Shown: positions 1 through 60,823 of the stretch, in pieces
How positions within the stretch are numbered: the stretch's first letter is position 1
Layout of the letters: each line of letters opens with the position of its first letter
Origin: a virus
Lineage: Duplodnaviria > Caudoviricetes
Direction: 5' to 3' (one strand)
DNA: 60,823 nt
IMG/VR virus record: IMGVR_UViG_3300037991_005796
Coordinates: 1 to 60,823 of that record
The notes under the pieces: generated by a model
What the model saw: the letters and a program-made list of their open reading frames with translations, nothing else
Told to the model about the DNA's origin: nothing
Database searches by the model: none
Translations under genes and position numbers: made by a program

Positions 1-116
1 GTGACGCAGGCGGAGGAGGAGCAGAACCAGCTCCTGATGCTGGAGGAGAAGAAGGAGGAGCTGACTTAACAGATGAACCTATCGACTTTGAAGCTGGAGA
101 AGAACCAGAAGCATAA
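1..116 (+). CDS. 3' end of an upstream gene (partial), acidic Gly/Pro-rich C-terminal tail
   Basis: The frame from position 3 reads DAGGGGAEPAPDAGGEEGGADLTDEPIDFEAGEEPEA* and ends at TAA 114-116, overlapping the next ATG (TAATG). Confidence 0.7.
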   Translation, partial: DAGGGGAEPAPDAGGEEGGADLTDEPIDFEAGEEPEA

Positions 117-1171
117 TGAACGTAATAGATAAATTATATACTGAATGGGCCTGGAGATCTAAATCAGGTACACCGGATATAAATAATCCGGAGGATAAAG
201 CTGTCTTAGATAATATAATAAGTGGATTAGTAGAACAAACCGAATCTCCTTATGCTCAGTTACAAGTAAATATATCAAAAATTAAGGATGATCCTGAAGC
301 GGTTGAGTATCTCAATAGATATGTAAATAGCAGAAGATTTAGAGCTCCATTCAATGAATATATAGCCAAACAAAATATTGATAGCAATACTTTAGAAGAC
401 ACAGATGCTCCTGATGCAATATTTAATATTTTATCCAAAAATGGAGACTTAGAAAAATATATGGAAAACCTCGATAAATTACCTGGTTTTGGTTCCTTAG
501 GATCTAGCGGTAATTTAGTAGCAGCTTTAGATTCGATTATATCAGCAGAATCAGCAAATGCGTTAATTAGGTTAGGAGGGATGGAAGGTGGAAGAGGTGT
601 AGGTAAAGCTGAATTAGGCTTAGCTACTCTTTGTAAAGATGTTACAATGATGAAAGGAGAAGCTGGAGATTTAAATTGGAATGGATATTTAGAAGTTAAA
701 GGTTCGAGAGCTAGATTAGGAAAAAGAGATCATGAATTTACTGGAGGTAAAAAATTATTAGAACTTGCTGCTGCAAACGAAATAGAAGATGAAAAAATAA
801 AAGCTACTAATTTATACAATGCTCCAGAACTTTTATGTTCAGCTTTACTTAAAAAAGGAGTAAATAAAGAAACTGTAATAGCAGCTTTAAAAGATGATTT
901 CAAGCAAGTATATTCTGAACAAGCTGTAAATACTATTAAAAACTTAGATAACCTTAGTGTTGATCTAAGAATAGCATACTTTACAAATTACTGGTTTAAA
1001 GAAGGAGTAAAACATATTATATTTGTAGATACTGCATTTAATTTTGGTAATTACCTATCATTTGATTATGATAAAACTATTAGTTATATAAAACAAAATC
1101 CAACTAGATTTTGCACTCCTATAAGATATTCTCAATTAGGTCCGCAAATATTTACAAGTGGGATTAAATAG
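116..1171 (+). CDS. Hypothetical protein with PD-(D/E)xK nuclease-like motif
   Basis: 351 aa ORF; GVGKAELGL...GDL...LEVKG pattern resembles a restriction-like nuclease core; function is inferred. Confidence 0.45.
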   Translation: MNVIDKLYTEWAWRSKSGTPDINNPEDKAVLDNIISGLVEQTESPYAQLQVNISKIKDDPEAVEYLNRYVNSRRFRAPFNEYIAKQNIDSNTLEDTDAPDAIFNILSKNGDLEKYMENLDKLPGFGSLGSSGNLVAALDSIISAESANALIRLGGMEGGRGVGKAELGLATLCKDVTMMKGEAGDLNWNGYLEVKGSRARLGKRDHEFTGGKKLLELAAANEIEDEKIKATNLYNAPELLCSALLKKGVNKETVIAALKDDFKQVYSEQAVNTIKNLDNLSVDLRIAYFTNYWFKEGVKHIIFVDTAFNFGNYLSFDYDKTISYIKQNPTRFCTPIRYSQLGPQIFTSGIK

Positions 1172-1173
1172 TT

Positions 1174-2748
1174 ATGGCACAAGATATAAAAAAAATAATC
1201 GCACAAGAATACCTTAAGTGCGCTAAAGATCCGGCGTACTTTATGAGAAAGTATTGCTATATTCAACATCCTACTAGAGGTAGAATTTTATTTAATTTAT
1301 ATCCTTTTCAAGATAAAATACTTCATTTATTTAAAGATAACCAGTATAACATAGTACTTAAATCTAGACAGCTAGGTATTTCTACTTTATCTGCTGCTTA
1401 TTCTTTATGGTTAATGATATTTCATAAAGATAAAAACGTACTAGCTTTAGCAACTACTCAAGCAACAGCAAGAAACTTGGTTACTAAAGTAATTTTTATG
1501 TACGATCAACTACCTAAGTGGTTAAGGCTACCCTCAGTTGAAAAGAATAAATTATCGTTAAGATTGAAGAATGGTTCAAGAATAGCTGCAAAATCTTCGA
1601 ATGCTGATGCTGCTAGATCTGAAGCGGTATCGTTACTATTAATAGATGAGGCAGCGTTTATAGATAATATTGATGAAACATTTACTGCTGCACAACAAAC
1701 ACTAGCAACTGGTGGACAATGTTTAGCTCTATCTACTCCTAATGGTGTAGGTAACTGGTTTCATTTAACTTGGGAAAAAGCAGTAACTCAAGAAAATAGC
1801 TTTTGTCCTATAAGATTACCATGGACAGTACATCCTGAAAGAGATGAAAAATGGAGAGAACAACAAGACTCAGATTTAGGTCCTAGGATGGCTGGACAGG
1901 AATGTGATTGTGATTTCTTAGCATCAGGGGATACAGTATTTGAACCAGAAGATATGGGATATTACGAGCAAACATATGAAAAAGAACCTATGGAGAGAAG
2001 AGGTGTCGACGGTAATTTATGGGTGTGGGAACAAGCTGATTACTCTAAATCTTATATGGTATGTGCTGACGTAGCAAGAGGAGATTCAACAGATTATTCT
2101 GCTTTTCACGTATTTGATATAGATAATTGTGTTCAAGTAGCAGAGTACAAAGGTAAGATATCTCCTAAAGATTTTGGTAATGTATTAGTAGCTATCGCTG
2201 CAGAATATAATGATGCTTTATTAGTAGTAGAAAATGCAAATATTGGGTGGGCTACTATAGAACAAGTAATGGAAAGAGAGTATAGAAACTTATACTACAG
2301 CCCTACCAATCAAATGGATACAGTAGAATCTTATATGCATAAGTACGAAAGAGATAAATTAGTACCTGGTTTCACTATGTCTATGAGAACTAGACCTTTA
2401 GTGATAGCTAAGATGATTGAGTATGTTAGAGAAAAATCTGTAACTTTTCAATCTAAAAGGTTATTACAAGAAATGCGAGTTTTTATATGGAAAAACGGTA
2501 AAGCTCAAGCTCAAGATAGATATAACGATGATTTAGTAATGTCTTGTGCATCTGCTCTATATGTAAGAGATACAGCATTAAGACTTAGACAACAAGGGAT
2601 GGACCTAGCTAGAGCACAACTTTCTTCATTTAGTAATTTAAATGCTAGAAATAAAGCTGTTATAAAGACAGTTGGAATTAAGAAAGAAAATCCGTATATT
2701 ATAGATACACCGGGCGGTAAACAAGATATCACTTGGTTATTAAAATAG
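1174..2748 (+). CDS. terL: Terminase large subunit (T4 gp17-like)
   Basis: Walker A-like KSRQLGIST, Walker B LLIDEAAF, coupling motif STPNG, nuclease motifs DVARG and DDLVM. Confidence 0.95.
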   Translation: MAQDIKKIIAQEYLKCAKDPAYFMRKYCYIQHPTRGRILFNLYPFQDKILHLFKDNQYNIVLKSRQLGISTLSAAYSLWLMIFHKDKNVLALATTQATARNLVTKVIFMYDQLPKWLRLPSVEKNKLSLRLKNGSRIAAKSSNADAARSEAVSLLLIDEAAFIDNIDETFTAAQQTLATGGQCLALSTPNGVGNWFHLTWEKAVTQENSFCPIRLPWTVHPERDEKWREQQDSDLGPRMAGQECDCDFLASGDTVFEPEDMGYYEQTYEKEPMERRGVDGNLWVWEQADYSKSYMVCADVARGDSTDYSAFHVFDIDNCVQVAEYKGKISPKDFGNVLVAIAAEYNDALLVVENANIGWATIEQVMEREYRNLYYSPTNQMDTVESYMHKYERDKLVPGFTMSMRTRPLVIAKMIEYVREKSVTFQSKRLLQEMRVFIWKNGKAQAQDRYNDDLVMSCASALYVRDTALRLRQQGMDLARAQLSSFSNLNARNKAVIKTVGIKKENPYIIDTPGGKQDITWLLK

Positions 2749-2750
2749 AC

Positions 2751-2758
2751 TATTTATA
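2751..2758 (+). promoter_or_regulatory. TATTTATA putative late promoter upstream of portal
   Basis: Recurrent intergenic octamer, 17 nt before ATG 2776. Confidence 0.6.
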
Positions 2759-2775
2759 TATAAATTAAACGTTTA

Positions 2776-4668
2776 ATGGCAGATAAATCATTATTTGGTA
2801 GATTAAGAAGATTGTTCTCTTCTGATGTTGTTATAAGGAATGTTGGAGGAAAAGAACTAAAAATAGCCGATGTCAATCAAATTCAGACAACAGGTAGATA
2901 CCAAACAAATTCACTTATAGATAGATTTACAAGATTATATATTTACAACAATAAAAATATATTTAATCCTAATTTAAACTATCAAACCTTAAGAATTCAA
3001 TTATATTCTGACTATGAAGCAATGGATACAGATCCTATTATAGCTTCATCTTTAGATATTTTAGCAGATGAATCTACTGTTAAAAATGATCAAGGAGAGA
3101 TTTTAGCAATAAAATCTTCTGATGAAAATATTCAAAGAGTACTTTACAACTTATTTTATGATGTTTTAAATATAGAATTTAACTTATGGTCTTGGACCAG
3201 AAATATGTGTAAGTACGGTGATTTCTTCTTAAAATTAGAAATATCTGAAAAATTTGGAGTTTATAACGTTCTACCGTATACTGTATATAATATGGTTAGA
3301 AGAGAAGGAGAAGACCCTGATAATCCTGCTAAAGTAATTTTTCAATTAGATCCTGATGGATTAGCAACTACTCAAAATCCTAATTATTTACCTAAAAGAA
3401 AAAATAATGATAGAGTAGTAGATTTTGATAATTATGAAATAGCTCACTTTAGATTAATATCTGATTCACATTATTTACCATACGGAAGATCTTATTTAGA
3501 ACCTGCTAGAAAAATTTACAAACAAGTAACATTGATGGAAGATGCGATGTTAATTCATCGTATAATGAGATCTCCTGAAAAGAGAATGTTCTATATAAAT
3601 GTAGGAAACGTTCCACCTAATGAGGTAGAGCAGTTTATGCAAAAGACTATCAATCAAATGAAAAAAACTCCTTATGTTGACTCAGACGGTCAATATAACT
3701 TGAAGTTTAACCTTCAGAATATGATGGAAGATTATTACCTTCCAGTTAGAGGAGGAGATACTGCTACTAGGATTGAAACTACTAAAGGTTTAGATTATGA
3801 TGGAGTAACAGATGTTCAATACTTACAAAGTAAAATGTTTGCTGCATTAAAGATACCAAAAGCGTATTTCGGGTATGAAGGTGAATTGAGTGGTAAAGCT
3901 ACCTTAGCAGCAGAAGATATTAGATTTGCAAGAACAGTAGAGAGAATTCAAAGAATAATGGAATCAGAACTTACTAAGATTGCATTAGTACATTTATATT
4001 CACAAGGATTTACAGGAGAAAGTTTAACTAATTTTGAAATTAAATTAACTACTCCTTCTATTATATTCGAACAAGAAAAAATAGCTTTACTTAAAGAAAA
4101 GATAGATTTAGCTAATCAAATGAAAGATACTAAATTATTCTCATCTGATTATATTTACGAAAGTATTTTCGATATGTCTGAAGACAAGTATAATGAAATG
4201 AGAGATTTAGTAAGAGAAGATTCTAAAAGAATGTTTAGATTAGCTCAAATAGAAGGTGAAGGAAATGATCCTGCTAAATCTGGAACAACATACGGTACAC
4301 CACACGATCTAGCTTCAATGTACGGTAGAAGATCTACTTCTACTCCTAAAGGAGCAAGTGCTGGAGAGGTACCTCCTGGTTTTGAAGATGCCCCTGATTG
4401 GGGTGAACCTGGACCTGAAGGCGGAAGACCTGTAGAAAAAGCATCCATCTACGGAACTAATGATGCATTAGGAGGAAGAGATCCTTTAGGACAGCAAGGC
4501 ATGAAAGGTGGATATCCATCGGATAATGACAATGTTATGGAAAATACGTCTACTTCAACAGTTTACCTTCAAAATAAAGATATGCTTAAAGATATAGTTT
4601 TTAAAAAAAATAGGGAAGACGACTCTAAACTATTAGATGAAAACAATATCAAGGATTTAGGTAAATAA
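2776..4668 (+). CDS. gp20: Portal protein (T4 gp20-like)
   Basis: Motifs YGRSYLEPARK, LMEDAMLIHRIMRSPEKRMFYINVGN, MMEDYYLPVRGG, AALKIPK, EDIRFAR; follows terminase. Confidence 0.93.
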   Translation: MADKSLFGRLRRLFSSDVVIRNVGGKELKIADVNQIQTTGRYQTNSLIDRFTRLYIYNNKNIFNPNLNYQTLRIQLYSDYEAMDTDPIIASSLDILADESTVKNDQGEILAIKSSDENIQRVLYNLFYDVLNIEFNLWSWTRNMCKYGDFFLKLEISEKFGVYNVLPYTVYNMVRREGEDPDNPAKVIFQLDPDGLATTQNPNYLPKRKNNDRVVDFDNYEIAHFRLISDSHYLPYGRSYLEPARKIYKQVTLMEDAMLIHRIMRSPEKRMFYINVGNVPPNEVEQFMQKTINQMKKTPYVDSDGQYNLKFNLQNMMEDYYLPVRGGDTATRIETTKGLDYDGVTDVQYLQSKMFAALKIPKAYFGYEGELSGKATLAAEDIRFARTVERIQRIMESELTKIALVHLYSQGFTGESLTNFEIKLTTPSIIFEQEKIALLKEKIDLANQMKDTKLFSSDYIYESIFDMSEDKYNEMRDLVREDSKRMFRLAQIEGEGNDPAKSGTTYGTPHDLASMYGRRSTSTPKGASAGEVPPGFEDAPDWGEPGPEGGRPVEKASIYGTNDALGGRDPLGQQGMKGGYPSDNDNVMENTSTSTVYLQNKDMLKDIVFKKNREDDSKLLDENNIKDLGK

Positions 4669-4672
4669 TACA

Positions 4673-4680
4673 TATTTATA
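4673..4680 (+). promoter_or_regulatory. TATTTATA putative late promoter
   Basis: Intergenic octamer 16 nt before ATG 4697. Confidence 0.6.
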
Positions 4681-4696
4681 ATAGTAAACGTATATA

Positions 4697-5551
4697 ATGA
4701 AGATAAAACATTCAAAGTATCGTAATACTGGACTTATATTTGAACTGCTTGTTAAGCAAATAGCAGCTGATACTTTAGATAATAAAGATTCAGAAGCTGT
4801 CAAGATATTACAAAAATTTTATAGTAACAAATCTACTTTAGCCAAGGAGTACAAACTTTATGAGTTCGTATTAAAAAATAGTAAACTTCCTCAATCTAAG
4901 GCAGAGGCAGTTCTATCTACGATTACTGAAGTTTCTAGAAAATTAGATCAAGAAACGCTAAAGAACCAAAAATATAGTCTTATATCAGAAATTAAAAATC
5001 ATTATGATTTAGAAGGCTTTTTTGGAATGGAGGTTAGAGATTATAAACCTCTAGCAGCGCTTTACTGTTTATTAGAAGCACAAAATAACTCAGAGTTAGT
5101 AGATCCAAAAGTTTTAGTAGATAATAAATTTACTATATTAGAACACCTTACTTCTAATCCTCAGGAGAAAGAAGCAGTCAAAGATAGTTTAATAGAAGAT
5201 TATAGCAAGTATGATAAAGATCTTAAGATGCTTACTTTTAAAATTTTATTAGAAAAATTTAATAATAAGTATAAAGAATTATTACCTGCTCAAAAAAATA
5301 TTTTAAGAGAATTTATTACTTCAGTAAATTCAAATAGAAGATTACATACTTTAGTTAATAAAGAACTAAAGAATATTTTATCTGAAATTAATAGTTTAAT
5401 TAAAAACGTAAAAGACGAAGTAGTAAAGATTAAATTACAAGAAGTTACTAAAGGTATAGTACCTTTGAAAAAGACTGAAAAAGTAAATGATACTCATTTA
5501 GTCAATTTAATGCAGTATTACGATTTAGTCAATGAGTTGAAATCTTTATGA
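4697..5551 (+). CDS. Hypothetical helical protein in head module
   Basis: 284 aa ORF between portal and prohead protease; no catalytic motif recognised. Confidence 0.6.
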   Translation: MKIKHSKYRNTGLIFELLVKQIAADTLDNKDSEAVKILQKFYSNKSTLAKEYKLYEFVLKNSKLPQSKAEAVLSTITEVSRKLDQETLKNQKYSLISEIKNHYDLEGFFGMEVRDYKPLAALYCLLEAQNNSELVDPKVLVDNKFTILEHLTSNPQEKEAVKDSLIEDYSKYDKDLKMLTFKILLEKFNNKYKELLPAQKNILREFITSVNSNRRLHTLVNKELKNILSEINSLIKNVKDEVVKIKLQEVTKGIVPLKKTEKVNDTHLVNLMQYYDLVNELKSL

Positions 5552-5778
5552 AAAGATCACAATTAGTTGACTTAGTAAGAGAAGTGCTTCAAGAATTAGA
5601 CGAAGCTAATGTTACTGGAGGAACAGCAACATTTACTCCTGGTTCTGGTGCACAATATGCAACACCGTTTGCATTTGGTAAGAGCTCTAGAGCAACAAAA
5701 GCATCTAAGAAGCTTGGTTTTAAAAAATTAAGCCGTCCAAAACGGCCATCACATACTAAAGGATTTGACTATTTATAG
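5548..5778 (+). CDS. Small putative prohead core/internal protein
   Basis: 76 aa, ATGA overlap; leader LVREVLQELDE-A resembles prohead-protease-cleaved leaders; basic C-terminus. Confidence 0.5.
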   Translation: MKRSQLVDLVREVLQELDEANVTGGTATFTPGSGAQYATPFAFGKSSRATKASKKLGFKKLSRPKRPSHTKGFDYL

Positions 5779-5780
5779 AC

Positions 5781-7241
5781 ATGAGACAAGTAACCGCAAC
5801 AGAAAAATATAGAGCCGTACAAGAAGGCAAAATGGCAAAGAGAGAGTTTGTTAGACAAATGAGACAGGCTTTTCCTAATTTCATAAGTAATTATAATGGG
5901 TTTGATGATTCTGTTCAAATCCTAAAAAATAAAGGACTTATATACGAAGCTAAAAAGAAAAAGAAACAAGACGTAAAAGTAGTATCTGCTAACGTTACAT
6001 TACCTTATTCTTTAGATGCTTTAGAAAGAGGTATAAGAACAGAATTAGAGGCAGCTGGTTTGATGGCTCATGAACCTCTTCAAGCTGAAGATTATTTTAA
6101 AGCTGAAAAGAAAGCTAAAGATAACTTAGCTAAAAATCCAACTCACTATTTAGACCTTTTATCTGGTGATTCTAAAAATGTAGATAAGCATGATAAGGAA
6201 GTAGAAGTAAAAAGAGGAGAAGGTAAAGTAGATACATTTAACGGATTAGTAAAAGCTAACTTAAAAGAAGCTAAAGAACTTTATAAAGAAGGTAGATTAG
6301 ATGATCTAGCAGAAAAATTAGGTATTTCATTAGAAAGATTACAAAGCGCAGTAGAAGGAATTAAAGGTATTGAAGATGCTGTAATCGATGAAATCGAAGA
6401 CGAAGTAGGTGAAGTAATGGGAGTTAATAGAAAAGGTGAAAAAGAAATAGAACCTCAACCTAGTAACTATACTAAAGCAGAAGGTACTCCTATCCTAAAA
6501 GAAGTTATAGCATCAGCTATAGGAAAGATAAAAGAGAAGTATGGAGAAATTCCTGGTATAAATTCTCTTATAAAAGATTTTGTAAAAACTCATGCTAAAG
6601 ATATAATGGATGGAGCAGATCCTATAGATGAGTTTGATAACTTTGTTTCGGTAAACTATGATAGTATAGATGAATCTGAAATAGAAGAGAAAAAAGGTAA
6701 AGACCACGACAAAGACGGAGATATTGATTCCGATGATTATATGGCTGCTAAAGATAAAGCTATTAAAAAAGCTATGGGTAAAGAAGTAGATGACGAAAAA
6801 AACGAACAACTTAAAGAAGCTATCAAAAATATAATTAAAAGTACCTTAACTGAAAATATGCTTAACGAAGCAGCTACTAATGAATTATCTAAGTTAGCTG
6901 ATAGCTATGGAGGTTTTAAAGGTATGCAAGTTATACTTAATGATTTAGAAAATATAGTCACAGATGTACAGTCGTACCATGCCAGAACTCAAGAAAAACT
7001 TCAAAGTGTATTTGACAAAGTTGGTCAAGTTGAAAATGAAGAAGGATTAAAAGTAGGAGGATTTTTAGCTCCTGCTATTGAATCAGCATTTTTAAAAGAT
7101 TTAAGACCTGTTACTAGAAAAGGATTTATGAATGGAGTTGAAATACCAAAAGTAAAGTTTATGCCTAAAGATATAGAAACTCCTAAAATGGAACAAACTC
7201 CTAAACAGACTATATTTACACCAGTAAACGAAAAAAAATAA
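5781..7241 (+). CDS. Putative prohead core/internal head protein with EF-hand-like loop
   Basis: 486 aa Glu/Lys-rich; many [LIV]xE sites; DHDKDGDIDSDDY loop; directly upstream of the protease. Confidence 0.5.
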   Translation: MRQVTATEKYRAVQEGKMAKREFVRQMRQAFPNFISNYNGFDDSVQILKNKGLIYEAKKKKKQDVKVVSANVTLPYSLDALERGIRTELEAAGLMAHEPLQAEDYFKAEKKAKDNLAKNPTHYLDLLSGDSKNVDKHDKEVEVKRGEGKVDTFNGLVKANLKEAKELYKEGRLDDLAEKLGISLERLQSAVEGIKGIEDAVIDEIEDEVGEVMGVNRKGEKEIEPQPSNYTKAEGTPILKEVIASAIGKIKEKYGEIPGINSLIKDFVKTHAKDIMDGADPIDEFDNFVSVNYDSIDESEIEEKKGKDHDKDGDIDSDDYMAAKDKAIKKAMGKEVDDEKNEQLKEAIKNIIKSTLTENMLNEAATNELSKLADSYGGFKGMQVILNDLENIVTDVQSYHARTQEKLQSVFDKVGQVENEEGLKVGGFLAPAIESAFLKDLRPVTRKGFMNGVEIPKVKFMPKDIETPKMEQTPKQTIFTPVNEKK

Positions 7242-7242
7242 T

Positions 7243-7821
7243 ATGGCACAATTATTAGTAGACGTAACACCATTTAAACCTACCTTAAGAGAAGCAAAAG
7301 GAAGACCTGGAGTATTCGAGGTTGAAGGAGTTATGCAAAGAGCAACTGCTGAAAACCAAAACGGTAGAGTTTATAGTAAAGCTCTATTACAAAGAGAGGC
7401 TAAAAAGTATATGGAAGAGTTTGTAAAAAGAGGAAATGCTTTTGGAGAACTTGATCATCCTGAAACTCCTGTAGTGTCATTAAAAAATGCTTCTCATATA
7501 GTAAAAGACTTATATTGGGACGGTAACGACCTAATGGGTAAAGTAGAGCTATTAAATACTCCTGCTGGTAATATTGTAAAAGAAATTATAAAAGCTGGCC
7601 ATACTATAGGTATCTCATCTAGAGGTACAGGATCAGTACAACAAACAAATGAAGGAACATTAGAAGTCCAGCCCGATTTCGAATTAGTATGTTGGGACTT
7701 TGTATCTAATCCTTCTACTCATGGAGCATTTATGAATCCTGTTTCATTAAATGAATCTAAAGAAAAATTATCAAAGTACGCTAATCTAGATAGTATCATC
7801 AACGATATTTTAAGAGCGTAA
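7243..7821 (+). CDS. gp21: Prohead maturation protease (T4 gp21-like)
   Basis: NQNGRVY, GELDHPE (His), GISSRGTGS (Ser), WDFVSNPS motifs. Confidence 0.93.
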   Translation: MAQLLVDVTPFKPTLREAKGRPGVFEVEGVMQRATAENQNGRVYSKALLQREAKKYMEEFVKRGNAFGELDHPETPVVSLKNASHIVKDLYWDGNDLMGKVELLNTPAGNIVKEIIKAGHTIGISSRGTGSVQQTNEGTLEVQPDFELVCWDFVSNPSTHGAFMNPVSLNESKEKLSKYANLDSIINDILRA

Positions 7822-7842
7822 TCGGTTTCCGGAATTAGTATA

Positions 7843-7850
7843 TATTTATA
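7843..7850 (+). promoter_or_regulatory. TATTTATA putative late promoter for scaffold-capsid operon
   Basis: Intergenic octamer followed by an 89-nt leader with two hairpins. Confidence 0.6.
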
Positions 7851-7858
7851 TAAAGAAT

Positions 7859-7920
7859 ATGCAATCCTTATATTGCATCAATTAACATATTAATCCTTAT
7901 TACGATTCTTAATAATCGTA
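7859..7920 (+). promoter_or_regulatory. Tandem 7-bp hairpins in scaffold 5' leader
   Basis: ATGCAAT-ccttat-ATTGCAT (7859-7878) and TACGATT-cttaat-AATCGTA (7901-7920). Confidence 0.5.
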
Positions 7921-7939
7921 CAATCACAATTTTTTTAAA

Positions 7940-9154
7940 ATGGCAAACAAAGATTTATTCAAGCAAGCTATTGCTGAAGCTAAATCTGTAAGAGAAGCTG
8001 CTATTGCAAACGCTAAAGAAGCTTTAGAAGAAACTCTAACTCCTCATTTAAAAGATATGTTGGCTGCTAAACTTCAAGAAATGGAAGATTCAAAAGTTGA
8101 AGAAACTATTGAAGAAACTGTAGAAGAAGTAGAAGAAGCTAAACATGACAACAAAGACGAAGCTAAGGACAAAGAAATGGACGAAGCTAAGCATGATGAT
8201 GAGAAGATGGAAGAAGCTAAAGATGACATGGACGAAACAGTAGAAGAAGATCTAACAGAAGTACCAGCTGTAGCTGAGGAAGAAGTCGAAGAGGCTGAGG
8301 ATGATTCAGACGAATCTGATGACGAAGCTGACATGGATGAGCCAGCTGATGAACCAGAAGGTGATGAAGATCTTTCTAAATTAAGTGTTGATCAATTCAA
8401 AGACTTAATTAGAGACATTATTAATCAAGAAATGGGACACGGCGGCGACGCGCCTGCTGATGATATGGATGGTGGTGATATCGAAGGTATGGGTGATGAA
8501 CCTGAACTAGAAGAACCAGCAGCTGATGACGCAATGGGCGGAGACGAAGAAGAAATTGATTTAGATGAATTATTAAAAGAACTTGAAGCAACTGTTTCTG
8601 AAGAAGAAGTTGACGAAGCTAAGCACGACGAAAAAGACGAGGCGATGAAACCTAAGAAAGACGAGGCTATGAAGCCTAAGAAAGACGAGGCGATGAAACC
8701 TAAGAAAGACGAAGCTAAGCACGACGACGACAAAATGGAAGAAACTGCTAAAAGTAAAGTTAACGAAGTAGAAGATAAGTCTGATTTAGATCAAGCTTTA
8801 GATACTATCAGTACATTAAAATCTGAACTTAATGAAGTAAATTTATTAAATTCAAAATTATTGTATGTTAACAAAATCTTTAAATCTAATGACCTTTCAG
8901 AAAGTCAAAAAGTTAACATAATAGCTGCTTTTGATAAAGCAGAAACTGTTAAAGAGGTTAAATTAGTTTACGAAACTGTTTCTGATAATGTAATCAGTAA
9001 AAAAGAATCTACTGAAACTATTAAAGAATCAAAAACTAAACTTGGCATGGCTTCAAAAGCTACAGGAACTACTGCATCTGGTAAACCAGAAGTAATAAAT
9101 GAAGTTTCTGAAACTGTAAGAAGAATGCAAAAATTAGCCGGTATTATTAAATAA
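7940..9154 (+). CDS. Prohead core scaffolding protein (T4 gp22-like role)
   Basis: Highly acidic coiled-coil protein between protease and capsid; C-terminus RRMQKLAGIIK. Confidence 0.8.
   Translation: MANKDLFKQAIAEAKSVREAAIANAKEALEETLTPHLKDMLAAKLQEMEDSKVEETIEETVEEVEEAKHDNKDEAKDKEMDEAKHDDEKMEEAKDDMDETVEEDLTEVPAVAEEEVEEAEDDSDESDDEADMDEPADEPEGDEDLSKLSVDQFKDLIRDIINQEMGHGGDAPADDMDGGDIEGMGDEPELEEPAADDAMGGDEEEIDLDELLKELEATVSEEEVDEAKHDEKDEAMKPKKDEAMKPKKDEAMKPKKDEAKHDDDKMEETAKSKVNEVEDKSDLDQALDTISTLKSELNEVNLLNSKLLYVNKIFKSNDLSESQKVNIIAAFDKAETVKEVKLVYETVSDNVISKKESTETIKESKTKLGMASKATGTTASGKPEVINEVSETVRRMQKLAGIIK
8636..8707 (+). repeat. 3 x 24-nt in-frame tandem repeat (DEAMKPKK)
   Basis: gacgaggc(g/t)atgaa(a/g)cctaagaaa at 8636, 8660 and 8684. 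Confidence 0.9.
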
Positions 9155-9180
9155 TTAAATTTTAAAACTTTATTTCAATC

Positions 9181-10866
9181 ATGGAAATTAAAAATCTTTT
9201 AGAGAGCTCAAACAATTACAAGAGCCAATTAAAGGACGCTGAAAAACTAGCTGGAAAATGGGAAGGCAGTGGATTGTTAGAAGGTATCGAGGATGTAAGA
9301 GTCAAAAACAATATGGCTGTTATTCTTGAGAACCAAGCTAAACAAATCGTTGCTGAAGCAAACGTTACTGACGTAGGTGGTGCTTCTTTCTCTGCAGGTG
9401 CTGGTGAGCAGTGGGCTGGTGTAGCTTTACCTTTAGTTAGAAAAGTTTTTGCTCAAATCGTTGCACAAGATTTCGTTTCTGTACAACCAATGTCACTTCC
9501 TTCAGGACTAGTATTCTACTTAGACTTCAAATATGGAGACACAGTAGGAGGAAGAACTGACGGTGATAACTTGTACGGTAATGTATCATCTGCATCGGCA
9601 AAAATGTCTGTTGACGAAGAAGTATCTGGTGGTCTTTATGGCGCTGGTCAGTACGGATATACTATTAACTCATCTTCACACACTGATTTAGGTGCTGGAG
9701 ACTTAGCTGCTGCTGTAGCTACTGGTAAATTCGCAACTGCTTCTGTTAACTTAAATACAGGACTTTCAGATTTTGATTATGACTTAGATTTCTCTCAGTC
9801 AATCAATGCTGCTGGATCTGGATCGAATATTAGAAAAGTTTCAATATTAGGTAGTGATTTAACTAGACCTGATTTTGAAGCAGTTAGATCATGGAGACTA
9901 ACTGGTGGAGTAGACATTGAAACAGTACACAATAAGTATACTAAATATGACGCTTCTACTGGACATGTACACTTTATAGTAACTCAAGGTAGTGCTGACG
10001 CAGGTGCAAAATCAATTGATGCATCTACTGCATTAGAAATTGAGTACTCAGAGCAACCTACTGACAATCAGAGAGGTGACTTTGAAGCTGCTGGTAACGC
10101 TGCTGTAGATAGCTCCATTTCTATCCCAGAAATCGACGTAAAATTAGCTAGTGAAGCAATCGTTGCTAAGACTAGAAAATTAAAAGCACAATGGACTCCT
10201 GAGTTCGCTCAAGATCTTAACGCATACCACAGCATCGACGCTGAGGCTGAGTTAACTTCTTTATTGAGTGAATATATCTCAATGGAAATTGATCTTGAGA
10301 TCCTAGACATGCTTATTAACAATGCAGTCACTACTGAGAAGTGGAGTGCTGAGAACAACAAAGTATATGATGGATCATCTTGGTCTACTTCTACTTCTGA
10401 TTTCTACAACACTCAAGGACAATGGTTCCAAACTTTAGGAACTAAAATCCAAAAAGTATCTAACAAGATACATCAGAAAACTCTTAGAGGTGGTGCAAAC
10501 TTCCTAGTTTGTTCTCCAACTGTTGCAACTATCTTAGAATCTATTCCAGGATATGCTGCTAACACAGATGGTGATCAACAAGAATTCAACTTTGGTGTAC
10601 AAAGAATTGGTAACCTTGCAAATAGATTCAAAGTTTATAAGAATCCTTATATGACTGAGAACATTATCCTTATGGGATATAGAGGTTCACAATTCCTTGA
10701 AACTGGTGCGGTATATGCTCCGTATGTACCATTACTAGTTACTCCTCTTGTATACGATCCTGAAACTTTTTCACCAAGAAAAGGTATCATGACTAGATAT
10801 GCTAAGAAGATGCTAAGACCAGAATTCTACGGAAAAGTATTTGTTTCTGATACTAGATTAATCTAA
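9181..10866 (+). CDS. gp23: Major capsid protein (T4 gp23-like)
   Basis: LPLVRKVF, VSVQPMSLPSGLVFYLDF, AKTRKLKAQWTPEFAQDLNAYH, GAVYAPYVPL, PRKGIMTRYA. Confidence 0.96.
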   Translation: MEIKNLLESSNNYKSQLKDAEKLAGKWEGSGLLEGIEDVRVKNNMAVILENQAKQIVAEANVTDVGGASFSAGAGEQWAGVALPLVRKVFAQIVAQDFVSVQPMSLPSGLVFYLDFKYGDTVGGRTDGDNLYGNVSSASAKMSVDEEVSGGLYGAGQYGYTINSSSHTDLGAGDLAAAVATGKFATASVNLNTGLSDFDYDLDFSQSINAAGSGSNIRKVSILGSDLTRPDFEAVRSWRLTGGVDIETVHNKYTKYDASTGHVHFIVTQGSADAGAKSIDASTALEIEYSEQPTDNQRGDFEAAGNAAVDSSISIPEIDVKLASEAIVAKTRKLKAQWTPEFAQDLNAYHSIDAEAELTSLLSEYISMEIDLEILDMLINNAVTTEKWSAENNKVYDGSSWSTSTSDFYNTQGQWFQTLGTKIQKVSNKIHQKTLRGGANFLVCSPTVATILESIPGYAANTDGDQQEFNFGVQRIGNLANRFKVYKNPYMTENIILMGYRGSQFLETGAVYAPYVPLLVTPLVYDPETFSPRKGIMTRYAKKMLRPEFYGKVFVSDTRLI

Positions 10867-10894
10867 TTAGAACTATACTAATTCTATAAGAAAG

Positions 10895-10922
10895 AGCGGC
10901 TCTCACGGGCCGCTTTTTTTTT
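10895..10922 (+). terminator. Rho-independent terminator after capsid gene
   Basis: AGCGGCTC-tcac-GGGCCGCT followed by a T run. Confidence 0.85.
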
Positions 10923-10925
10923 GCC

Positions 10926-10933
10926 TATTTATA
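10926..10933 (+). promoter_or_regulatory. TATTTATA putative late promoter
   Basis: Immediately after the terminator, upstream of ORF 11000. Confidence 0.6.
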
Positions 10934-10999
10934 AACATGGAATTCCTTTCTTAATTGAAGTCGGACAGTTATCTTATGTCTAACTAAAAACCAAATTTT

Positions 11000-11236
11000 A
11001 TGGATTTTTTAAAGAAGATTGGCTCTTGGGCTAATCAACTAACAGAAATCGGTGTAAGTTTAATTGCACTGGGGGTTGTACTTGAAGTACTATTCAAAGG
11101 TGCTAACATTCCGTTCTGGCCAAATATATCTGTAGTAGATAATATTATGGGAATATTAGGTGGGCTGAATGCAGAAGGTTTACTAGGATTAGTAGGTGCC
11201 TTCGTCTTATACCACATTCTGAAAAAGAAGGGTTAA
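11000..11236 (+). CDS. Small membrane protein (moron-like)
   Basis: 78 aa with two hydrophobic segments (IGVSLIALGVVLEVLF, GLLGLVGAFVLYHIL) and a basic C-terminus; flanked by terminators. Confidence 0.75.
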   Translation: MDFLKKIGSWANQLTEIGVSLIALGVVLEVLFKGANIPFWPNISVVDNIMGILGGLNAEGLLGLVGAFVLYHILKKKG

Positions 11237-11247
11237 GAATAACTAAG

Positions 11248-11275
11248 AAGAGGCTTTCGGGCCTCTTTTTTTTTT
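11248..11275 (+). terminator. Rho-independent terminator
   Basis: AAGAGGCT-TTCG-GGCCTCTT followed by a long T run. Confidence 0.88.
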
Positions 11276-11278
11276 GAC

Positions 11279-11286
11279 TATTTATA
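11279..11286 (+). promoter_or_regulatory. TATTTATA putative late promoter
   Basis: Immediately after the terminator, 14 nt before ATG 11301. Confidence 0.6.
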
Positions 11287-11300
11287 AATAAAGATATATA

Positions 11301-11729
11301 ATGGCAAATTTAAACTACAATATAAGAGAAAGAGTTAAGATAGAAAGTAAAGAGAGAGGCACTTCTTTTAACGTTGATATACCCTCAGCTAGTTACCATG
11401 ACGAAAGGACTTTTAATATATCTTCTGGATCATTTACAGATGTAGTAGACTTTTCTGGAGCTGAAGGAGCTGGACAGTTTGTTAGCAGTAGCCTTTTATA
11501 CTTTAGATTTACTAATCATTCAACAGGTTCAGTGGTATTACAGTTATCTTCTTCAAACGAAACGTTTAACCTATTAGTAGGTTCTTCTGGTAGCTTTATG
11601 TTTGATAATACTTCTTTAACAGGTAGTTTCCAAGATGTATCCACAGGTAGTTTCGATAATATAGTAAAAATTAAAGCTCAACCAGTAGATTCAGTATCAA
11701 CTGTTGAATACTTTTTAGTATCTAAATAA
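11301..11729 (+). CDS. Putative small beta-rich virion protein
   Basis: 142 aa, five [ST]GS motifs, located between capsid and neck genes. Confidence 0.5.
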   Translation: MANLNYNIRERVKIESKERGTSFNVDIPSASYHDERTFNISSGSFTDVVDFSGAEGAGQFVSSSLLYFRFTNHSTGSVVLQLSSSNETFNLLVGSSGSFMFDNTSLTGSFQDVSTGSFDNIVKIKAQPVDSVSTVEYFLVSK

Positions 11730-11735
11730 TAAATT

Positions 11736-12950
11736 ATGGCAAATATAGTAATATATGACGGAACAGCTAATTTCGTAGCAGGTAAAAGTACTCCTTTCGG
11801 GTTTTATGATGATGATTTAGAGTTTCAAAAGGATGCTCCTAAGGTAGCTGAGTATTGTGCTAAAAAATTAGGGTTTCCAATGATGGATGTAGAACTTCAA
11901 TCAGGGTCTTTCTTTGCTGCATTCGAAGAAGCAGTAACTACTTACGGTACTGAAGTATATCAACAACAAGTAGCCGAGTCTTTTGCTAATTTACAGGGAG
12001 GCTTTCAAGGAGAGGCAGTAAATACTACTTTAATTAGACCTTCTTTACAGAATATGGTTAGAATATCTAAGCAATATGGTATGGAAGCAGGAGTTGGAGG
12101 TGAAACTACACTACATACTGGTATGTTACCTATATCTGAATCAGTTCAAGAGTATGATCTACAAGAATGGGCATCTTCACAAGGAGTAACCAGTAGAATT
12201 GAAGTAAGAAAGGTATTTTATGAAGCTCCACCTGCTATTCAAAGGTATTTTGACCCTTATGCAGGTACTGGAACAGGTATACAGTCATTAATGGATGCTT
12301 TTGACTTTGGATCTTACAGTCCTGGTGTTAATTTCTTATTAATGCCTGCTTCTTTTGATATATTAAAGACTCAAGCTATTGAATTCAATGATCAGATAAG
12401 AAGATCAGCGTATTCTTTCGAAATACATAATAACAAATTAAGATTATTTCCTATCCCTAGTGCTTCAGGGTCATTAAAGATAGATTACTATATAGAAAAT
12501 GAAAAAAGATTTGTAGATGATGGTTTAAATATATCATCTAGTGCTGAAATAGGCGGAGGTATAGAAGGATCAGGGGGATCTTACTATTCTAATAGTAACG
12601 GTAACTTAATTACTAATATATCTAATGTACCTACTAATAATCCTATTTATTCTCAAATAAACTCAATAGGTAGACAATGGATATTTAAGTATGCTTCTAC
12701 TTTAGCTAAAGAAATGCTTGCTTATGTAAGAGGTAAGTATCAAACAGTACCAGTTCCTGGTGCAGAAGCTACTTTAAACCAGGCAGATCTATTAGCTGAT
12801 GTAAGAGCTGAAAAAGAAGCATATGTAACTGAGTTAAGAGAAGTATTAAACACAGCATCTATAAACGGTCAATTAGAAAATCAAGCAGCTAATACTAAAT
12901 ACCTTAATGATGCATTAGGTGGAGTACCTATGACTATATATATTGGGTAA
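11736..12950 (+). CDS. Neck/head-tail adaptor (T4 gp13-like)
   Basis: KLGFPMMDVEL N-terminal motif, RGKY...VPG...TLN and C-terminal PMTIYIG. Confidence 0.75.
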   Translation: MANIVIYDGTANFVAGKSTPFGFYDDDLEFQKDAPKVAEYCAKKLGFPMMDVELQSGSFFAAFEEAVTTYGTEVYQQQVAESFANLQGGFQGEAVNTTLIRPSLQNMVRISKQYGMEAGVGGETTLHTGMLPISESVQEYDLQEWASSQGVTSRIEVRKVFYEAPPAIQRYFDPYAGTGTGIQSLMDAFDFGSYSPGVNFLLMPASFDILKTQAIEFNDQIRRSAYSFEIHNNKLRLFPIPSASGSLKIDYYIENEKRFVDDGLNISSSAEIGGGIEGSGGSYYSNSNGNLITNISNVPTNNPIYSQINSIGRQWIFKYASTLAKEMLAYVRGKYQTVPVPGAEATLNQADLLADVRAEKEAYVTELREVLNTASINGQLENQAANTKYLNDALGGVPMTIYIG

Positions 12951-13252
12951 TGAAGTTATTAGATATTATAAAAGAACAGATAAATTTTAGAACATACGAA
13001 GGTATGGTCCAAGTAGTATATGATAATACAGAGAATATACAAAATTTAGCTGAGTTATTACGTGCTTTACCAGGAGTTACAACAGTAACAACAGCTTCTG
13101 GTGATGGAGAAAATAAAGAAACATTAAAAGTAAAGCTTATTTCACAAAAAGAACCTAATGAAGCATTTGAAGCGTTTAAAAATAACGCTATTCAAAAGTA
13201 TGAGTTCATTAAAGATGTTGAAATAGCTGAAAATACTATAGAAGAGAAGTAA
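12950..13252 (+). CDS. Small hypothetical protein with MKLLDIIKE leader
   Basis: 100 aa; LRALPGVTTV suggests a ferredoxin/ACT-like fold; TAATG coupling on both sides. Confidence 0.5.
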   Translation: MKLLDIIKEQINFRTYEGMVQVVYDNTENIQNLAELLRALPGVTTVTTASGDGENKETLKVKLISQKEPNEAFEAFKNNAIQKYEFIKDVEIAENTIEEK

Positions 13253-13752
13253 TGCTATTTGGAAGTAATAGAGATTTTGATTTATTAGTAAATATTAACC
13301 GAGAACTACTAAAAGACATAGTAGAACAAGAGGTAATATTTTATAAATTAAATTTAGATGATACTGAAGCTAATATTTACGGAGAAGCAATGATAAAAAA
13401 CTACTTCGTACCAGTTAAGTTGAATTGTCTAATTACTAGAGGTGATCAAGTAGTAGAAGTAGGTGATTATACCCTTCCTGATCTTCAAAGAGAAGCATCT
13501 TTTGCTTTTATTAGACAAGATTTAGTAGATACTGATGTAATTCCTGAAGTAGGAGATATAATTAACTGGCAAGAAGATTACTATCAAGTAGATACAGTTA
13601 GAGAGAATCAATTATTCGTAGGAAGAGATAAATCTTACAATTTAGCTCAATATGGACATAAATTTGGCTCTTCTTTATCTATTATATGTGATTGTCACAT
13701 GACAAAAAGAGAAACTACTGGTATTGATTTCGAAGGAACAACTTATTTATAA
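13252..13752 (+). CDS. Head closure/neck protein (T4 gp14-like)
   Basis: NIYGEA and PEVGDII motifs; position after the gp13-like gene. Confidence 0.65.
   Translation: MLFGSNRDFDLLVNINRELLKDIVEQEVIFYKLNLDDTEANIYGEAMIKNYFVPVKLNCLITRGDQVVEVGDYTLPDLQREASFAFIRQDLVDTDVIPEVGDIINWQEDYYQVDTVRENQLFVGRDKSYNLAQYGHKFGSSLSIICDCHMTKRETTGIDFEGTTYL
13744..13751 (+). promoter_or_regulatory. TATTTATA motif overlapping a stop codon
   Basis: Octamer only 6 nt before ATG 13758; the short spacing makes it less certain. Confidence 0.35.
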
Positions 13753-13757
13753 TATAA

Positions 13758-14615
13758 ATGGCAGACGATATTAACATAAATCCTATTTCACAAAGACAGC
13801 TTAGCGATAAGCAGAAAAAAGCCTATAAAGCAGGTGCTTTTCAAGGCAGTGTAAAGCAAGTTGATGATAAAAAAGCTAGATCAGCTCAAAAATCAGTAAC
13901 AAATGATGAAAAAGGGTTTGAAGTAGGTTTAAGAGATATAGATGAAGCTATATTTTACTATTTTAATAATGTAATTAAACCAAGCGTAATAAGAAACGGA
14001 GCACAAAAGAATGTTCCTGTCCTATACGGTTCACCGGAAAGATGGAAAGCCGTACAGAGCGACGGTTTTTACCGTGATAGACATGGGAAAATACAACTAC
14101 CCCTACTATTATTAAAAAGAAATAGTATAAGTAAGAATAGATCTTTAGGAAATAAGATGGATGCTAACTTACCTCATAACTATGCTATATACAAAAAGAA
14201 GTGGTCTAAGAAAAATCAATATGATAGATTTTCAATTTTAAATAATAGAACACCTATAAATGAATATCAAGCAGTAGTTATACCAGATTACGTAAATATA
14301 GTATATTCTTGTATGATATTTACAGAATATATAGAACAGATGAATAAAATAGTAGAAAGTATTAACTATGCCTCTGATTCTTACTGGGGAGACCCAGAAA
14401 AATTTAGCTTTAGAGCTATGATAGACGATTTTAATATGGTAACTGAGTTAAATCAGGGATCTGATAGAACGGTAAAGACAGAATTTAATATAAACCTTTT
14501 AGGACATATTATTCCTAATACTATTAATACATTACCGCAAGGATCACTTAAATTTTACGATAAGAGTGCTGTATTATTTGGATTAGAAACAGTTAAAAAT
14601 ATAAATGATTTATAA
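13758..14615 (+). CDS. Tail terminator/sheath stabiliser (T4 gp15-like)
   Basis: VPVLYGSPERW, LPLLLL, PDYVNIVY, QMNKIVE motifs; neck-module position. Confidence 0.7.
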   Translation: MADDININPISQRQLSDKQKKAYKAGAFQGSVKQVDDKKARSAQKSVTNDEKGFEVGLRDIDEAIFYYFNNVIKPSVIRNGAQKNVPVLYGSPERWKAVQSDGFYRDRHGKIQLPLLLLKRNSISKNRSLGNKMDANLPHNYAIYKKKWSKKNQYDRFSILNNRTPINEYQAVVIPDYVNIVYSCMIFTEYIEQMNKIVESINYASDSYWGDPEKFSFRAMIDDFNMVTELNQGSDRTVKTEFNINLLGHIIPNTINTLPQGSLKFYDKSAVLFGLETVKNINDL

Positions 14616-15019
14616 TGGGAAGATTTTCAGCAACAAGAAGTACATCTCTCGCAGTAAGATTTTTTGATAACATAAGTACAACAGGTAATTTAACAACAGA
14701 AGCGATGACACCAGAAGAAAAAGCATACAGTGTAATCAATAATGCTCATACTAGTAATAGTAAGACTGTAAACGTAGATACAGCTGCTAATACATTAACT
14801 TTTGTTTCAACTTCACTAGCAACCCCACCTTCTGGATTTCCAGCACAAACTACTGGAGATTTCACGATATTTATAAATGGAGTAGCTGTCGAAAACGAAG
14901 CAGTAACATCAGTAGCTCAAAGTAGTGCTGATGTAGTAGTAACGCTTAACACAGGATCATTAGATCATGGCTTAGCTACTAACGATGAGTATATGATAAC
15001 AGGAAAATTAGACGCATAA
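14615..15019 (+). CDS. Putative virion structural protein
   Basis: 134 aa Thr/Ser-rich beta-type ORF (IFINGV) preceding the fibre gene. Confidence 0.5.
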   Translation: MGRFSATRSTSLAVRFFDNISTTGNLTTEAMTPEEKAYSVINNAHTSNSKTVNVDTAANTLTFVSTSLATPPSGFPAQTTGDFTIFINGVAVENEAVTSVAQSSADVVVTLNTGSLDHGLATNDEYMITGKLDA

Positions 15020-15020
15020 A

Positions 15021-18000
15021 ATGGCATTAATTTCAAGAAAACAGATATCTGGAGATTTAACCAACGCTAAAGTACTATCAGGTTCTTTAGTTGTAAGTGG
15101 ATCAGAAGTAATAACAGGATCGTTAGATGTTACAGGATCTATCCTTCTTAACGGCGAAGCTGTAGGAGCTGGTGGAGGTGGTGGAGGTAATACTGGATCT
15201 TTAATAACTACAGCATCTAATTCGGGTTCTACTGAAGTAATAACTTTTACCAAAGGAGATGGATCTACTTTTGATTTAACTATAGTAAGTGCTTCATATG
15301 CAGTATCTGCTTCTCATGAAATCGTTAACGAAGTTTCTTCTTCTCATTCAGTAAATGCTGATACAGCATCGTATGTTGTTACATCATTAACAGCATCTTA
15401 TGTACAAGGGTCTAACGTTGATGGTAGCGTAAGTCTTGCAAGCACAGCATCTTATGTAGAATCTGCATCCCACGCAATAAACGCCGATACATCTTCTACA
15501 GCTATTTCTTCTTCTCATGCTATTATTGCTAATACAGCATCCTATGTAGCTTCTACCGACTCTGCTTCATATGCTACTATTGCTGAATATACATCAGAAT
15601 GGACTTTAGGAGCAAATGGAAGCTCAGATTATACTTTTTCAGGGCCAGGCTTTACAGGTTCAGCTAACGACCCAACAATATACCTAGTTAGAGGACAGAA
15701 GTATAAGTTTACTAATACAATGGGAGCTCATCCGTTTAGGATACAGACCACAGTTAATGGTTCTACTGGAACTCAATATAGCAATGGAGTAACTAATAAT
15801 GACGTATCAAATGGTACTTTATTATTTGATGTTCCTATGGATGCACCTGAAACTCTTTATTACCAGTGTACTGCCCATGGTAGTATGGGAGGACCAATAA
15901 GAATATTAGATGAAACTCCAATATCGTCTTCTCATGCAATTAATGCAGATACAGCTTCTACAGCTATTTCTTCTTCATACTCAGTAACGGCTTCTTATGC
16001 AGAAAATAGTAGTGGAGGAGGCTTCCCTCATTCAGGTTCAGCTCAAATAACTGGTAGTTTAGGTATAACCGGTTCGTTAAACGTTACTTCCTCTCTCACA
16101 TCTTCTACAGCTATAACAGCTAACAATATTACAAATGGTTACCCTACTTCTAATCAATGGGGAACTAATTTAGATGGAAGTTACTTTAATAACTTCGATA
16201 ATACTACTCACGTAAGTGAAATTTTAAGATTTATAGCAGGGCTTCTATCCTCTTCAGCTGCCAATCCAACGGCTAATACTAAAACTTATGGTTCTATAAG
16301 TGAAAATAAATCTTTAGGATCAACAGGTACGTTAAGCGGGTATGTTCCTCAAGATCAAGATATAGACGATGTTACTTATTTAATAGATCAAAGTTTTGCT
16401 TCTGTAGGAGGAACTATATTCCCTGGCAAAACAGTATATACATCTACTACTCCTTTAATTTCTTACACTTCAGTGGCTGGAGGTTCAACTACAGTATCAT
16501 CTTCTGTAGATACTCAACTATTTGGTTTAGGAAGTTTAACTAGTGGAGGAGCAACTGATTTTAGAGTAAGTGGATCACATAGCTGGACTTTTTCTAATAC
16601 AGGTTCTAACGCTACTACTTCAACCTCAGCATCAGCAGTAATATTAACCCAAGATTCTTTTGGTACTTCTAACGGTGTAACTTTAGCTAAAATTAATACA
16701 GTTAATCCTGCTGTAATACCAGCAGCATTCCAAGATGGAAAGTTTGCATCGGTATTTAGTAAGAATTTAGTAAACTGGACAGGTGTATCTTTAACTAGTG
16801 TATCTGCTTCCGGTACATATACTATTAATACCACTATAGGTATATCAACAGGGTCTCAAGTAGATTATGATACTAATGCAGCAAGTGAAACTATTTTCTG
16901 GGCTCCAGTTTCAACTATCAATACCAATTTAGGTAGTCAAACTTTAGCTACTGGTTCTACTTCAGTTACAGCCTTAACGTTAACTTCAGGTTCATTATCT
17001 GGAGCTCCTTATGTAACAGGAGGTACTTATAAATTAGATTCAACTGCGAGTGGATTATTTGAACCTTTATATGCAGCTTCTACTACCTTAGGTGATGTAA
17101 CTATAACTTCTCCTACTCCTTCTAATGTAACAGTGACTAATACAGCTGGAGTGGATACTTTATCTACTTCGGGAGGTACTATTCAAACAGCTAATGCAGT
17201 TTATAGTGCAGCAGGCGTTGTAAGAGGCACAGGTGTTGTTCCTTCGAGAACTGATGTATTTCATATAAGTGCTAGTTATACATTAAGCGGAACAGGTACT
17301 ACATTTAGTGAAAGTGGAATTTCAGATTCTGACTTTACATTAGCAATCAAAGGAAGAGATAGAACATCTTCACAATCTACTTTGAAAACAAATACAGTAA
17401 ATATACACACAGCAGGAACATTTGGCCAACCTGCAGCTAGTGGTTCAATGGGATATTTTGGAGGAGGAACTTCTTCTACAACTCTTATAGAATACTTCAG
17501 CAATGAAACTTACAGAAGAGTAATAAGTGCTCCTACTACTTTAACAACAGCTTGGACAAGTACAGATAGAATACCAGCTGGGGACGGAGAAGGACTACAA
17601 GTTAAACCTGGATACTTAGTTAATCCTGAATCTGCAAATGGATATTGGTATATAACTAGTGGATATAGTGCTTCTCACTATAAGTGGTATTTAAGAGAAT
17701 TTACTACTGGAGCAGGGTCTAACCAAAGTACTTTAACTATTAATCTAGATCCTAATTCTTCATCAGACTTTATAGATTTGAATACTACTACTAACAATAA
17801 AATTGCTTTTGGTGTAATATTTGAATCACAATTACCAGCAAATAGTGGTGATGCAAGAACTATAATTTTTGACCCAGTCAAAGGAAACAGTTCTTACGGA
17901 GGTACTTTAGATAATCAAGCAGCTAGTAATCAACTTAATCCGTTTAACGCTAATGTTGATGTACAAGCTGATTTTTCATCTTTAACTAATTCTTCAGGTA

Positions 18001-18131
18001 CTTTAACTTTAGGATTAAATAACGCAGTAGGTCAAACTATAAATGGTACCCACGATAAAATTTGGCTATTAGTAAGATATACTGGTACACCATCAAACAC
18101 ATTAGAAAGAATAACAATATCAGTATCGTAA
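15021..18131 (+). CDS. Long Ser/Thr-rich fibre-like virion protein with cupredoxin-like domain
   Basis: 1036 aa; [ST]GS and [ST]AS[YH] repeats; HPF...YYQCTAHGSM domain at about 15598-15911. Confidence 0.7.
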   Translation: MALISRKQISGDLTNAKVLSGSLVVSGSEVITGSLDVTGSILLNGEAVGAGGGGGGNTGSLITTASNSGSTEVITFTKGDGSTFDLTIVSASYAVSASHEIVNEVSSSHSVNADTASYVVTSLTASYVQGSNVDGSVSLASTASYVESASHAINADTSSTAISSSHAIIANTASYVASTDSASYATIAEYTSEWTLGANGSSDYTFSGPGFTGSANDPTIYLVRGQKYKFTNTMGAHPFRIQTTVNGSTGTQYSNGVTNNDVSNGTLLFDVPMDAPETLYYQCTAHGSMGGPIRILDETPISSSHAINADTASTAISSSYSVTASYAENSSGGGFPHSGSAQITGSLGITGSLNVTSSLTSSTAITANNITNGYPTSNQWGTNLDGSYFNNFDNTTHVSEILRFIAGLLSSSAANPTANTKTYGSISENKSLGSTGTLSGYVPQDQDIDDVTYLIDQSFASVGGTIFPGKTVYTSTTPLISYTSVAGGSTTVSSSVDTQLFGLGSLTSGGATDFRVSGSHSWTFSNTGSNATTSTSASAVILTQDSFGTSNGVTLAKINTVNPAVIPAAFQDGKFASVFSKNLVNWTGVSLTSVSASGTYTINTTIGISTGSQVDYDTNAASETIFWAPVSTINTNLGSQTLATGSTSVTALTLTSGSLSGAPYVTGGTYKLDSTASGLFEPLYAASTTLGDVTITSPTPSNVTVTNTAGVDTLSTSGGTIQTANAVYSAAGVVRGTGVVPSRTDVFHISASYTLSGTGTTFSESGISDSDFTLAIKGRDRTSSQSTLKTNTVNIHTAGTFGQPAASGSMGYFGGGTSSTTLIEYFSNETYRRVISAPTTLTTAWTSTDRIPAGDGEGLQVKPGYLVNPESANGYWYITSGYSASHYKWYLREFTTGAGSNQSTLTINLDPNSSSDFIDLNTTTNNKIAFGVIFESQLPANSGDARTIIFDPVKGNSSYGGTLDNQAASNQLNPFNANVDVQADFSSLTNSSGTLTLGLNNAVGQTINGTHDKIWLLVRYTGTPSNTLERITISVS
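15493..15976 (+). repeat. Exact 22-nt direct repeats flanking the cupredoxin-like domain
   Basis: cttctacagctatttcttcttc at 15493-15514 and 15955-15976 (offset 462 nt, in frame). Confidence 0.85.
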
Positions 18132-18146
18132 TAAAGAGGAATAAAA

Positions 18147-19301
18147 ATGGCATATAATTCAAGTAACAGATCGGAACGACTACTACAAGGCAGAAGGTTT
18201 ACAACTGATGAACTTACTCTAGCTCAAGAAGCGTTTACTGATGTATTCGACCTAGGTGCAGGTGAAATATTTACAGACGACGGTCTAATTCCTACAGGAA
18301 GTTCTCAATTAGCTTATAGTGGATCATCTCAAGATGGTGGTATAGTATCAGGTAGTATAGTTAGTCCTACATTAACTCCTAACGTTGAAGTATTAAAATA
18401 TCACTATAGAAAAAAACTTAAACCAGCAGGTAATGGAAATAGACAAGTTTATTATTTCACAACTGCTGATCCATCCTCTCCTACTGATTCAGTATCATCA
18501 GATCAGCTTATTGAATCAGATCAACAGACAAACTTTATTTCTCCTAAATATATTATCGCTGCTCATAGTGCAAGAAATGCTGAAGCTGTAACTACAGGGT
18601 ATAAAGCAGTAGTATATAAAGACACCTCAGCAACTGCAGGAGGTATTAGTACTGATGCTATCACAGACGATAACTATGTATTCGATTATAAAACTGGGGT
18701 ACTAACTTGGAATAGTGGTGAAGCTCCTTCTTCTTCTCAATACGTATACATGTCAGTATACCAATATGTTGGTAGAACTCTAAGATCTCAAATAGATGAT
18801 GGTACTGTAGCAACTTCTTTAATAAGTAATGGACTTAACAATAGAGTCTTAACTGCAGTAGATAGTTCTTCTATAAATGGAGAAGCTAATTTAACTTTTG
18901 ATGGTTCTACTTTGACTGTTACTGGTGATGCAACTATAACTGGAGATTTAACAGTTCAAGGTGACACTATAGAAAATCAAGTTAGCAATATCAATGTTGA
19001 AGATAAGTTTATACTTCTTAACTCTGGTTCAAGTACTGCTACAGACGAATCTGGTATAATTTTTGGAGGGTCGGAAGGAGCTGCAAATACAGGTTCTGCA
19101 TTATTTTGGGAAGGTGATTTCAACAGTAATGACGGTAGGTTAGCAATAGCATCTGGAGTTGCTGGTAGCTCTACTTCAGCTACAGCTCAATACTATGTAG
19201 CAGGTGTAATATCAGGATCATCCGATATAGCAACAGGTTCTCAAGCCGATCACTACGGAAATATTAGAATAGACGGCGAAGACATCTATATTTATTCATA
19301 A
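18147..19301 (+). CDS. Fibre-like virion protein
   Basis: 384 aa; FDYKTGVL, GEANLTFDGSTLTVTGD and GDLTVQG fibre-shaft motifs; seven [ST]GS. Confidence 0.65.
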   Translation: MAYNSSNRSERLLQGRRFTTDELTLAQEAFTDVFDLGAGEIFTDDGLIPTGSSQLAYSGSSQDGGIVSGSIVSPTLTPNVEVLKYHYRKKLKPAGNGNRQVYYFTTADPSSPTDSVSSDQLIESDQQTNFISPKYIIAAHSARNAEAVTTGYKAVVYKDTSATAGGISTDAITDDNYVFDYKTGVLTWNSGEAPSSSQYVYMSVYQYVGRTLRSQIDDGTVATSLISNGLNNRVLTAVDSSSINGEANLTFDGSTLTVTGDATITGDLTVQGDTIENQVSNINVEDKFILLNSGSSTATDESGIIFGGSEGAANTGSALFWEGDFNSNDGRLAIASGVAGSSTSATAQYYVAGVISGSSDIATGSQADHYGNIRIDGEDIYIYS

Positions 19302-19357
19302 ATTATTTTTTACTTCTAATTAGTAATTTAGCCTTTTTTTTATTATATTATAATGGC

Positions 19358-19365
19358 TATTTATA
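19358..19365 (+). promoter_or_regulatory. TATTTATA putative late promoter
   Basis: Intergenic octamer upstream of a structured leader and ORF 19437. Confidence 0.6.
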
Positions 19366-19422
19366 ATGGTAGAGCTTTATTGGCCCCGAAAGGGGAAGTG
19401 GGCTATTATAGTAACCAACCAT
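19366..19422 (+). promoter_or_regulatory. Candidate structured RNA leader (multi-stem junction with GAAA tetraloop)
   Basis: TTGG/CCAA encloses CCCC-GAAA-GGGG and GCTA-tta-TAGT; outer ATGG/CCAT; no U-tract follows. Confidence 0.45.
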
Positions 19423-19436
19423 AAAACTTAAAAATT

Positions 19437-19997
19437 ATGCCTAATTGGAAAAAAGTAATTGTTTCGGGGTCCGATGCATCCCTTAACTCTGTTTCCGGTT
19501 CTGTTCTTCTTACCGGAGATTTAAACGCAAATTCAAATAATATAATTTCAGTTGCTAAGGTTGGAGCAGCCACTAACGACGAATATTTAGATTTCGGCAC
19601 TGATGCTATGATTAAAGTAGCAATAGATAATGTCGAAGACTTTAGATTTGCAGATGGTGGTACTTTTCATGCTAATGCTGATGTAGTAGCATATTCATCA
19701 ACTGTATCTTCAGATGAAAGATTAAAAACTAACATTATAGATACTAAATATGGTTTAGATCATATATTAGGTTTAGAAGCTAAAGAGTTTGACTGGAAAG
19801 AAAAACTTAATGGCAGACATGATATAGGGTTTATTGCACAGCAAGTACAGGAAGTAGTTCCAGAACTAGTTAAAGAAGTGAACGGATTGAATGGAGAAGA
19901 TCCTCACTTAACTGTCGATTATGCTAAAGTAGTTCCTATTTTAGTAAATGCTATTAAGGAATTAAAAAGCGAAATAGAAGAATTAAAAACTAAATAA
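19437..19997 (+). CDS. Short fibre protein with C-terminal peptidase S74 intramolecular chaperone
   Basis: SDERLKTNI autocleavage motif, GFIAQQVQEVVPELV, VDYAKVVPILVNAIKEL coiled coil. Confidence 0.85.
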   Translation: MPNWKKVIVSGSDASLNSVSGSVLLTGDLNANSNNIISVAKVGAATNDEYLDFGTDAMIKVAIDNVEDFRFADGGTFHANADVVAYSSTVSSDERLKTNIIDTKYGLDHILGLEAKEFDWKEKLNGRHDIGFIAQQVQEVVPELVKEVNGLNGEDPHLTVDYAKVVPILVNAIKELKSEIEELKTK

Positions 19998-20005
19998 GTT
20001 ATAAA

Positions 20006-20557
20006 ATGGGTTTCATTATTAATGCAGATCTTGAGACGAGTCAAGGCCCGACTCAGGAGTTATACGTAAGAGTTGAAGGATTTTCTTTCAACAAAGTAAC
20101 AGCGCAACTTGGATTTCAAGTTACGTATTGGATTGATAGACAACATGCTATTAAACATAATAGAGTGTATCTAGAAGAAGAAGTAAAACCTATGGTAGGA
20201 TTAGTACAGAATAAAATACTATACTTTGAAAACTCAGGTGGAGATGGAGAAGAAATTATGCTATCTCAGTATATAAAAACTAAAGTAGCAGAAGAAAGAG
20301 AAGTAGATATACCGGTTTATGTAGAAGAAGAAATAAAAGAAAAAGTACCTTATGTAAGTTTCGATGAAAATGGAGACGAAGTCATAAGATATAGAGATGT
20401 AATAAAAGAAAAGACTGTGCAGAAAGGTACTAGTAAAGAAATTAAAACTGTGATAAACTTAGAAGCTTTTGGTAACTTATATGAATATTGCTATAAAAAA
20501 TTATATGATTATTTAATTACCGTATTACCAGAAGATACTATAGAAACTGTTAGATAG
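20006..20557 (+). CDS. Hypothetical protein
   Basis: 183 aa ORF in the fibre module; no motif recognised. Confidence 0.6.
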   Translation: MGFIINADLETSQGPTQELYVRVEGFSFNKVTAQLGFQVTYWIDRQHAIKHNRVYLEEEVKPMVGLVQNKILYFENSGGDGEEIMLSQYIKTKVAEEREVDIPVYVEEEIKEKVPYVSFDENGDEVIRYRDVIKEKTVQKGTSKEIKTVINLEAFGNLYEYCYKKLYDYLITVLPEDTIETVR

Positions 20558-21271
20558 ATGGCAAGATTTATATACGGTACTAACGATATATCAGCATCAA
20601 CGTTCCCTAGTTGGTCAAATGCAATGTCTGAAGGAGATGGAAATATCTCTCAAAGTGTTGCATTAAATGATTTTTATCCTACTCAAGGACCTGCTGATTT
20701 CGGTTTACAGATACTTCAAGGAGCATCTGTATTTTATGGTAACGTTATTCCAGAAAATGGAGGTACTTGTCAAGTAGATGCTCCATATTCTGTAGCAGCT
20801 TCTACATCAACTATTACAGTAAAAAATTTAGATATATCTGCTCATTCAATTACTTTGCATGCTAGAGCAAATTATCCTCATAGTTTTGATTCATGGAGAA
20901 CAGCCGCTGAAGGAGGTGGAAGTCAAATTGCAGCTACTAATACAGTTACTTTAACCGATGCAACTATAGCAGATCATGAAAACTATTATGCTCATTTTAC
21001 TACTACTCATGCTGATACAAGTTCAGTAACTTATCCAGGATTTAGCGGTAGTGTTGTAAGTGGTGATAGTGCTGCAGCTTGTTCAAGTTCATTAGGTAGT
21101 ATTTATTACTTTAATGGTGATGCTACTAATACAGTTCCTGTAGAAGGAGATACAGTTGCTACTAATGATAGTTTAGCAAGTACAGTATCAGCAGGATTTA
21201 TAAAAGTTACAGGAGACAAATTTATACAAACTAACGCAAGTGGAGTAGTAATAGCTGACGGTAGTTGTTAA
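20558..21271 (+). CDS. Putative virion protein with InlB B-repeat-like domain
   Basis: ANYPHSFDSWRTAAEGGG...YYAHF resembles Listeria-Bacteroides repeat; Ser/Thr-rich. Confidence 0.5.
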   Translation: MARFIYGTNDISASTFPSWSNAMSEGDGNISQSVALNDFYPTQGPADFGLQILQGASVFYGNVIPENGGTCQVDAPYSVAASTSTITVKNLDISAHSITLHARANYPHSFDSWRTAAEGGGSQIAATNTVTLTDATIADHENYYAHFTTTHADTSSVTYPGFSGSVVSGDSAAACSSSLGSIYYFNGDATNTVPVEGDTVATNDSLASTVSAGFIKVTGDKFIQTNASGVVIADGSC

Positions 21272-21289
21272 ATTTAAATAAAATAAGTT

Positions 21290-22159
21290 TTGAAAATAAT
21301 TTGGGTTTTAGAAAATATTAAAGATAATCAAAATTCGTTTGATTATTATATCAATAGTAAGTTAAACGTACTTCTCTTACTAGCATCAGTAAACTTGTGG
21401 CGAAGAAATCATCCTGAAGATACTTGTGTTTTATATGCAGATGATATTACTATTGATGCATTAAATAGGTTAAAAGTATTAGATTTCTGGCATAAAATTT
21501 TACCTATACCTAATCCAAGAAAAATAAACAAAAGTGTATTTTGGGCTTCTTCTAAACTACAAGTACTATCTTCTATAAAAGAACCTGTTATTTTAATGGA
21601 TAACGATACTCATATCTACAAACCTATAAAGCAATATTTAGATTTAAATAAAGTATATGTACATAATTTAGAGGTAGGTAAAGGTTATTATCCTACATCT
21701 ATGGATGAATATGTTAAAAAATTATCTTATAAAGCAAGATGGCAGACTAAATCTGTAAACGTAGCTTTTTTAAATTTACCTGATTATAAATTTACTAATG
21801 AATACGCAGAATTAAGTTTAAGTATTATGGAAGAGTTTACTAAAATGAAAGTACCACATCCACAATATTTAATTTTTGCTGAACAATTAGTATTAAAACA
21901 TTTATTAGATAAAAAAAATATAGAATATAAACCAATAATTTCAACTGATTGGGATTGCGAAAAATGGGAATGGGGTAAAGATAATAACGAAGGTATATGG
22001 AAATTAAAAGAATCTGGTATTTTTCTTAAACACTATGGGCCTTTAAAATCATTTATTAAAGATAGTAGAGCTGATCAAAATTACGAAAAAGAGATAAATC
22101 ATTTGGTAAATTGCATAAATTTACCTAACTTAGACTTAAATAGTTTTGTTGCAAAATAA
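21290..22159 (+). CDS. Putative GT-A fold transferase (DUF6734-like)
   Basis: FWASSKL...EPVILMDND (DxD), IFAEQ, HYG; TTG start. Confidence 0.5.
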   Translation: MKIIWVLENIKDNQNSFDYYINSKLNVLLLLASVNLWRRNHPEDTCVLYADDITIDALNRLKVLDFWHKILPIPNPRKINKSVFWASSKLQVLSSIKEPVILMDNDTHIYKPIKQYLDLNKVYVHNLEVGKGYYPTSMDEYVKKLSYKARWQTKSVNVAFLNLPDYKFTNEYAELSLSIMEEFTKMKVPHPQYLIFAEQLVLKHLLDKKNIEYKPIISTDWDCEKWEWGKDNNEGIWKLKESGIFLKHYGPLKSFIKDSRADQNYEKEINHLVNCINLPNLDLNSFVAK

Positions 22160-22920
22160 TGGGAGTTTTAGATAAAGAATATATTAGACAGTTTTTAACT
22201 AATGACGTTTATATTGAACAGGATATAAATAACAAAGAAATTAAATCTTTTAAACCTGTAAAATATAGATGGACTCATGGAGCTACTGATTATGATTTGG
22301 GAGATGGACTTTTAATTTACTCTCTTATACAGTATATGAGATATAAAACCTGTGTATGTTTAGGAAGTGGAGGAGGATTCATACCTAGAATAATGACCCA
22401 AGCTAGATTAGATTTACACGAGTTAGGAATTTTCGAAGGAGATACAGATTATAATCATGGTGATATAGGGGTTACTTACTTAGTAGATGCAGCGAATGGA
22501 GTAGGAGGTGAAATAAACTACACTAAAGAAGATAGTTTTTTTAGATATCAATTTGCTCCTAGATTTATAAAAGAAACAACTGAAGATGCTTATTATCACT
22601 TTTTTGTTAAACAAGATATTAAAATAGATTATTTACATATAGACGCAGGACATTCATATGAAGATGTTAAAAATGATTTTAAACTATATAGTAAATTAGT
22701 TAAACCTAACGGTATCATTTCAATTCATGATACAGATGAAAAATATCAAAATGAATTAATTATCACAGAAGACGAAAAAAAATATTTTGAAGAATTTGAT
22801 GGTCCTCCTAAATTTATAAAAGAAATTGATAAAGAATGGAGATCGTTCAACCTCTTTAACACAGGTAATTTACCTTCAAAACCAAGTTCAACCGGATTAA
22901 CTATTTTACAACGTGCTTAA
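22159..22920 (+). CDS. Class I SAM methyltransferase (Methyltransf_24-like)
   Basis: CLGSGGG; IDYLHIDAGHSYEDVKNDF...LVKPNGIISIHD. Confidence 0.85.
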   Translation: MGVLDKEYIRQFLTNDVYIEQDINNKEIKSFKPVKYRWTHGATDYDLGDGLLIYSLIQYMRYKTCVCLGSGGGFIPRIMTQARLDLHELGIFEGDTDYNHGDIGVTYLVDAANGVGGEINYTKEDSFFRYQFAPRFIKETTEDAYYHFFVKQDIKIDYLHIDAGHSYEDVKNDFKLYSKLVKPNGIISIHDTDEKYQNELIITEDEKKYFEEFDGPPKFIKEIDKEWRSFNLFNTGNLPSKPSSTGLTILQRA

Positions 22921-23752
22921 TTTAGTAACAGTAGTAGGACAGAATACTCATATTTTACCTCATATGCTTAAACATTATGAGAATAAAATAGATAATATAT
23001 ACGTGGTAGTATATAGACAGCATGATAATGATGGTATTTTAGAAGAAGTAGAAGAATTAGGAATAAAACCTTTTTGGATTGTAACTGATAAAAAATACCA
23101 TTGGGAAAGAGTAACCGACATATATAATACAGTAAGAGCAAAAAAACCTAATGACTGGTGGATAATATCAGATGATGATGAATTACAAGTTTATCCAACC
23201 GATATAGAAAATGTAATTAAAACATGTGAAAAACGTAATAAGACATTCGCTACGGGAGGTTTTTTAGACCGTATAGGAGAAAATGGTACCTTTCCTTTAG
23301 TTACTAGAGAAACAGATATTCACAAAGCATATCCTAATGCTGGTTTTTTTAGATACCCAATGAGTGGAGCATGCCCTAACAAAGTTACTTTAGCGAAAGG
23401 TTCTCAAAAAATAACTTCTGGGCAGCATTATGCTTTGTTTGAAGATGGTAAAAATAGCTGGGGTGATAAACACCCTTTACGTTTAGAGATAGAAGAATGT
23501 TTTACTCAAGTACATCATTTTAAATGGGATAGTACTTGCGTAGATAGAATAAAATTAGTTGCTGATAACAATAAAAAATATTCTTATTCAGAAGAATATA
23601 AAAAAATGTATGATGCAATTAAAGATAGTCAATGGAAAATAAATATAAAAAAAACTGAATATTTAGTTGAAAAATTGAAAGATTTTACTTATATTAATTA
23701 TAACGACTATAGCAAATGGAAACATTTAACTAAATTAATTATTAATATTTAA
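22913..23752 (+). CDS. Glycosyltransferase, GT2-related
   Basis: ILPHMLKHY, WWIISDDDEL (DxD), HHFKW. Confidence 0.75.
   Translation: MLNLVTVVGQNTHILPHMLKHYENKIDNIYVVVYRQHDNDGILEEVEELGIKPFWIVTDKKYHWERVTDIYNTVRAKKPNDWWIISDDDELQVYPTDIENVIKTCEKRNKTFATGGFLDRIGENGTFPLVTRETDIHKAYPNAGFFRYPMSGACPNKVTLAKGSQKITSGQHYALFEDGKNSWGDKHPLRLEIEECFTQVHHFKWDSTCVDRIKLVADNNKKYSYSEEYKKMYDAIKDSQWKINIKKTEYLVEKLKDFTYINYNDYSKWKHLTKLIINI
23664..23696 (+). promoter_or_regulatory. Bipartite promoter-like motif TAGTTG-N17-ACTTATATT inside CDS
   Basis: Same hexamer, spacing and 3' box as the intergenic copy at 57075-57106. Confidence 0.45.
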
Positions 23753-23755
23753 ATT

Positions 23756-23944
23756 ATGGCAAGTAGAGAAAAACAAACCGACGCTCAACTTTTAGAAGAA
23801 AGAAAAGTTAAAGCATTAGAGAAAATCGCTGCTTCAGTAGATGCAATAGCTTTCTGGATGGAAGATATAGATAAAGCTGAGTGGAGTGAAAGACTACAAT
23901 GGTATCTTTCTGAGTACTACGAAAAGTTCGTTAAGAAAGACTAG
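23756..23944 (+). CDS. Small hypothetical helical protein
   Basis: 62 aa ORF tightly packed between neighbours. Confidence 0.65.
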   Translation: MASREKQTDAQLLEERKVKALEKIAASVDAIAFWMEDIDKAEWSERLQWYLSEYYEKFVKKD

Positions 23945-25332
23945 TGAGTAGGGTAGGTGTAATAGTACCTTATAGAGATAGAAAAGAACAATTACACAGA
24001 TTTATCGATCATACTTCTAAGTACTTATCTAACAGAAACTTTGATTATTTTATAATTGTAGTAGAGCAATTAGATAATAAAGAGTTTAATAGAGGTAAAT
24101 TACTTAATGTAGGTTTTAAAGAAGCTAAGAAAAAACGTTGTGATTATGTAGTATTTCATGACGTAGATATGTTAGCAGAAAAAGTTGATTATTCTTTTTC
24201 TGAAATACCTATGCACTTAGCTTCTGACAACTTACCTTTTGATCATTATTTTGGAGGTATCACTTTATTCCCAATAGATTACTTTGAAAAAATAAATGGG
24301 TTTTCGAATGTATACTGGGGATGGGGCTTTGAAGATGATGATCTAAGATATAGGTGTATTGAAAAAGATATACCTTTAGTAAGAGTAACTCAAACTGATA
24401 GAAATCCACCTAGAACAGATCTTAAGTTAAACGGTGTAGATGCTTTTATATCCAGTAAGAATACTTTAGATATAAATAAATCTTTTACTGTAGGATTAAA
24501 ATTTACTCCTGAAAAACAGATTTATGATCATCAGAAAGACTCTGATAAGTTTACTCTGTTTAACATTCCTGAGTATGATTTTAGTATAAGTTATACATCA
24601 TTTAATAGGTACCAAGTTGAATTTTTTAATAGTAGATTAGAGTATAATCATATTTTTTCTAATATTGAAGCAATAACTCCAACTACTCATAGTATCTTTA
24701 TTACTTATAATGCATTAACAAAAGTTTTAAAATTTTACTTAAATAAGAAATTAGTAGGAGAGCAAAAACTGTCTATTCCTTTTTATAAGTACAACGAACA
24801 ACCTAAATTTTATTTAGGTAGCAAAGGAGGAAAACAGGATTACTTTAAAGGCATTTTAAAAGAGTTTTATATTTTTAATAAATCTTTAAAAGGTAATGAA
24901 ATAAAAGAACTGCACTTAAATCAATCTTTTGGAGCAACTCAGAATTTTGGTAGTTATAAAAGCAGCTCTTATTTACAATTATATTATGATACAAGGTTTA
25001 TTAAAGATTATAAATTAATTGATTTATCTTTAAATAATAATTTTGGTACGATTAAAAACTGTGAAATAGTTGAACCTCCTCCAATTACTAAGTTTTTTGA
25101 TTATTTACCTTACAGAAGGTATAGCAAGATACAGTACTTAAATCATGATAATAATGGTTTTGAAGACGGTAAGTGGAAGAGTAAGTCTACTAGATGGAAT
25201 CAATTAAGATATAATAATGAAGTTTCGACTGGTTATTATGATATAGAAAAAGATGGTTTATCAAATTTATCTTACCAACTTATTGAAAATAAAAAAGAAA
25301 GTAGGGTTATTTATTTAAAAGTAGAGTTATGA
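23944..25332 (+). CDS. GT7 (beta-1,4-galactosyltransferase-like) with inserted LamG/ConA-like domain
   Basis: VPYRDR, FNRGKLLNVG, FHDVD, YFGG, NGFSNVYWGWGFEDDDL, terminal DGLSNLSY; ~230-aa beta-rich insert with FKGILKEFYIFNKSL. Confidence 0.88.
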   Translation: MSRVGVIVPYRDRKEQLHRFIDHTSKYLSNRNFDYFIIVVEQLDNKEFNRGKLLNVGFKEAKKKRCDYVVFHDVDMLAEKVDYSFSEIPMHLASDNLPFDHYFGGITLFPIDYFEKINGFSNVYWGWGFEDDDLRYRCIEKDIPLVRVTQTDRNPPRTDLKLNGVDAFISSKNTLDINKSFTVGLKFTPEKQIYDHQKDSDKFTLFNIPEYDFSISYTSFNRYQVEFFNSRLEYNHIFSNIEAITPTTHSIFITYNALTKVLKFYLNKKLVGEQKLSIPFYKYNEQPKFYLGSKGGKQDYFKGILKEFYIFNKSLKGNEIKELHLNQSFGATQNFGSYKSSSYLQLYYDTRFIKDYKLIDLSLNNNFGTIKNCEIVEPPPITKFFDYLPYRRYSKIQYLNHDNNGFEDGKWKSKSTRWNQLRYNNEVSTGYYDIEKDGLSNLSYQLIENKKESRVIYLKVEL

Positions 25333-26738
25333 AGTTAGGAGTATGTGTTCCTTATCGAAATAGAGAATTACATTTGCATGAATTTATTCCAAAAGTAGGT
25401 AAATATTTAAAGAATAGAAATATAGATTTTCAAATGTACTTTTGTCATCAAACTGATGATAAACTATTCAATAGAGGAGCAACTAAAAATATAGCTGCTA
25501 AACATGCTTTTGAAGAAGGTTGTGACTATATAGTATGGCACGATATAGATATGATACCAGAAGAAGGTGGTGGTGCTGACTATTCATTCCCAGATAAACA
25601 TCCAATCCATATTGCAACTAAAATCTCTCAAATGGATTATAAACTTAAGTATCACGAATATTTTGGTGGTGCTGTAGTTTTTAGTAAAGAACAAGTAGAA
25701 AATACTAATGGATATAGTAATGGATATTGGGATTGGGGTATGGAGGATGATGACTTATTTTGGAGATGTTATAGAGAAGGTTATACTAATGATACTTACC
25801 TAGCTACTTTAAATAACCAAAAATTTTTATCTTTTGATGGAAATGCTAAAGTAGAAATACCGTTAGACAGAACAGTAAGAAACGTACCTCATAGGTCTCA
25901 TACAATATCAATGTTATGTAGAGCATTCAACCAACCAGAAAAACAAGGTATATTTTTAATAGGAGACAAGTCTAATAAGTATGTAGAATTTCCTATACTG
26001 AGAATACCTGGTTATGATTATGGATTTGCATTCAATAATTCAAGAACTCTTTCCTTACAATTTTGGAACGTCTTTAATAACCATAACTATATGTGGGTGA
26101 AAAGATATGATAACCAATGGAGCTGGGTAACAGCTGTTTTTGATGATATGGATAAAAATGCTCATTTATATTTAAACGGAACTGAAGTAGATTCAAAAGG
26201 CGGATATGGAACTCCTTCACCATTAAATTATGAAGGTAGGTTGATGAGGTATAAAAATCCTTCTATATTTTTAGGACATACCCCTTCGTTTGATGATTCA
26301 CATCCTGGAGCTTACTTCAAAGGAGATATTGCAAAAGTATATGCATGGGATAGAGCATTACATCCTAATGAAGTCGAAAACCTACATAATAATATACCAG
26401 AAGAGAGTTTAGTAGTAGACTTAAATATGAATGATCCTAAGACTAAGCATATCAATACAAATGCAGTTATAAACGAAGATAAAGTTTTAATACCTAATTC
26501 TATTTTACCGCATAGAGTTGAAGGTAAGATGAGATGCTTACCTCATAAAGATGAAGGATTAGTTGACGGTAAATGGGCAAAAGGAGAAACAACTGCAAAA
26601 AACGAAAGAAGATACGTTCTTGAAATGCAACAAAATAAGTTAGCATATAAAGATGACGGAATCAAACAAGTTAAATACGAGTTTATAGGAGAAGAAAAAT
26701 TAACCCCTTGGGCTAAAATGATTAATATAAAATTATGA
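25329..26738 (+). CDS. GT7 paralogue with inserted LamG/ConA-like domain
   Basis: VPYRNR, FNRG, WHDID, YFGG, NGYSNGYWDWGMEDDDL; insert with WSWVTAVFD, LYLNG, FKGDIAKVYAWDRAL. Confidence 0.88.
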   Translation: MKLGVCVPYRNRELHLHEFIPKVGKYLKNRNIDFQMYFCHQTDDKLFNRGATKNIAAKHAFEEGCDYIVWHDIDMIPEEGGGADYSFPDKHPIHIATKISQMDYKLKYHEYFGGAVVFSKEQVENTNGYSNGYWDWGMEDDDLFWRCYREGYTNDTYLATLNNQKFLSFDGNAKVEIPLDRTVRNVPHRSHTISMLCRAFNQPEKQGIFLIGDKSNKYVEFPILRIPGYDYGFAFNNSRTLSLQFWNVFNNHNYMWVKRYDNQWSWVTAVFDDMDKNAHLYLNGTEVDSKGGYGTPSPLNYEGRLMRYKNPSIFLGHTPSFDDSHPGAYFKGDIAKVYAWDRALHPNEVENLHNNIPEESLVVDLNMNDPKTKHINTNAVINEDKVLIPNSILPHRVEGKMRCLPHKDEGLVDGKWAKGETTAKNERRYVLEMQQNKLAYKDDGIKQVKYEFIGEEKLTPWAKMINIKL

Positions 26739-28150
26739 GTTCATCTAAAAAAGCACACGAAATATCATTTACTAATCCTGACTATTTAGATACTAAAAAG
26801 AAATTAGATAGTGTAGGATGCGGTATGTGTTTAGCAAAATGGACTCAAGTAACTATGCACCTACAGATGGGACAGACACATTCATGTCACCACCCTTCAA
26901 CTCATAGAATACCAGTAGGAGAGCTTAAAAGAAATCCATCAGCATTACATAATACTTTGTATAAAAAACAACGTAGAAAAGAAATGTTAGAAAATAAAAG
27001 ACCTGCAGAGTGTGATTACTGTTGGAATGTAGAAGATAACTCATCAGGTTTTTCTGATCGAACTTTTAAGTCTAATGAAACGTGGTCTAAACCTCATTTT
27101 GATGAAATAAAAAATTTACACTGGAGAGCTGATTATAATCCCAGATATGTAGAGGTAGCATTTTCTAATGCATGTAATTTTAAATGTTCATATTGCGGAC
27201 CTTCTTTCTCTTCTTCATGGGTACAAGAAGCTAAAAAATTTGGAGCTTATCCTACTGATGATAAATTTAATGATATAGAGTATTTAAAAGCTAATAATAA
27301 AATGCCTATTCACCATAAAGAGTATAATCCTTATGTAGAAGCATTTTGGAAATGGTGGCCTGATCTATATAGAGATTTACATACTTTTAGAATTACTGGA
27401 GGAGAGCCATTATTAGCTAAAGATACATGGAAAGTATTAGATTATATTATTGAACATCCAAACCCAAACAAAAAACTTAATTTAGCTATTAACTCTAATT
27501 TAGGTATACCAGATAATTTAGTAGATAATTTTATAGAAAAAATTAAAATAATAGAAGATAAAGGATTAGTAAATGAGTTTATAGTATTTACTTCAGTTGA
27601 CGGATGGGGAGCACAAGCCGAATATATTCGTAATGGTTTAGAGTTTAACAGATTCTGGGACAATATGAATAAAATTTTAACTGCTTGTCCTAGATTAAAT
27701 ATAACTATTATGTCAACCTTTAATGGACTGTCAGTTCCTTCTTATTATAAACTTATAGACGGAGTATATACTTTAAAACAAGAATATGCATCTACTGATA
27801 GGTATTGGATATCTGCAGTGTTTTTAGATTCATCATACTTAAGATTCCCTTCTCATCAAACTTTACAAGTATTACCTTCTAAATGGGATAAAGAAGTATT
27901 ACGATGTGCAAGTCATGCAGACTTTTTAGGCACTCCTAAATTTGATAATAAACTAATTGGTTACTCTGATGTTGAAATACAAAAAATTAAAAGATCATAC
28001 GACTGGATGAAAGCAAGACAGGATATGACTAATCAAAGAAGAAATTTTGCAAATTACTTTGCCGCTCATGATAAAAGAAGAGGAACTGATTTCTCTAAGA
28101 CTTTTCCGGAATTAGCTGACTTTTTCGAATACTGTAAAACTTTAAGTTAA
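26735..28150 (+). CDS. Radical SAM enzyme with N-terminal twitch-like Cys cluster
   Basis: CNFKCSYC, TGGEP; N-terminal CLAKW...SCHH...ECDYCW. Confidence 0.88.
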   Translation: MSSSKKAHEISFTNPDYLDTKKKLDSVGCGMCLAKWTQVTMHLQMGQTHSCHHPSTHRIPVGELKRNPSALHNTLYKKQRRKEMLENKRPAECDYCWNVEDNSSGFSDRTFKSNETWSKPHFDEIKNLHWRADYNPRYVEVAFSNACNFKCSYCGPSFSSSWVQEAKKFGAYPTDDKFNDIEYLKANNKMPIHHKEYNPYVEAFWKWWPDLYRDLHTFRITGGEPLLAKDTWKVLDYIIEHPNPNKKLNLAINSNLGIPDNLVDNFIEKIKIIEDKGLVNEFIVFTSVDGWGAQAEYIRNGLEFNRFWDNMNKILTACPRLNITIMSTFNGLSVPSYYKLIDGVYTLKQEYASTDRYWISAVFLDSSYLRFPSHQTLQVLPSKWDKEVLRCASHADFLGTPKFDNKLIGYSDVEIQKIKRSYDWMKARQDMTNQRRNFANYFAAHDKRRGTDFSKTFPELADFFEYCKTLS

Positions 28151-28878
28151 TGAATATAAACGAAGATAATACTTATTTGTTTTTGAAAGGAAATAAAAAT
28201 AAACTTATTTTTAATCCACCTGATGATATAGTAACTACTGACTTTACTCTTATTATGAGTTTTAAACCAGATGAAAAAAACTGGTTAGAAAAAATAGAAG
28301 AGACAAATTTTTATACTCAAGGACTTTTTAGTAAAAATGGCAAACATATAGGTTTATTTTTTACTGCAGGTAAAGATGAAATAGGTAAACCTTTATTAAA
28401 AGTAAGTTTTGAATGGTGGAAAAAAACTAACGATCCTGAAGTAGATGAAGTTAAATCTGTAGATATTTTTCCTACTATAGAAGAAACTAAAAAAGGATTT
28501 AACGTTATAGTGAAAAAGAAAAAAAATAGTCTTGAATTAGATGTTAACGGTAAGACTAAAGTTGGAGATATAACCGATGTTATAGATTACTCATACAGTT
28601 ATACATGGATAGGCTGTGCTAATAGATTATCTCCAGAATTCCAACATATATACTACGGTGATATTACATTATTACACTTACAAGAAGGAATTTTAGATGA
28701 TGATAATTGTAAATTAATTTTTGACGATTATGATAAATTTGTAGAAACTATCAGTTTAGATATGGATAGAAAAATAATGTTTACATCTAATTTTAAAGAA
28801 GTTTCTCCTTACAAAGTAAAAGATCATTCTTTTAATAACAATCATATAATTAAGTATTCTAATTTATGGCTAAATTAA
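28150..28878 (+). CDS. Stand-alone LamG/ConA-like domain protein
   Basis: DFTLIMSFKP, LDVNG, WIGC, YYGDI patterns, similar to the GT7 inserts. Confidence 0.5.
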   Translation: MNINEDNTYLFLKGNKNKLIFNPPDDIVTTDFTLIMSFKPDEKNWLEKIEETNFYTQGLFSKNGKHIGLFFTAGKDEIGKPLLKVSFEWWKKTNDPEVDEVKSVDIFPTIEETKKGFNVIVKKKKNSLELDVNGKTKVGDITDVIDYSYSYTWIGCANRLSPEFQHIYYGDITLLHLQEGILDDDNCKLIFDDYDKFVETISLDMDRKIMFTSNFKEVSPYKVKDHSFNNNHIIKYSNLWLN

Positions 28879-29714
28879 TTTATGCAAATGGTGATAGTTG
28901 GACTGCAGGAGATATAGTTGATCCTGAATTATTTGGAGATAATTTTGCTAAAGTTAATGATCCTGATAACCGTCAATACAGACTACCTAGAGTTTGGCCT
29001 CATAAGTTAGGTAAGTTATTAGATATTGAAGTTATTAATAATTCACACGCAGGAGGCTCTAATGATAGAATAGTACGATCAACTATAAACGATATAATAG
29101 GTTTGTTAAATAATTCAAAAGATCCGAAAGATATATTTGTAATAATAGGATGGTCATCTCCTGAAAGAAAAGATTTTTATTATAAATGGGATAAAGAAGC
29201 TGAAGGAGGAGAATGGGAATGTTTATATCCTGCTGAACTTAAACATTGGAAATCTGAAAGCAATGAACTAAACGATTTTTTTAAACTATATGTTTTAAAT
29301 CATTGGTATGAAGAAGAGTTTATTACTAGACATGCTTTAAATACTATTACTCTTCATAACTTTTTAAATAATTTAGGAATTAAACATTTATTTTTTAATG
29401 CATTTTATGAAGAAAAAGAACAAGTACTTGATGAAAACGCTCATCAATTGTTTGATCCTAATGAATTACAACAGTATATAGTAAATTTTGAAAATAAGAC
29501 AAGCAAAAAAACTTTAGAAAGATTAGAAATTGACAATATTATAAAGCATTATCATAAAATTTATAAAGCTAATTTTGTGAATAAATCTTTTATAAAATTT
29601 TTATTAGAAAATAATAAGTTTAAACAAGAAGAATTAATTGATTATCATCCTACAGAGTTAGGACATCAATTATGGGCAGAGTTCTTACAAAATAAAGTTA
29701 ATGAAAAATTATAA
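28866..29714 (+). CDS. SGNH/GDSL-like protein
   Basis: NGDSWT, GGSN, IIGWS, DYHP. Confidence 0.75.
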   Translation: MAKLIYANGDSWTAGDIVDPELFGDNFAKVNDPDNRQYRLPRVWPHKLGKLLDIEVINNSHAGGSNDRIVRSTINDIIGLLNNSKDPKDIFVIIGWSSPERKDFYYKWDKEAEGGEWECLYPAELKHWKSESNELNDFFKLYVLNHWYEEEFITRHALNTITLHNFLNNLGIKHLFFNAFYEEKEQVLDENAHQLFDPNELQQYIVNFENKTSKKTLERLEIDNIIKHYHKIYKANFVNKSFIKFLLENNKFKQEELIDYHPTELGHQLWAEFLQNKVNEKL

Positions 29715-30441
29715 AAATCTGTACATTAACGGCTGTAGTTTTACTGCAGGTCATGAACTAGATGATAAGTATATATGGCCGAACCTTTTGAGCAAAGAAT
29801 TAAATGTTAATTTAATAAATCAGGCTAAAAATGGACAATCTTTTGAATCTATAGTTTATAATTCAGTAAACCACTTATGCAATTTAAAACCATCAGAGAC
29901 TCTAGTAATCATAGGAATTACATGGCCTGAAAGGTACTTAGTTAATGTAGATAATTTTAACTTTAATATTACCCCAGCTGATTTAGGTAAAGATAAAACT
30001 ACGTGGGGGGATAAAACAAGTACTTGGCGTAGAATATCTACACCACTTACTACTGATCAATATGAAATGGATGATATGCATTTTAAATTAAATGAAGAAA
30101 ATATATTTAAAATTTTAACATCATATAAAAAGTACTATGAAACTTTAGTTAAATATTCTTCAACCTTAGAATATGATCAAAAATTAAAACAAAATTACCT
30201 TTTGATTATGCTACAGTCTTTTTTAAAAACACATAAATTTAATTATAGGTTTATAGGATTCGATGCTGATGATAAATTGTTTGGTACTCAATTTGATATT
30301 AAACCTTTCGAAAAATTCGATAAAAAAAAATACATATTCTTTAATTACAAAAATGTATGTAATAGGGACGGTACAAGCCATCCTACGAAAGAGTGTTGTA
30401 TAAAAATAAAAGATACAATTTTAAAAAGTTTAAATGGTTAG
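29701..30441 (+). CDS. SGNH/GDSL-like protein
   Basis: NGCSFT, NQAKNGQS, IGITW, TSHP. Confidence 0.72.
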   Translation: MKNYKNLYINGCSFTAGHELDDKYIWPNLLSKELNVNLINQAKNGQSFESIVYNSVNHLCNLKPSETLVIIGITWPERYLVNVDNFNFNITPADLGKDKTTWGDKTSTWRRISTPLTTDQYEMDDMHFKLNEENIFKILTSYKKYYETLVKYSSTLEYDQKLKQNYLLIMLQSFLKTHKFNYRFIGFDADDKLFGTQFDIKPFEKFDKKKYIFFNYKNVCNRDGTSHPTKECCIKIKDTILKSLNG

Positions 30442-31705
30442 CATAATAGATAATTTTAATCAAGTAAGTCTACATAATCCTTCAGAGGAAATATTAAAAC
30501 TTTATTCTCATATAGATGAAATATATGAAGTAGATCCTAGAGGTTATAATATTACTAGACCTTTATTTTCTCATTCTGATATGCCCAATTTTCTAAATAC
30601 TCCTACTATTAATATAAAAGATTTTGGATGGGATAAACCTTTTGTATATAGTGTAGTACTTCATCATAATAATGCATTAGCTGCTAAACATTTAAATTTA
30701 ATTCCTAAAAAAATATTAGAACAAATTAAAGAAAAAAAATGTAAATTAGTTTTAGATAATACTATGGAAGGAGATGAAGTAACTAGATTTTTCAAAGCTA
30801 TTTACAACTCTATAGAGGAATTAAAATTACCTGCATCTCAAATTTATTATGTCACTAATAGTTTAGTAGCTGAAAATGAACATAAAAGTTGGATATCAGA
30901 AAAAAATATTTACAATACTATAAATGTTATATCTTTTATGTATAACGTAATGGACGTACAAAGGTTAAAAAACTTAAACCACTTACCTCAGCATGTAGAT
31001 ATAGAAGAAGAAATTTACTATAAAGAACAGAATATAGATAAAATTAAACCTTTTTTAAAAGTAAACAGAACTGGTAGACCTGAAAGAAACTTATTTATGC
31101 TTCATTTAAATAAATACGATTTATTTGATAAGTTTTTAATTAGTTTTCCTGAATATCCTGATTATAATTTTCCATCTAATATGTTTCATAATATTACTCA
31201 AGAAGATAATATAGAGTCTTTGAAATTAAAATGTCCTTTTGATATTGATCAAACAGATATAGATAATCATGGACCTCCTGGAGCAGGAATAGGGAAATTC
31301 AATGCTGACTTACCTTTTGATCCTACACATTACAGAAATAGTATGTTAAGTTTTGTAATGTGTGCTTTTCCTTTTGTAGAAGGATGCTGTCATCTACACA
31401 GTTCGACTTTTAATCCTATATACTGCGGACACCCAGTCATACAATTTGGACCTCATAACCATTTAGAGGTACTTAAATCACTCGGGTTTAAAACATTTAG
31501 TAAATGGTGGGACGAATCTTATGATAAAGAAGGAGAAGGTTGGGTAAGATTTCAAGGAGTTTTGAATAATCTCAATACTTTAAGAAAATTATCGAAAACT
31601 CAAATACTTAACATGTATAAAGATATGAAAAATGTACTACAACATAACTCAGATCTCATACAAAACTATAACATAAAAAAAGTTTTAATAGATAGGATTT
31701 TATAA
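30434..31705 (+). CDS. Putative glycosyltransferase (GT-B, GT10/GT47-like C-terminus)
   Basis: NRTGRPER and HPVIQFG...LKSLGFKTFSKWWDESYD...HN pattern typical of phage glycan-cluster proteins. Confidence 0.5.
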   Translation: MVSIIDNFNQVSLHNPSEEILKLYSHIDEIYEVDPRGYNITRPLFSHSDMPNFLNTPTINIKDFGWDKPFVYSVVLHHNNALAAKHLNLIPKKILEQIKEKKCKLVLDNTMEGDEVTRFFKAIYNSIEELKLPASQIYYVTNSLVAENEHKSWISEKNIYNTINVISFMYNVMDVQRLKNLNHLPQHVDIEEEIYYKEQNIDKIKPFLKVNRTGRPERNLFMLHLNKYDLFDKFLISFPEYPDYNFPSNMFHNITQEDNIESLKLKCPFDIDQTDIDNHGPPGAGIGKFNADLPFDPTHYRNSMLSFVMCAFPFVEGCCHLHSSTFNPIYCGHPVIQFGPHNHLEVLKSLGFKTFSKWWDESYDKEGEGWVRFQGVLNNLNTLRKLSKTQILNMYKDMKNVLQHNSDLIQNYNIKKVLIDRIL

Positions 31706-32106
31706 TGGAATTTTTAATACATAAATATACAGTAATAACTGAAAAAGAACCTTCTTTCGATATACCAGAATTATTTGATTCATACGTAGGAGAGCTAGAA
31801 GATTGTTATTATAAAATAAAAACTAAAGAGTTGAATTGTCAACAGTTTTATTTAGGACATCTTATTATAAAAGATCTAAAAAGTTTAGATTTTGATTTAA
31901 ATACAGTTACTAAATATGATATTTTTACCAATGCAGCTTACTTTAAGGAAGTACAACATGCAGGACCACATTATGAAAATCACGTTGATGATAGTATATT
32001 TTTATGTACTGGATGGAATTTTCCTTGTATAGTTAATAGTTATAGAACTAATAACTCTCTTTATGGTAATCTAAGAAGACATAGAACTAAAATTTTTGAA
32101 TTATGA
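31705..32106 (+). CDS. Hypothetical protein
   Basis: 133 aa ORF coupled to neighbours. Confidence 0.55.
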   Translation: MEFLIHKYTVITEKEPSFDIPELFDSYVGELEDCYYKIKTKELNCQQFYLGHLIIKDLKSLDFDLNTVTKYDIFTNAAYFKEVQHAGPHYENHVDDSIFLCTGWNFPCIVNSYRTNNSLYGNLRRHRTKIFEL

Positions 32107-32879
32107 GAATAGCAGTTTGTTTATCAGGTCAACTAAGAGGATGGGAAATAGGCTGGAATAATCAGAAATGGTTCTGGTCAACAGCTTTTGAAAATAAAGC
32201 TCAAGTAGATTACTTTGCTCATACATGGAGTTATAGCACTGATAGAGCTGGAGTAGCTCAACCTTATGTTACTAGAGATGTTTCTGTAGAAGAATTCAGA
32301 AAGTTTGCTAGTTTATTTGTTACTAAAAAAGCATTATTAGATGATACACCTCAAAAGAAATTTTATAGTAATGATCATTGGACTGGATTATTTTATAGCT
32401 TTGTAAAATCGTTAATACTTAAAAGAGAGTACGAACGTAAACATAATTTTGAATATGATGTAGTAATTAAGTCTAGACCTGATGTAATATTTAACCCTGA
32501 TTCATTATGTACTTTACCTCATTTACTCGAAGATAGCGTTATATATACAACCCATGGTGGAGCAATGAGTATGGAATTTAACATGCAAAATTTTAACGAT
32601 TGTGTGTTTTTATCAAATTCCTACACTATGGATATGTTAATTAACACCATGCATTACAGGCAACAAAAAATTAGAGTACCAGAAGAAAACGTACATACTT
32701 TAGGACCTGGTGTATTAATGCATGAATATTTTAGAGATTATGGAATAACTCCTAGATTTAACGGCTTAGATTGGAATGAAGCTTTACTTAAATTAGGATG
32801 TCCTGATGACCTAGATTTATTTAATAAAAAAGATTATTCTAAAATGGAAAAATATTTTAGAGAGTGGTATACTAAATGA
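32103..32879 (+). CDS. Putative glycosyltransferase, IAVCLSGQLR/RPD family (copy 1)
   Basis: MRIAVCLSGQLR, HTW, YDVVIKSRPD, NDCVF. Confidence 0.55.
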   Translation: MRIAVCLSGQLRGWEIGWNNQKWFWSTAFENKAQVDYFAHTWSYSTDRAGVAQPYVTRDVSVEEFRKFASLFVTKKALLDDTPQKKFYSNDHWTGLFYSFVKSLILKREYERKHNFEYDVVIKSRPDVIFNPDSLCTLPHLLEDSVIYTTHGGAMSMEFNMQNFNDCVFLSNSYTMDMLINTMHYRQQKIRVPEENVHTLGPGVLMHEYFRDYGITPRFNGLDWNEALLKLGCPDDLDLFNKKDYSKMEKYFREWYTK

Positions 32880-33820
32880 AAAAGACATTAGCATTTTTTA
32901 CCTGTAGTAACGGTTTAGGCCATTTTAGCAGAATACTTAAAATATCAGAGTATTTGCAAAATGAATTCGATATTACTATATATTGCGAAAAGTTTCAATA
33001 TGATAAATTTAATCCTAAGTTAAACGTTAATTTCGAATATTATATTTTAAGTAATATTAGATGGGATAAAACTCTTACAGATAATAAAGTAGATTTCGAA
33101 ACATACTTTAAATGGTGTTCAATTTATGGACCTAAGTCTTTGAAGTATGATATAGCTGTTAGCGATAATGTTGTAGGATTATTAAGATATCGAAAAGATA
33201 TAATACTTTCTGGTTCATTTTTATGGAAAGATATATATCAAAATAAGTTTGAAGATAATAAACTTTCTTCTTTTGATAACGAATTGATAGAAAAATTTAA
33301 ACCAGTAATATTAACTAATAAGTATGCTGAAGTTAGTAGTTTAAAAACTTATTCCAATAAACAACAATTCGGTTGGGGATGTGATATTGAACCAGCAGGA
33401 TATTGGGGAAAAGGATCAAATATAGTTTTAGGTATCCCAAGTTTAAACTATCTACCTGAATATAAAAAATTTATGTTAAATTTTGCCATGTTTTTAGAAA
33501 AAAATAACGTAAATTTTAATTGGAATGTAAAAAAAAATACTGGTACAACATTTGTTATACGTCCTGGTGTAGGAATGCTAACCCATTGTGTTGAAAACTA
33601 TATACCTATAATTGCACTTTATAGTGAAAAAGATTCGGTTGAAATTATAGAGTTAGCTAATAAAGTAGAAGAATTAGGTATAGGTAAAAAAGTAAATATA
33701 GATAGTAAAAATATATCGTTTGAAAACCTAATTACTTATGATAATAATGATATTTATAAGAAAGTAATACTAGAAAAAGAAGGTTATAAAAAAATTGCTA
33801 ATTACTTAAAAGAATTATAG
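32876..33820 (+). CDS. GT-B fold glycosyltransferase (GT28/PseG-like)
   Basis: SNGLGHFSR N-terminal motif; RPGVG...IPII. Confidence 0.7.
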   Translation: MKKTLAFFTCSNGLGHFSRILKISEYLQNEFDITIYCEKFQYDKFNPKLNVNFEYYILSNIRWDKTLTDNKVDFETYFKWCSIYGPKSLKYDIAVSDNVVGLLRYRKDIILSGSFLWKDIYQNKFEDNKLSSFDNELIEKFKPVILTNKYAEVSSLKTYSNKQQFGWGCDIEPAGYWGKGSNIVLGIPSLNYLPEYKKFMLNFAMFLEKNNVNFNWNVKKNTGTTFVIRPGVGMLTHCVENYIPIIALYSEKDSVEIIELANKVEELGIGKKVNIDSKNISFENLITYDNNDIYKKVILEKEGYKKIANYLKEL

Positions 33821-33822
33821 TT

Positions 33823-34590
33823 ATGAAAATAGGAGTTATAGGGGTAGGTGTAGTAGGCACCGCAATCAAACAAGGTTTTGAAGACCTAGGACATACAGTA
33901 AAAATACATGATATAAAATTAGACACATCTATTAAAGATGTACTTGACACCGAAATAGTATATTTATGTCTTCCTACTAATTCAAGTGATGATGGATCTT
34001 GCAATACTGAAGCATTAATATGGACAGTTGATGCTTTATCGGATCATAACTATAAAGGCATTATAGCAATTAAATCTACTATCATCCCAGGCACTTTTGA
34101 TAAACTCAAAATAATGTTTGATTCTCAAAGACTTTGTCATGTACCTGAATTTTTAAGAGAAAAACATGCATATGATGATTTTACTAAAAACCATAATGTA
34201 TTAATAATAGGTACACCTAATGATAAATGTAGTGAGTCTGTAATTAAGAGTCATGGTAATTATCCTAAAAAGGTATATAAAATGAAACCTGAAGAAGCAG
34301 AGTTTGTTAAATACTTTTCAAATGTATTCAAAGCAGTAAAAATAACCTTTGCTAATTCATTTGGAAAAATATGTGACAAATATAATGTAGATTATAGTAA
34401 AGTATTATTAGCTTTTGCTCTAGAAAATGTAGCAGAGACGTCTTATTTAAGGTATAACAAAGAGTTTAAAGGGTTTGGTGGAATGTGCTTGCCTAAAGAT
34501 GTTAGAGCTTTATCTAAATTAGTTGAAAAAGAAAATATAAACGTAGATTTATTTAAATTTATTTTAGAAGAAAATGAAAAATTTATTTAA
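33823..34590 (+). CDS. ugd: UDP-glucose/GDP-mannose dehydrogenase family protein (C-terminal domain absent)
   Basis: GVGVVG, IKSTIIPGT, PEFLRE, KYFSN, GFGGMCLPKD; only 255 aa. Confidence 0.88.
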   Translation: MKIGVIGVGVVGTAIKQGFEDLGHTVKIHDIKLDTSIKDVLDTEIVYLCLPTNSSDDGSCNTEALIWTVDALSDHNYKGIIAIKSTIIPGTFDKLKIMFDSQRLCHVPEFLREKHAYDDFTKNHNVLIIGTPNDKCSESVIKSHGNYPKKVYKMKPEEAEFVKYFSNVFKAVKITFANSFGKICDKYNVDYSKVLLAFALENVAETSYLRYNKEFKGFGGMCLPKDVRALSKLVEKENINVDLFKFILEENEKFI

Positions 34591-35434
34591 AGATCTTAAA
34601 GAAGAAAAAAACGATTATAGAAATAATCTTTTAGCTAATTATGGTGAAAAAAACAAAATTAGATATTGGAGATATTCTGATACTAAAGAAGCTTTAGCAA
34701 AGCAAGATGCTTTCAAAAGAGAATATTGGACAGGAAAGACCTTACAGTATAGATACAATAATTACGGTTTTAGAACAGACGATGATTTTAATTTAGAAGA
34801 CGAAGGAATAATTACTTTAGGATGTAGTTTTACTGAAGGTGTAGGTCTACCTATAGAATATACTTGGGGATATAAATTAAGTAAATATTTAGGTTTAAAA
34901 TTCTGGAATTTAGGTCAAGGTGCTATGGGACTTCATACATGTTTTAGACTATTATTAGGTATAGCAGGTCATGTAAAGTTTAAAAAAGTGTTTTTATTAT
35001 CACCTCCTTTGTATAGAAAAGAATTTATAACAGAGGATAATAATATGTTAAAAGATTTTTTAGACGAAAGAAGTAAGACTAAAAACTTATTTCATACCTT
35101 AGGCCAAGATATGAGAGAAAAAATTTATTTTAACACCTCAGATAAAGATTATGATAATTTACTTAAAGCTTGGTTATTCGGTAGTAGAAAAGATACAGTT
35201 ATAGATCAAATAAGGTCAATATATGCTATAGAGGGATTATGTAAAGATTTAAACGTTGACTTTTATTATGAAAATTTTTATACTTTTTTCAATAAAAAAT
35301 ATTTAGATTTAGAAAAAACTATACCAGAAGAAGAATGTCCTAATATACCTGCTAGAGATGGTCATTGGTCTGCTAGGAGACAGCATTTAATTTATAAAAA
35401 ATTTATAGAGTTATATGAAAATAATAACAGGTGA
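34574..35434 (+). CDS. SGNH/GDSL-like protein
   Basis: NNYGFR, LGCSFTEGVG, NLGQGA, RDGHW. Confidence 0.72.
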   Translation: MKNLFKDLKEEKNDYRNNLLANYGEKNKIRYWRYSDTKEALAKQDAFKREYWTGKTLQYRYNNYGFRTDDDFNLEDEGIITLGCSFTEGVGLPIEYTWGYKLSKYLGLKFWNLGQGAMGLHTCFRLLLGIAGHVKFKKVFLLSPPLYRKEFITEDNNMLKDFLDERSKTKNLFHTLGQDMREKIYFNTSDKDYDNLLKAWLFGSRKDTVIDQIRSIYAIEGLCKDLNVDFYYENFYTFFNKKYLDLEKTIPEEECPNIPARDGHWSARRQHLIYKKFIELYENNNR

Positions 35435-36269
35435 AACTATTCAAGATTTATGCAAAATTAGCATAAGTAAAAAAGAACATAAAGCTTTAGAAAGTCAAAG
35501 TCAATTAAATTCTATAGATATAGATAATTTTGATTTTACTGGTTATGATAATCCTGATTTAGTATATGTTAATAGTTCTTTAATTAATTCTACAAAACCT
35601 AAACTAGTAGAAAGTAAATTATATGATAAATTAAGTAAATTTAAAAATAAATTTGACTTAGTATTGCATAATTCTGATGATTCGTTTAATGACGAACACT
35701 TAAAATATTTTGAAATAAAAAATATTAATAAAATATTTACTCAAAATATCAACACACAGCATGAAAGACTTATACCTTTACCTATAGGATTAGCTAATAG
35801 CATGTGGGATTTTGGTAAGATAGAAGAATTTAAAAGTTTGATAGACCACAGTGTTGAAAAAACAAAATTTATTCATTTTAATTTTACAGTCGAAGGTGGA
35901 GTAAGATCTGAATTTAGACCTCAATGTTATAAAGCTGCTATAGATAAAAAAATACCTCTTTCTGATAACCTACCATTCAAAGAATACGTTAAAGATTTAC
36001 AACTACATAAATACTGTTTGAGCCCAGAAGGTAATGGAATAGACTGTCATAGGATGTGGGAGTGTTTATACTTAAAAGTTATTCCAATCTGCCATAGAAA
36101 TAAAGTTACTGAATATTTTAGTAAACTATTTCCTATAGTTTTAGTAGATGATTGGAATGAATTAGATTTACAGTATTTAGAAAAACATTATAATAAATTA
36201 TCAAATTGGAAAAACTACTACCTTTTAGATTTGGATATGTTTATTAAAAAAATTAAATTAAATGGTTAA
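35415..36269 (+). CDS. Exostosin (GT47)-like glycosyltransferase
   Basis: LPIGLAN; KYCLSPEGNGIDCHRMWECLYLKVIPI. Confidence 0.75.
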   Translation: MKIITGETIQDLCKISISKKEHKALESQSQLNSIDIDNFDFTGYDNPDLVYVNSSLINSTKPKLVESKLYDKLSKFKNKFDLVLHNSDDSFNDEHLKYFEIKNINKIFTQNINTQHERLIPLPIGLANSMWDFGKIEEFKSLIDHSVEKTKFIHFNFTVEGGVRSEFRPQCYKAAIDKKIPLSDNLPFKEYVKDLQLHKYCLSPEGNGIDCHRMWECLYLKVIPICHRNKVTEYFSKLFPIVLVDDWNELDLQYLEKHYNKLSNWKNYYLLDLDMFIKKIKLNG

Positions 36270-36909
36270 CCACGAACATAAGTTTATATTTTTACACGTA
36301 CCTAAGACAGCAGGTAGTTCTATAGGACATATGTTATGGCAAAGCGCAGGTATCGACGATAGGTACGAAGGGTTTAGAATTCATCACGATGATTTGACTT
36401 TAGACATGTTAGAAGAATATTTTGTATTTACTTTTGTTAGAAACCCTTGGGATAGATTATGGTCACAGTATAAGTATAGACCTTTTCTACACGAAAAATA
36501 CACATTTGACGATGTAGTATTCAATATAGAAGATTATTTTAAAAAATATTATAACAGCGATGTTGATAATCCTAAAGATCATGTAATATTAGATGATAGA
36601 TACTATAGAGCTAATTATTATGCAGAATTTATTCATTTACCTAGTCAAACTGATTTTTTAAAAGGTAAATACAATGATAAAATAAATAAACTTCCTTATA
36701 TAGATTATTTTGGTAGATTCGAAAATTTAAAAGAAGATTTAGATATAATATACGAAAAAATCGGTTTCCCTAAAACTAAATTATTACATAGAAATAAAAG
36801 CAATATAAAAAAATTTAAACACTATACTGAAGCTTACTCAGATAAGGCTAAGGAGTTTGTTAAAGAAAAATATAAAGAGGATATAATAAATTTTAGTTAT
36901 GAATTTTGA
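36262..36909 (+). CDS. Carbohydrate sulfotransferase (Sulfotransfer_2-like)
   Basis: 5'-PSB FLHVPKTAGSSI, 3'-PB FVRNPWDRLWSQY, GRFENL, terminal DIINFSY. Confidence 0.88.
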   Translation: MVNHEHKFIFLHVPKTAGSSIGHMLWQSAGIDDRYEGFRIHHDDLTLDMLEEYFVFTFVRNPWDRLWSQYKYRPFLHEKYTFDDVVFNIEDYFKKYYNSDVDNPKDHVILDDRYYRANYYAEFIHLPSQTDFLKGKYNDKINKLPYIDYFGRFENLKEDLDIIYEKIGFPKTKLLHRNKSNIKKFKHYTEAYSDKAKEFVKEKYKEDIINFSYEF

Positions 36910-37702
36910 GTTAACAGGAGTACGTTATTGGAAAGAAAGTTTTAAACATCTCAAGCATTTTGATATTTTACCTTATCAAAAAGTAGTAGATTTATATTTA
37001 GAGGTTCATCAAGAGTTAAAACCTACTCAAGAAACTTTCGGATGGAATGAAAGACCCATAAATTCAGATGTTGACAAAATAAAAAAAGGAGAAAGCTGGG
37101 ATGGGTTTGACCCAGTTTATTTTAATATAGATCCTACTGAAGAAAAAGTAGTTATGGCTAAAGCTGATGTTATATCTATGGATATGGCTGGAGTAGGTAA
37201 AGAATGGGATAAATTTTTATATTTAACTTTACCGTATAAGCTCATTAATAATTACATGACTAATATGCATGATAATGAAGATGTAAGTATAGCAAGAAAA
37301 TTTATTAATGAAATTGAAGATACAGTAGGATGGGAAGGAGATAATTGGAAGTCTATAGAAAAAAAATATGACCACCTATACCCAGAAACCTCTACCTATA
37401 CAGATATGTATGAAACTCATACTTGTATAAAATGGAAACAAGATTTCGATATTAGACAGTATATTTCAATAAAAAATAATGGTTTATTATTTCCTATATG
37501 TTATAATAGTATGTACCATATGTTAAGACGTGGTACTCATAGAGCTGTTTTATTAGCTATGACGAATAGTGATATACCTATATTTTTACAATTACCTAAA
37601 GAAAACGAGTATAAAGTTGATACTCCTAAGTTTTTTGGCGGTAAAAAATTAGAAATGTCTGTAAATATTAAAGATAAAGATTTAAAGTTTAATATTGTAT
37701 GA
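36899..37702 (+). CDS. Hypothetical protein, possible ParB/Srx-like fold; paralogue of 39317
   Basis: RGTHR motif; shared blocks YW..FK.L..FDI, KFLYL.LPY.L, SD.P.FL. Confidence 0.45.
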   Translation: MNFELTGVRYWKESFKHLKHFDILPYQKVVDLYLEVHQELKPTQETFGWNERPINSDVDKIKKGESWDGFDPVYFNIDPTEEKVVMAKADVISMDMAGVGKEWDKFLYLTLPYKLINNYMTNMHDNEDVSIARKFINEIEDTVGWEGDNWKSIEKKYDHLYPETSTYTDMYETHTCIKWKQDFDIRQYISIKNNGLLFPICYNSMYHMLRRGTHRAVLLAMTNSDIPIFLQLPKENEYKVDTPKFFGGKKLEMSVNIKDKDLKFNIV

Positions 37703-38370
37703 GTACTAGATACATAAGACGAGATAATAATGTTATATTAGGTTTAGCTAAAAACGGTAGTCAAGCTATTAAACAAATACACAAAAGGAATCCTGGATGG
37801 GATATACTAGAAGAAAGTACCGACTGGAAAGGAATAGATATTTTTGCAGGTCACTATGATCCTGCTGTTACTATTTTTTTTCCCATAAGAGATATTTTAG
37901 ATAGAGCTAAAAGTGAATTGATACAGACTTTAAGAGATAATTATGTAAAGCAAAATAAACCTGTAAATATTTTTATAGATGAACTATTAGAAAAAGAAAA
38001 TAATTATGCTCCTAAATTAACATACTTTCAAAATCACACAGGTAAACTTTTTATAGAAAAAATATTTTTTAATAACGATTGGAACGGATGTAAAATAAAG
38101 TTTTTTGATCTTAAGGAAATGTCATATAAATTTAACGATAAACTCGGATATAATTTAGAAATACCTCAATATAATACAAAAGAGGAAGATGGACCTAAAG
38201 TTGAAATATTAGATTACTTAAATAATATAATTTTTAAAAAAGGTAAATGGGGACGTAAAGAGCATATAATTCTGACCCTTTTTAGCAAACATTGGATAGA
38301 TCATTACAGGAATTTTCACATACCTTTTTGGAAAGGAATTAAAACAACTAAATATTGGTTAGAACTATGA
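37699..38370 (+). CDS. Divergent sulfotransferase-like protein
   Basis: LAKNGSQAI and PIRDILDRAKS match PSB/PB spacing. Confidence 0.55.
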   Translation: MSTRYIRRDNNVILGLAKNGSQAIKQIHKRNPGWDILEESTDWKGIDIFAGHYDPAVTIFFPIRDILDRAKSELIQTLRDNYVKQNKPVNIFIDELLEKENNYAPKLTYFQNHTGKLFIEKIFFNNDWNGCKIKFFDLKEMSYKFNDKLGYNLEIPQYNTKEEDGPKVEILDYLNNIIFKKGKWGRKEHIILTLFSKHWIDHYRNFHIPFWKGIKTTKYWLEL

Positions 38371-39038
38371 AAAGTATAGCAGTAATAATTCATGCAAGAA
38401 CTCAAAGTACTAGATGCCCTAATAAACATTTAAGAGATTTAGGAGACGGAAATACTTTAATTGATATAGCTATTGATAATGTTAGTAAGTTAACTAATGT
38501 AGAAGAAAAATATTTAGCTGCTCACGATAAAGAACTAATAAATAAAGCATCAGGTAAGATAGATATTTTACATAGAGAATACGAAGCAGTAGCACCAGGT
38601 AATTGTCATCATAGTATAATGTATGATCACTTAAATGCCGTAGAGTCCGATTATATTATAAATTACAATCCTTGCCAACCCTTTTTAGATACAGATAAAC
38701 TGCAAAAAGTAATAGATTGGTTTAAAGCTTCTACTTATCAAAACGCTATAACTGTGAAACAGAAACGTAATTTTTTCTGGGATAGTAGAAAAATACCTAT
38801 TAACTTTAAACCTAATGATAGACTCTCAACAACATCAGGCCCTTTTTTATGGGAAGCTACTCATTCATTAGTTATGTATAAACGTTCATATATGTTGGAA
38901 AATTGGGAATTATTTCCTAATTTATATAATGAACCATACCCTTACTTAATTGACTGGGATGATAATGAATTGGTTGATGTTGATACAGAATTAGATTTTA
39001 AATTAGTTAAAACATTATATAATGAAGTACGTAATTGA
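38355..39038 (+). CDS. neuA: Acylneuraminate/ulosonate cytidylyltransferase (NeuA/KdsB-like); start may be 38367
   Basis: IHARTQSTRCPNKHLR, PCQPF, VDVDTELDF. Confidence 0.8.
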   Translation: MVRTMKSIAVIIHARTQSTRCPNKHLRDLGDGNTLIDIAIDNVSKLTNVEEKYLAAHDKELINKASGKIDILHREYEAVAPGNCHHSIMYDHLNAVESDYIINYNPCQPFLDTDKLQKVIDWFKASTYQNAITVKQKRNFFWDSRKIPINFKPNDRLSTTSGPFLWEATHSLVMYKRSYMLENWELFPNLYNEPYPYLIDWDDNELVDVDTELDFKLVKTLYNEVRN

Positions 39039-39330
39039 TATAGACGATACTATATGTAAAGAAGTAGGACCTGTTATTGATAGAAAACCTTTCAAAAACA
39101 GGATAGAAAAGATTAATAAATTATTTGACGAAGGTCATACTATAATATACTATACTGCAAGAGGAAATAAAAGCGGAAGAGGGGAGAAGTATTATAGACC
39201 TATAACTGAAGCTCAATTAGAAGCTTGGGGATGTAAGTACCATCATCTCTATTTTAAACCTTTTGATGCTGATATATTTATAGACGATAGAGCAATTCAC
39301 CCAAACGATTTTTTTAATGAAAGTATATAA
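39022..39330 (+). CDS. Small capless HAD phosphatase (BcbF-like)
   Basis: IDIDDTIC, YYTARG, KP..ADIFIDDRA. Confidence 0.8.
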   Translation: MKYVIDIDDTICKEVGPVIDRKPFKNRIEKINKLFDEGHTIIYYTARGNKSGRGEKYYRPITEAQLEAWGCKYHHLYFKPFDADIFIDDRAIHPNDFFNESI

Positions 39331-40078
39331 AAACAATACTGTTAAATATTGGACCAACGCCTTTAAAAAGCTATCTTCATTCGATATAGTTAATATTGAA
39401 GATATTTACAAAATGTACCTTAGTGCTTATAATTTTTTCAAAGATCAAACATTTGATTACAGACTTAATAATGGTGCAATGGAATGGATATATACCTCGG
39501 ATAGTTCATTAAAAATAGTAGAACGACATTCAAAAAAGTTTCCTAAGTCTAAATTTTTATATTTAGAGTTACCATACCAGTTGTATGAAGATTATTTTAT
39601 TAACTGGTTAAATCGAATCGGCAACCCAGTAAGTACCGATTGGAAAATAATAGAAGAATATATAAATAAAAATGTAGTATGGAATCCTGATCCTAATGAC
39701 CCTACAGTAGGCATATACGAAGGAGCATCATCTTATGGAAGTTATTTATGCCATAAACTGTACGGTGTAGGAACACCAGCATTTAATAACGGAACATATT
39801 TTCCTAAAAGAAACACCCACAGAATGGCATTTACTTATAAAATAAAAAGTGATGTACCTGTTTTTTTAGCAGCAGAATCTTCAAAAAAATTTAAAATAGA
39901 AATAGTTCCTTTTACTTTCAACCCAACTGTAGACGGGTATAATTATAAAGAATTTAAACCAGATGCAGATATCAGATATTATTTTAAAGACTTTAAAAAT
40001 GCTGAAATAGATTTACAAAATAAAAAAATAAATTTTTTAGATAAAGATAATAATATAATAGCACAGTATATAAAATGA
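39317..40078 (+). CDS. Hypothetical protein, paralogue of 36899
   Basis: VKYWTNAFKKLSSFDI, KFLYLELPYQL, RNTHR, SDVPVFL. Confidence 0.5.
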   Translation: MKVYKNNTVKYWTNAFKKLSSFDIVNIEDIYKMYLSAYNFFKDQTFDYRLNNGAMEWIYTSDSSLKIVERHSKKFPKSKFLYLELPYQLYEDYFINWLNRIGNPVSTDWKIIEEYINKNVVWNPDPNDPTVGIYEGASSYGSYLCHKLYGVGTPAFNNGTYFPKRNTHRMAFTYKIKSDVPVFLAAESSKKFKIEIVPFTFNPTVDGYNYKEFKPDADIRYYFKDFKNAEIDLQNKKINFLDKDNNIIAQYIK

Positions 40079-40806
40079 AACAGTTTTTTAATATAGTATT
40101 GCCAATGGCCGGTAAAGGTTCAAGATTTCAAGAACAAGGATACACAGATTCAAAACCTTTTATAGATGTAAATGGTAAACCTATGATTCAAAGAGTTATA
40201 GAAAATTTAAATATTGAGTTTGATAAAAAGTTTAAGTTTATAATTTTATGTCAAAAATCAGATTATGAAAAGTATGATTTTAGTATATTTGAAAATATTA
40301 TAGGACATAATAATATAGAAATAATTAAATTAAATAAAACTACTGAAGGAGCAGCCTGTACTTTATTAGAAGCTAAAGAGTTTATTGATAATACTATTCC
40401 TTTCTTATGCTTTAACTCAGATCAAATGATAGAGTATGATGTTGATAATACTTTTAGTAGGTTAAGTTTACATGATGGAGGTATGCCTTGCTTCAAAGGA
40501 GATGGAAATGAATGGAGTTATGCTAAAACTAATGAGGAAGGTTATGTTATAGAAGTAGCTGAAAAGAAAAAAATATCTGATGATGCTACTGCTGGTTACT
40601 ATTATTGGAATAGAGGATGTGATTTCGTTAAGTATGCAGAACAGATGATAGCGGCTGATGATAGAGTAAATAATGAATTTTATGTTGCCCCAGTCTATAA
40701 TTATGCTATCAAGGATGGTAAACACATAGTAATTACTCAAGTAGATAAAGTATATGAACTAGGAACCCCTGAATGGTTAGAAAGTTATTTAAATGGAGAA
40801 CAGTAA
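40075..40806 (+). CDS. Sugar-phosphate nucleotidyltransferase (BcbE-like)
   Basis: PMAGKGSRF, KPFIDVNGKPMI, TEGAACT, NSDQ, EKK, NNEFYVAPVYN, LGTPE. Confidence 0.85.
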   Translation: MKQFFNIVLPMAGKGSRFQEQGYTDSKPFIDVNGKPMIQRVIENLNIEFDKKFKFIILCQKSDYEKYDFSIFENIIGHNNIEIIKLNKTTEGAACTLLEAKEFIDNTIPFLCFNSDQMIEYDVDNTFSRLSLHDGGMPCFKGDGNEWSYAKTNEEGYVIEVAEKKKISDDATAGYYYWNRGCDFVKYAEQMIAADDRVNNEFYVAPVYNYAIKDGKHIVITQVDKVYELGTPEWLESYLNGEQ

Positions 40807-41602
40807 GTTAAGAATAGCAATTTGTTTTTACGGTCAAGTTAGATTTTATGAAGGTTTGAACGGTATATATAAAGAATTAAATACAAAATATCCTAATATA
40901 CAGTTTGATTTTTTTCTTAGTACCTGGAGAGATATAGATAGAAGAAAAATTAAATTACCATTTCGTAAAGAAAGACAGTTTCATCATGACCAAGTTACTA
41001 AAAATTGGCAGATAGGCAATACACAAAAAATGGCTTTTTTATTTTCTAATGCTGTAAGGTTAAAACAAGAGTATGAATTAGAGCAAGATTTTAGTTATGA
41101 CTGGGTGTTTATGACAAGACCAGATATTATATATGACTTTAATAAATTTGTAGAGCACCTAGATAATTTACGTAATCATAAATTTAAAAGACATTTTGTA
41201 GGTGTAATGGACCTACCGGTAAAGGATGACGAAGGGCATAATAAAATAACGAGTGATTATGGATTTTTATTTTCTTCCGAAGCTGCTGATATTCATGGTT
41301 CAATTTATAATTTTTTCTTTTTACAAAAAAGGTATAAAGATATAAAAGAACCTACATATAGAGAAGGAGGACATTGGATACATTCTTATTATTTTATTTT
41401 TAATAATTTTGAAATGTACCATTTACAGATGTCTTCATTATTAGTAAGACCAAATAGAGATCTAGATACTATAGTTAAACATATAGACGACCCTTATTTA
41501 ATTTCTTACGTAGCAAATAATGCTCATACATGGAAATTGATAGATGGTCAAACAATAGAAAAAGATGGTAAAAGATTATCATTTAAAGGAAGATTAATAT
41601 GA
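40793..41602 (+). CDS. Putative glycosyltransferase, IAVCLSGQLR/RPD family (copy 2)
   Basis: IAICFYGQVR, STW, YDWVFMTRPD. Confidence 0.55.
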   Translation: MENSKLRIAICFYGQVRFYEGLNGIYKELNTKYPNIQFDFFLSTWRDIDRRKIKLPFRKERQFHHDQVTKNWQIGNTQKMAFLFSNAVRLKQEYELEQDFSYDWVFMTRPDIIYDFNKFVEHLDNLRNHKFKRHFVGVMDLPVKDDEGHNKITSDYGFLFSSEAADIHGSIYNFFFLQKRYKDIKEPTYREGGHWIHSYYFIFNNFEMYHLQMSSLLVRPNRDLDTIVKHIDDPYLISYVANNAHTWKLIDGQTIEKDGKRLSFKGRLI

Positions 41603-42522
41603 TGGATAAAATTACTTATGCATATTTAGAGACTACTAACTACTGTAACTTACAATGTTCGTTTTGTAATAGAGAAGAAGTTATAGGAGCTTTACAGCAT
41701 ATGCCTTTAGCTAAGTTTAAAACTATGCTTGATAGTATTAAACACCATCCTATTAATGAAGCAAAACTAATGGGTATGGGAGAACCTATGCTGCATCCTC
41801 AGTTTGATCAAATATGTAAAACTTTTAAAGAATTTTTTCCTGATGCATTTCTTATCGTAGCTACTAATTGTCAATATCCTGTAAGACCTAACACAAAAAT
41901 GGGAGATAAATTTGAAAATTGTATGAAATACATAGATCTTCTTTATTTTAGTATAGACGGGTATAAAGAATCTTACGAAAGAGATAGATCTCCAGCTAAG
42001 TGGCCTAAGCTTATTTCTTTTTTAGAAGATTTTAAAAATATGGATAGACATAATTGTAGAGTAACTTGTAACTATGTAGTTAATCCTGATAACGTTTATG
42101 ATATTCAAATAATACAAGACAAAATAGTAGATGTATATAATTTAGAAGAACTTAGGTTAAATATAGCTCAGAATTGGTCTGAAGATAAATCAATGCCTGG
42201 AGGGTATTCTCAAAAAGATATAGAATATTTAAAAAATAATTGGAAAGAAAATATTAAAGGGAAAGATAAATGGGATTTTCCTGACTGTTTTTGGGTTAAA
42301 AACGGTATATACACAACGGTAGAAGGTCATGTAAAAATGTGCTGTTTAAATACTGGCGCAAAACCTTTTGGAAACTTATTTGAGCAATCAATAGATGAAA
42401 TTAGAAGCTCAAAAGACTTTGATAACGTAAGAGAAGGATGTTTAACTAATAAACCTACTAAACATTGTGTAAATTGTTCTTATAAAGAATTAGCTCCTAT
42501 GTTAGATATTATTAAAAATTAA
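41599..42522 (+). CDS. Radical SAM enzyme with C-terminal SPASM/twitch domain
   Basis: CNLQCSFC, GMGEP; CFW...MCC...GNL...HCVNC. Confidence 0.88.
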   Translation: MMDKITYAYLETTNYCNLQCSFCNREEVIGALQHMPLAKFKTMLDSIKHHPINEAKLMGMGEPMLHPQFDQICKTFKEFFPDAFLIVATNCQYPVRPNTKMGDKFENCMKYIDLLYFSIDGYKESYERDRSPAKWPKLISFLEDFKNMDRHNCRVTCNYVVNPDNVYDIQIIQDKIVDVYNLEELRLNIAQNWSEDKSMPGGYSQKDIEYLKNNWKENIKGKDKWDFPDCFWVKNGIYTTVEGHVKMCCLNTGAKPFGNLFEQSIDEIRSSKDFDNVREGCLTNKPTKHCVNCSYKELAPMLDIIKN

Positions 42523-42524
42523 TT

Positions 42525-43499
42525 ATGAAAAACTTAAAATTTGAACGTTCTAAATCAAAAGTATTAGTCGTAAGTGGTTGTTCTCATACGCAAGGAAGTG
42601 CTTTTGTTAAAAAAATTGGTAAACCAGTAATTAAAAAGAAAAAAGAAGTGTATGAACTAGCTACACCTCAATTAAAAGTAAAGTACAAGAAAGATTATAT
42701 AAATGTAGACTTTTTAAATACTTTAACATGGGGAGGTAAATTAGCTAAACTTTTAAGAGCTGATAAATATTATAATTTAGGATTTGGAGGATTTGGAATC
42801 GAAAGTGTTATAAGAGCTCTGAGAAACTATGCTTACAAAGTTGAAGATTTAAATAATCATTTATTTATCATTCAAGTACCTAGCTCAGCTCGTAAAGAAG
42901 TGGTAGTCGTTGAAGGAGATGACGTAAAAAGAGACGGAATAAAAAATATAGCAACAACTGCACAACCAGACCCTTTCGGGTTTATGCCGGCTGATGAAGT
43001 AAAAATGAATTTCATTAATAATTTTTTTGATGAAGATGTTGCAGAAATAGAACTTTATTATGAATTATTTGCCTTACAGCAATATTTAGAAGCTAGAGGG
43101 GCTAATGTAAGAATGTTTATTACTCCTTTTACTGAGTTGGTAATTAAAAACACTTTACAGGTAAAAAAATACGAAAAAACTTTAAACGATTGGAATAAAG
43201 TATCTCTGTATAAAGACTTACATAAAGGACCAAAATTTTTAGATATGTTTAATTCGTTAAATATTATAGAAACCACTCAGCTTCCTACTTATAGAACTAA
43301 TTTAATGAAAAATCCTAAGCAATGGACTTTACATTCCGACGGCACAGTCCCTGGAGATCAGCATTATAATGAAGATGGGAACTATGCGTTAGCTAATTGT
43401 ATAAAAGAAAATTTAAATAAAAAAAGCGAACCTTTTAAATTGAAACAGTATGTTACAATGGAGGTAGAAGGTGAAGAAGTAGTTAAGACTTTGATTTAA
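42525..43499 (+). CDS. SGNH/GDSL-like protein
   Basis: SGCSHTQG, NLGFGG, DQHYN. Confidence 0.68.
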   Translation: MKNLKFERSKSKVLVVSGCSHTQGSAFVKKIGKPVIKKKKEVYELATPQLKVKYKKDYINVDFLNTLTWGGKLAKLLRADKYYNLGFGGFGIESVIRALRNYAYKVEDLNNHLFIIQVPSSARKEVVVVEGDDVKRDGIKNIATTAQPDPFGFMPADEVKMNFINNFFDEDVAEIELYYELFALQQYLEARGANVRMFITPFTELVIKNTLQVKKYEKTLNDWNKVSLYKDLHKGPKFLDMFNSLNIIETTQLPTYRTNLMKNPKQWTLHSDGTVPGDQHYNEDGNYALANCIKENLNKKSEPFKLKQYVTMEVEGEEVVKTLI

Positions 43500-44530
43500 T
43501 GAAAAAACATTTAAATAACGTTATAAGAAAAGATAATAAAGAAAATAAAAGTCTTTTTAAAGTAGTTTTAACTCAAAATGAAAGGAATTTAAAACTACCA
43601 GATACTTTATTTAAAAACTTTTTAAATACAATTAAACAAAAAGATTTATTTTTCTACCCTGATATTACTAAGCTAAAATTAAAACTTGCTAAATTTTTAG
43701 GAGTAAAGCAATATAACTTATTAATAACCCCAGGTTCTGATATTGGTATAAAAACTATTTTTGAATCGTTTGATTTAAAAAATAAAAATATTATTACGTC
43801 TAATTATTGCTTTCCTATGTACTCTGTTTACGCTGACTTATATCAAGCTAAACTTAAAAAAGTTAGATATACTAATAGAGGTTTAAACTTCAGGTGGTTA
43901 TTAGACAAAATAGATAAAGATACTCAGTTCATTATTATAGCTAATCCTAACTCTCCTTTAGGGGATTACTATAGTTTTGATCAAATAAAAATTTTGTTAG
44001 ATACAGGAATCCATGTAGTTATAGATGAAGCATATATAGAACTTACAGACAAGAAAAGCTTGGCTAATAAAGTAAAAAGCTACCCTAATTTAACAGTACT
44101 TAGAACTTTTTCTAAAGGATACGGAGCAGCAGGATGCAGAGTAGGTTATATAGTTAGCAATAAATCCAATATAGATATCTTTAATAAATTTAGATTTATG
44201 TACGAAATAGCTGGTATTTCTTCTAAATATTGTGAGTTTATTTTAGATAATATTGTTTACTATAATAGGTATACGGAAAAGACTTTCGAAGCTAAGAAAA
44301 AATTAGTTTCTAAATTAATAAATAAAGGTTTTAAAATTATAGATACAGATTCGTCTTGGTTTTTCTTAAAACATACTAAAGAGATAGAAGGATTGTTCAA
44401 AAAAAATAAGGTATCTTTTAAAACGTTAACTCATTTTTCTGATAATATAGAGTATATAAAATTTAATTACGACCTAGAGCTTAAAAATACTAATTTAATC
44501 AACGATCTTCTTAATGTATATACTATCTGA
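43499..44530 (+). CDS. PLP-dependent class I/II aminotransferase (HisC/CobD-like)
   Basis: PGSD, NPNSPLG, VIDEAY, RTFSKGYGAAGCRVGY. Confidence 0.88.
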   Translation: MKKHLNNVIRKDNKENKSLFKVVLTQNERNLKLPDTLFKNFLNTIKQKDLFFYPDITKLKLKLAKFLGVKQYNLLITPGSDIGIKTIFESFDLKNKNIITSNYCFPMYSVYADLYQAKLKKVRYTNRGLNFRWLLDKIDKDTQFIIIANPNSPLGDYYSFDQIKILLDTGIHVVIDEAYIELTDKKSLANKVKSYPNLTVLRTFSKGYGAAGCRVGYIVSNKSNIDIFNKFRFMYEIAGISSKYCEFILDNIVYYNRYTEKTFEAKKKLVSKLINKGFKIIDTDSSWFFLKHTKEIEGLFKKNKVSFKTLTHFSDNIEYIKFNYDLELKNTNLINDLLNVYTI

Positions 44531-45851
44531 AAAATCTGTACCGCTAGTTAACTATATGCTAGAGGAATATGACATGTATCATATTACAAAATTCCCAGTT
44601 GTAGCTGCACTACAAGATGGAGGCTGTGTAGATAAAAATCCTATCAATCTTAGCGCACAATGGTTGTATGATAGATACGGATTAAATACCACATTGACTC
44701 AGTATGACACTTTTTTAAAAAGAGTTACTGAATTTACCTATCATGGAGACTATCTTAAAACCTTAAGGCAAAGAATAAATATAGTAAACGAATTGATAGA
44801 CTGTAAATTAGATACTAACTTACCGGTTCATGTAACCTGCAAACCTGATATAGAAGAAAATATTTCTTTAGATTTAGAGGATGTAAATAGTTTAAAAAAA
44901 GTACATTTTGTTTGCCATCCTGGCCAGACTAGGATACAAGGTAGTATTTTTTTACGAGACCCTTTGAAGAATATTTTATTTTATGTCAAAAAAAATTATA
45001 CAAAGTATATAAAAGTAAAAAAATATTCTTATATAAAAAAAATTAATAACATTGACGAACTTATTAAATGCTATAGACCTTATACTAGTAATAAAACAGA
45101 TAAATACTATTATGATTTTTTTATGCCTGCATTTGAAAAAGGATTAAAATATCACGAGTTTACTAAAAGTCATATTTTGAAAGCTAACAGTATGTATGCA
45201 CTACCTAATAGAAGAATGCATTCTAGTGACTTTTACTTACATAATACTTTTTTAACTATGAATAAATTTAGCTCAATTTTATTTAATAATAAAATTAATG
45301 TTTATACTGATGATATACAAAAAGCTCAAGAACTTATACAAATTAGTGAGAATACAATATTATCAATTTTTACTTCAAGAGAATATTATAGAGTGTTTAA
45401 AAATTTAACTAAAGTAAATAAACTTAGTGAACCGTGGGGGTACGAAAACTGTAATAATTATAATAATTCTTTTGAAGCTAATAAAGCATACTATAAACAG
45501 TACCTATCTAAAGAAGATTTTGATAACTTCTCAGAATTTGATAAAGTTTTAAATACTGAATATAGTAGAGTATACAATTCGTTAAATGTAAACTTTATTC
45601 AGACTCAAAAATTATCCACTTTTAGTAGTATTGTAAATAAAAATAAAACTGGTATTTGTTTTGTACTTAATACTAAAAAGATAAAAACGTTTAATAGAGA
45701 TTTATATGAACTACTTTTTTGTATTCCTGCAAAATTTTCCGTATCTTGTAATAAAGAGAAAAGTATAGCTGTTATCAACTGCGAACATGAAGGTTGGGAT
45801 AAAAAAAATAGTTTTAAACAGTATACTTTTACTGACGATTTTTTTAAATAA
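44514..45851 (+). CDS. Hypothetical protein
   Basis: 445 aa ORF; HPGQTR motif only. Confidence 0.55.
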   Translation: MYILSEKSVPLVNYMLEEYDMYHITKFPVVAALQDGGCVDKNPINLSAQWLYDRYGLNTTLTQYDTFLKRVTEFTYHGDYLKTLRQRINIVNELIDCKLDTNLPVHVTCKPDIEENISLDLEDVNSLKKVHFVCHPGQTRIQGSIFLRDPLKNILFYVKKNYTKYIKVKKYSYIKKINNIDELIKCYRPYTSNKTDKYYYDFFMPAFEKGLKYHEFTKSHILKANSMYALPNRRMHSSDFYLHNTFLTMNKFSSILFNNKINVYTDDIQKAQELIQISENTILSIFTSREYYRVFKNLTKVNKLSEPWGYENCNNYNNSFEANKAYYKQYLSKEDFDNFSEFDKVLNTEYSRVYNSLNVNFIQTQKLSTFSSIVNKNKTGICFVLNTKKIKTFNRDLYELLFCIPAKFSVSCNKEKSIAVINCEHEGWDKKNSFKQYTFTDDFFK

Positions 45852-46666
45852 TGAAAATAGCATTTTTAACTCCGTATAAACATTTACCTAAATTCAAAAA
45901 GTATGTTGAAAAAAAATATACTTGTATAGAAGTAAAGTCTAAAGAAGAAGTTACTAAAGATGTAGTGTATTTATTTGTTGCTCCTAATTATTTAAATTAT
46001 AAAATTACTGAGGATTTCATAAAAGGTATGAACTTAAGAGGTATTATTTCTCCTTCTACAGGAACTAATCATATAGAAGTAAAATCTATACCAATTATTG
46101 ATATTAAAGGAGAAGAAATACTTGATAAAATAACCTCTACAGCTGAACATAATTTATTTTTATGTCTTAGTATTATGAGACAAATAGGTACTATAGATGA
46201 ACTAAGTACTAAAACTTTAGGAGTATTAGGCTGGGGGAGACTTGGCAAAATGGTAGACCTAATAGGTACAAATATTTTTAAAGATATAAAAATTAATGAC
46301 GATACTTTTATCGACGATGACTTTTTTAATAAAACTGATTTTTTGAGTATCAATATTACTTTAGAAGATAGAAATATAAATCTAGTTAATAAAGATTATA
46401 TAAATAAATTTAAAAAAAATATATTTATTATAAATACTGCTAGAGGTGAAGTAGTAGATGAAGAAGATATAATAGATTTAATAAATAAAGGTAAGGTATT
46501 AGGTTATGCTACAGATGTTATAAAAGAAGAACATAGTTCTAAAGCAACATTACTTAAACTAATCTCAGATCCTCGTATATTAATTACACCACATATTGGA
46601 GGTACTGCAATAAGTGCTCAAGAAAAGGCCTATAAAAGAGTTATAAAAAAATTAAAAAGTTTATGA
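45851..46666 (+). CDS. D-isomer 2-hydroxyacid dehydrogenase (SerA-like)
   Basis: STGTNHI, STAEH, GWGRLG, INTARG, TPHIGG. Confidence 0.88.
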   Translation: MKIAFLTPYKHLPKFKKYVEKKYTCIEVKSKEEVTKDVVYLFVAPNYLNYKITEDFIKGMNLRGIISPSTGTNHIEVKSIPIIDIKGEEILDKITSTAEHNLFLCLSIMRQIGTIDELSTKTLGVLGWGRLGKMVDLIGTNIFKDIKINDDTFIDDDFFNKTDFLSINITLEDRNINLVNKDYINKFKKNIFIINTARGEVVDEEDIIDLINKGKVLGYATDVIKEEHSSKATLLKLISDPRILITPHIGGTAISAQEKAYKRVIKKLKSL

Positions 46667-47190
46667 AATATTGGAGAGAGTTTAAAAAATATAAACAAGC
46701 TTTTAAATTTATCGAAGAAAATAAACCTAAACTTATAGTTGAATATGGTTCAGGAGGAAGTACTTACTCTCTGTATAAGTGCCTTGAAGAATTAAATTAT
46801 GGAGGAAAGTTAATTACTTATGAAGATAATAGTGAATGGTATAATAAAATTATTGAGGATTTTCCTTTCTTAAAAGATACAGTAAAGTTAGTTGAGATTG
46901 AAACTATTGATTCTAAAAAAGGTTATCTTAGGTACAGTCATAATTTAGAAGATATAAAAGAAGCAGAATTAGTTATTTTAGATGGACCTGACTATAAATT
47001 ATTTCTTACTGAGGACGGTGGACCTTCTAACGTTACTACTAACTTAGAAGATATAGTTAATTATTTAGGAAAAGAAATTCCTTTTTTTATAGATGGTAGA
47101 GAAGGGTGTGTTAGGTATTATAATAATTTAAATTATACTAAACATATTATTCAACCTTTAGAAGATGCAACAGATGGCAACAAAATATGA
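46663..47190 (+). CDS. Class I SAM methyltransferase-like protein
   Basis: VEYGSGGST, ITYED, ILDGP. Confidence 0.7.
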   Translation: MKYWREFKKYKQAFKFIEENKPKLIVEYGSGGSTYSLYKCLEELNYGGKLITYEDNSEWYNKIIEDFPFLKDTVKLVEIETIDSKKGYLRYSHNLEDIKEAELVILDGPDYKLFLTEDGGPSNVTTNLEDIVNYLGKEIPFFIDGREGCVRYYNNLNYTKHIIQPLEDATDGNKI

Positions 47191-48004
47191 TAATATTATA
47201 GGAGCTGGATGTAGCTTTATACACGGTTCTAATATATTAGTAGAAAAAGACGGAAAATTTGCAGGAGACAAATTAAGAGCTGCTAAATTAATAGCCGATA
47301 AATTACGTATTCCGGAAATAAATTTAGCTCATCCAGGAGCTTCTAATGATAGAATACTATATAATATATATGAATATTGGTCTAAAAATCAAACATCAAA
47401 CGATCTCTATATAATAGGAACCTCTGGTATTTCTAGACAACTATACTACTCAAACTTAACTGAAGAATTTTGGGATATACATGCTTTTGATTATATGGAC
47501 GATGATACTAGCCTAAAACGATCTGAAAGGTTATTTGGTGAAAATACTCTTGACTTTTATAAAGAGTGGAGAGAAAAAGAGGCTAAGTACCTTTTTAATT
47601 TAGAAGTAGAACAAAAAAAATTATGTTTAAAAATATTAGGTTTAAGTAGTTTTTTAAAATTAAATAATATTAATCATATTTTTTTAAATTCTATTGATGA
47701 TCATATATCTCCTATAAAAGAAAAAATTAATTATTTAAGTTTTAACATACCCAAAAACAGCAATAAAGAATTTAATAAATCAGATTTTTTTAATACTCTA
47801 ACTATTGAAGATTGTTGGTACCATTATTTAAGAATTAAACATGACGAAGTATGTAAGAATTATAACGATACCTCCTACAGAATACCGTACCCTCCATACG
47901 GCAAATGGTTCTGTGGGGGTCATCCTTCTCCTAACGCTCATAAAGATTTAAGTAAAAAAATAATTGAATTCCATAACGAACTTTACCCTGAATACAAAAT
48001 ATGA
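47165..48004 (+). CDS. SGNH/GDSL-like protein
   Basis: AGCSFIHG, NLAHPGASN, IIGTS, GHPSP. Confidence 0.72.
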   Translation: MQQMATKYDNIIGAGCSFIHGSNILVEKDGKFAGDKLRAAKLIADKLRIPEINLAHPGASNDRILYNIYEYWSKNQTSNDLYIIGTSGISRQLYYSNLTEEFWDIHAFDYMDDDTSLKRSERLFGENTLDFYKEWREKEAKYLFNLEVEQKKLCLKILGLSSFLKLNNINHIFLNSIDDHISPIKEKINYLSFNIPKNSNKEFNKSDFFNTLTIEDCWYHYLRIKHDEVCKNYNDTSYRIPYPPYGKWFCGGHPSPNAHKDLSKKIIEFHNELYPEYKI

Positions 48005-48834
48005 AATTTATAACTGAACTTTGTCAAAACCATAATGGTAATAAGGATACTTTAGAGTCTATGATTAGATCTGCTGCTAAACATAGTGATATATTAAAAA
48101 TACAATCAATCAAAGCAGACACGTTAACTAACAGAAAAGAATACGAAGAGTTCAGACCATTTGAAGGTGAGTACAGTAGATTAAAAGGTCTTGAATTGAG
48201 TAAAGAAGACGAAGAATTTTTTATTTTTAAATGTATGGAATATGGAGTAGAATCTATGACTACTATTTTTACACCTAAGCATATAAACTACTTTAACGAA
48301 TTAGGATACTCTAATTTAAAATTATCTGGATACTCAATACCAGCCTTTAAATACGGAGAGTTACTTTCAAATGTAAAGTTTAAAAAACTGTTTTTTTCTA
48401 CCTCTAGTTTAACTTTAGATGAAATAAAAAAAACCATAAACAATTTAAATAATATGGGTATAGATTACTGTATGCTTCAGTGTACTTGCGTTTACCCTAC
48501 ACCACTTAGTAAGTTAAATTTACAAAATGTTAAATTTTATAAAGATATACTACAAGCTAAAGAAGTAGGATTGAGTGATCATTCGAATCCTTATGAAGAT
48601 AAATTACTTTCATCTAAATTAGCTATTTTTCAAGGTATAGATGCTTTAGAAAGACATTTTACTGTATTAAATAAAGACGAAACCAGAGACGGTAAAGTAT
48701 CAATAACTCCAAAAATGTTGGAAAACTTAAAAAAATTTACTAAATTAAGTAAAGAAGAACAGTATGCTGAATTAAATAGCTTTAACGAGCAGCAAATTTT
48801 TAACCACGACTATTACAGAGGAAGATTTAAATGA
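48001..48834 (+). CDS. neuB: NeuB-family ulosonic acid synthase (no C-terminal SAF domain)
   Basis: ELCQNHNG, KIQ, QCTCVYPT, GLSDHS, ERHFT, RDG. Confidence 0.85.
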   Translation: MKFITELCQNHNGNKDTLESMIRSAAKHSDILKIQSIKADTLTNRKEYEEFRPFEGEYSRLKGLELSKEDEEFFIFKCMEYGVESMTTIFTPKHINYFNELGYSNLKLSGYSIPAFKYGELLSNVKFKKLFFSTSSLTLDEIKKTINNLNNMGIDYCMLQCTCVYPTPLSKLNLQNVKFYKDILQAKEVGLSDHSNPYEDKLLSSKLAIFQGIDALERHFTVLNKDETRDGKVSITPKMLENLKKFTKLSKEEQYAELNSFNEQQIFNHDYYRGRFK

Positions 48835-49733
48835 AAGTAAGTTATATTATATGTTATAGTTCTACCTGGCCAATGACTAAGTTCGATCCAACGTCTTGGC
48901 AAGAACCTGATTTAGAATTAGATAAAAAAATTCTTAACCAGACTAATAAACTACTTCAGCAAATTTATACTATACCCGGTGAAAAAGAAATAATACTAAT
49001 AGATAATTCTGGTGACTTTATTCTCGAACTTAATAATAAAAATTTAAAAATTATAGAAGGTTTTGGAGCATTATATAAAAAGTTTGAAGGTGATAAGAAC
49101 AAAATTAAACTACAGTTTAATGAAGAATTAAAAATCTTTAATATCTCAGATAAAATAGAGTATAATATTTTTAAAAGTGATCAAGCTCAAATTACTGCTT
49201 TAGCATATAATCAAGGAATAGCAGCAGCAACAGGAGATTATATTATTATGCAGCATAACGATACTAAGTATTTATTTGATGATTACAGCAAAGAAACAGT
49301 AATATATGATGCTGTAAAAATGTTAATGGAAAATAATTATGAATATCTTTCTATAGACAAAAAAGAAATAAAAAATACTAATTTTAAAGAATATAATAAA
49401 AAGGTAAAGTACTGTGCTGATTGTTATTGGTTTCTATGTAGAAAAGATTTTTTTACTAAGCATAAAATATGGGTTGATTGGAATAGAGGTGATAATAATC
49501 ATTTAGCTACTTTTATGTGTGCGAATAAAAATCTTAAGTACAAACACCTCCCAGGTTTTTATGAAGGACCTAGTAAATTAGAAAAAAAGTTCTGGGATAA
49601 TTATTTCAAATACAGATATAACTATAATAATGGTGGTACTAGATTCCATTTGTTGTATAATAAACCTTTTTTAGAGCATATTAAAGGAGGAACAGGTTTA
49701 AGAAAATTAAAAGATAATGATTTTATTGTGTAA
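48831..49733 (+). CDS. GT2-like glycosyltransferase
   Basis: EIILIDNS, AYNQGIAAATGDYIIMQHND. Confidence 0.7.
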   Translation: MKVSYIICYSSTWPMTKFDPTSWQEPDLELDKKILNQTNKLLQQIYTIPGEKEIILIDNSGDFILELNNKNLKIIEGFGALYKKFEGDKNKIKLQFNEELKIFNISDKIEYNIFKSDQAQITALAYNQGIAAATGDYIIMQHNDTKYLFDDYSKETVIYDAVKMLMENNYEYLSIDKKEIKNTNFKEYNKKVKYCADCYWFLCRKDFFTKHKIWVDWNRGDNNHLATFMCANKNLKYKHLPGFYEGPSKLEKKFWDNYFKYRYNYNNGGTRFHLLYNKPFLEHIKGGTGLRKLKDNDFIV

Positions 49734-50472
49734 CGGAGATAGCTGGACACAAGGAGATAGTCCTGCACAGACGGTTAACTGGGATTCGAATGAATCATTA
49801 GACTGGTATAATATACCTCATAATTTTGGTAGTTACCACTTACCGACTAAATCAGTACAGTTAAAATTTTACGATTCAGAAGTATGGCCTAAGGTTTTAG
49901 GAAGGAATTTAAAAATAGATACTATTAATGCTGGAAGACTAGGAGATGATAATCAAGGAATAACCAGAAGAACTATATACTTAGCCGAAAAGTATACAGC
50001 TTTATATGATCCAAGTAAAATTTTAGTAGTTATAGGATGGTCATCTTGTCTTAGAGAACCAGTATTTGAAATAAATAAAAAGAATAAAATTACACTAAGT
50101 CAAATTAGACCTTTTAATCATTTAAAAGATACTTTACCTTCTTCTATAATATATGCAGATAAATTTGCTTTGACTGTTTATACTTTACAAAGTTATCTTG
50201 AAAATAAAAAAATTAAATTTTTATTTTTTAATGCTTTTGATAATTTTAGTTATAAAGAAAGTAATTTTAAACATTTAATAAAAACTAAATATTGGTTAAA
50301 TAATGATCCTGAAACTAGTCATTTTTATAGTTATTTAAAAGAAAAATATAATATAAAAAATATCGGCGATGAATCAGAAAATATGATATCAGCTCATCCT
50401 ACTGACAAAGCACATACCGAATGGGGTGAATATCTAACTAAATATATAAAAGATAATTATGAGCTCAATTAA
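49717..50472 (+). CDS. SGNH/GDSL-like protein (closest to 28866)
   Basis: NGDSWTQG, VWP, VIGWSS, LFFNAF, SAHP. Confidence 0.72.
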   Translation: MILLCNGDSWTQGDSPAQTVNWDSNESLDWYNIPHNFGSYHLPTKSVQLKFYDSEVWPKVLGRNLKIDTINAGRLGDDNQGITRRTIYLAEKYTALYDPSKILVVIGWSSCLREPVFEINKKNKITLSQIRPFNHLKDTLPSSIIYADKFALTVYTLQSYLENKKIKFLFFNAFDNFSYKESNFKHLIKTKYWLNNDPETSHFYSYLKEKYNIKNIGDESENMISAHPTDKAHTEWGEYLTKYIKDNYELN

Positions 50473-51832
50473 ACTAGTAATATTTGACTTAGATGGAGTT
50501 TTAGTAGAAGCTAAAAATATGCATTTTGATGCTCTGAATGAAGCTTTATCTGAAATAAACCCAGGTTATAAAATAGATTGGTCTGAACATTTAAACAAAT
50601 ATGACGGATTAAAAACTTTTCAAAAACTAGACCTACTTACAAAAGAAAAAGGATTACCAGCAGAAATACATAAACAAGTTTGGGAAAGAAAACAACAACT
50701 TACTTTAGGTAAATTAAGTAGAATAGAACCAGACGGTAATTTAATAGATACATTTGTTGATTTATATAACAGAGGGTTTAAACTTGCTGTTTGCTCAAAT
50801 TCTATAAGAAGAACTTGCCTAACAGTTCTATCTAAATTAGGTTTAATCGAATACTTAGATTTAATCATATCTAATGAAGATGTAAAAAATGGTAAACCTC
50901 ATCCTGAAATGTACTGGAAAGGTATATCAATGATGAGCTGCTTACCGGAAGAAACATTAATAGTAGAAGATTCACCTTACGGTTTACTTGCAGCTGCTAG
51001 AAGTAAGTCTTTTATTTTAAGAGTCAAAAATCCTACAGAAGTAACAACAGAGAATATTATGAATAAAATTAACAGTATAGATTTTGGAGAAAAACAATTA
51101 AAACCTGCATGGAGAGATGATAAGCTAAATATACTTATTCCTATGGCTGGAGCAGGTAAAAGATTTGAACAAGCTGGGTATACATTTCCTAAACCTTTGA
51201 TAGATGTTAAAGGTAGGCCTATGATACAGGTTGTTACAGAAAATTTAAATATAAAAGCTAATTACATTTATGTAGTACAGAAAGAACATAGAGAAAAATA
51301 TAACTTAGATACTTTATTAAATTTAATTACCCCAGGCTGTAAAATAGTCGAGACCGAAGGCGTTACAGAAGGAGCAGCTTGTACTGCATTATTAGCTAAA
51401 AAATATATAGATAATAATAAACCTTTATTTTTTGCTAATTCAGATCAATTTGTAGAATGGGATTCTACTGAATTTTTGTATAAGATGAATGAGACAGATG
51501 CAGACGGTGGAATAGTTACCTTTAAAGCTACTCATCCAAAATGGAGCTTTGCTAAATTAAATAATGAAGGTTTAGTAACAGAAGTAGCAGAGAAGAATCC
51601 TATTTCTGATATAGCTACAGTTGGTTTTTATTACTGGAAAAAAGGTTCTGATTTCGTCAAGTATGCTGAAGAAATGATAGAAAAAGATATTAGAGTAAAT
51701 AATGAATTTTATGTTTGCCCAGTTTTTAATCAAGCTATAGGTGATAAAAAAGAAATAAGAACTTATAATATTTCAAAAATGTGGGGATTAGGAACACCTG
51801 AAGATTTGAAAAACTTTTTAGAGAATTATTAA
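50459..51832 (+). CDS. Bifunctional HAD phosphatase + BcbE-like nucleotidyltransferase
   Basis: FDLDGVL, CSNS, KPHPEMY, VEDS; then PMAGAGKRF, KPLIDV, NSDQ, NNEFYVCP, LGTPE. Confidence 0.88.
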   Translation: MSSIKLVIFDLDGVLVEAKNMHFDALNEALSEINPGYKIDWSEHLNKYDGLKTFQKLDLLTKEKGLPAEIHKQVWERKQQLTLGKLSRIEPDGNLIDTFVDLYNRGFKLAVCSNSIRRTCLTVLSKLGLIEYLDLIISNEDVKNGKPHPEMYWKGISMMSCLPEETLIVEDSPYGLLAAARSKSFILRVKNPTEVTTENIMNKINSIDFGEKQLKPAWRDDKLNILIPMAGAGKRFEQAGYTFPKPLIDVKGRPMIQVVTENLNIKANYIYVVQKEHREKYNLDTLLNLITPGCKIVETEGVTEGAACTALLAKKYIDNNKPLFFANSDQFVEWDSTEFLYKMNETDADGGIVTFKATHPKWSFAKLNNEGLVTEVAEKNPISDIATVGFYYWKKGSDFVKYAEEMIEKDIRVNNEFYVCPVFNQAIGDKKEIRTYNISKMWGLGTPEDLKNFLENY

Positions 51833-52455
51833 TGATTTGGTTTTCAACAATACAGAAATGCGGTTCGTCTTCTTTAAGGACTATACTTAAAAAAGAAAAA
51901 GAAAGTACTGTGGCTAGATTTCATGAACATGGATATTTTTTTAATCCTTGGACCAATGGAGAAGATTCAAAAAAACTATGGTATCAATTTGGATGGAAAA
52001 ATCCTATCTTAGATAATAAAATGCAACCTGATGATAAATTTATAGCTATTGTTAGAAATCCTTTTGATATTTTTGTAAGTTACTTTTTACATTATAGACA
52101 GACAGGGTGGGCTAGTGTAAACTTAGCTCATAATATCGAAACTTTTGATGATTTTTATAATAAGTATGTAGACCCTGATTTTGTATGGCACTTACCGCCT
52201 ATGAAAAAAAGTATGTTTAGTTTTATTTACGATAAAGATGATAATTTAATGATAGATGATTTTTTTAAATTAGAAGAAATAGATAAATTAAATTTATTCC
52301 TTAAAGAAAATAAACTTCCAGAATTACCTTTTGAAAATAAAACTCAAAATAAAAAACATTATAAAACATATTATAGTAAAGAACAGATTGATACTTTAAG
52401 AAAAATTTGGAAAAAAGACTTAGATTATTTTAATTATGATTTTGATATCTCATAG
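51832..52455 (+). CDS. Carbohydrate sulfotransferase (Sulfotransfer_2-like)
   Basis: IQKCGSSS, IVRNPFDIFVSY, YKTYY, DLDYFNYDF. Confidence 0.8.
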   Translation: MIWFSTIQKCGSSSLRTILKKEKESTVARFHEHGYFFNPWTNGEDSKKLWYQFGWKNPILDNKMQPDDKFIAIVRNPFDIFVSYFLHYRQTGWASVNLAHNIETFDDFYNKYVDPDFVWHLPPMKKSMFSFIYDKDDNLMIDDFFKLEEIDKLNLFLKENKLPELPFENKTQNKKHYKTYYSKEQIDTLRKIWKKDLDYFNYDFDIS

Positions 52456-52879
52456 AGGAAATTTAAACGGACCAGATCCTTCTAAAGAAAATAAACCTTC
52501 TTATATAACAAATGCTATAAGGACAGGATTTCAAGTAGAAGTAGATTTTTGGTTTGTTGATAATAAATTTTATTTAGGTCATGATGAACCTGAGTATGAC
52601 GTTCCTTTCGATTGGTTTCAAAATGTTAGTAATAAACTTTGGATACATTGTAAGAATGTAGAAGCAGTTAGTAAATTAGTAGAAGTAGATAGAGGAGGAG
52701 TTTACCTTAATTATTTTTGGCACGAAGAAGATAAAGTTACACTTACTTCAAAAGGATACATATGGGCATACCCAGGAGTAGAGTGTAAGAATGGAATAAA
52801 AGTAATGCCAAAAGAATCGAAAAATAAATTAGGAGAATGTTTAGGAGTGTGCAGTGATAATATAATGGATTATGTATAA
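52436..52879 (+). CDS. Glycerophosphodiester phosphodiesterase/PLC-like protein
   Basis: ISHRGN, EN, VEVD, LGHD, WIHCKN, GVCSD. Confidence 0.75.
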   Translation: MILISHRGNLNGPDPSKENKPSYITNAIRTGFQVEVDFWFVDNKFYLGHDEPEYDVPFDWFQNVSNKLWIHCKNVEAVSKLVEVDRGGVYLNYFWHEEDKVTLTSKGYIWAYPGVECKNGIKVMPKESKNKLGECLGVCSDNIMDYV

Positions 52880-53630
52880 AAGTTTTACAAACATAATTAA
52901 CTCAGGGTGTAGTTTTATGGCATACCCTTGGGAGTGGCAGAATAAGCATAGAGATTCTTACGATTCAACTGTAGATCCTGGAGTAGATAAACAGAACTTA
53001 GCTTATTATTATTCTTGGAGTAACCAATTATCTATAAAAACTAAACTTCCTTTTATCAATTTAGCTTTTCCAGGTAATAGTAATCAAAATGCTATCAATA
53101 CTATAGTCAGGACAGTTCAAAAAAATAACCTAACTAATAGTTTTATAGTATTAGGACTTACCCAGACTATCAGACATACTATTCCTAGTAAGTACGGAGT
53201 TGATGATCCTCTTGTAGTGAAAGTTACTAGTAAACAGGTAAGATCTTCAGAAGCTAAAAATAAAGTAACTGATAATGATATAGAAAATTATAGTAAGTAT
53301 TGGTATAAAGTAAATTATGATGAGGTTTATCAATTAGATAATATTAAAATTCAATTATCGATGTTAAACGAATTCGTTAAAAGTAAGAATAGTAAATTAT
53401 TAGTTATTGATAATCTTTTAAACTTAGAGTTATACAAAAAACAAGAAATAAAAAATTATGAATACTTTTTTTCTTTCGATGATAGGTCTGGTATAAGTTG
53501 GCCGCACTATATAAAGTGGTATGATGATAGCTATGATATAGAATGTCATCCTAACGCTTTTGATCATCGCAAATTTAGTCAACTTTTATACGAAAACTTT
53601 TTTTATAAATCAAAACAAAAATTTATTTAA
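52872..53630 (+). CDS. SGNH/GDSL-like protein
   Basis: SGCSFM, NLAFPGNSN, VLGLT, ECHPN. Confidence 0.72.
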   Translation: MYKSFTNIINSGCSFMAYPWEWQNKHRDSYDSTVDPGVDKQNLAYYYSWSNQLSIKTKLPFINLAFPGNSNQNAINTIVRTVQKNNLTNSFIVLGLTQTIRHTIPSKYGVDDPLVVKVTSKQVRSSEAKNKVTDNDIENYSKYWYKVNYDEVYQLDNIKIQLSMLNEFVKSKNSKLLVIDNLLNLELYKKQEIKNYEYFFSFDDRSGISWPHYIKWYDDSYDIECHPNAFDHRKFSQLLYENFFYKSKQKFI

Positions 53631-53891
53631 ATGTCTAAAAAAATAAAACTTAATCAAGAAGATATAAAAGCTTTAACTGATCTTAATAATCAAAAAAAGA
53701 TTTTAAGAGATAAACTAGTTACTATAGGATTACTAGAATTAGAAGTAGAGGATAAAAAAGACGAAGTTAAAAATTTTCGTAAAAATATAAACGCTATCCA
53801 AAGCGGTTTAGGACAAAAATTAACTCAAATTTATGGTGACGGAACTATAGATTATGATGCAATGGAATTTATTCCTAAAAAATCTTCTTAA
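53631..53891 (+). CDS. Small coiled-coil hypothetical protein
   Basis: 86 aa; C-terminal YGDGTID; precedes sheath. Confidence 0.6.
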   Translation: MSKKIKLNQEDIKALTDLNNQKKILRDKLVTIGLLELEVEDKKDEVKNFRKNINAIQSGLGQKLTQIYGDGTIDYDAMEFIPKKSS

Positions 53892-53917
53892 ACTTAACTT
53901 TTACACTCTTCTTTCGA

Positions 53918-53980
53918 TATTTATATATGTAATTAAGGACCATTTAACTGTAATTGGTTTCCATTTTACCCATATATTTA
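53918..53980 (+). promoter_or_regulatory. Tandem TATTTATA motifs upstream of tail sheath
   Basis: Octamers at 53918-53925 and 53973-53980. Confidence 0.6.
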
Positions 53981-54009
53981 TAATAGACTAAATATAAACT
54001 TAAGAGAAC

Positions 54010-55770
54010 ATGGCAGAACAAATCATCTCTCCAGGTGTATTTCAAAGAGAAAACGATATTTCATTTATTCAACCGGCACCAGTTGAAGTTGGAGCAGCTA
54101 TAATTGGTCCTACTGTAAAAGGTCCCGTTGAAGACCCTACTATAGTAAGATCTTATAATGAGTACGTAAGAGTGTTTGGTGATATATTAGAATTTTCTGG
54201 TTCTAATTACGAATACTTTACATCAATGGCCGCAAAAAATTACTTCGAGCAAGGAGGTAATTCTATATTAGTATCTAGAGTAGTTTCTGGATCATTCACA
54301 AAAGCAGAGAGTACACACATCTCAGCATCAGCTTATAATAGTGTAGAACCATTTACTTTAGGAACTTTAGGTAAAGGAGCAGTATATAATAACGCAACAG
54401 CTTCATCACCCATAACACCTGAACTAAATAGCGATGGGTCTTTAGTTTCTGGATCTAGCGATAACCTTAGATGGGAAATTAACAACGTAAATACTAGCTC
54501 AGGTACTTTCTCACTTTCAGTAAGAAGAGGAGACGATAGAGATAAAGCTAAAGTAATATTAGAAACATTTAACGATCTTTCTTTAGATCCTAATTCACCG
54601 AATTGGATAGCATCAGTAATAGGTACTCAAACTAGATCTATATCAGCTGACGGTACTACTATTATTAGCACAGGAGATCATCCAAATAGATCAAATTATA
54701 TTTATGTAGCTTCTACACCTGCTTCAGGTAGTACTTTAAATTATTTAAAATCTGATGGTATATCAATTGGAAGTTCTTCAATTGACAATACTCCTTACGA
54801 TCAAATTTTACCATTAGAAACTTCTGGATCATTCTACAATGCTACCGGACATACAGCAGTATCTGCTAGTATGAAATTCTGTGAGCATGCAGCGAATACT
54901 TCAAATATGAACCAAGGTATACATAATGATAACTATACAGCTACTATTACCTTACTAGAGAATAAAGATGAATTTAAATATAATATTTTATCTGCTCCTG
55001 GTATTAGTCATGCTGGACATACTTCGGTATTTAATAGTTTAGTATCTTTAGTAGAATCTAGAGGAGATGCAATTTTTGTAGGTGATTTACATGGACACGG
55101 ACAGACAGTATCTACGATAGAAGGACAAGCTAAGAACGTAAATAGTTCTTATGCGGCAACATACTGGCCTTGGGTACAAGTATTATCAGCAACAGGTAAG
55201 AGCTGTTGGGTACCTGCTTCAGTAGTAATTCCTGGAACATATGCATTTACTGACGGAGCTAATGCACCTTGGTTCGCACCAGCTGGATTAGTAAGAGGAG
55301 GCTTAACTGGAGTTATTCAAGCAGAAAGAAGATTAACTAGAACACAAAGAGATACATTATATAGAGGTAAAGTAAATCCAATTGCTACATTCCCTGGAAC
55401 AGGTATTGCAGTATTTGGACAAAAGACTTTACAGACTAAAGCTTCAGCTTTAGATAGAGTAAACGTTAGAAGATTATTAATAGCATTAAAAGAATTTATT
55501 GGTAACCAAGCTAACAATTTAGTATTCGAACAAAATACTGTTGCAACAAGAAATAGTTTCTTAGCTGCAGTTAATCCTTACTTAGACTCAGTTGTACAGA
55601 GACAAGGTCTTTACGCATTCAGAGTAGTAATGGACGATACTAATAATACAGCAGATGTAGTTGATAGAAATCAACTAGTAGGTCAAATATTTATTCAGCC
55701 AACTAAAACAGCAGAATTTATAGTACTTGACTTCGTAGTTGAGCCGACTGGAGCTACATTTGGTAACTAA
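54010..55770 (+). CDS. gp18: Contractile tail sheath protein (gp18-like)
   Basis: SPGVFQREND, GPTVKGP, YAATYWPW, PWFAPAG..RG, FGQKTLQ, DRVNVRRLL, FEQN. Confidence 0.95.
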   Translation: MAEQIISPGVFQRENDISFIQPAPVEVGAAIIGPTVKGPVEDPTIVRSYNEYVRVFGDILEFSGSNYEYFTSMAAKNYFEQGGNSILVSRVVSGSFTKAESTHISASAYNSVEPFTLGTLGKGAVYNNATASSPITPELNSDGSLVSGSSDNLRWEINNVNTSSGTFSLSVRRGDDRDKAKVILETFNDLSLDPNSPNWIASVIGTQTRSISADGTTIISTGDHPNRSNYIYVASTPASGSTLNYLKSDGISIGSSSIDNTPYDQILPLETSGSFYNATGHTAVSASMKFCEHAANTSNMNQGIHNDNYTATITLLENKDEFKYNILSAPGISHAGHTSVFNSLVSLVESRGDAIFVGDLHGHGQTVSTIEGQAKNVNSSYAATYWPWVQVLSATGKSCWVPASVVIPGTYAFTDGANAPWFAPAGLVRGGLTGVIQAERRLTRTQRDTLYRGKVNPIATFPGTGIAVFGQKTLQTKASALDRVNVRRLLIALKEFIGNQANNLVFEQNTVATRNSFLAAVNPYLDSVVQRQGLYAFRVVMDDTNNTADVVDRNQLVGQIFIQPTKTAEFIVLDFVVEPTGATFGN

Positions 55771-55783
55771 TTTGAAAAGTAGA

Positions 55784-55791
55784 TATTTATA
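55784..55791 (+). promoter_or_regulatory. TATTTATA putative late promoter
   Basis: 13 nt before tail tube ATG. Confidence 0.6.
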
Positions 55792-55804
55792 ATAAATAAA
55801 GAAC

Positions 55805-56290
55805 ATGGCAATACTAGACGCAAACGAAATAATGTTTAAAGCATTCGAACCTAAAGTTCAGAACAGATTTGTAATGCTTATAGATAACATTCCATCTTTT
55901 ATGATAAAGAATGTTAAAGCACCTACTTTTACTGATAATGTTATTAAACTAGACCATATTAATTCATATAGAAAAATTAGAGGTAAGAGAGAGTGGGAAG
56001 ATGTAACAATGACGTTATATGATCCAATCACTCCTTCTGGTGCTCAAGCAGTAATGGAATGGGCAAGAGCTTCATACGAATCAGTTACTGGTAGAGCTGG
56101 ATATTCTGATTTTTATAAAAAAGACATAACTTTAAATATTTTAGGACCTGTAGGAGATATAATTGGTGAGTGGATATTTAAAGGAGCATTCTTAACTAAC
56201 GGTGATTTTGGACAGTATGACTGGACATCTGACGAATCTGTAGAAGTTTCAATCACTGTAGCAATGGATTACTGTATATTAAATTATTAA
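55805..56290 (+). CDS. gp19: Tail tube protein (gp19-like)
   Basis: EPKVQNRF, WEDVTMTLYDPI, GDIIGEWIFKGAF; follows sheath. Confidence 0.9.
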   Translation: MAILDANEIMFKAFEPKVQNRFVMLIDNIPSFMIKNVKAPTFTDNVIKLDHINSYRKIRGKREWEDVTMTLYDPITPSGAQAVMEWARASYESVTGRAGYSDFYKKDITLNILGPVGDIIGEWIFKGAFLTNGDFGQYDWTSDESVEVSITVAMDYCILNY

Positions 56291-56315
56291 TAGCAGGCAC
56301 ATATTTTAATAAATT

Positions 56316-56340
56316 AAACCCGGTACATCCGGGTTTTTTT
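56316..56340 (+). terminator. Rho-independent terminator after tail tube
   Basis: AAACCCGG-tacat-CCGGGTTT followed by a T run. Confidence 0.85.
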
Positions 56341-56345
56341 ATATA

Positions 56346-57077
56346 ATGAAAATAGCAGTTATAATAATAGGTAGATTAGATTTCGTATCACAAGAAAATT
56401 TAGAATTAAATAAAAGACTTCTAAAAAACTGTGACATCTTTATTCATTCGAGTGAAGACTATAAACTTAAAGCATTTGACTTAGACCCTGTCAGCGTTGT
56501 TCTAACTAAGGCAGACAAGTATGATTGTGTTATAGATACTTTTCATAAAATATATAGTAATGAAATAAAAGAGCAAAAAAAATATCACAATATAAAGCAT
56601 TACGATCCTAACTTTAACAGAATTATTCAGTGGATAAGGTATGAAGATAGTTTAAGAACGTTTGATTTAGAAAATTATGATGTAGTTCTAAAATGGAGAA
56701 CTGATATACCTAATATACAAGGACCTGCTAATGAATACTTAAAAGAATTTTCAGATAAATACGAAAATTTTGAAGAATTTTTTAATTCTAGTTATAATTC
56801 TGAGTATTTTTATATGAATAATGATCTTTACTTTGCAGGATCTTTAGAAAAAATGAAACAATGTAGTTTTTTCCATAGAATAAAAGATTTTATAGCAAAA
56901 AAAGAAGAAGATTATGAATACGATACTAATTTACTCGAAAAATGCAATTTAAAAGCCGGTAAATTTAAATGGCTTGATAGTTCTACTAAACACTTTGACT
57001 TCCTCTTTACTAGCGAATCAGCTATGATCATAAATAACCTACAGAATAACTTGATAATGAAAAGTTTTACTGATTAG
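56346..57077 (+). CDS. Putative glycosyltransferase, IAVCLSGQLR/RPD family (copy 3, outside island)
   Basis: MKIAVIIIGRL, DIFIHS, IIQW, YDVVLKWRTD, NDLYFAG. Confidence 0.55.
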   Translation: MKIAVIIIGRLDFVSQENLELNKRLLKNCDIFIHSSEDYKLKAFDLDPVSVVLTKADKYDCVIDTFHKIYSNEIKEQKKYHNIKHYDPNFNRIIQWIRYEDSLRTFDLENYDVVLKWRTDIPNIQGPANEYLKEFSDKYENFEEFFNSSYNSEYFYMNNDLYFAGSLEKMKQCSFFHRIKDFIAKKEEDYEYDTNLLEKCNLKAGKFKWLDSSTKHFDFLFTSESAMIINNLQNNLIMKSFTD

Positions 57078-57110
57078 TTGGTTTCAAAATTTATTTTACT
57101 TATATTTATA
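57075..57110 (+). promoter_or_regulatory. TAGTTG-N17-ACTTATATT motif overlapping a TATTTATA motif
   Basis: TAGTTG 57075-57080, ACTTATATT 57098-57106, TATTTATA 57103-57110. Confidence 0.55.
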
Positions 57111-57136
57111 TATAAATCGGTTTTAAAAAAGAATTT

Positions 57137-57886
57137 ATGAGTTCAAAATTTAACTTACCTACCGAAACGGTAGAATTACCATCGAAAGGGTTATTATATC
57201 CTGAAGATTCTCCTTTAAATAGCGGTGTTGTTGAAATGAAGTACATGACTGCTAAAGAAGAAGATATCTTAACTAATCAAAACTATATAAACCAAGGTAT
57301 AGTAATAGATAAATTATTAGAATCTTTAATAGTAGATAAATCTATTAAGTATAATGATCTACTTTTAGGAGATAAAAACGCTATTATGATAGCAGCACGT
57401 ATTTTATCATACGGTTCTAAATACCCAGTACTTTACTTAGGTAAAGAAGTAGAAATTGACTTAACTAAAATAGATAATAAACCTTTAATTAGTGAGTTTG
57501 AGAAAGCAACTCAAAATGAGTTTGAATTTACCCTACCTCAGTCTAATAATAAAGTTACTTATAAAATTTTAACTGCTGGAGATGAAACAGCTATTGAAGA
57601 AGAAATAAAAGGCTTACAGAAGATAAATAAAAATGCTTCTCCTGAAATTACTACTAGATTAAAATATATTATAACATCAGTAAATGATTCTAGATCTATA
57701 GGAGATATTAGAGATTTTGTTGATAACTACTTACTAGCATCAGATTCTAGAGCTCTACGTAAAGAGTATAGTAGAATAATGCCTGATATTGATCTTACGT
57801 TTGAACATACAAACAATGATGGCGGAAAGGAGAGGGTAGGCATTCCAATAGGCCTAGACTTTTTTTGGCCTAACGAAGGATTATAG
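57137..57886 (+). CDS. T4 gp26-like baseplate hub/tail assembly chaperone
   Basis: VELPSKG, MTAKEEDIL, GDKNAIMIAAR..YG, FTLP, terminal PIGLDFFWP. Confidence 0.8.
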   Translation: MSSKFNLPTETVELPSKGLLYPEDSPLNSGVVEMKYMTAKEEDILTNQNYINQGIVIDKLLESLIVDKSIKYNDLLLGDKNAIMIAARILSYGSKYPVLYLGKEVEIDLTKIDNKPLISEFEKATQNEFEFTLPQSNNKVTYKILTAGDETAIEEEIKGLQKINKNASPEITTRLKYIITSVNDSRSIGDIRDFVDNYLLASDSRALRKEYSRIMPDIDLTFEHTNNDGGKERVGIPIGLDFFWPNEGL

Positions 57887-58127
57887 ACAATCACTTTTTA
57901 AGCAAATACACGAAATAGTATTTCATGGTAAAGGCGGTTATGACTGGGAAACAGTTTATAATATGCCTATATGGTTACGTAAATTTACATATAACTCTAT
58001 AAGAGAGTTTTATGACCAAGAAAAAAAGAGAATAGAAGAATCAAGAAAAGCAGCAAAAGGTAAACAAAGAGGAGTTGCAAAACCAAATACTAAACCATCT
58101 TATAGGACAAAAAGAGCTTCAAAATAG
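57858..58127 (+). CDS. gp51-like ORF without an upstream start codon, probably reached by +1/-2 frameshift
   Basis: Open +1 frame TFFGLTKDYRQSLFKQIHEIVFHGKGGYDWETVYNMPIWLRKF...; first ATG is at 57963, inside the conserved-looking motif; not in the ORF track. Confidence 0.7.
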   Translation, partial: TFFGLTKDYRQSLFKQIHEIVFHGKGGYDWETVYNMPIWLRKFTYNSIREFYDQEKKRIEESRKAAKGKQRGVAKPNTKPSYRTKRASK

Positions 58128-58135
58128 AGCTCTTT
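58111..58135 (+). terminator. Hairpin/possible terminator over the gp51-like stop
   Basis: AAAGAGCT-tcaaaatag-AGCTCTTT; short T tail. Confidence 0.4.
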
Positions 58136-58137
58136 CC

Positions 58138-58145
58138 TATTTATA
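58138..58145 (+). promoter_or_regulatory. TATTTATA putative late promoter
   Basis: 18 nt before tape measure ATG. Confidence 0.6.
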
Positions 58146-58163
58146 TGAAAGAATACCCTATTA

Positions 58164-60647
58164 ATGGCAACTAGAGACGAAGAACAAAGTTCCAAGCGAT
58201 TAGCACAGAATTTGAAAGATGTAGAAAAACTCTTACAGAATATAAGAGTTGAAGCTGCACGTAATGCTAATACGTTTAAGGATATAAATGAAATTCTTAA
58301 AGATAAAAAAACTCTTCATGCGGATATTAGATCAGCAATTAAAGGTTCTGGTGATGCTATAAACTCTTTAAGATCATCTTCAAAAGAACTATCAGGTTTT
58401 GATAAAGAAAGATTAAAAAATCGAAAAGAAACCGAAAAACTTTTAAAAGAAGAAGATAAGGTAGCTAAATCAATAAAACAGTTACAAGCTCAAATTCTTG
58501 TTATAGAAGAAGAAAAAGCAACTCAAAATAAAACAAACCAAAAACTTATTAATAAGCAGTTAGAAGATCTATATGCTGCTTTAGAAACCGGTACAGGACT
58601 TAAAAAACAGTTTGAACAAATAAGAGAAGCGAATGAGGAATTAAATAAAAAGACTGAATTTTTCGACAAATTAGCTTCTGTAGCTAAGGATATACCTATT
58701 TTAGGAAAAGGATTCGGTGAATTTGCTCAAGCTTCTAAAGATATAAGAGATAACTTCGGTTCTAATGCCTTTATGACTGGCTTAGGAGCTATAAGTAAGA
58801 CTCTTGGTAAAGCAGCATTAGTTACTGTAGGTAAAGGTTTAATACAAGCTGATAATCAAATTACAAGTTTAGCTCGTAGCTTAAGTACTAGCAGAGCTAA
58901 CGCAGCAGCATTTAGAGGAGAGATGATAGATGCCGCCATGAAATCAGGTACGCCTGTTAAGTATCTAATGGAAGCTGTTGATTCTGTAAATGAATCTCTA
59001 GGTACTACCGGTATTATAACAACAGACCAAGCTAAACAGTTTTATACATTAACCCGAAGAATGGGAATAAGCCAACAAGCCGCCAACGGATTATTTGAAG
59101 TTGCAGCTGCTACTGGTAAAGAGTTTGAAAACTTTAATGCTGAAATATTTGGCACAGTAAAAGCTTTAAATTCTGTAGAAGGTACAGCTGTAGATGTTAA
59201 AGCTGTAATGGATGATATCGGTAATATGTCAGCAGCTACAACTTTAACTACATCAAAATTCTCTGGAGGGTTAGCTAAAGCAGCATTTACTGCTAGAAAA
59301 TTTGGTCTTGAAATGTCAGGACTAGAAAGTATAGCTGGTAATTTATTAGATTTTGAATCTTCTATTTCAGCCGAACTAGAAGCAGAATTACTTACAGGTA
59401 GACAGTTAAATTTAGAAAATGCCAGAATGGCCGCCTTAAGAGGTGATATGGTAGGTCTAGCTGAAGAACTTAATAAACAGAATATTACAGCCGAAAGTTT
59501 CGGAAAAATGAATGTATTACAGCAAGAAGCTATTGCTAAATCTATGGGAATGTCCAGAGAAGAAATGGCTAAAATGTTTGTAAGACAGGAAGGTATGGCT
59601 AAAGTAGCAGAACAGCTCAACGATGCTAAGTTTATGGAACTTAGTAACGAAGAGCAAATGGCTAAAATTATGCAACTTTCTGGTCAAGAAAGAATTAAAG
59701 CATTACAGGACATAGGAGAAGAAGAAATGGCTCAATCGTATGCTAATATTACAGCTGCTGATGCTCTAGCTAATGCAGCTGACGTAATGACTAATAGTTT
59801 CAAAGGTGATAATTTAAACAAAACTATTACTCAACCATTACAAAGTGATTTCAAAGAATACTTTGGAGGATTCTCAGGAATGGCTACTATGTTGAAGATT
59901 ATGGCAGGAGCAGGGATAGCTTACTATGCTATAGCGTCTGTAAAAAGTGGTTTAGACTTATTTAAATCTTTCAAAGGACCGAAAGGTGGCGGAGGATTGA
60001 TGAAAGGAGCTAAAAATCTTCTTTTTGGTAAAAAAGTAGGTGGACAGTTTATGAAAGGAGGCGGCGGCGCCCGATATGCTGCTGGAGCAGTAAAAGGTGG
60101 TTTAATTCCTATGGCTAAAACAGGTCTTAAATCTGCAGGGTCTATGATAGCTAAAGGCGCAAGCACAGCTGTTACGGCTGGTAAATCTGCTGTTTCTGGA
60201 GTAACTAAAGCAGTTACTAAAACTGGAGCAAAAGCAGTTGGGAAAGGTTTACTTAAAAAAATACCTGTAGTAGGAGCTTTAGCAGGTATAGGATTTGGTC
60301 TACAAAGAGCAATGAAAGGAGATTTTGCTGGTGCATTAGGAGAAGTTGCTTCTGGGGCTGCATCTATTATACCAGGAGTTGGTACTGCAGCTTCTATTGC
60401 AATCGATGCTGGATTAGCAGCAAGAGATATAAGTAAAGCTTCACAAGAATCAAAAAGTATTACTGAAGTTGCAGGAGACGTAAATTCAGCAGCTGATCAA
60501 TCCAATAAAACTAATGAACAGTTATTAAAAGAAAATAAAAGATTGAATTATCAAATATCTCAACTTCTTCTTAAAGAAACTAATATAATAATGGACGGAG
60601 CAAAAGTTGGATCAGCGATAAAGAAAAATACTTATAATACAGCATAA
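58164..60647 (+). CDS. Tape measure protein
   Basis: 827 aa Ala/Gly/Lys-rich helical protein after tube and chaperone genes; LLDFESSISAELEAELLTG; hydrophobic Gly-rich C-terminal region. Confidence 0.82.
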   Translation: MATRDEEQSSKRLAQNLKDVEKLLQNIRVEAARNANTFKDINEILKDKKTLHADIRSAIKGSGDAINSLRSSSKELSGFDKERLKNRKETEKLLKEEDKVAKSIKQLQAQILVIEEEKATQNKTNQKLINKQLEDLYAALETGTGLKKQFEQIREANEELNKKTEFFDKLASVAKDIPILGKGFGEFAQASKDIRDNFGSNAFMTGLGAISKTLGKAALVTVGKGLIQADNQITSLARSLSTSRANAAAFRGEMIDAAMKSGTPVKYLMEAVDSVNESLGTTGIITTDQAKQFYTLTRRMGISQQAANGLFEVAAATGKEFENFNAEIFGTVKALNSVEGTAVDVKAVMDDIGNMSAATTLTTSKFSGGLAKAAFTARKFGLEMSGLESIAGNLLDFESSISAELEAELLTGRQLNLENARMAALRGDMVGLAEELNKQNITAESFGKMNVLQQEAIAKSMGMSREEMAKMFVRQEGMAKVAEQLNDAKFMELSNEEQMAKIMQLSGQERIKALQDIGEEEMAQSYANITAADALANAADVMTNSFKGDNLNKTITQPLQSDFKEYFGGFSGMATMLKIMAGAGIAYYAIASVKSGLDLFKSFKGPKGGGGLMKGAKNLLFGKKVGGQFMKGGGGARYAAGAVKGGLIPMAKTGLKSAGSMIAKGASTAVTAGKSAVSGVTKAVTKTGAKAVGKGLLKKIPVVGALAGIGFGLQRAMKGDFAGALGEVASGAASIIPGVGTAASIAIDAGLAARDISKASQESKSITEVAGDVNSAADQSNKTNEQLLKENKRLNYQISQLLLKETNIIMDGAKVGSAIKKNTYNTA

Positions 60648-60648
60648 C

Positions 60649-60656
60649 TATTTATA
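60649..60656 (+). promoter_or_regulatory. TATTTATA putative late promoter
   Basis: 20 nt before ATG 60677. Confidence 0.6.
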
Positions 60657-60676
60657 ATAAATAAAAATTAAATAAA

Positions 60677-60823
60677 ATGGGAATAATAGATAACTTTAAT
60701 CAAACACCTTCTGATTTAAGCAAAAAAGGACAAACTCCAAAAGTTAACCTTTCTAACTTAGATAAATTAGGAAAAATCTTTACTAAAGATGCTGCTGCAT
60801 CTACTTTAGATTTAGATAACAAG
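60677..60823 (+). CDS. 5' part of a hypothetical protein (runs off window)
   Basis: MGIIDNFNQTPSDLSKKGQTPKV... open to window end. Confidence 0.6.
   Translation, partial: MGIIDNFNQTPSDLSKKGQTPKVNLSNLDKLGKIFTKDAAASTLDLDNK

Follow-up and report, generated by a model that had tools for sequence, protein, structure and literature searches.

The outer virion proteins and their [ST]GS sites

The window, that is, the whole analysed stretch of 60,823 nucleotides, carries on its plus strand eight genes for outer proteins (tail, fibre and others) that together hold 39 [ST]GS tripeptides. Between the MCP and the neck lies ORF 11301 (11301..11729), encoding a small beta-sandwich virion protein of 142 aa with five sites, at aa 42, 75, 96, 107 and 115 (nt 11424-11432, 11523-11531, 11586-11594, 11619-11627 and 11643-11651). 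It is followed by a gp13-like head-tail adaptor of 404 aa (11736..12950; phrog_211, Ad2) with two sites (nt 11901-11909 and 12465-12473) and by the T-rich ORF 14615 (14615..15019, 134 aa) with one (nt 14951-14959). The tail fibre of 1036 aa (15021..18131) matches phrog_677 over aa 51-297, has a cupredoxin-like domain at aa 194-296 and is matched by cyanophage fibres over aa 176-349; its 16 sites include hexad arrays of the form [ST]GS-x-x-[VIL] at aa 20-43 (nt 15078-15149) and aa 338-355 (nt 16032-16085), the first being a 36-bp tandem repeat at 15070-15139. Further downstream are a fibre-family protein of 384 aa (ORF 18147, 18147..19301) with seven sites, a short fibre of 186 aa (ORF 19437, 19437..19997) with two sites, at aa 10 and 20, and a C-terminal S74 intramolecular-chaperone domain (PF13884, aa 92-146), and the S/T/A-rich ORF 20558 (20558..21271, 237 aa) with one site. 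The tail sheath (54010..55770, 586 aa) lies beyond a glycan-gene island, and its fold matches solved sheaths, T4 gp18 among them. Its five sites, at aa 63, 93, 147, 239 and 272 (nt 54196-54204, 54286-54294, 54448-54456, 54724-54732 and 54823-54831), all fall in the variable N-terminal (outer) part, upstream of the Pfam core (PF04984/PF17482, aa 303-577), just as a preliminary description of the sequence had stated; its raw counts (5, 16, 7, 2, 2 and 5 for ORF 11301, the tail fibre, ORF 18147, the short fibre, the adaptor and the sheath) were reproduced exactly.

These numbers were compared with whole-protein shuffles (5000 each) and with local shuffles in 20- or 40-residue windows (2000). The composition-preserving comparison, suggested as a check in the preliminary description, came out clearly, with 39 [ST]GS in the eight outer proteins against 10.15 or 9.73 expected from the local shuffles, of which 0/2000 attained 39. 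Five proteins are significant individually (p <= 0.004 or 0/5000), namely ORF 11301 (5 vs 0.47 expected, 0/5000), the tail fibre (16 vs 5.20, p = 0.0002), ORF 18147 (7 vs 1.16, 0/5000), the short fibre (2 vs 0.10, p = 0.004) and the sheath (5 vs 0.90, p = 0.0012). The adaptor is not significant alone (2 vs 0.38, p = 0.059), and its homologues (n = 7) average 1.86 against 0.35 expected; neither ORF 14615 (1 vs 0.21, p = 0.20) nor ORF 20558 (1 vs 0.69) is enriched. Residue order matters, since the same eight proteins hold only 12 G[ST]S, 10 [ST]SG and 11 S[ST]G, and 23 SGS and 16 TGS against 4 SGT and 5 TGT. When all tripeptides are scanned in the window's S/T/G-rich proteins, SGS ranks first (z 6.7) and TGS fourth (z 5.7). 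Frequent [ST]AS and SSS had also been described; within the window the former is enriched in the fibre only (16 vs 4.1 expected, stemming from SASHA/ASY-type shaft repeats), and the latter in no protein.

With an S, T and G content of 23-40%, the motif-bearing proteins invite an explanation by chance, composition or a DNA-level signal. We consider this very improbable: both global and local shuffles are exceeded, permuted tripeptides stay at expectation, and equally S/T/G-rich fibres of a related contig, G001, show no enrichment (0.59). The 39 sites are encoded by 29 distinct 9-mers, so that there is no DNA motif, and the survey of 143 sheaths given below contradicts such an origin as well. 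The enrichment in outward-facing proteins is therefore confirmed as real. The contrast with other proteins that had been drawn earlier holds in its counts. Terminase, portal, scaffold, tube and tape measure do have no sites, as composition predicts (2 vs 2.72 expected in 15 core proteins, with one site each in the MCP and the prohead protease), and the single site in 40 island-region proteins (20006-53891) compares with 2.69 expected. Since these counts match composition, the contrasts give no sign of motif avoidance.

Restriction to outer domains and breadth across the clade

The motif-bearing clade is large and consists of marine myophages of the Far-T4 type, with Flavobacterium phage immuto as a relative. 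The sheaths of 80 relatives carry a mean of 4.15 [ST]GS against 0.88 expected, and among 82 aligned sequences five homologous columns hold 274 of the 344 sites. The other 70 are at chance level, which gives no sign of ongoing site turnover among close relatives. At four homologous columns G, A and S interchange with S/T and S kept on either side, and at three G is invariant while the flanks vary, as expected of a structural glycine. Across the outer parts of 143 diverse, representative sheaths (35-62% identity), [ST]GS occurs 565 times against 150.6 expected (3.75x), with [ST]AS at 2.36x and [ST]SS at 1.37x, whereas the controls stay near unity (G[ST]S 1.03, [ST]SG 0.97, [ST]GT 1.13) and a middle N or D is depleted ([ST]NS 0.67, [ST]DS 0.73). 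The conserved core of the same sheaths has 31 [ST]GS against 20.7 expected. Judging by the interchange at homologous columns and the excess in the survey, [ST]AS behaves as a weaker variant of [ST]GS. The enrichment is equally strong in 209 sheath segments without alignment to the sheath of the window (345 observed, 98.7 expected, 3.5x; permutations 98-112).

Of five relatives, four have an [ST]GS observed/expected ratio of 3.2-5.0 and one has 2.35. Ranked by over-representation, SGS comes first among tripeptides in the window and G002, second in immuto and G003 and fifth in G004, and TGS is first in G003. Over six genomes, 49 proteins with at least three sites split into 18 BLAST components, so the earlier remark that one tripeptide recurs in unrelated folds extends to at least 18 BLAST-unrelated protein groups. 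In immuto the sheath has seven sites, every one in the N-terminal half, and the ORF 11301 homologue has sites at aa 42, 75 and 96. An alignment of the ORF 11301 family (19 sequences: the window's and 18 of the 28 proteins found) shows SGS 96-98 to be invariant and SGS 42-44 nearly so. The motif is thus carried by fibres, by sheath outer domains and by the small beta-sandwich protein, and to a weaker degree by the neck adaptor. Ten TMP homologues have no [ST]GS against 5.5 expected, and the MCP family is at about 0.6 against 0.6. The T-rich immuto protein 207 has 11 [ST]GT and 3 [ST]GS.

Several of these features would suit a structural idiom without any modification, in which Phi-[ST]-G-S-Phi is a strand-turn-strand or beta-arc element reused in beta-rich outer domains, spread by tandem duplication (the hexads) and fibre module exchange and then fixed in the sheath and ORF 11301 families. 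The concentration of sheath sites in five columns, three with invariant G, agrees with this, as does the tandem repeat beneath the first hexad array. Of 363 sites in fibres, roughly half have V, I, L or F at -1 and +1; spacing between sites peaks at 6, with 40 sites having a neighbour at exactly +/-6. A single fibre similarity network, with ORF 18147 among its members, accounts for 26 of the 49 site-rich proteins. In AF2 models most sites are found in non-strand segments or where strands begin; in that of ORF 11301 (pLDDT 66.8), four lie entirely within predicted non-strand segments and the fifth (aa 96-98) runs from a loop into strand 98-102, of which it takes up the first residue. A Foldseek search with this protein gave weak jelly-roll matches and nothing stronger.

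However, a preference for a physical turn would be expected in every phage, and T4 has 7 [ST]GS against 12.2 expected in 27 structural proteins (none in the sheath, gp12, wac or Hoc), 21 T4-like loci have 33 against 72.6, and the fibre and sheath of P2 have none; the S/T/G-rich fibres of G001 are likewise without excess, and that in fibres of cyanophage S-SCSM1 is weak (17 vs 10.3). In tight turns, glycine is usually replaced by Asn or Asp. Glycine-centred beta-hairpin turns resemble the motif in setting a Gly with Ser/Thr neighbours between two hydrophobic strands, but they should tolerate Asn or Asp as well and be found in phages generally; the motif instead shows a depletion of N and D, an enrichment of A and no excess in T4 and P2. 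The order G>A>S at the middle position therefore argues against a plain glycine turn, as do the G/A/S interchange with retained flanks, the non-aligning sheath segments and the 18 unrelated groups against the idiom as a whole. Predicted local contexts also vary from site to site; the ORF 11301 family was not found to be homologous to the sheath, and no internal duplication was found in the sheath's N-terminal part. We regard the structural idiom as a real possibility, held with considerable doubt. As the excess withstands local nulls, is order-specific and recurs in the 18 groups and in non-aligning sheath segments, [ST]-[G>A>S]-S is a short motif under selection in the outward-facing domains of the virion.

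Independence from the neighbouring glycan-gene island

The motif-rich fibre genes are immediately followed, within the late structural block and on the same strand, by a glycan-gene island (21290..53891), which is recognised by Pfam and NCBIfam matches and forms context for the motif rather than part of it. It encodes a GT2-like protein, two GT7+LamG proteins, radical SAM enzymes, a UDP-Glc dehydrogenase, two sulfotransferases, NeuB, cytidylyl/nucleotidyl transferases, an aminotransferase and methyltransferases. The preliminary description had taken the motif to be the acceptor of this island's initiating glycosyltransferase (GT). The location speaks for such a link, as does the lectin-like domain of the two GT7+LamG proteins, which could bind a protein or glycan target. 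Furthermore, G001 and G005 are ~98-99.7% identical over most shared segments, and G001 lacks a fibre-plus-island cassette present in G005, so that motif-rich fibres and island are lost jointly. G001 carries other fibre families, and under the structural idiom this near-isogenic contig would be motif-free simply for that reason.

The proposed co-variation with island presence or type is not seen. Sheaths have a mean of 4.5 sites at 8 loci without and 4.0 at 33 loci with an island (Mann-Whitney p = 0.72), a comparison of 41 of the 80 loci, the other 39 not being classifiable for the island. Immuto retains homologous sites, yet the window's island proteins have zero blastp matches in it at E <= 1e-4, and the G002 sheath has nine sites with no island at the locus, on a contig only ~30% complete. 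Conversely, L022, L023 and G005 carry GT7+LamG and radical SAM genes, in an island with homologues of the window genes 21290-26735, and have one sheath site; sites are lost in the L021-L023 sheath lineage even where an island is present. Gene content of the island differs widely among the 80 related loci, whereas site positions are fixed. The motif does not track the neighbouring sugar-gene island, and the link is not supported; that the acceptor belongs to the island's own initiating GT, a special case of the reading we prefer below, is distinctly unlikely.

Enzyme-family profiling found no family present in motif-rich contigs and missing from motif-poor G001; the fibres and two ORFs of ~75 aa are the only families that motif-rich contigs have to themselves. 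A GT set that immuto has in common with another contig (GT4, GT4, a 150-aa protein and GT2) also occurs in G001. Glycan clusters are found in the window, immuto, G003, G005 and G001, and no other modification-type gene set is seen in every contig examined in depth.

A putative trans-acting reader

The motif is order-specific, occurs in unrelated folds and independently acquired insertions and is absent from T4 and P2, so that the simplest cause would be a common reader acting in trans. As all closely examined clade members carry glycan-gene clusters, the leading candidate is an O-glycosyltransferase. We thus tentatively favour, at less than even confidence, a selected surface motif that is read by a putative enzyme, most likely for O-glycosylation. 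The TMP and MCP, as less exposed families at or below expectation, are in line with O-glycosylation, and so is the joint loss of fibres and island between G005 and G001. Several observations count against it: the MCP, taken here as the most exposed protein, is not enriched; immuto protein 207 prefers [ST]GT; cytoplasmic enzymes do not avoid the motif; the sheath excess is confined to five inherited columns, three with fixed G; fibre sites have hydrophobic flanks and hexad arrays; sheath site number is independent of the island, with site loss in L021-L023 despite it; and no conserved candidate enzyme was found, the immuto-shared GT set being present in G001 too. The lack of co-variation and of a reader enzyme also counts for the structural idiom.

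The same fold-independent, clade-specific and order-specific pattern would follow from another trans reader, be it phosphorylation, acylation, sulfation or the docking of a chaperone or decoration protein on [ST]-small-S hairpins, and the island does encode sulfotransferases, methyltransferases and radical SAM enzymes beside its GTs. With glycan clusters as the one type of modification gene set seen in all contigs examined in depth and no conserved candidate found, we think this unlikely.

Phage-encoded GTs of mycobacteriophages reportedly glycosylate virion structural proteins in the cytoplasm, and apart from such virion glycosylation no form of protein glycosylation is known to us to be established for phages. 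The system proposed here would be alike in having GTs, perhaps phage-encoded, act on virion structural proteins and differs in that the mycobacteriophages are actinobacteriophage siphoviruses; we found no [ST]GS-type sequon reported in the literature accessible to us. Chlorovirus Vp54 has atypical sequons, and autotransporter heptosyltransferases act on strand-loop-strand motifs. In both, folded beta-structures are glycosylated in the cytoplasm by enzymes that a virus or a bacterium encodes, and both are precedents for a private sequon that dedicated soluble GTs read on surface loops of structural proteins, although they involve other residues and linkages and unrelated enzyme families, and no homologue was identified here. 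The Bacteroidota general O-glycosylation motif, which is read outside the cytoplasm, is likewise a three-residue sequon. It belongs to the likely host phylum and reads (D)(S/T)(A/I/L/V/M/T) (PMC8550257). In the eight outer proteins this motif is not enriched (14 vs 15.4 expected).

The enrichment of the tripeptide, its dependence on residue order, its confinement to outer parts, its spread through the clade and its independence of the window's island thus stand, while its role as a sugar acceptor, and with it the existence of a reader, its being a glycosyltransferase and the identity of the modified serine, is what we infer. The GTs of the island itself are a less likely choice of reader, and a phage-encoded reader would more likely lie outside this contig's part of the genome. 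Position 3 of the motif is S, not T, and position 2 has to be small. Such a cytoplasmic, serine-directed O-glycosyltransferase would modify the virion proteins of these phages before or during assembly.

The [ST]GS tripeptide in the outer virion proteins

At 60.8 kb the window takes in the entire record, a genome fragment from a Far-T4-type myophage with ~30% G+C. Its genes run from a head block (T4-type large terminase, portal, prohead protease and gp23-like capsid protein) through neck and fibre genes and a ~33-kb glycan-gene island (21290-53891) to the sheath, tube, baseplate hub and tape measure. Among isolates, the closest is Flavobacterium phage vB_FspM_immuto (hereafter immuto; host, Flavobacterium sp. 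LMO8; capsid identity 64%). The clade is one of marine myophages, abundant worldwide, whose hosts are probably Bacteroidota; megablast with window positions 11000-31000 returned no matches. In the tape-measure protein (58164-60647), aa 605-760 form a peptidase/endolysin-like domain (phrog_23178, phrog_34252).

The counts of Ser/Thr-Gly-Ser ([ST]GS) tripeptides given in the preliminary description were all reproduced. In whole-protein shuffles, the tripeptide exceeds expectation (p <= 0.004 in each case) in ORF 11301 (5 sites versus 0.47 expected), the fibre at 15021 (16 versus 5.2), ORF 18147 (7 versus 1.16), ORF 19437 (2 versus 0.10) and the sheath at 54010 (5 versus 0.90), with a marginal excess in the gp13-like protein at 11736 (2 versus 0.38, p = 0.059) and no enrichment in ORFs 14615 and 20558. 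Under a local null that shuffles residues inside 20- or 40-residue windows, and so retains local composition, these eight outer proteins hold 39 [ST]GS versus about 10, a number reached in 0 of 2,000 shuffles. The composition-preserving check that had been proposed thus reveals an excess beyond composition, and the two kinds of shuffle rule out composition or local low complexity as its cause; that chance produced the pattern is extremely improbable.

Residue order matters, with 39 [ST]GS versus 12 G[ST]S, 10 [ST]SG and 11 S[ST]G, as does the identity of the third residue, where Ser prevails over Thr (SGS 23 and TGS 16 versus SGT 4 and TGT 5). The 39 sites are encoded by 29 distinct 9-mers, indicating that the signal lies at the protein level and ruling out a DNA-level motif. 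The Thr codon of TGS is ACA at 12 of 16 sites, ACA making up 36% (118/328) of the Thr codons in the same proteins, a codon bias without explanation.

Two parts of the preliminary description held only in part. The scarcity of [ST]GS in internal and island proteins is confirmed as a count but fails as a contrast, since composition alone predicts as few (2 versus 2.72 expected in internal proteins, 1 versus 2.69 in the island). Of the many [ST]AS and SSS tripeptides that had been remarked on, [ST]AS exceeds expectation in one window protein, the fibre, through its SASHA/ASY shaft repeats, and SSS in none.

The fibre further contains a ~100-residue domain (aa 194-296, window 15600-15908) with a YYQCTAHGSMGG stretch, which looks cupredoxin-like from its sequence and shares 50-68% identity with fibre/baseplate proteins in 341 phage records, nearly all of them marine cyanophages. 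Searching the phage database with the fibre gave matches to this domain only and with ORF 18147 nothing useful, and a PDB sequence search with both proteins gave nothing usable; a weak match of ORF 18147 aa 26-108 (window 18222-18470) to PDB chains of ribosomal protein bL21 (E about 0.01) is probably due to chance. The product of ORF 19437-19997 is only 186 aa long, with an S74 intramolecular-chaperone domain at aa 92-146. In S74 members the chaperone domain is cleaved off, and if this happens here some 90 residues would remain in the mature protein.

Occurrence across the clade and setting of the sites

Among S/T/G-rich proteins, the observed/expected ratio of [ST]GS is 3.9 in the window, 3.2 in immuto, and 4.7, 5.0, 2.35 and 4.55 in the related IMG/VR contigs G002, G003, G004 and G005, respectively. 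When all tripeptides are scanned, either SGS or TGS takes one of the top two places in the window, immuto, G002 and G003; G004 has SGS in fifth place, and tandem-repeat units top the list in G005 and in a further contig, G001. The 49 proteins with at least three sites fall into 18 BLAST groups, the largest being a mosaic fibre network of 26 members and others including the sheath, the ORF 11301 family and several baseplate-peripheral proteins. In 80 IMG/VR sheath relatives we observe a mean of 4.15 sites versus 0.88 expected. Across 143 sheath-superfamily representatives (35-62% identity, many with large insertions), 565 [ST]GS lie upstream of the conserved core versus 150.6 expected, and 31 within the core versus 20.7. 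For 209 segments lacking alignment to the window sheath, the ratio is 3.5, with permuted tripeptides at 1.0. The recurrence in unrelated proteins that had been described from the window is therefore upheld by both the BLAST groups and the nonaligning segments, and the excess is stronger and broader than is visible from the window sequence alone. Common ancestry of ORF 11301 and the outer part of the sheath (hhalign probability, 0.1%) and an internal duplication within the N-terminal part of the sheath (0.4%) were both rejected.

The excess vanishes outside the clade. There is none in 27 structural proteins of T4 (7 [ST]GS versus 12.2, with zero in the sheath, gp12, fibritin and Hoc) or in 21 T4-like loci (33 versus 72.6), and the P2 fibre and sheath have no site. 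The fibres of cyanophage S-SCSM1, which have a domain in common with the window fibre, contain 17 versus 10.3, and the partial RM378 contains 19 versus 8.4. An IMG/VR search with T4 gp18 retrieved close T4 relatives only and thus gives no broad background.

With respect to the shape of the motif, SAS, TAS and SSS replace SGS at homologous sheath columns, as at window residue 62 (SGS 53, SAS 23) and residue 264 (SGS 40, SAS 11, TGS 11, TAS 5). Among the seven main columns, the glycine is invariant with varying flanks at three, and G, A and S exchange at four. The middle residue across the 143 sheaths follows the order G (3.75) > A (2.36) > S (1.37), with N (0.67) and D (0.73) low, indicating that small residues are preferred over turn-formers. 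Asn and Asp are the accepted substitutes for Gly in tight turns, and the pattern of a glycine tight turn, with Gly kept and Asn/Asp standing in for it, is not seen at these sites ([ST]NS 0.67 and [ST]DS 0.73 versus [ST]AS 2.36).

That the tripeptide is a structural idiom carrying no modification is nonetheless a serious alternative, if one we hold at about a third of our belief. It is favored by the placement of 274 of 344 sheath sites in five columns, the other 70 (82 sequences) being at chance level, and by the sheath columns that retain Gly alone. The fibre hexads, which follow the pattern [ST]GS-x-x-[VIL] and in the first array make up a 36-bp DNA tandem repeat, point the same way, as do the hydrophobic flanks, roughly half of all sites having V/I/L/F at -1 and +1. 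The commonest spacing between sites is 6 (22 pairs), and a neighbor at +/-6 occurs at 40 of 363 sites, so that fixed periodicity covers a minority of sites, none of them in the sheath or ORF 11301. AF2 models of ORF 11301 and the sheath, both of modest confidence (pLDDT 66.8 and 57.2, respectively), put most sites outside strands or where strands begin. In ORF 11301, four of five fall entirely within predicted nonstrand segments, and that at aa 96-98 runs from a loop into the first position of a strand; in the sheath, the sites are at one hairpin, two strand starts and two low-confidence loops.

The motif in relation to glycan genes

Between the fibre genes and the small ORF 53631, which lies upstream of the sheath, 80 related loci (L005-L084) are hypervariable, with inserts ranging from none to >10 kb and carrying differing enzyme sets. 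We scored the island as absent where a structural gene lies <=2 kb upstream of the sheath and as present where there is an insert of >=4 kb. Sheath sites average 4.5 in the 8 loci without and 4.0 in the 33 loci with an island (P = 0.72), 39 of the 80 loci being unclassified. Immuto shares no island gene (blastp of the window island proteins gave no match) and has glycan genes elsewhere, in an 11-kb glycosyltransferase (GT) cluster at 49-60 kb. Its ORF 11301 homologue has sites at 42, 75 and 96, positions as in the window, its sheath (immuto26A_230) has seven sites confined to the N-terminal half, and its fibre hexads are at 21, 27 and 33. The sheath lineage of G001, G005, L022 and L023 has 0-1 sites, island present or not.

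The co-variation with island presence or type that had been anticipated is thus missing in the sheath, and the proposal that the motif is the acceptor of the island's initiating GT finds no support; what is supported of the interpretation is selection on the tripeptide itself. As part of the broader glycosylation reading, we consider the island's own GT an improbable modifier, sheath site number being the same with or without an island. Whether the tripeptide is glycosylated or structural, it is unfit as evidence on the island's function.

Profiling from immuto, which is complete, across contigs that are 30-74% complete found only fibres and two tiny ORFs to be restricted to motif-rich contigs, with no enzyme among them, and no conserved cognate glycosyltransferase co-occurring with the motif; the lack of a nameable reader enzyme again favors the structural idiom. 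A relative without glycosyltransferases, sought as a control, was not found among immuto, G001 and RM378, the last of which encodes a UDP-galactopyranose mutase homologue.

In nine of the ten segments that align, G001 (L093-L099) and G005 (L100-L102) share 97.7-99.7% DNA identity (83.7% in the tenth), and G001 lacks a 6.6-kb motif-rich fibre block and a 13.6-kb glycan island, which are separated by a 488-bp remnant common to both contigs. A second fibre locus is replaced between them, G001 having other fibre families. The two contigs form a natural cassette-loss pair. G001 is the sole clade member without enrichment (ratio, 0.59; >=3 sites in 0 of 142 ORFs), and in no pair but this one do motif and island change together, a co-loss that physical linkage explains equally well. 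The glycan genes of G001 comprise a TOD1-like gene, two GT2, an epimerase, two GT4 and a PF11397 GT.

A second glycan cluster, outside the window, is syntenic between immuto (49172-53029, L002/L003) and G001 (10949-14769, L093) and is probably common in the clade. It adjoins a PD-(D/E)XK nuclease and has a conserved head (GT4, GT4, a 150-aa protein and GT2, with 52-67% identity) and a variable tail; the GT4-GT4-x-GT2 core of immuto is thus present also in the motif-poor G001.

Several further features of these gene sets were observed. Four island stretches in the window (33823-36909, 38355-40806, 48001-48834 and 51832-52455) encode UDP-glucose dehydrogenase, two GT7 (beta4GalT-like)+LamG proteins, an IspD-like cytidylyltransferase, NeuB, two Sulfotransfer_2 proteins and a weak RXYLT1-like match, a tool-kit whose annotation suggests sulfated, acidic, animal-like glycans. 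DUF6734 (ORF 21290) frequently opens the island, adjoining the fibres, and the twitch-domain radical SAM protein (window 26735, NF033640) has five to seven paralogues in L052, L080 and L081. In G001 (L095:13631-16483, minus strand), a 2OG-Fe(II) oxygenase (PF13640) is found two genes away from a PF11397 "GlcNAc" glycosyltransferase. The protist protein Skp1 is modified by a prolyl-hydroxylase and GlcNAc-transferase pathway, and by analogy the pairing may hint at phage glycosylation of proteins through hydroxyproline. G001 has its large terminase (94375-97125, L097) in two ORFs of 386 and 282 aa, with 75% and 85% identity to that at window 1174 and ~740 bp between them containing a 109-aa ORF; an intron or homing-endonuclease insertion may account for the split.

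Readings of the motif and their consequences

The nearest known phenomenon is virion glycosylation in mycobacteriophages, reportedly the subject of work by Freeman in 2023. To our knowledge, glycosylation of phage-particle proteins is documented in mycobacteriophages only, with no established acceptor rule, and our literature search, made in main texts, returned neither an [ST]GS sequon nor a glycosylated virion for this clade. Serine-rich-repeat glycoproteins contain long runs of alternating Ser dipeptides, (S-x)n; no such tracts occur in the sequences inspected, where sites are isolated tripeptides or hexads. The Bacteroidota O-glycosylation sequon, (D)(S/T)(A/I/L/V/M/T) in PMC8550257, is not enriched as D(S/T)(A/I/L/V/M/T) in the candidate target proteins (14 versus 15.4 expected), and neither are the N-x-S/T sequon (N[^P][ST]; 42 versus 46.1) and the GAG-type S-G-x-G (SG.G; 3 versus 3.4).

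That the motif is glycosylated by some enzyme, the island's own GT included, is the reading to which we tentatively give the most weight, at somewhat less than an even chance, and it and the structural idiom remain close. A trans-acting reader would explain a motif that is order-specific, fold-independent, clade-specific and limited to outward-facing parts, a pattern expected of an enzyme's acceptor preference and not of one for backbone geometry. The motif also requires a small middle residue and Ser at position 3 and recurs in independently acquired insertion domains, and all clade members studied closely have glycan clusters. In its most specific form, which we consider possible but doubtful, [ST]-[G/A]-S would be a private serine-directed O-glycosylation sequon to which a conserved phage-encoded soluble transferase adds the first sugar, the islands diversifying the glycan. 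Attachment would be to the tips of hairpins in sheath, fibre and decoration proteins, and the putative diversifiers beside the fibre genes would be the nonulosonic-acid, GT7/LamG, sulfotransferase and multicopy radical-SAM enzymes, yielding a glycan coat on the phage that differs from strain to strain over fixed attachment sites. Another reader or modification is unlikely.

Under any of these readings, [ST]GS is a sharply defined pattern marking the outer proteins of phages whose sheath homologues number at least 8,000 in ocean metagenomes (E <= 1e-10), and in every clade member studied closely the sets of sugar genes are large and change fast. Should the motif be a structural habit only, no other tripeptide gives as strong a signal in these proteins, and it remains useful as a marker of outward-facing domains. 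If it is a sugar-attachment site, the gene islands would gain a target, glycosylated virion proteins would become predictable from sequence, and roles in host recognition, grazing and immune-like evasion would be testable in the cultured member, immuto.
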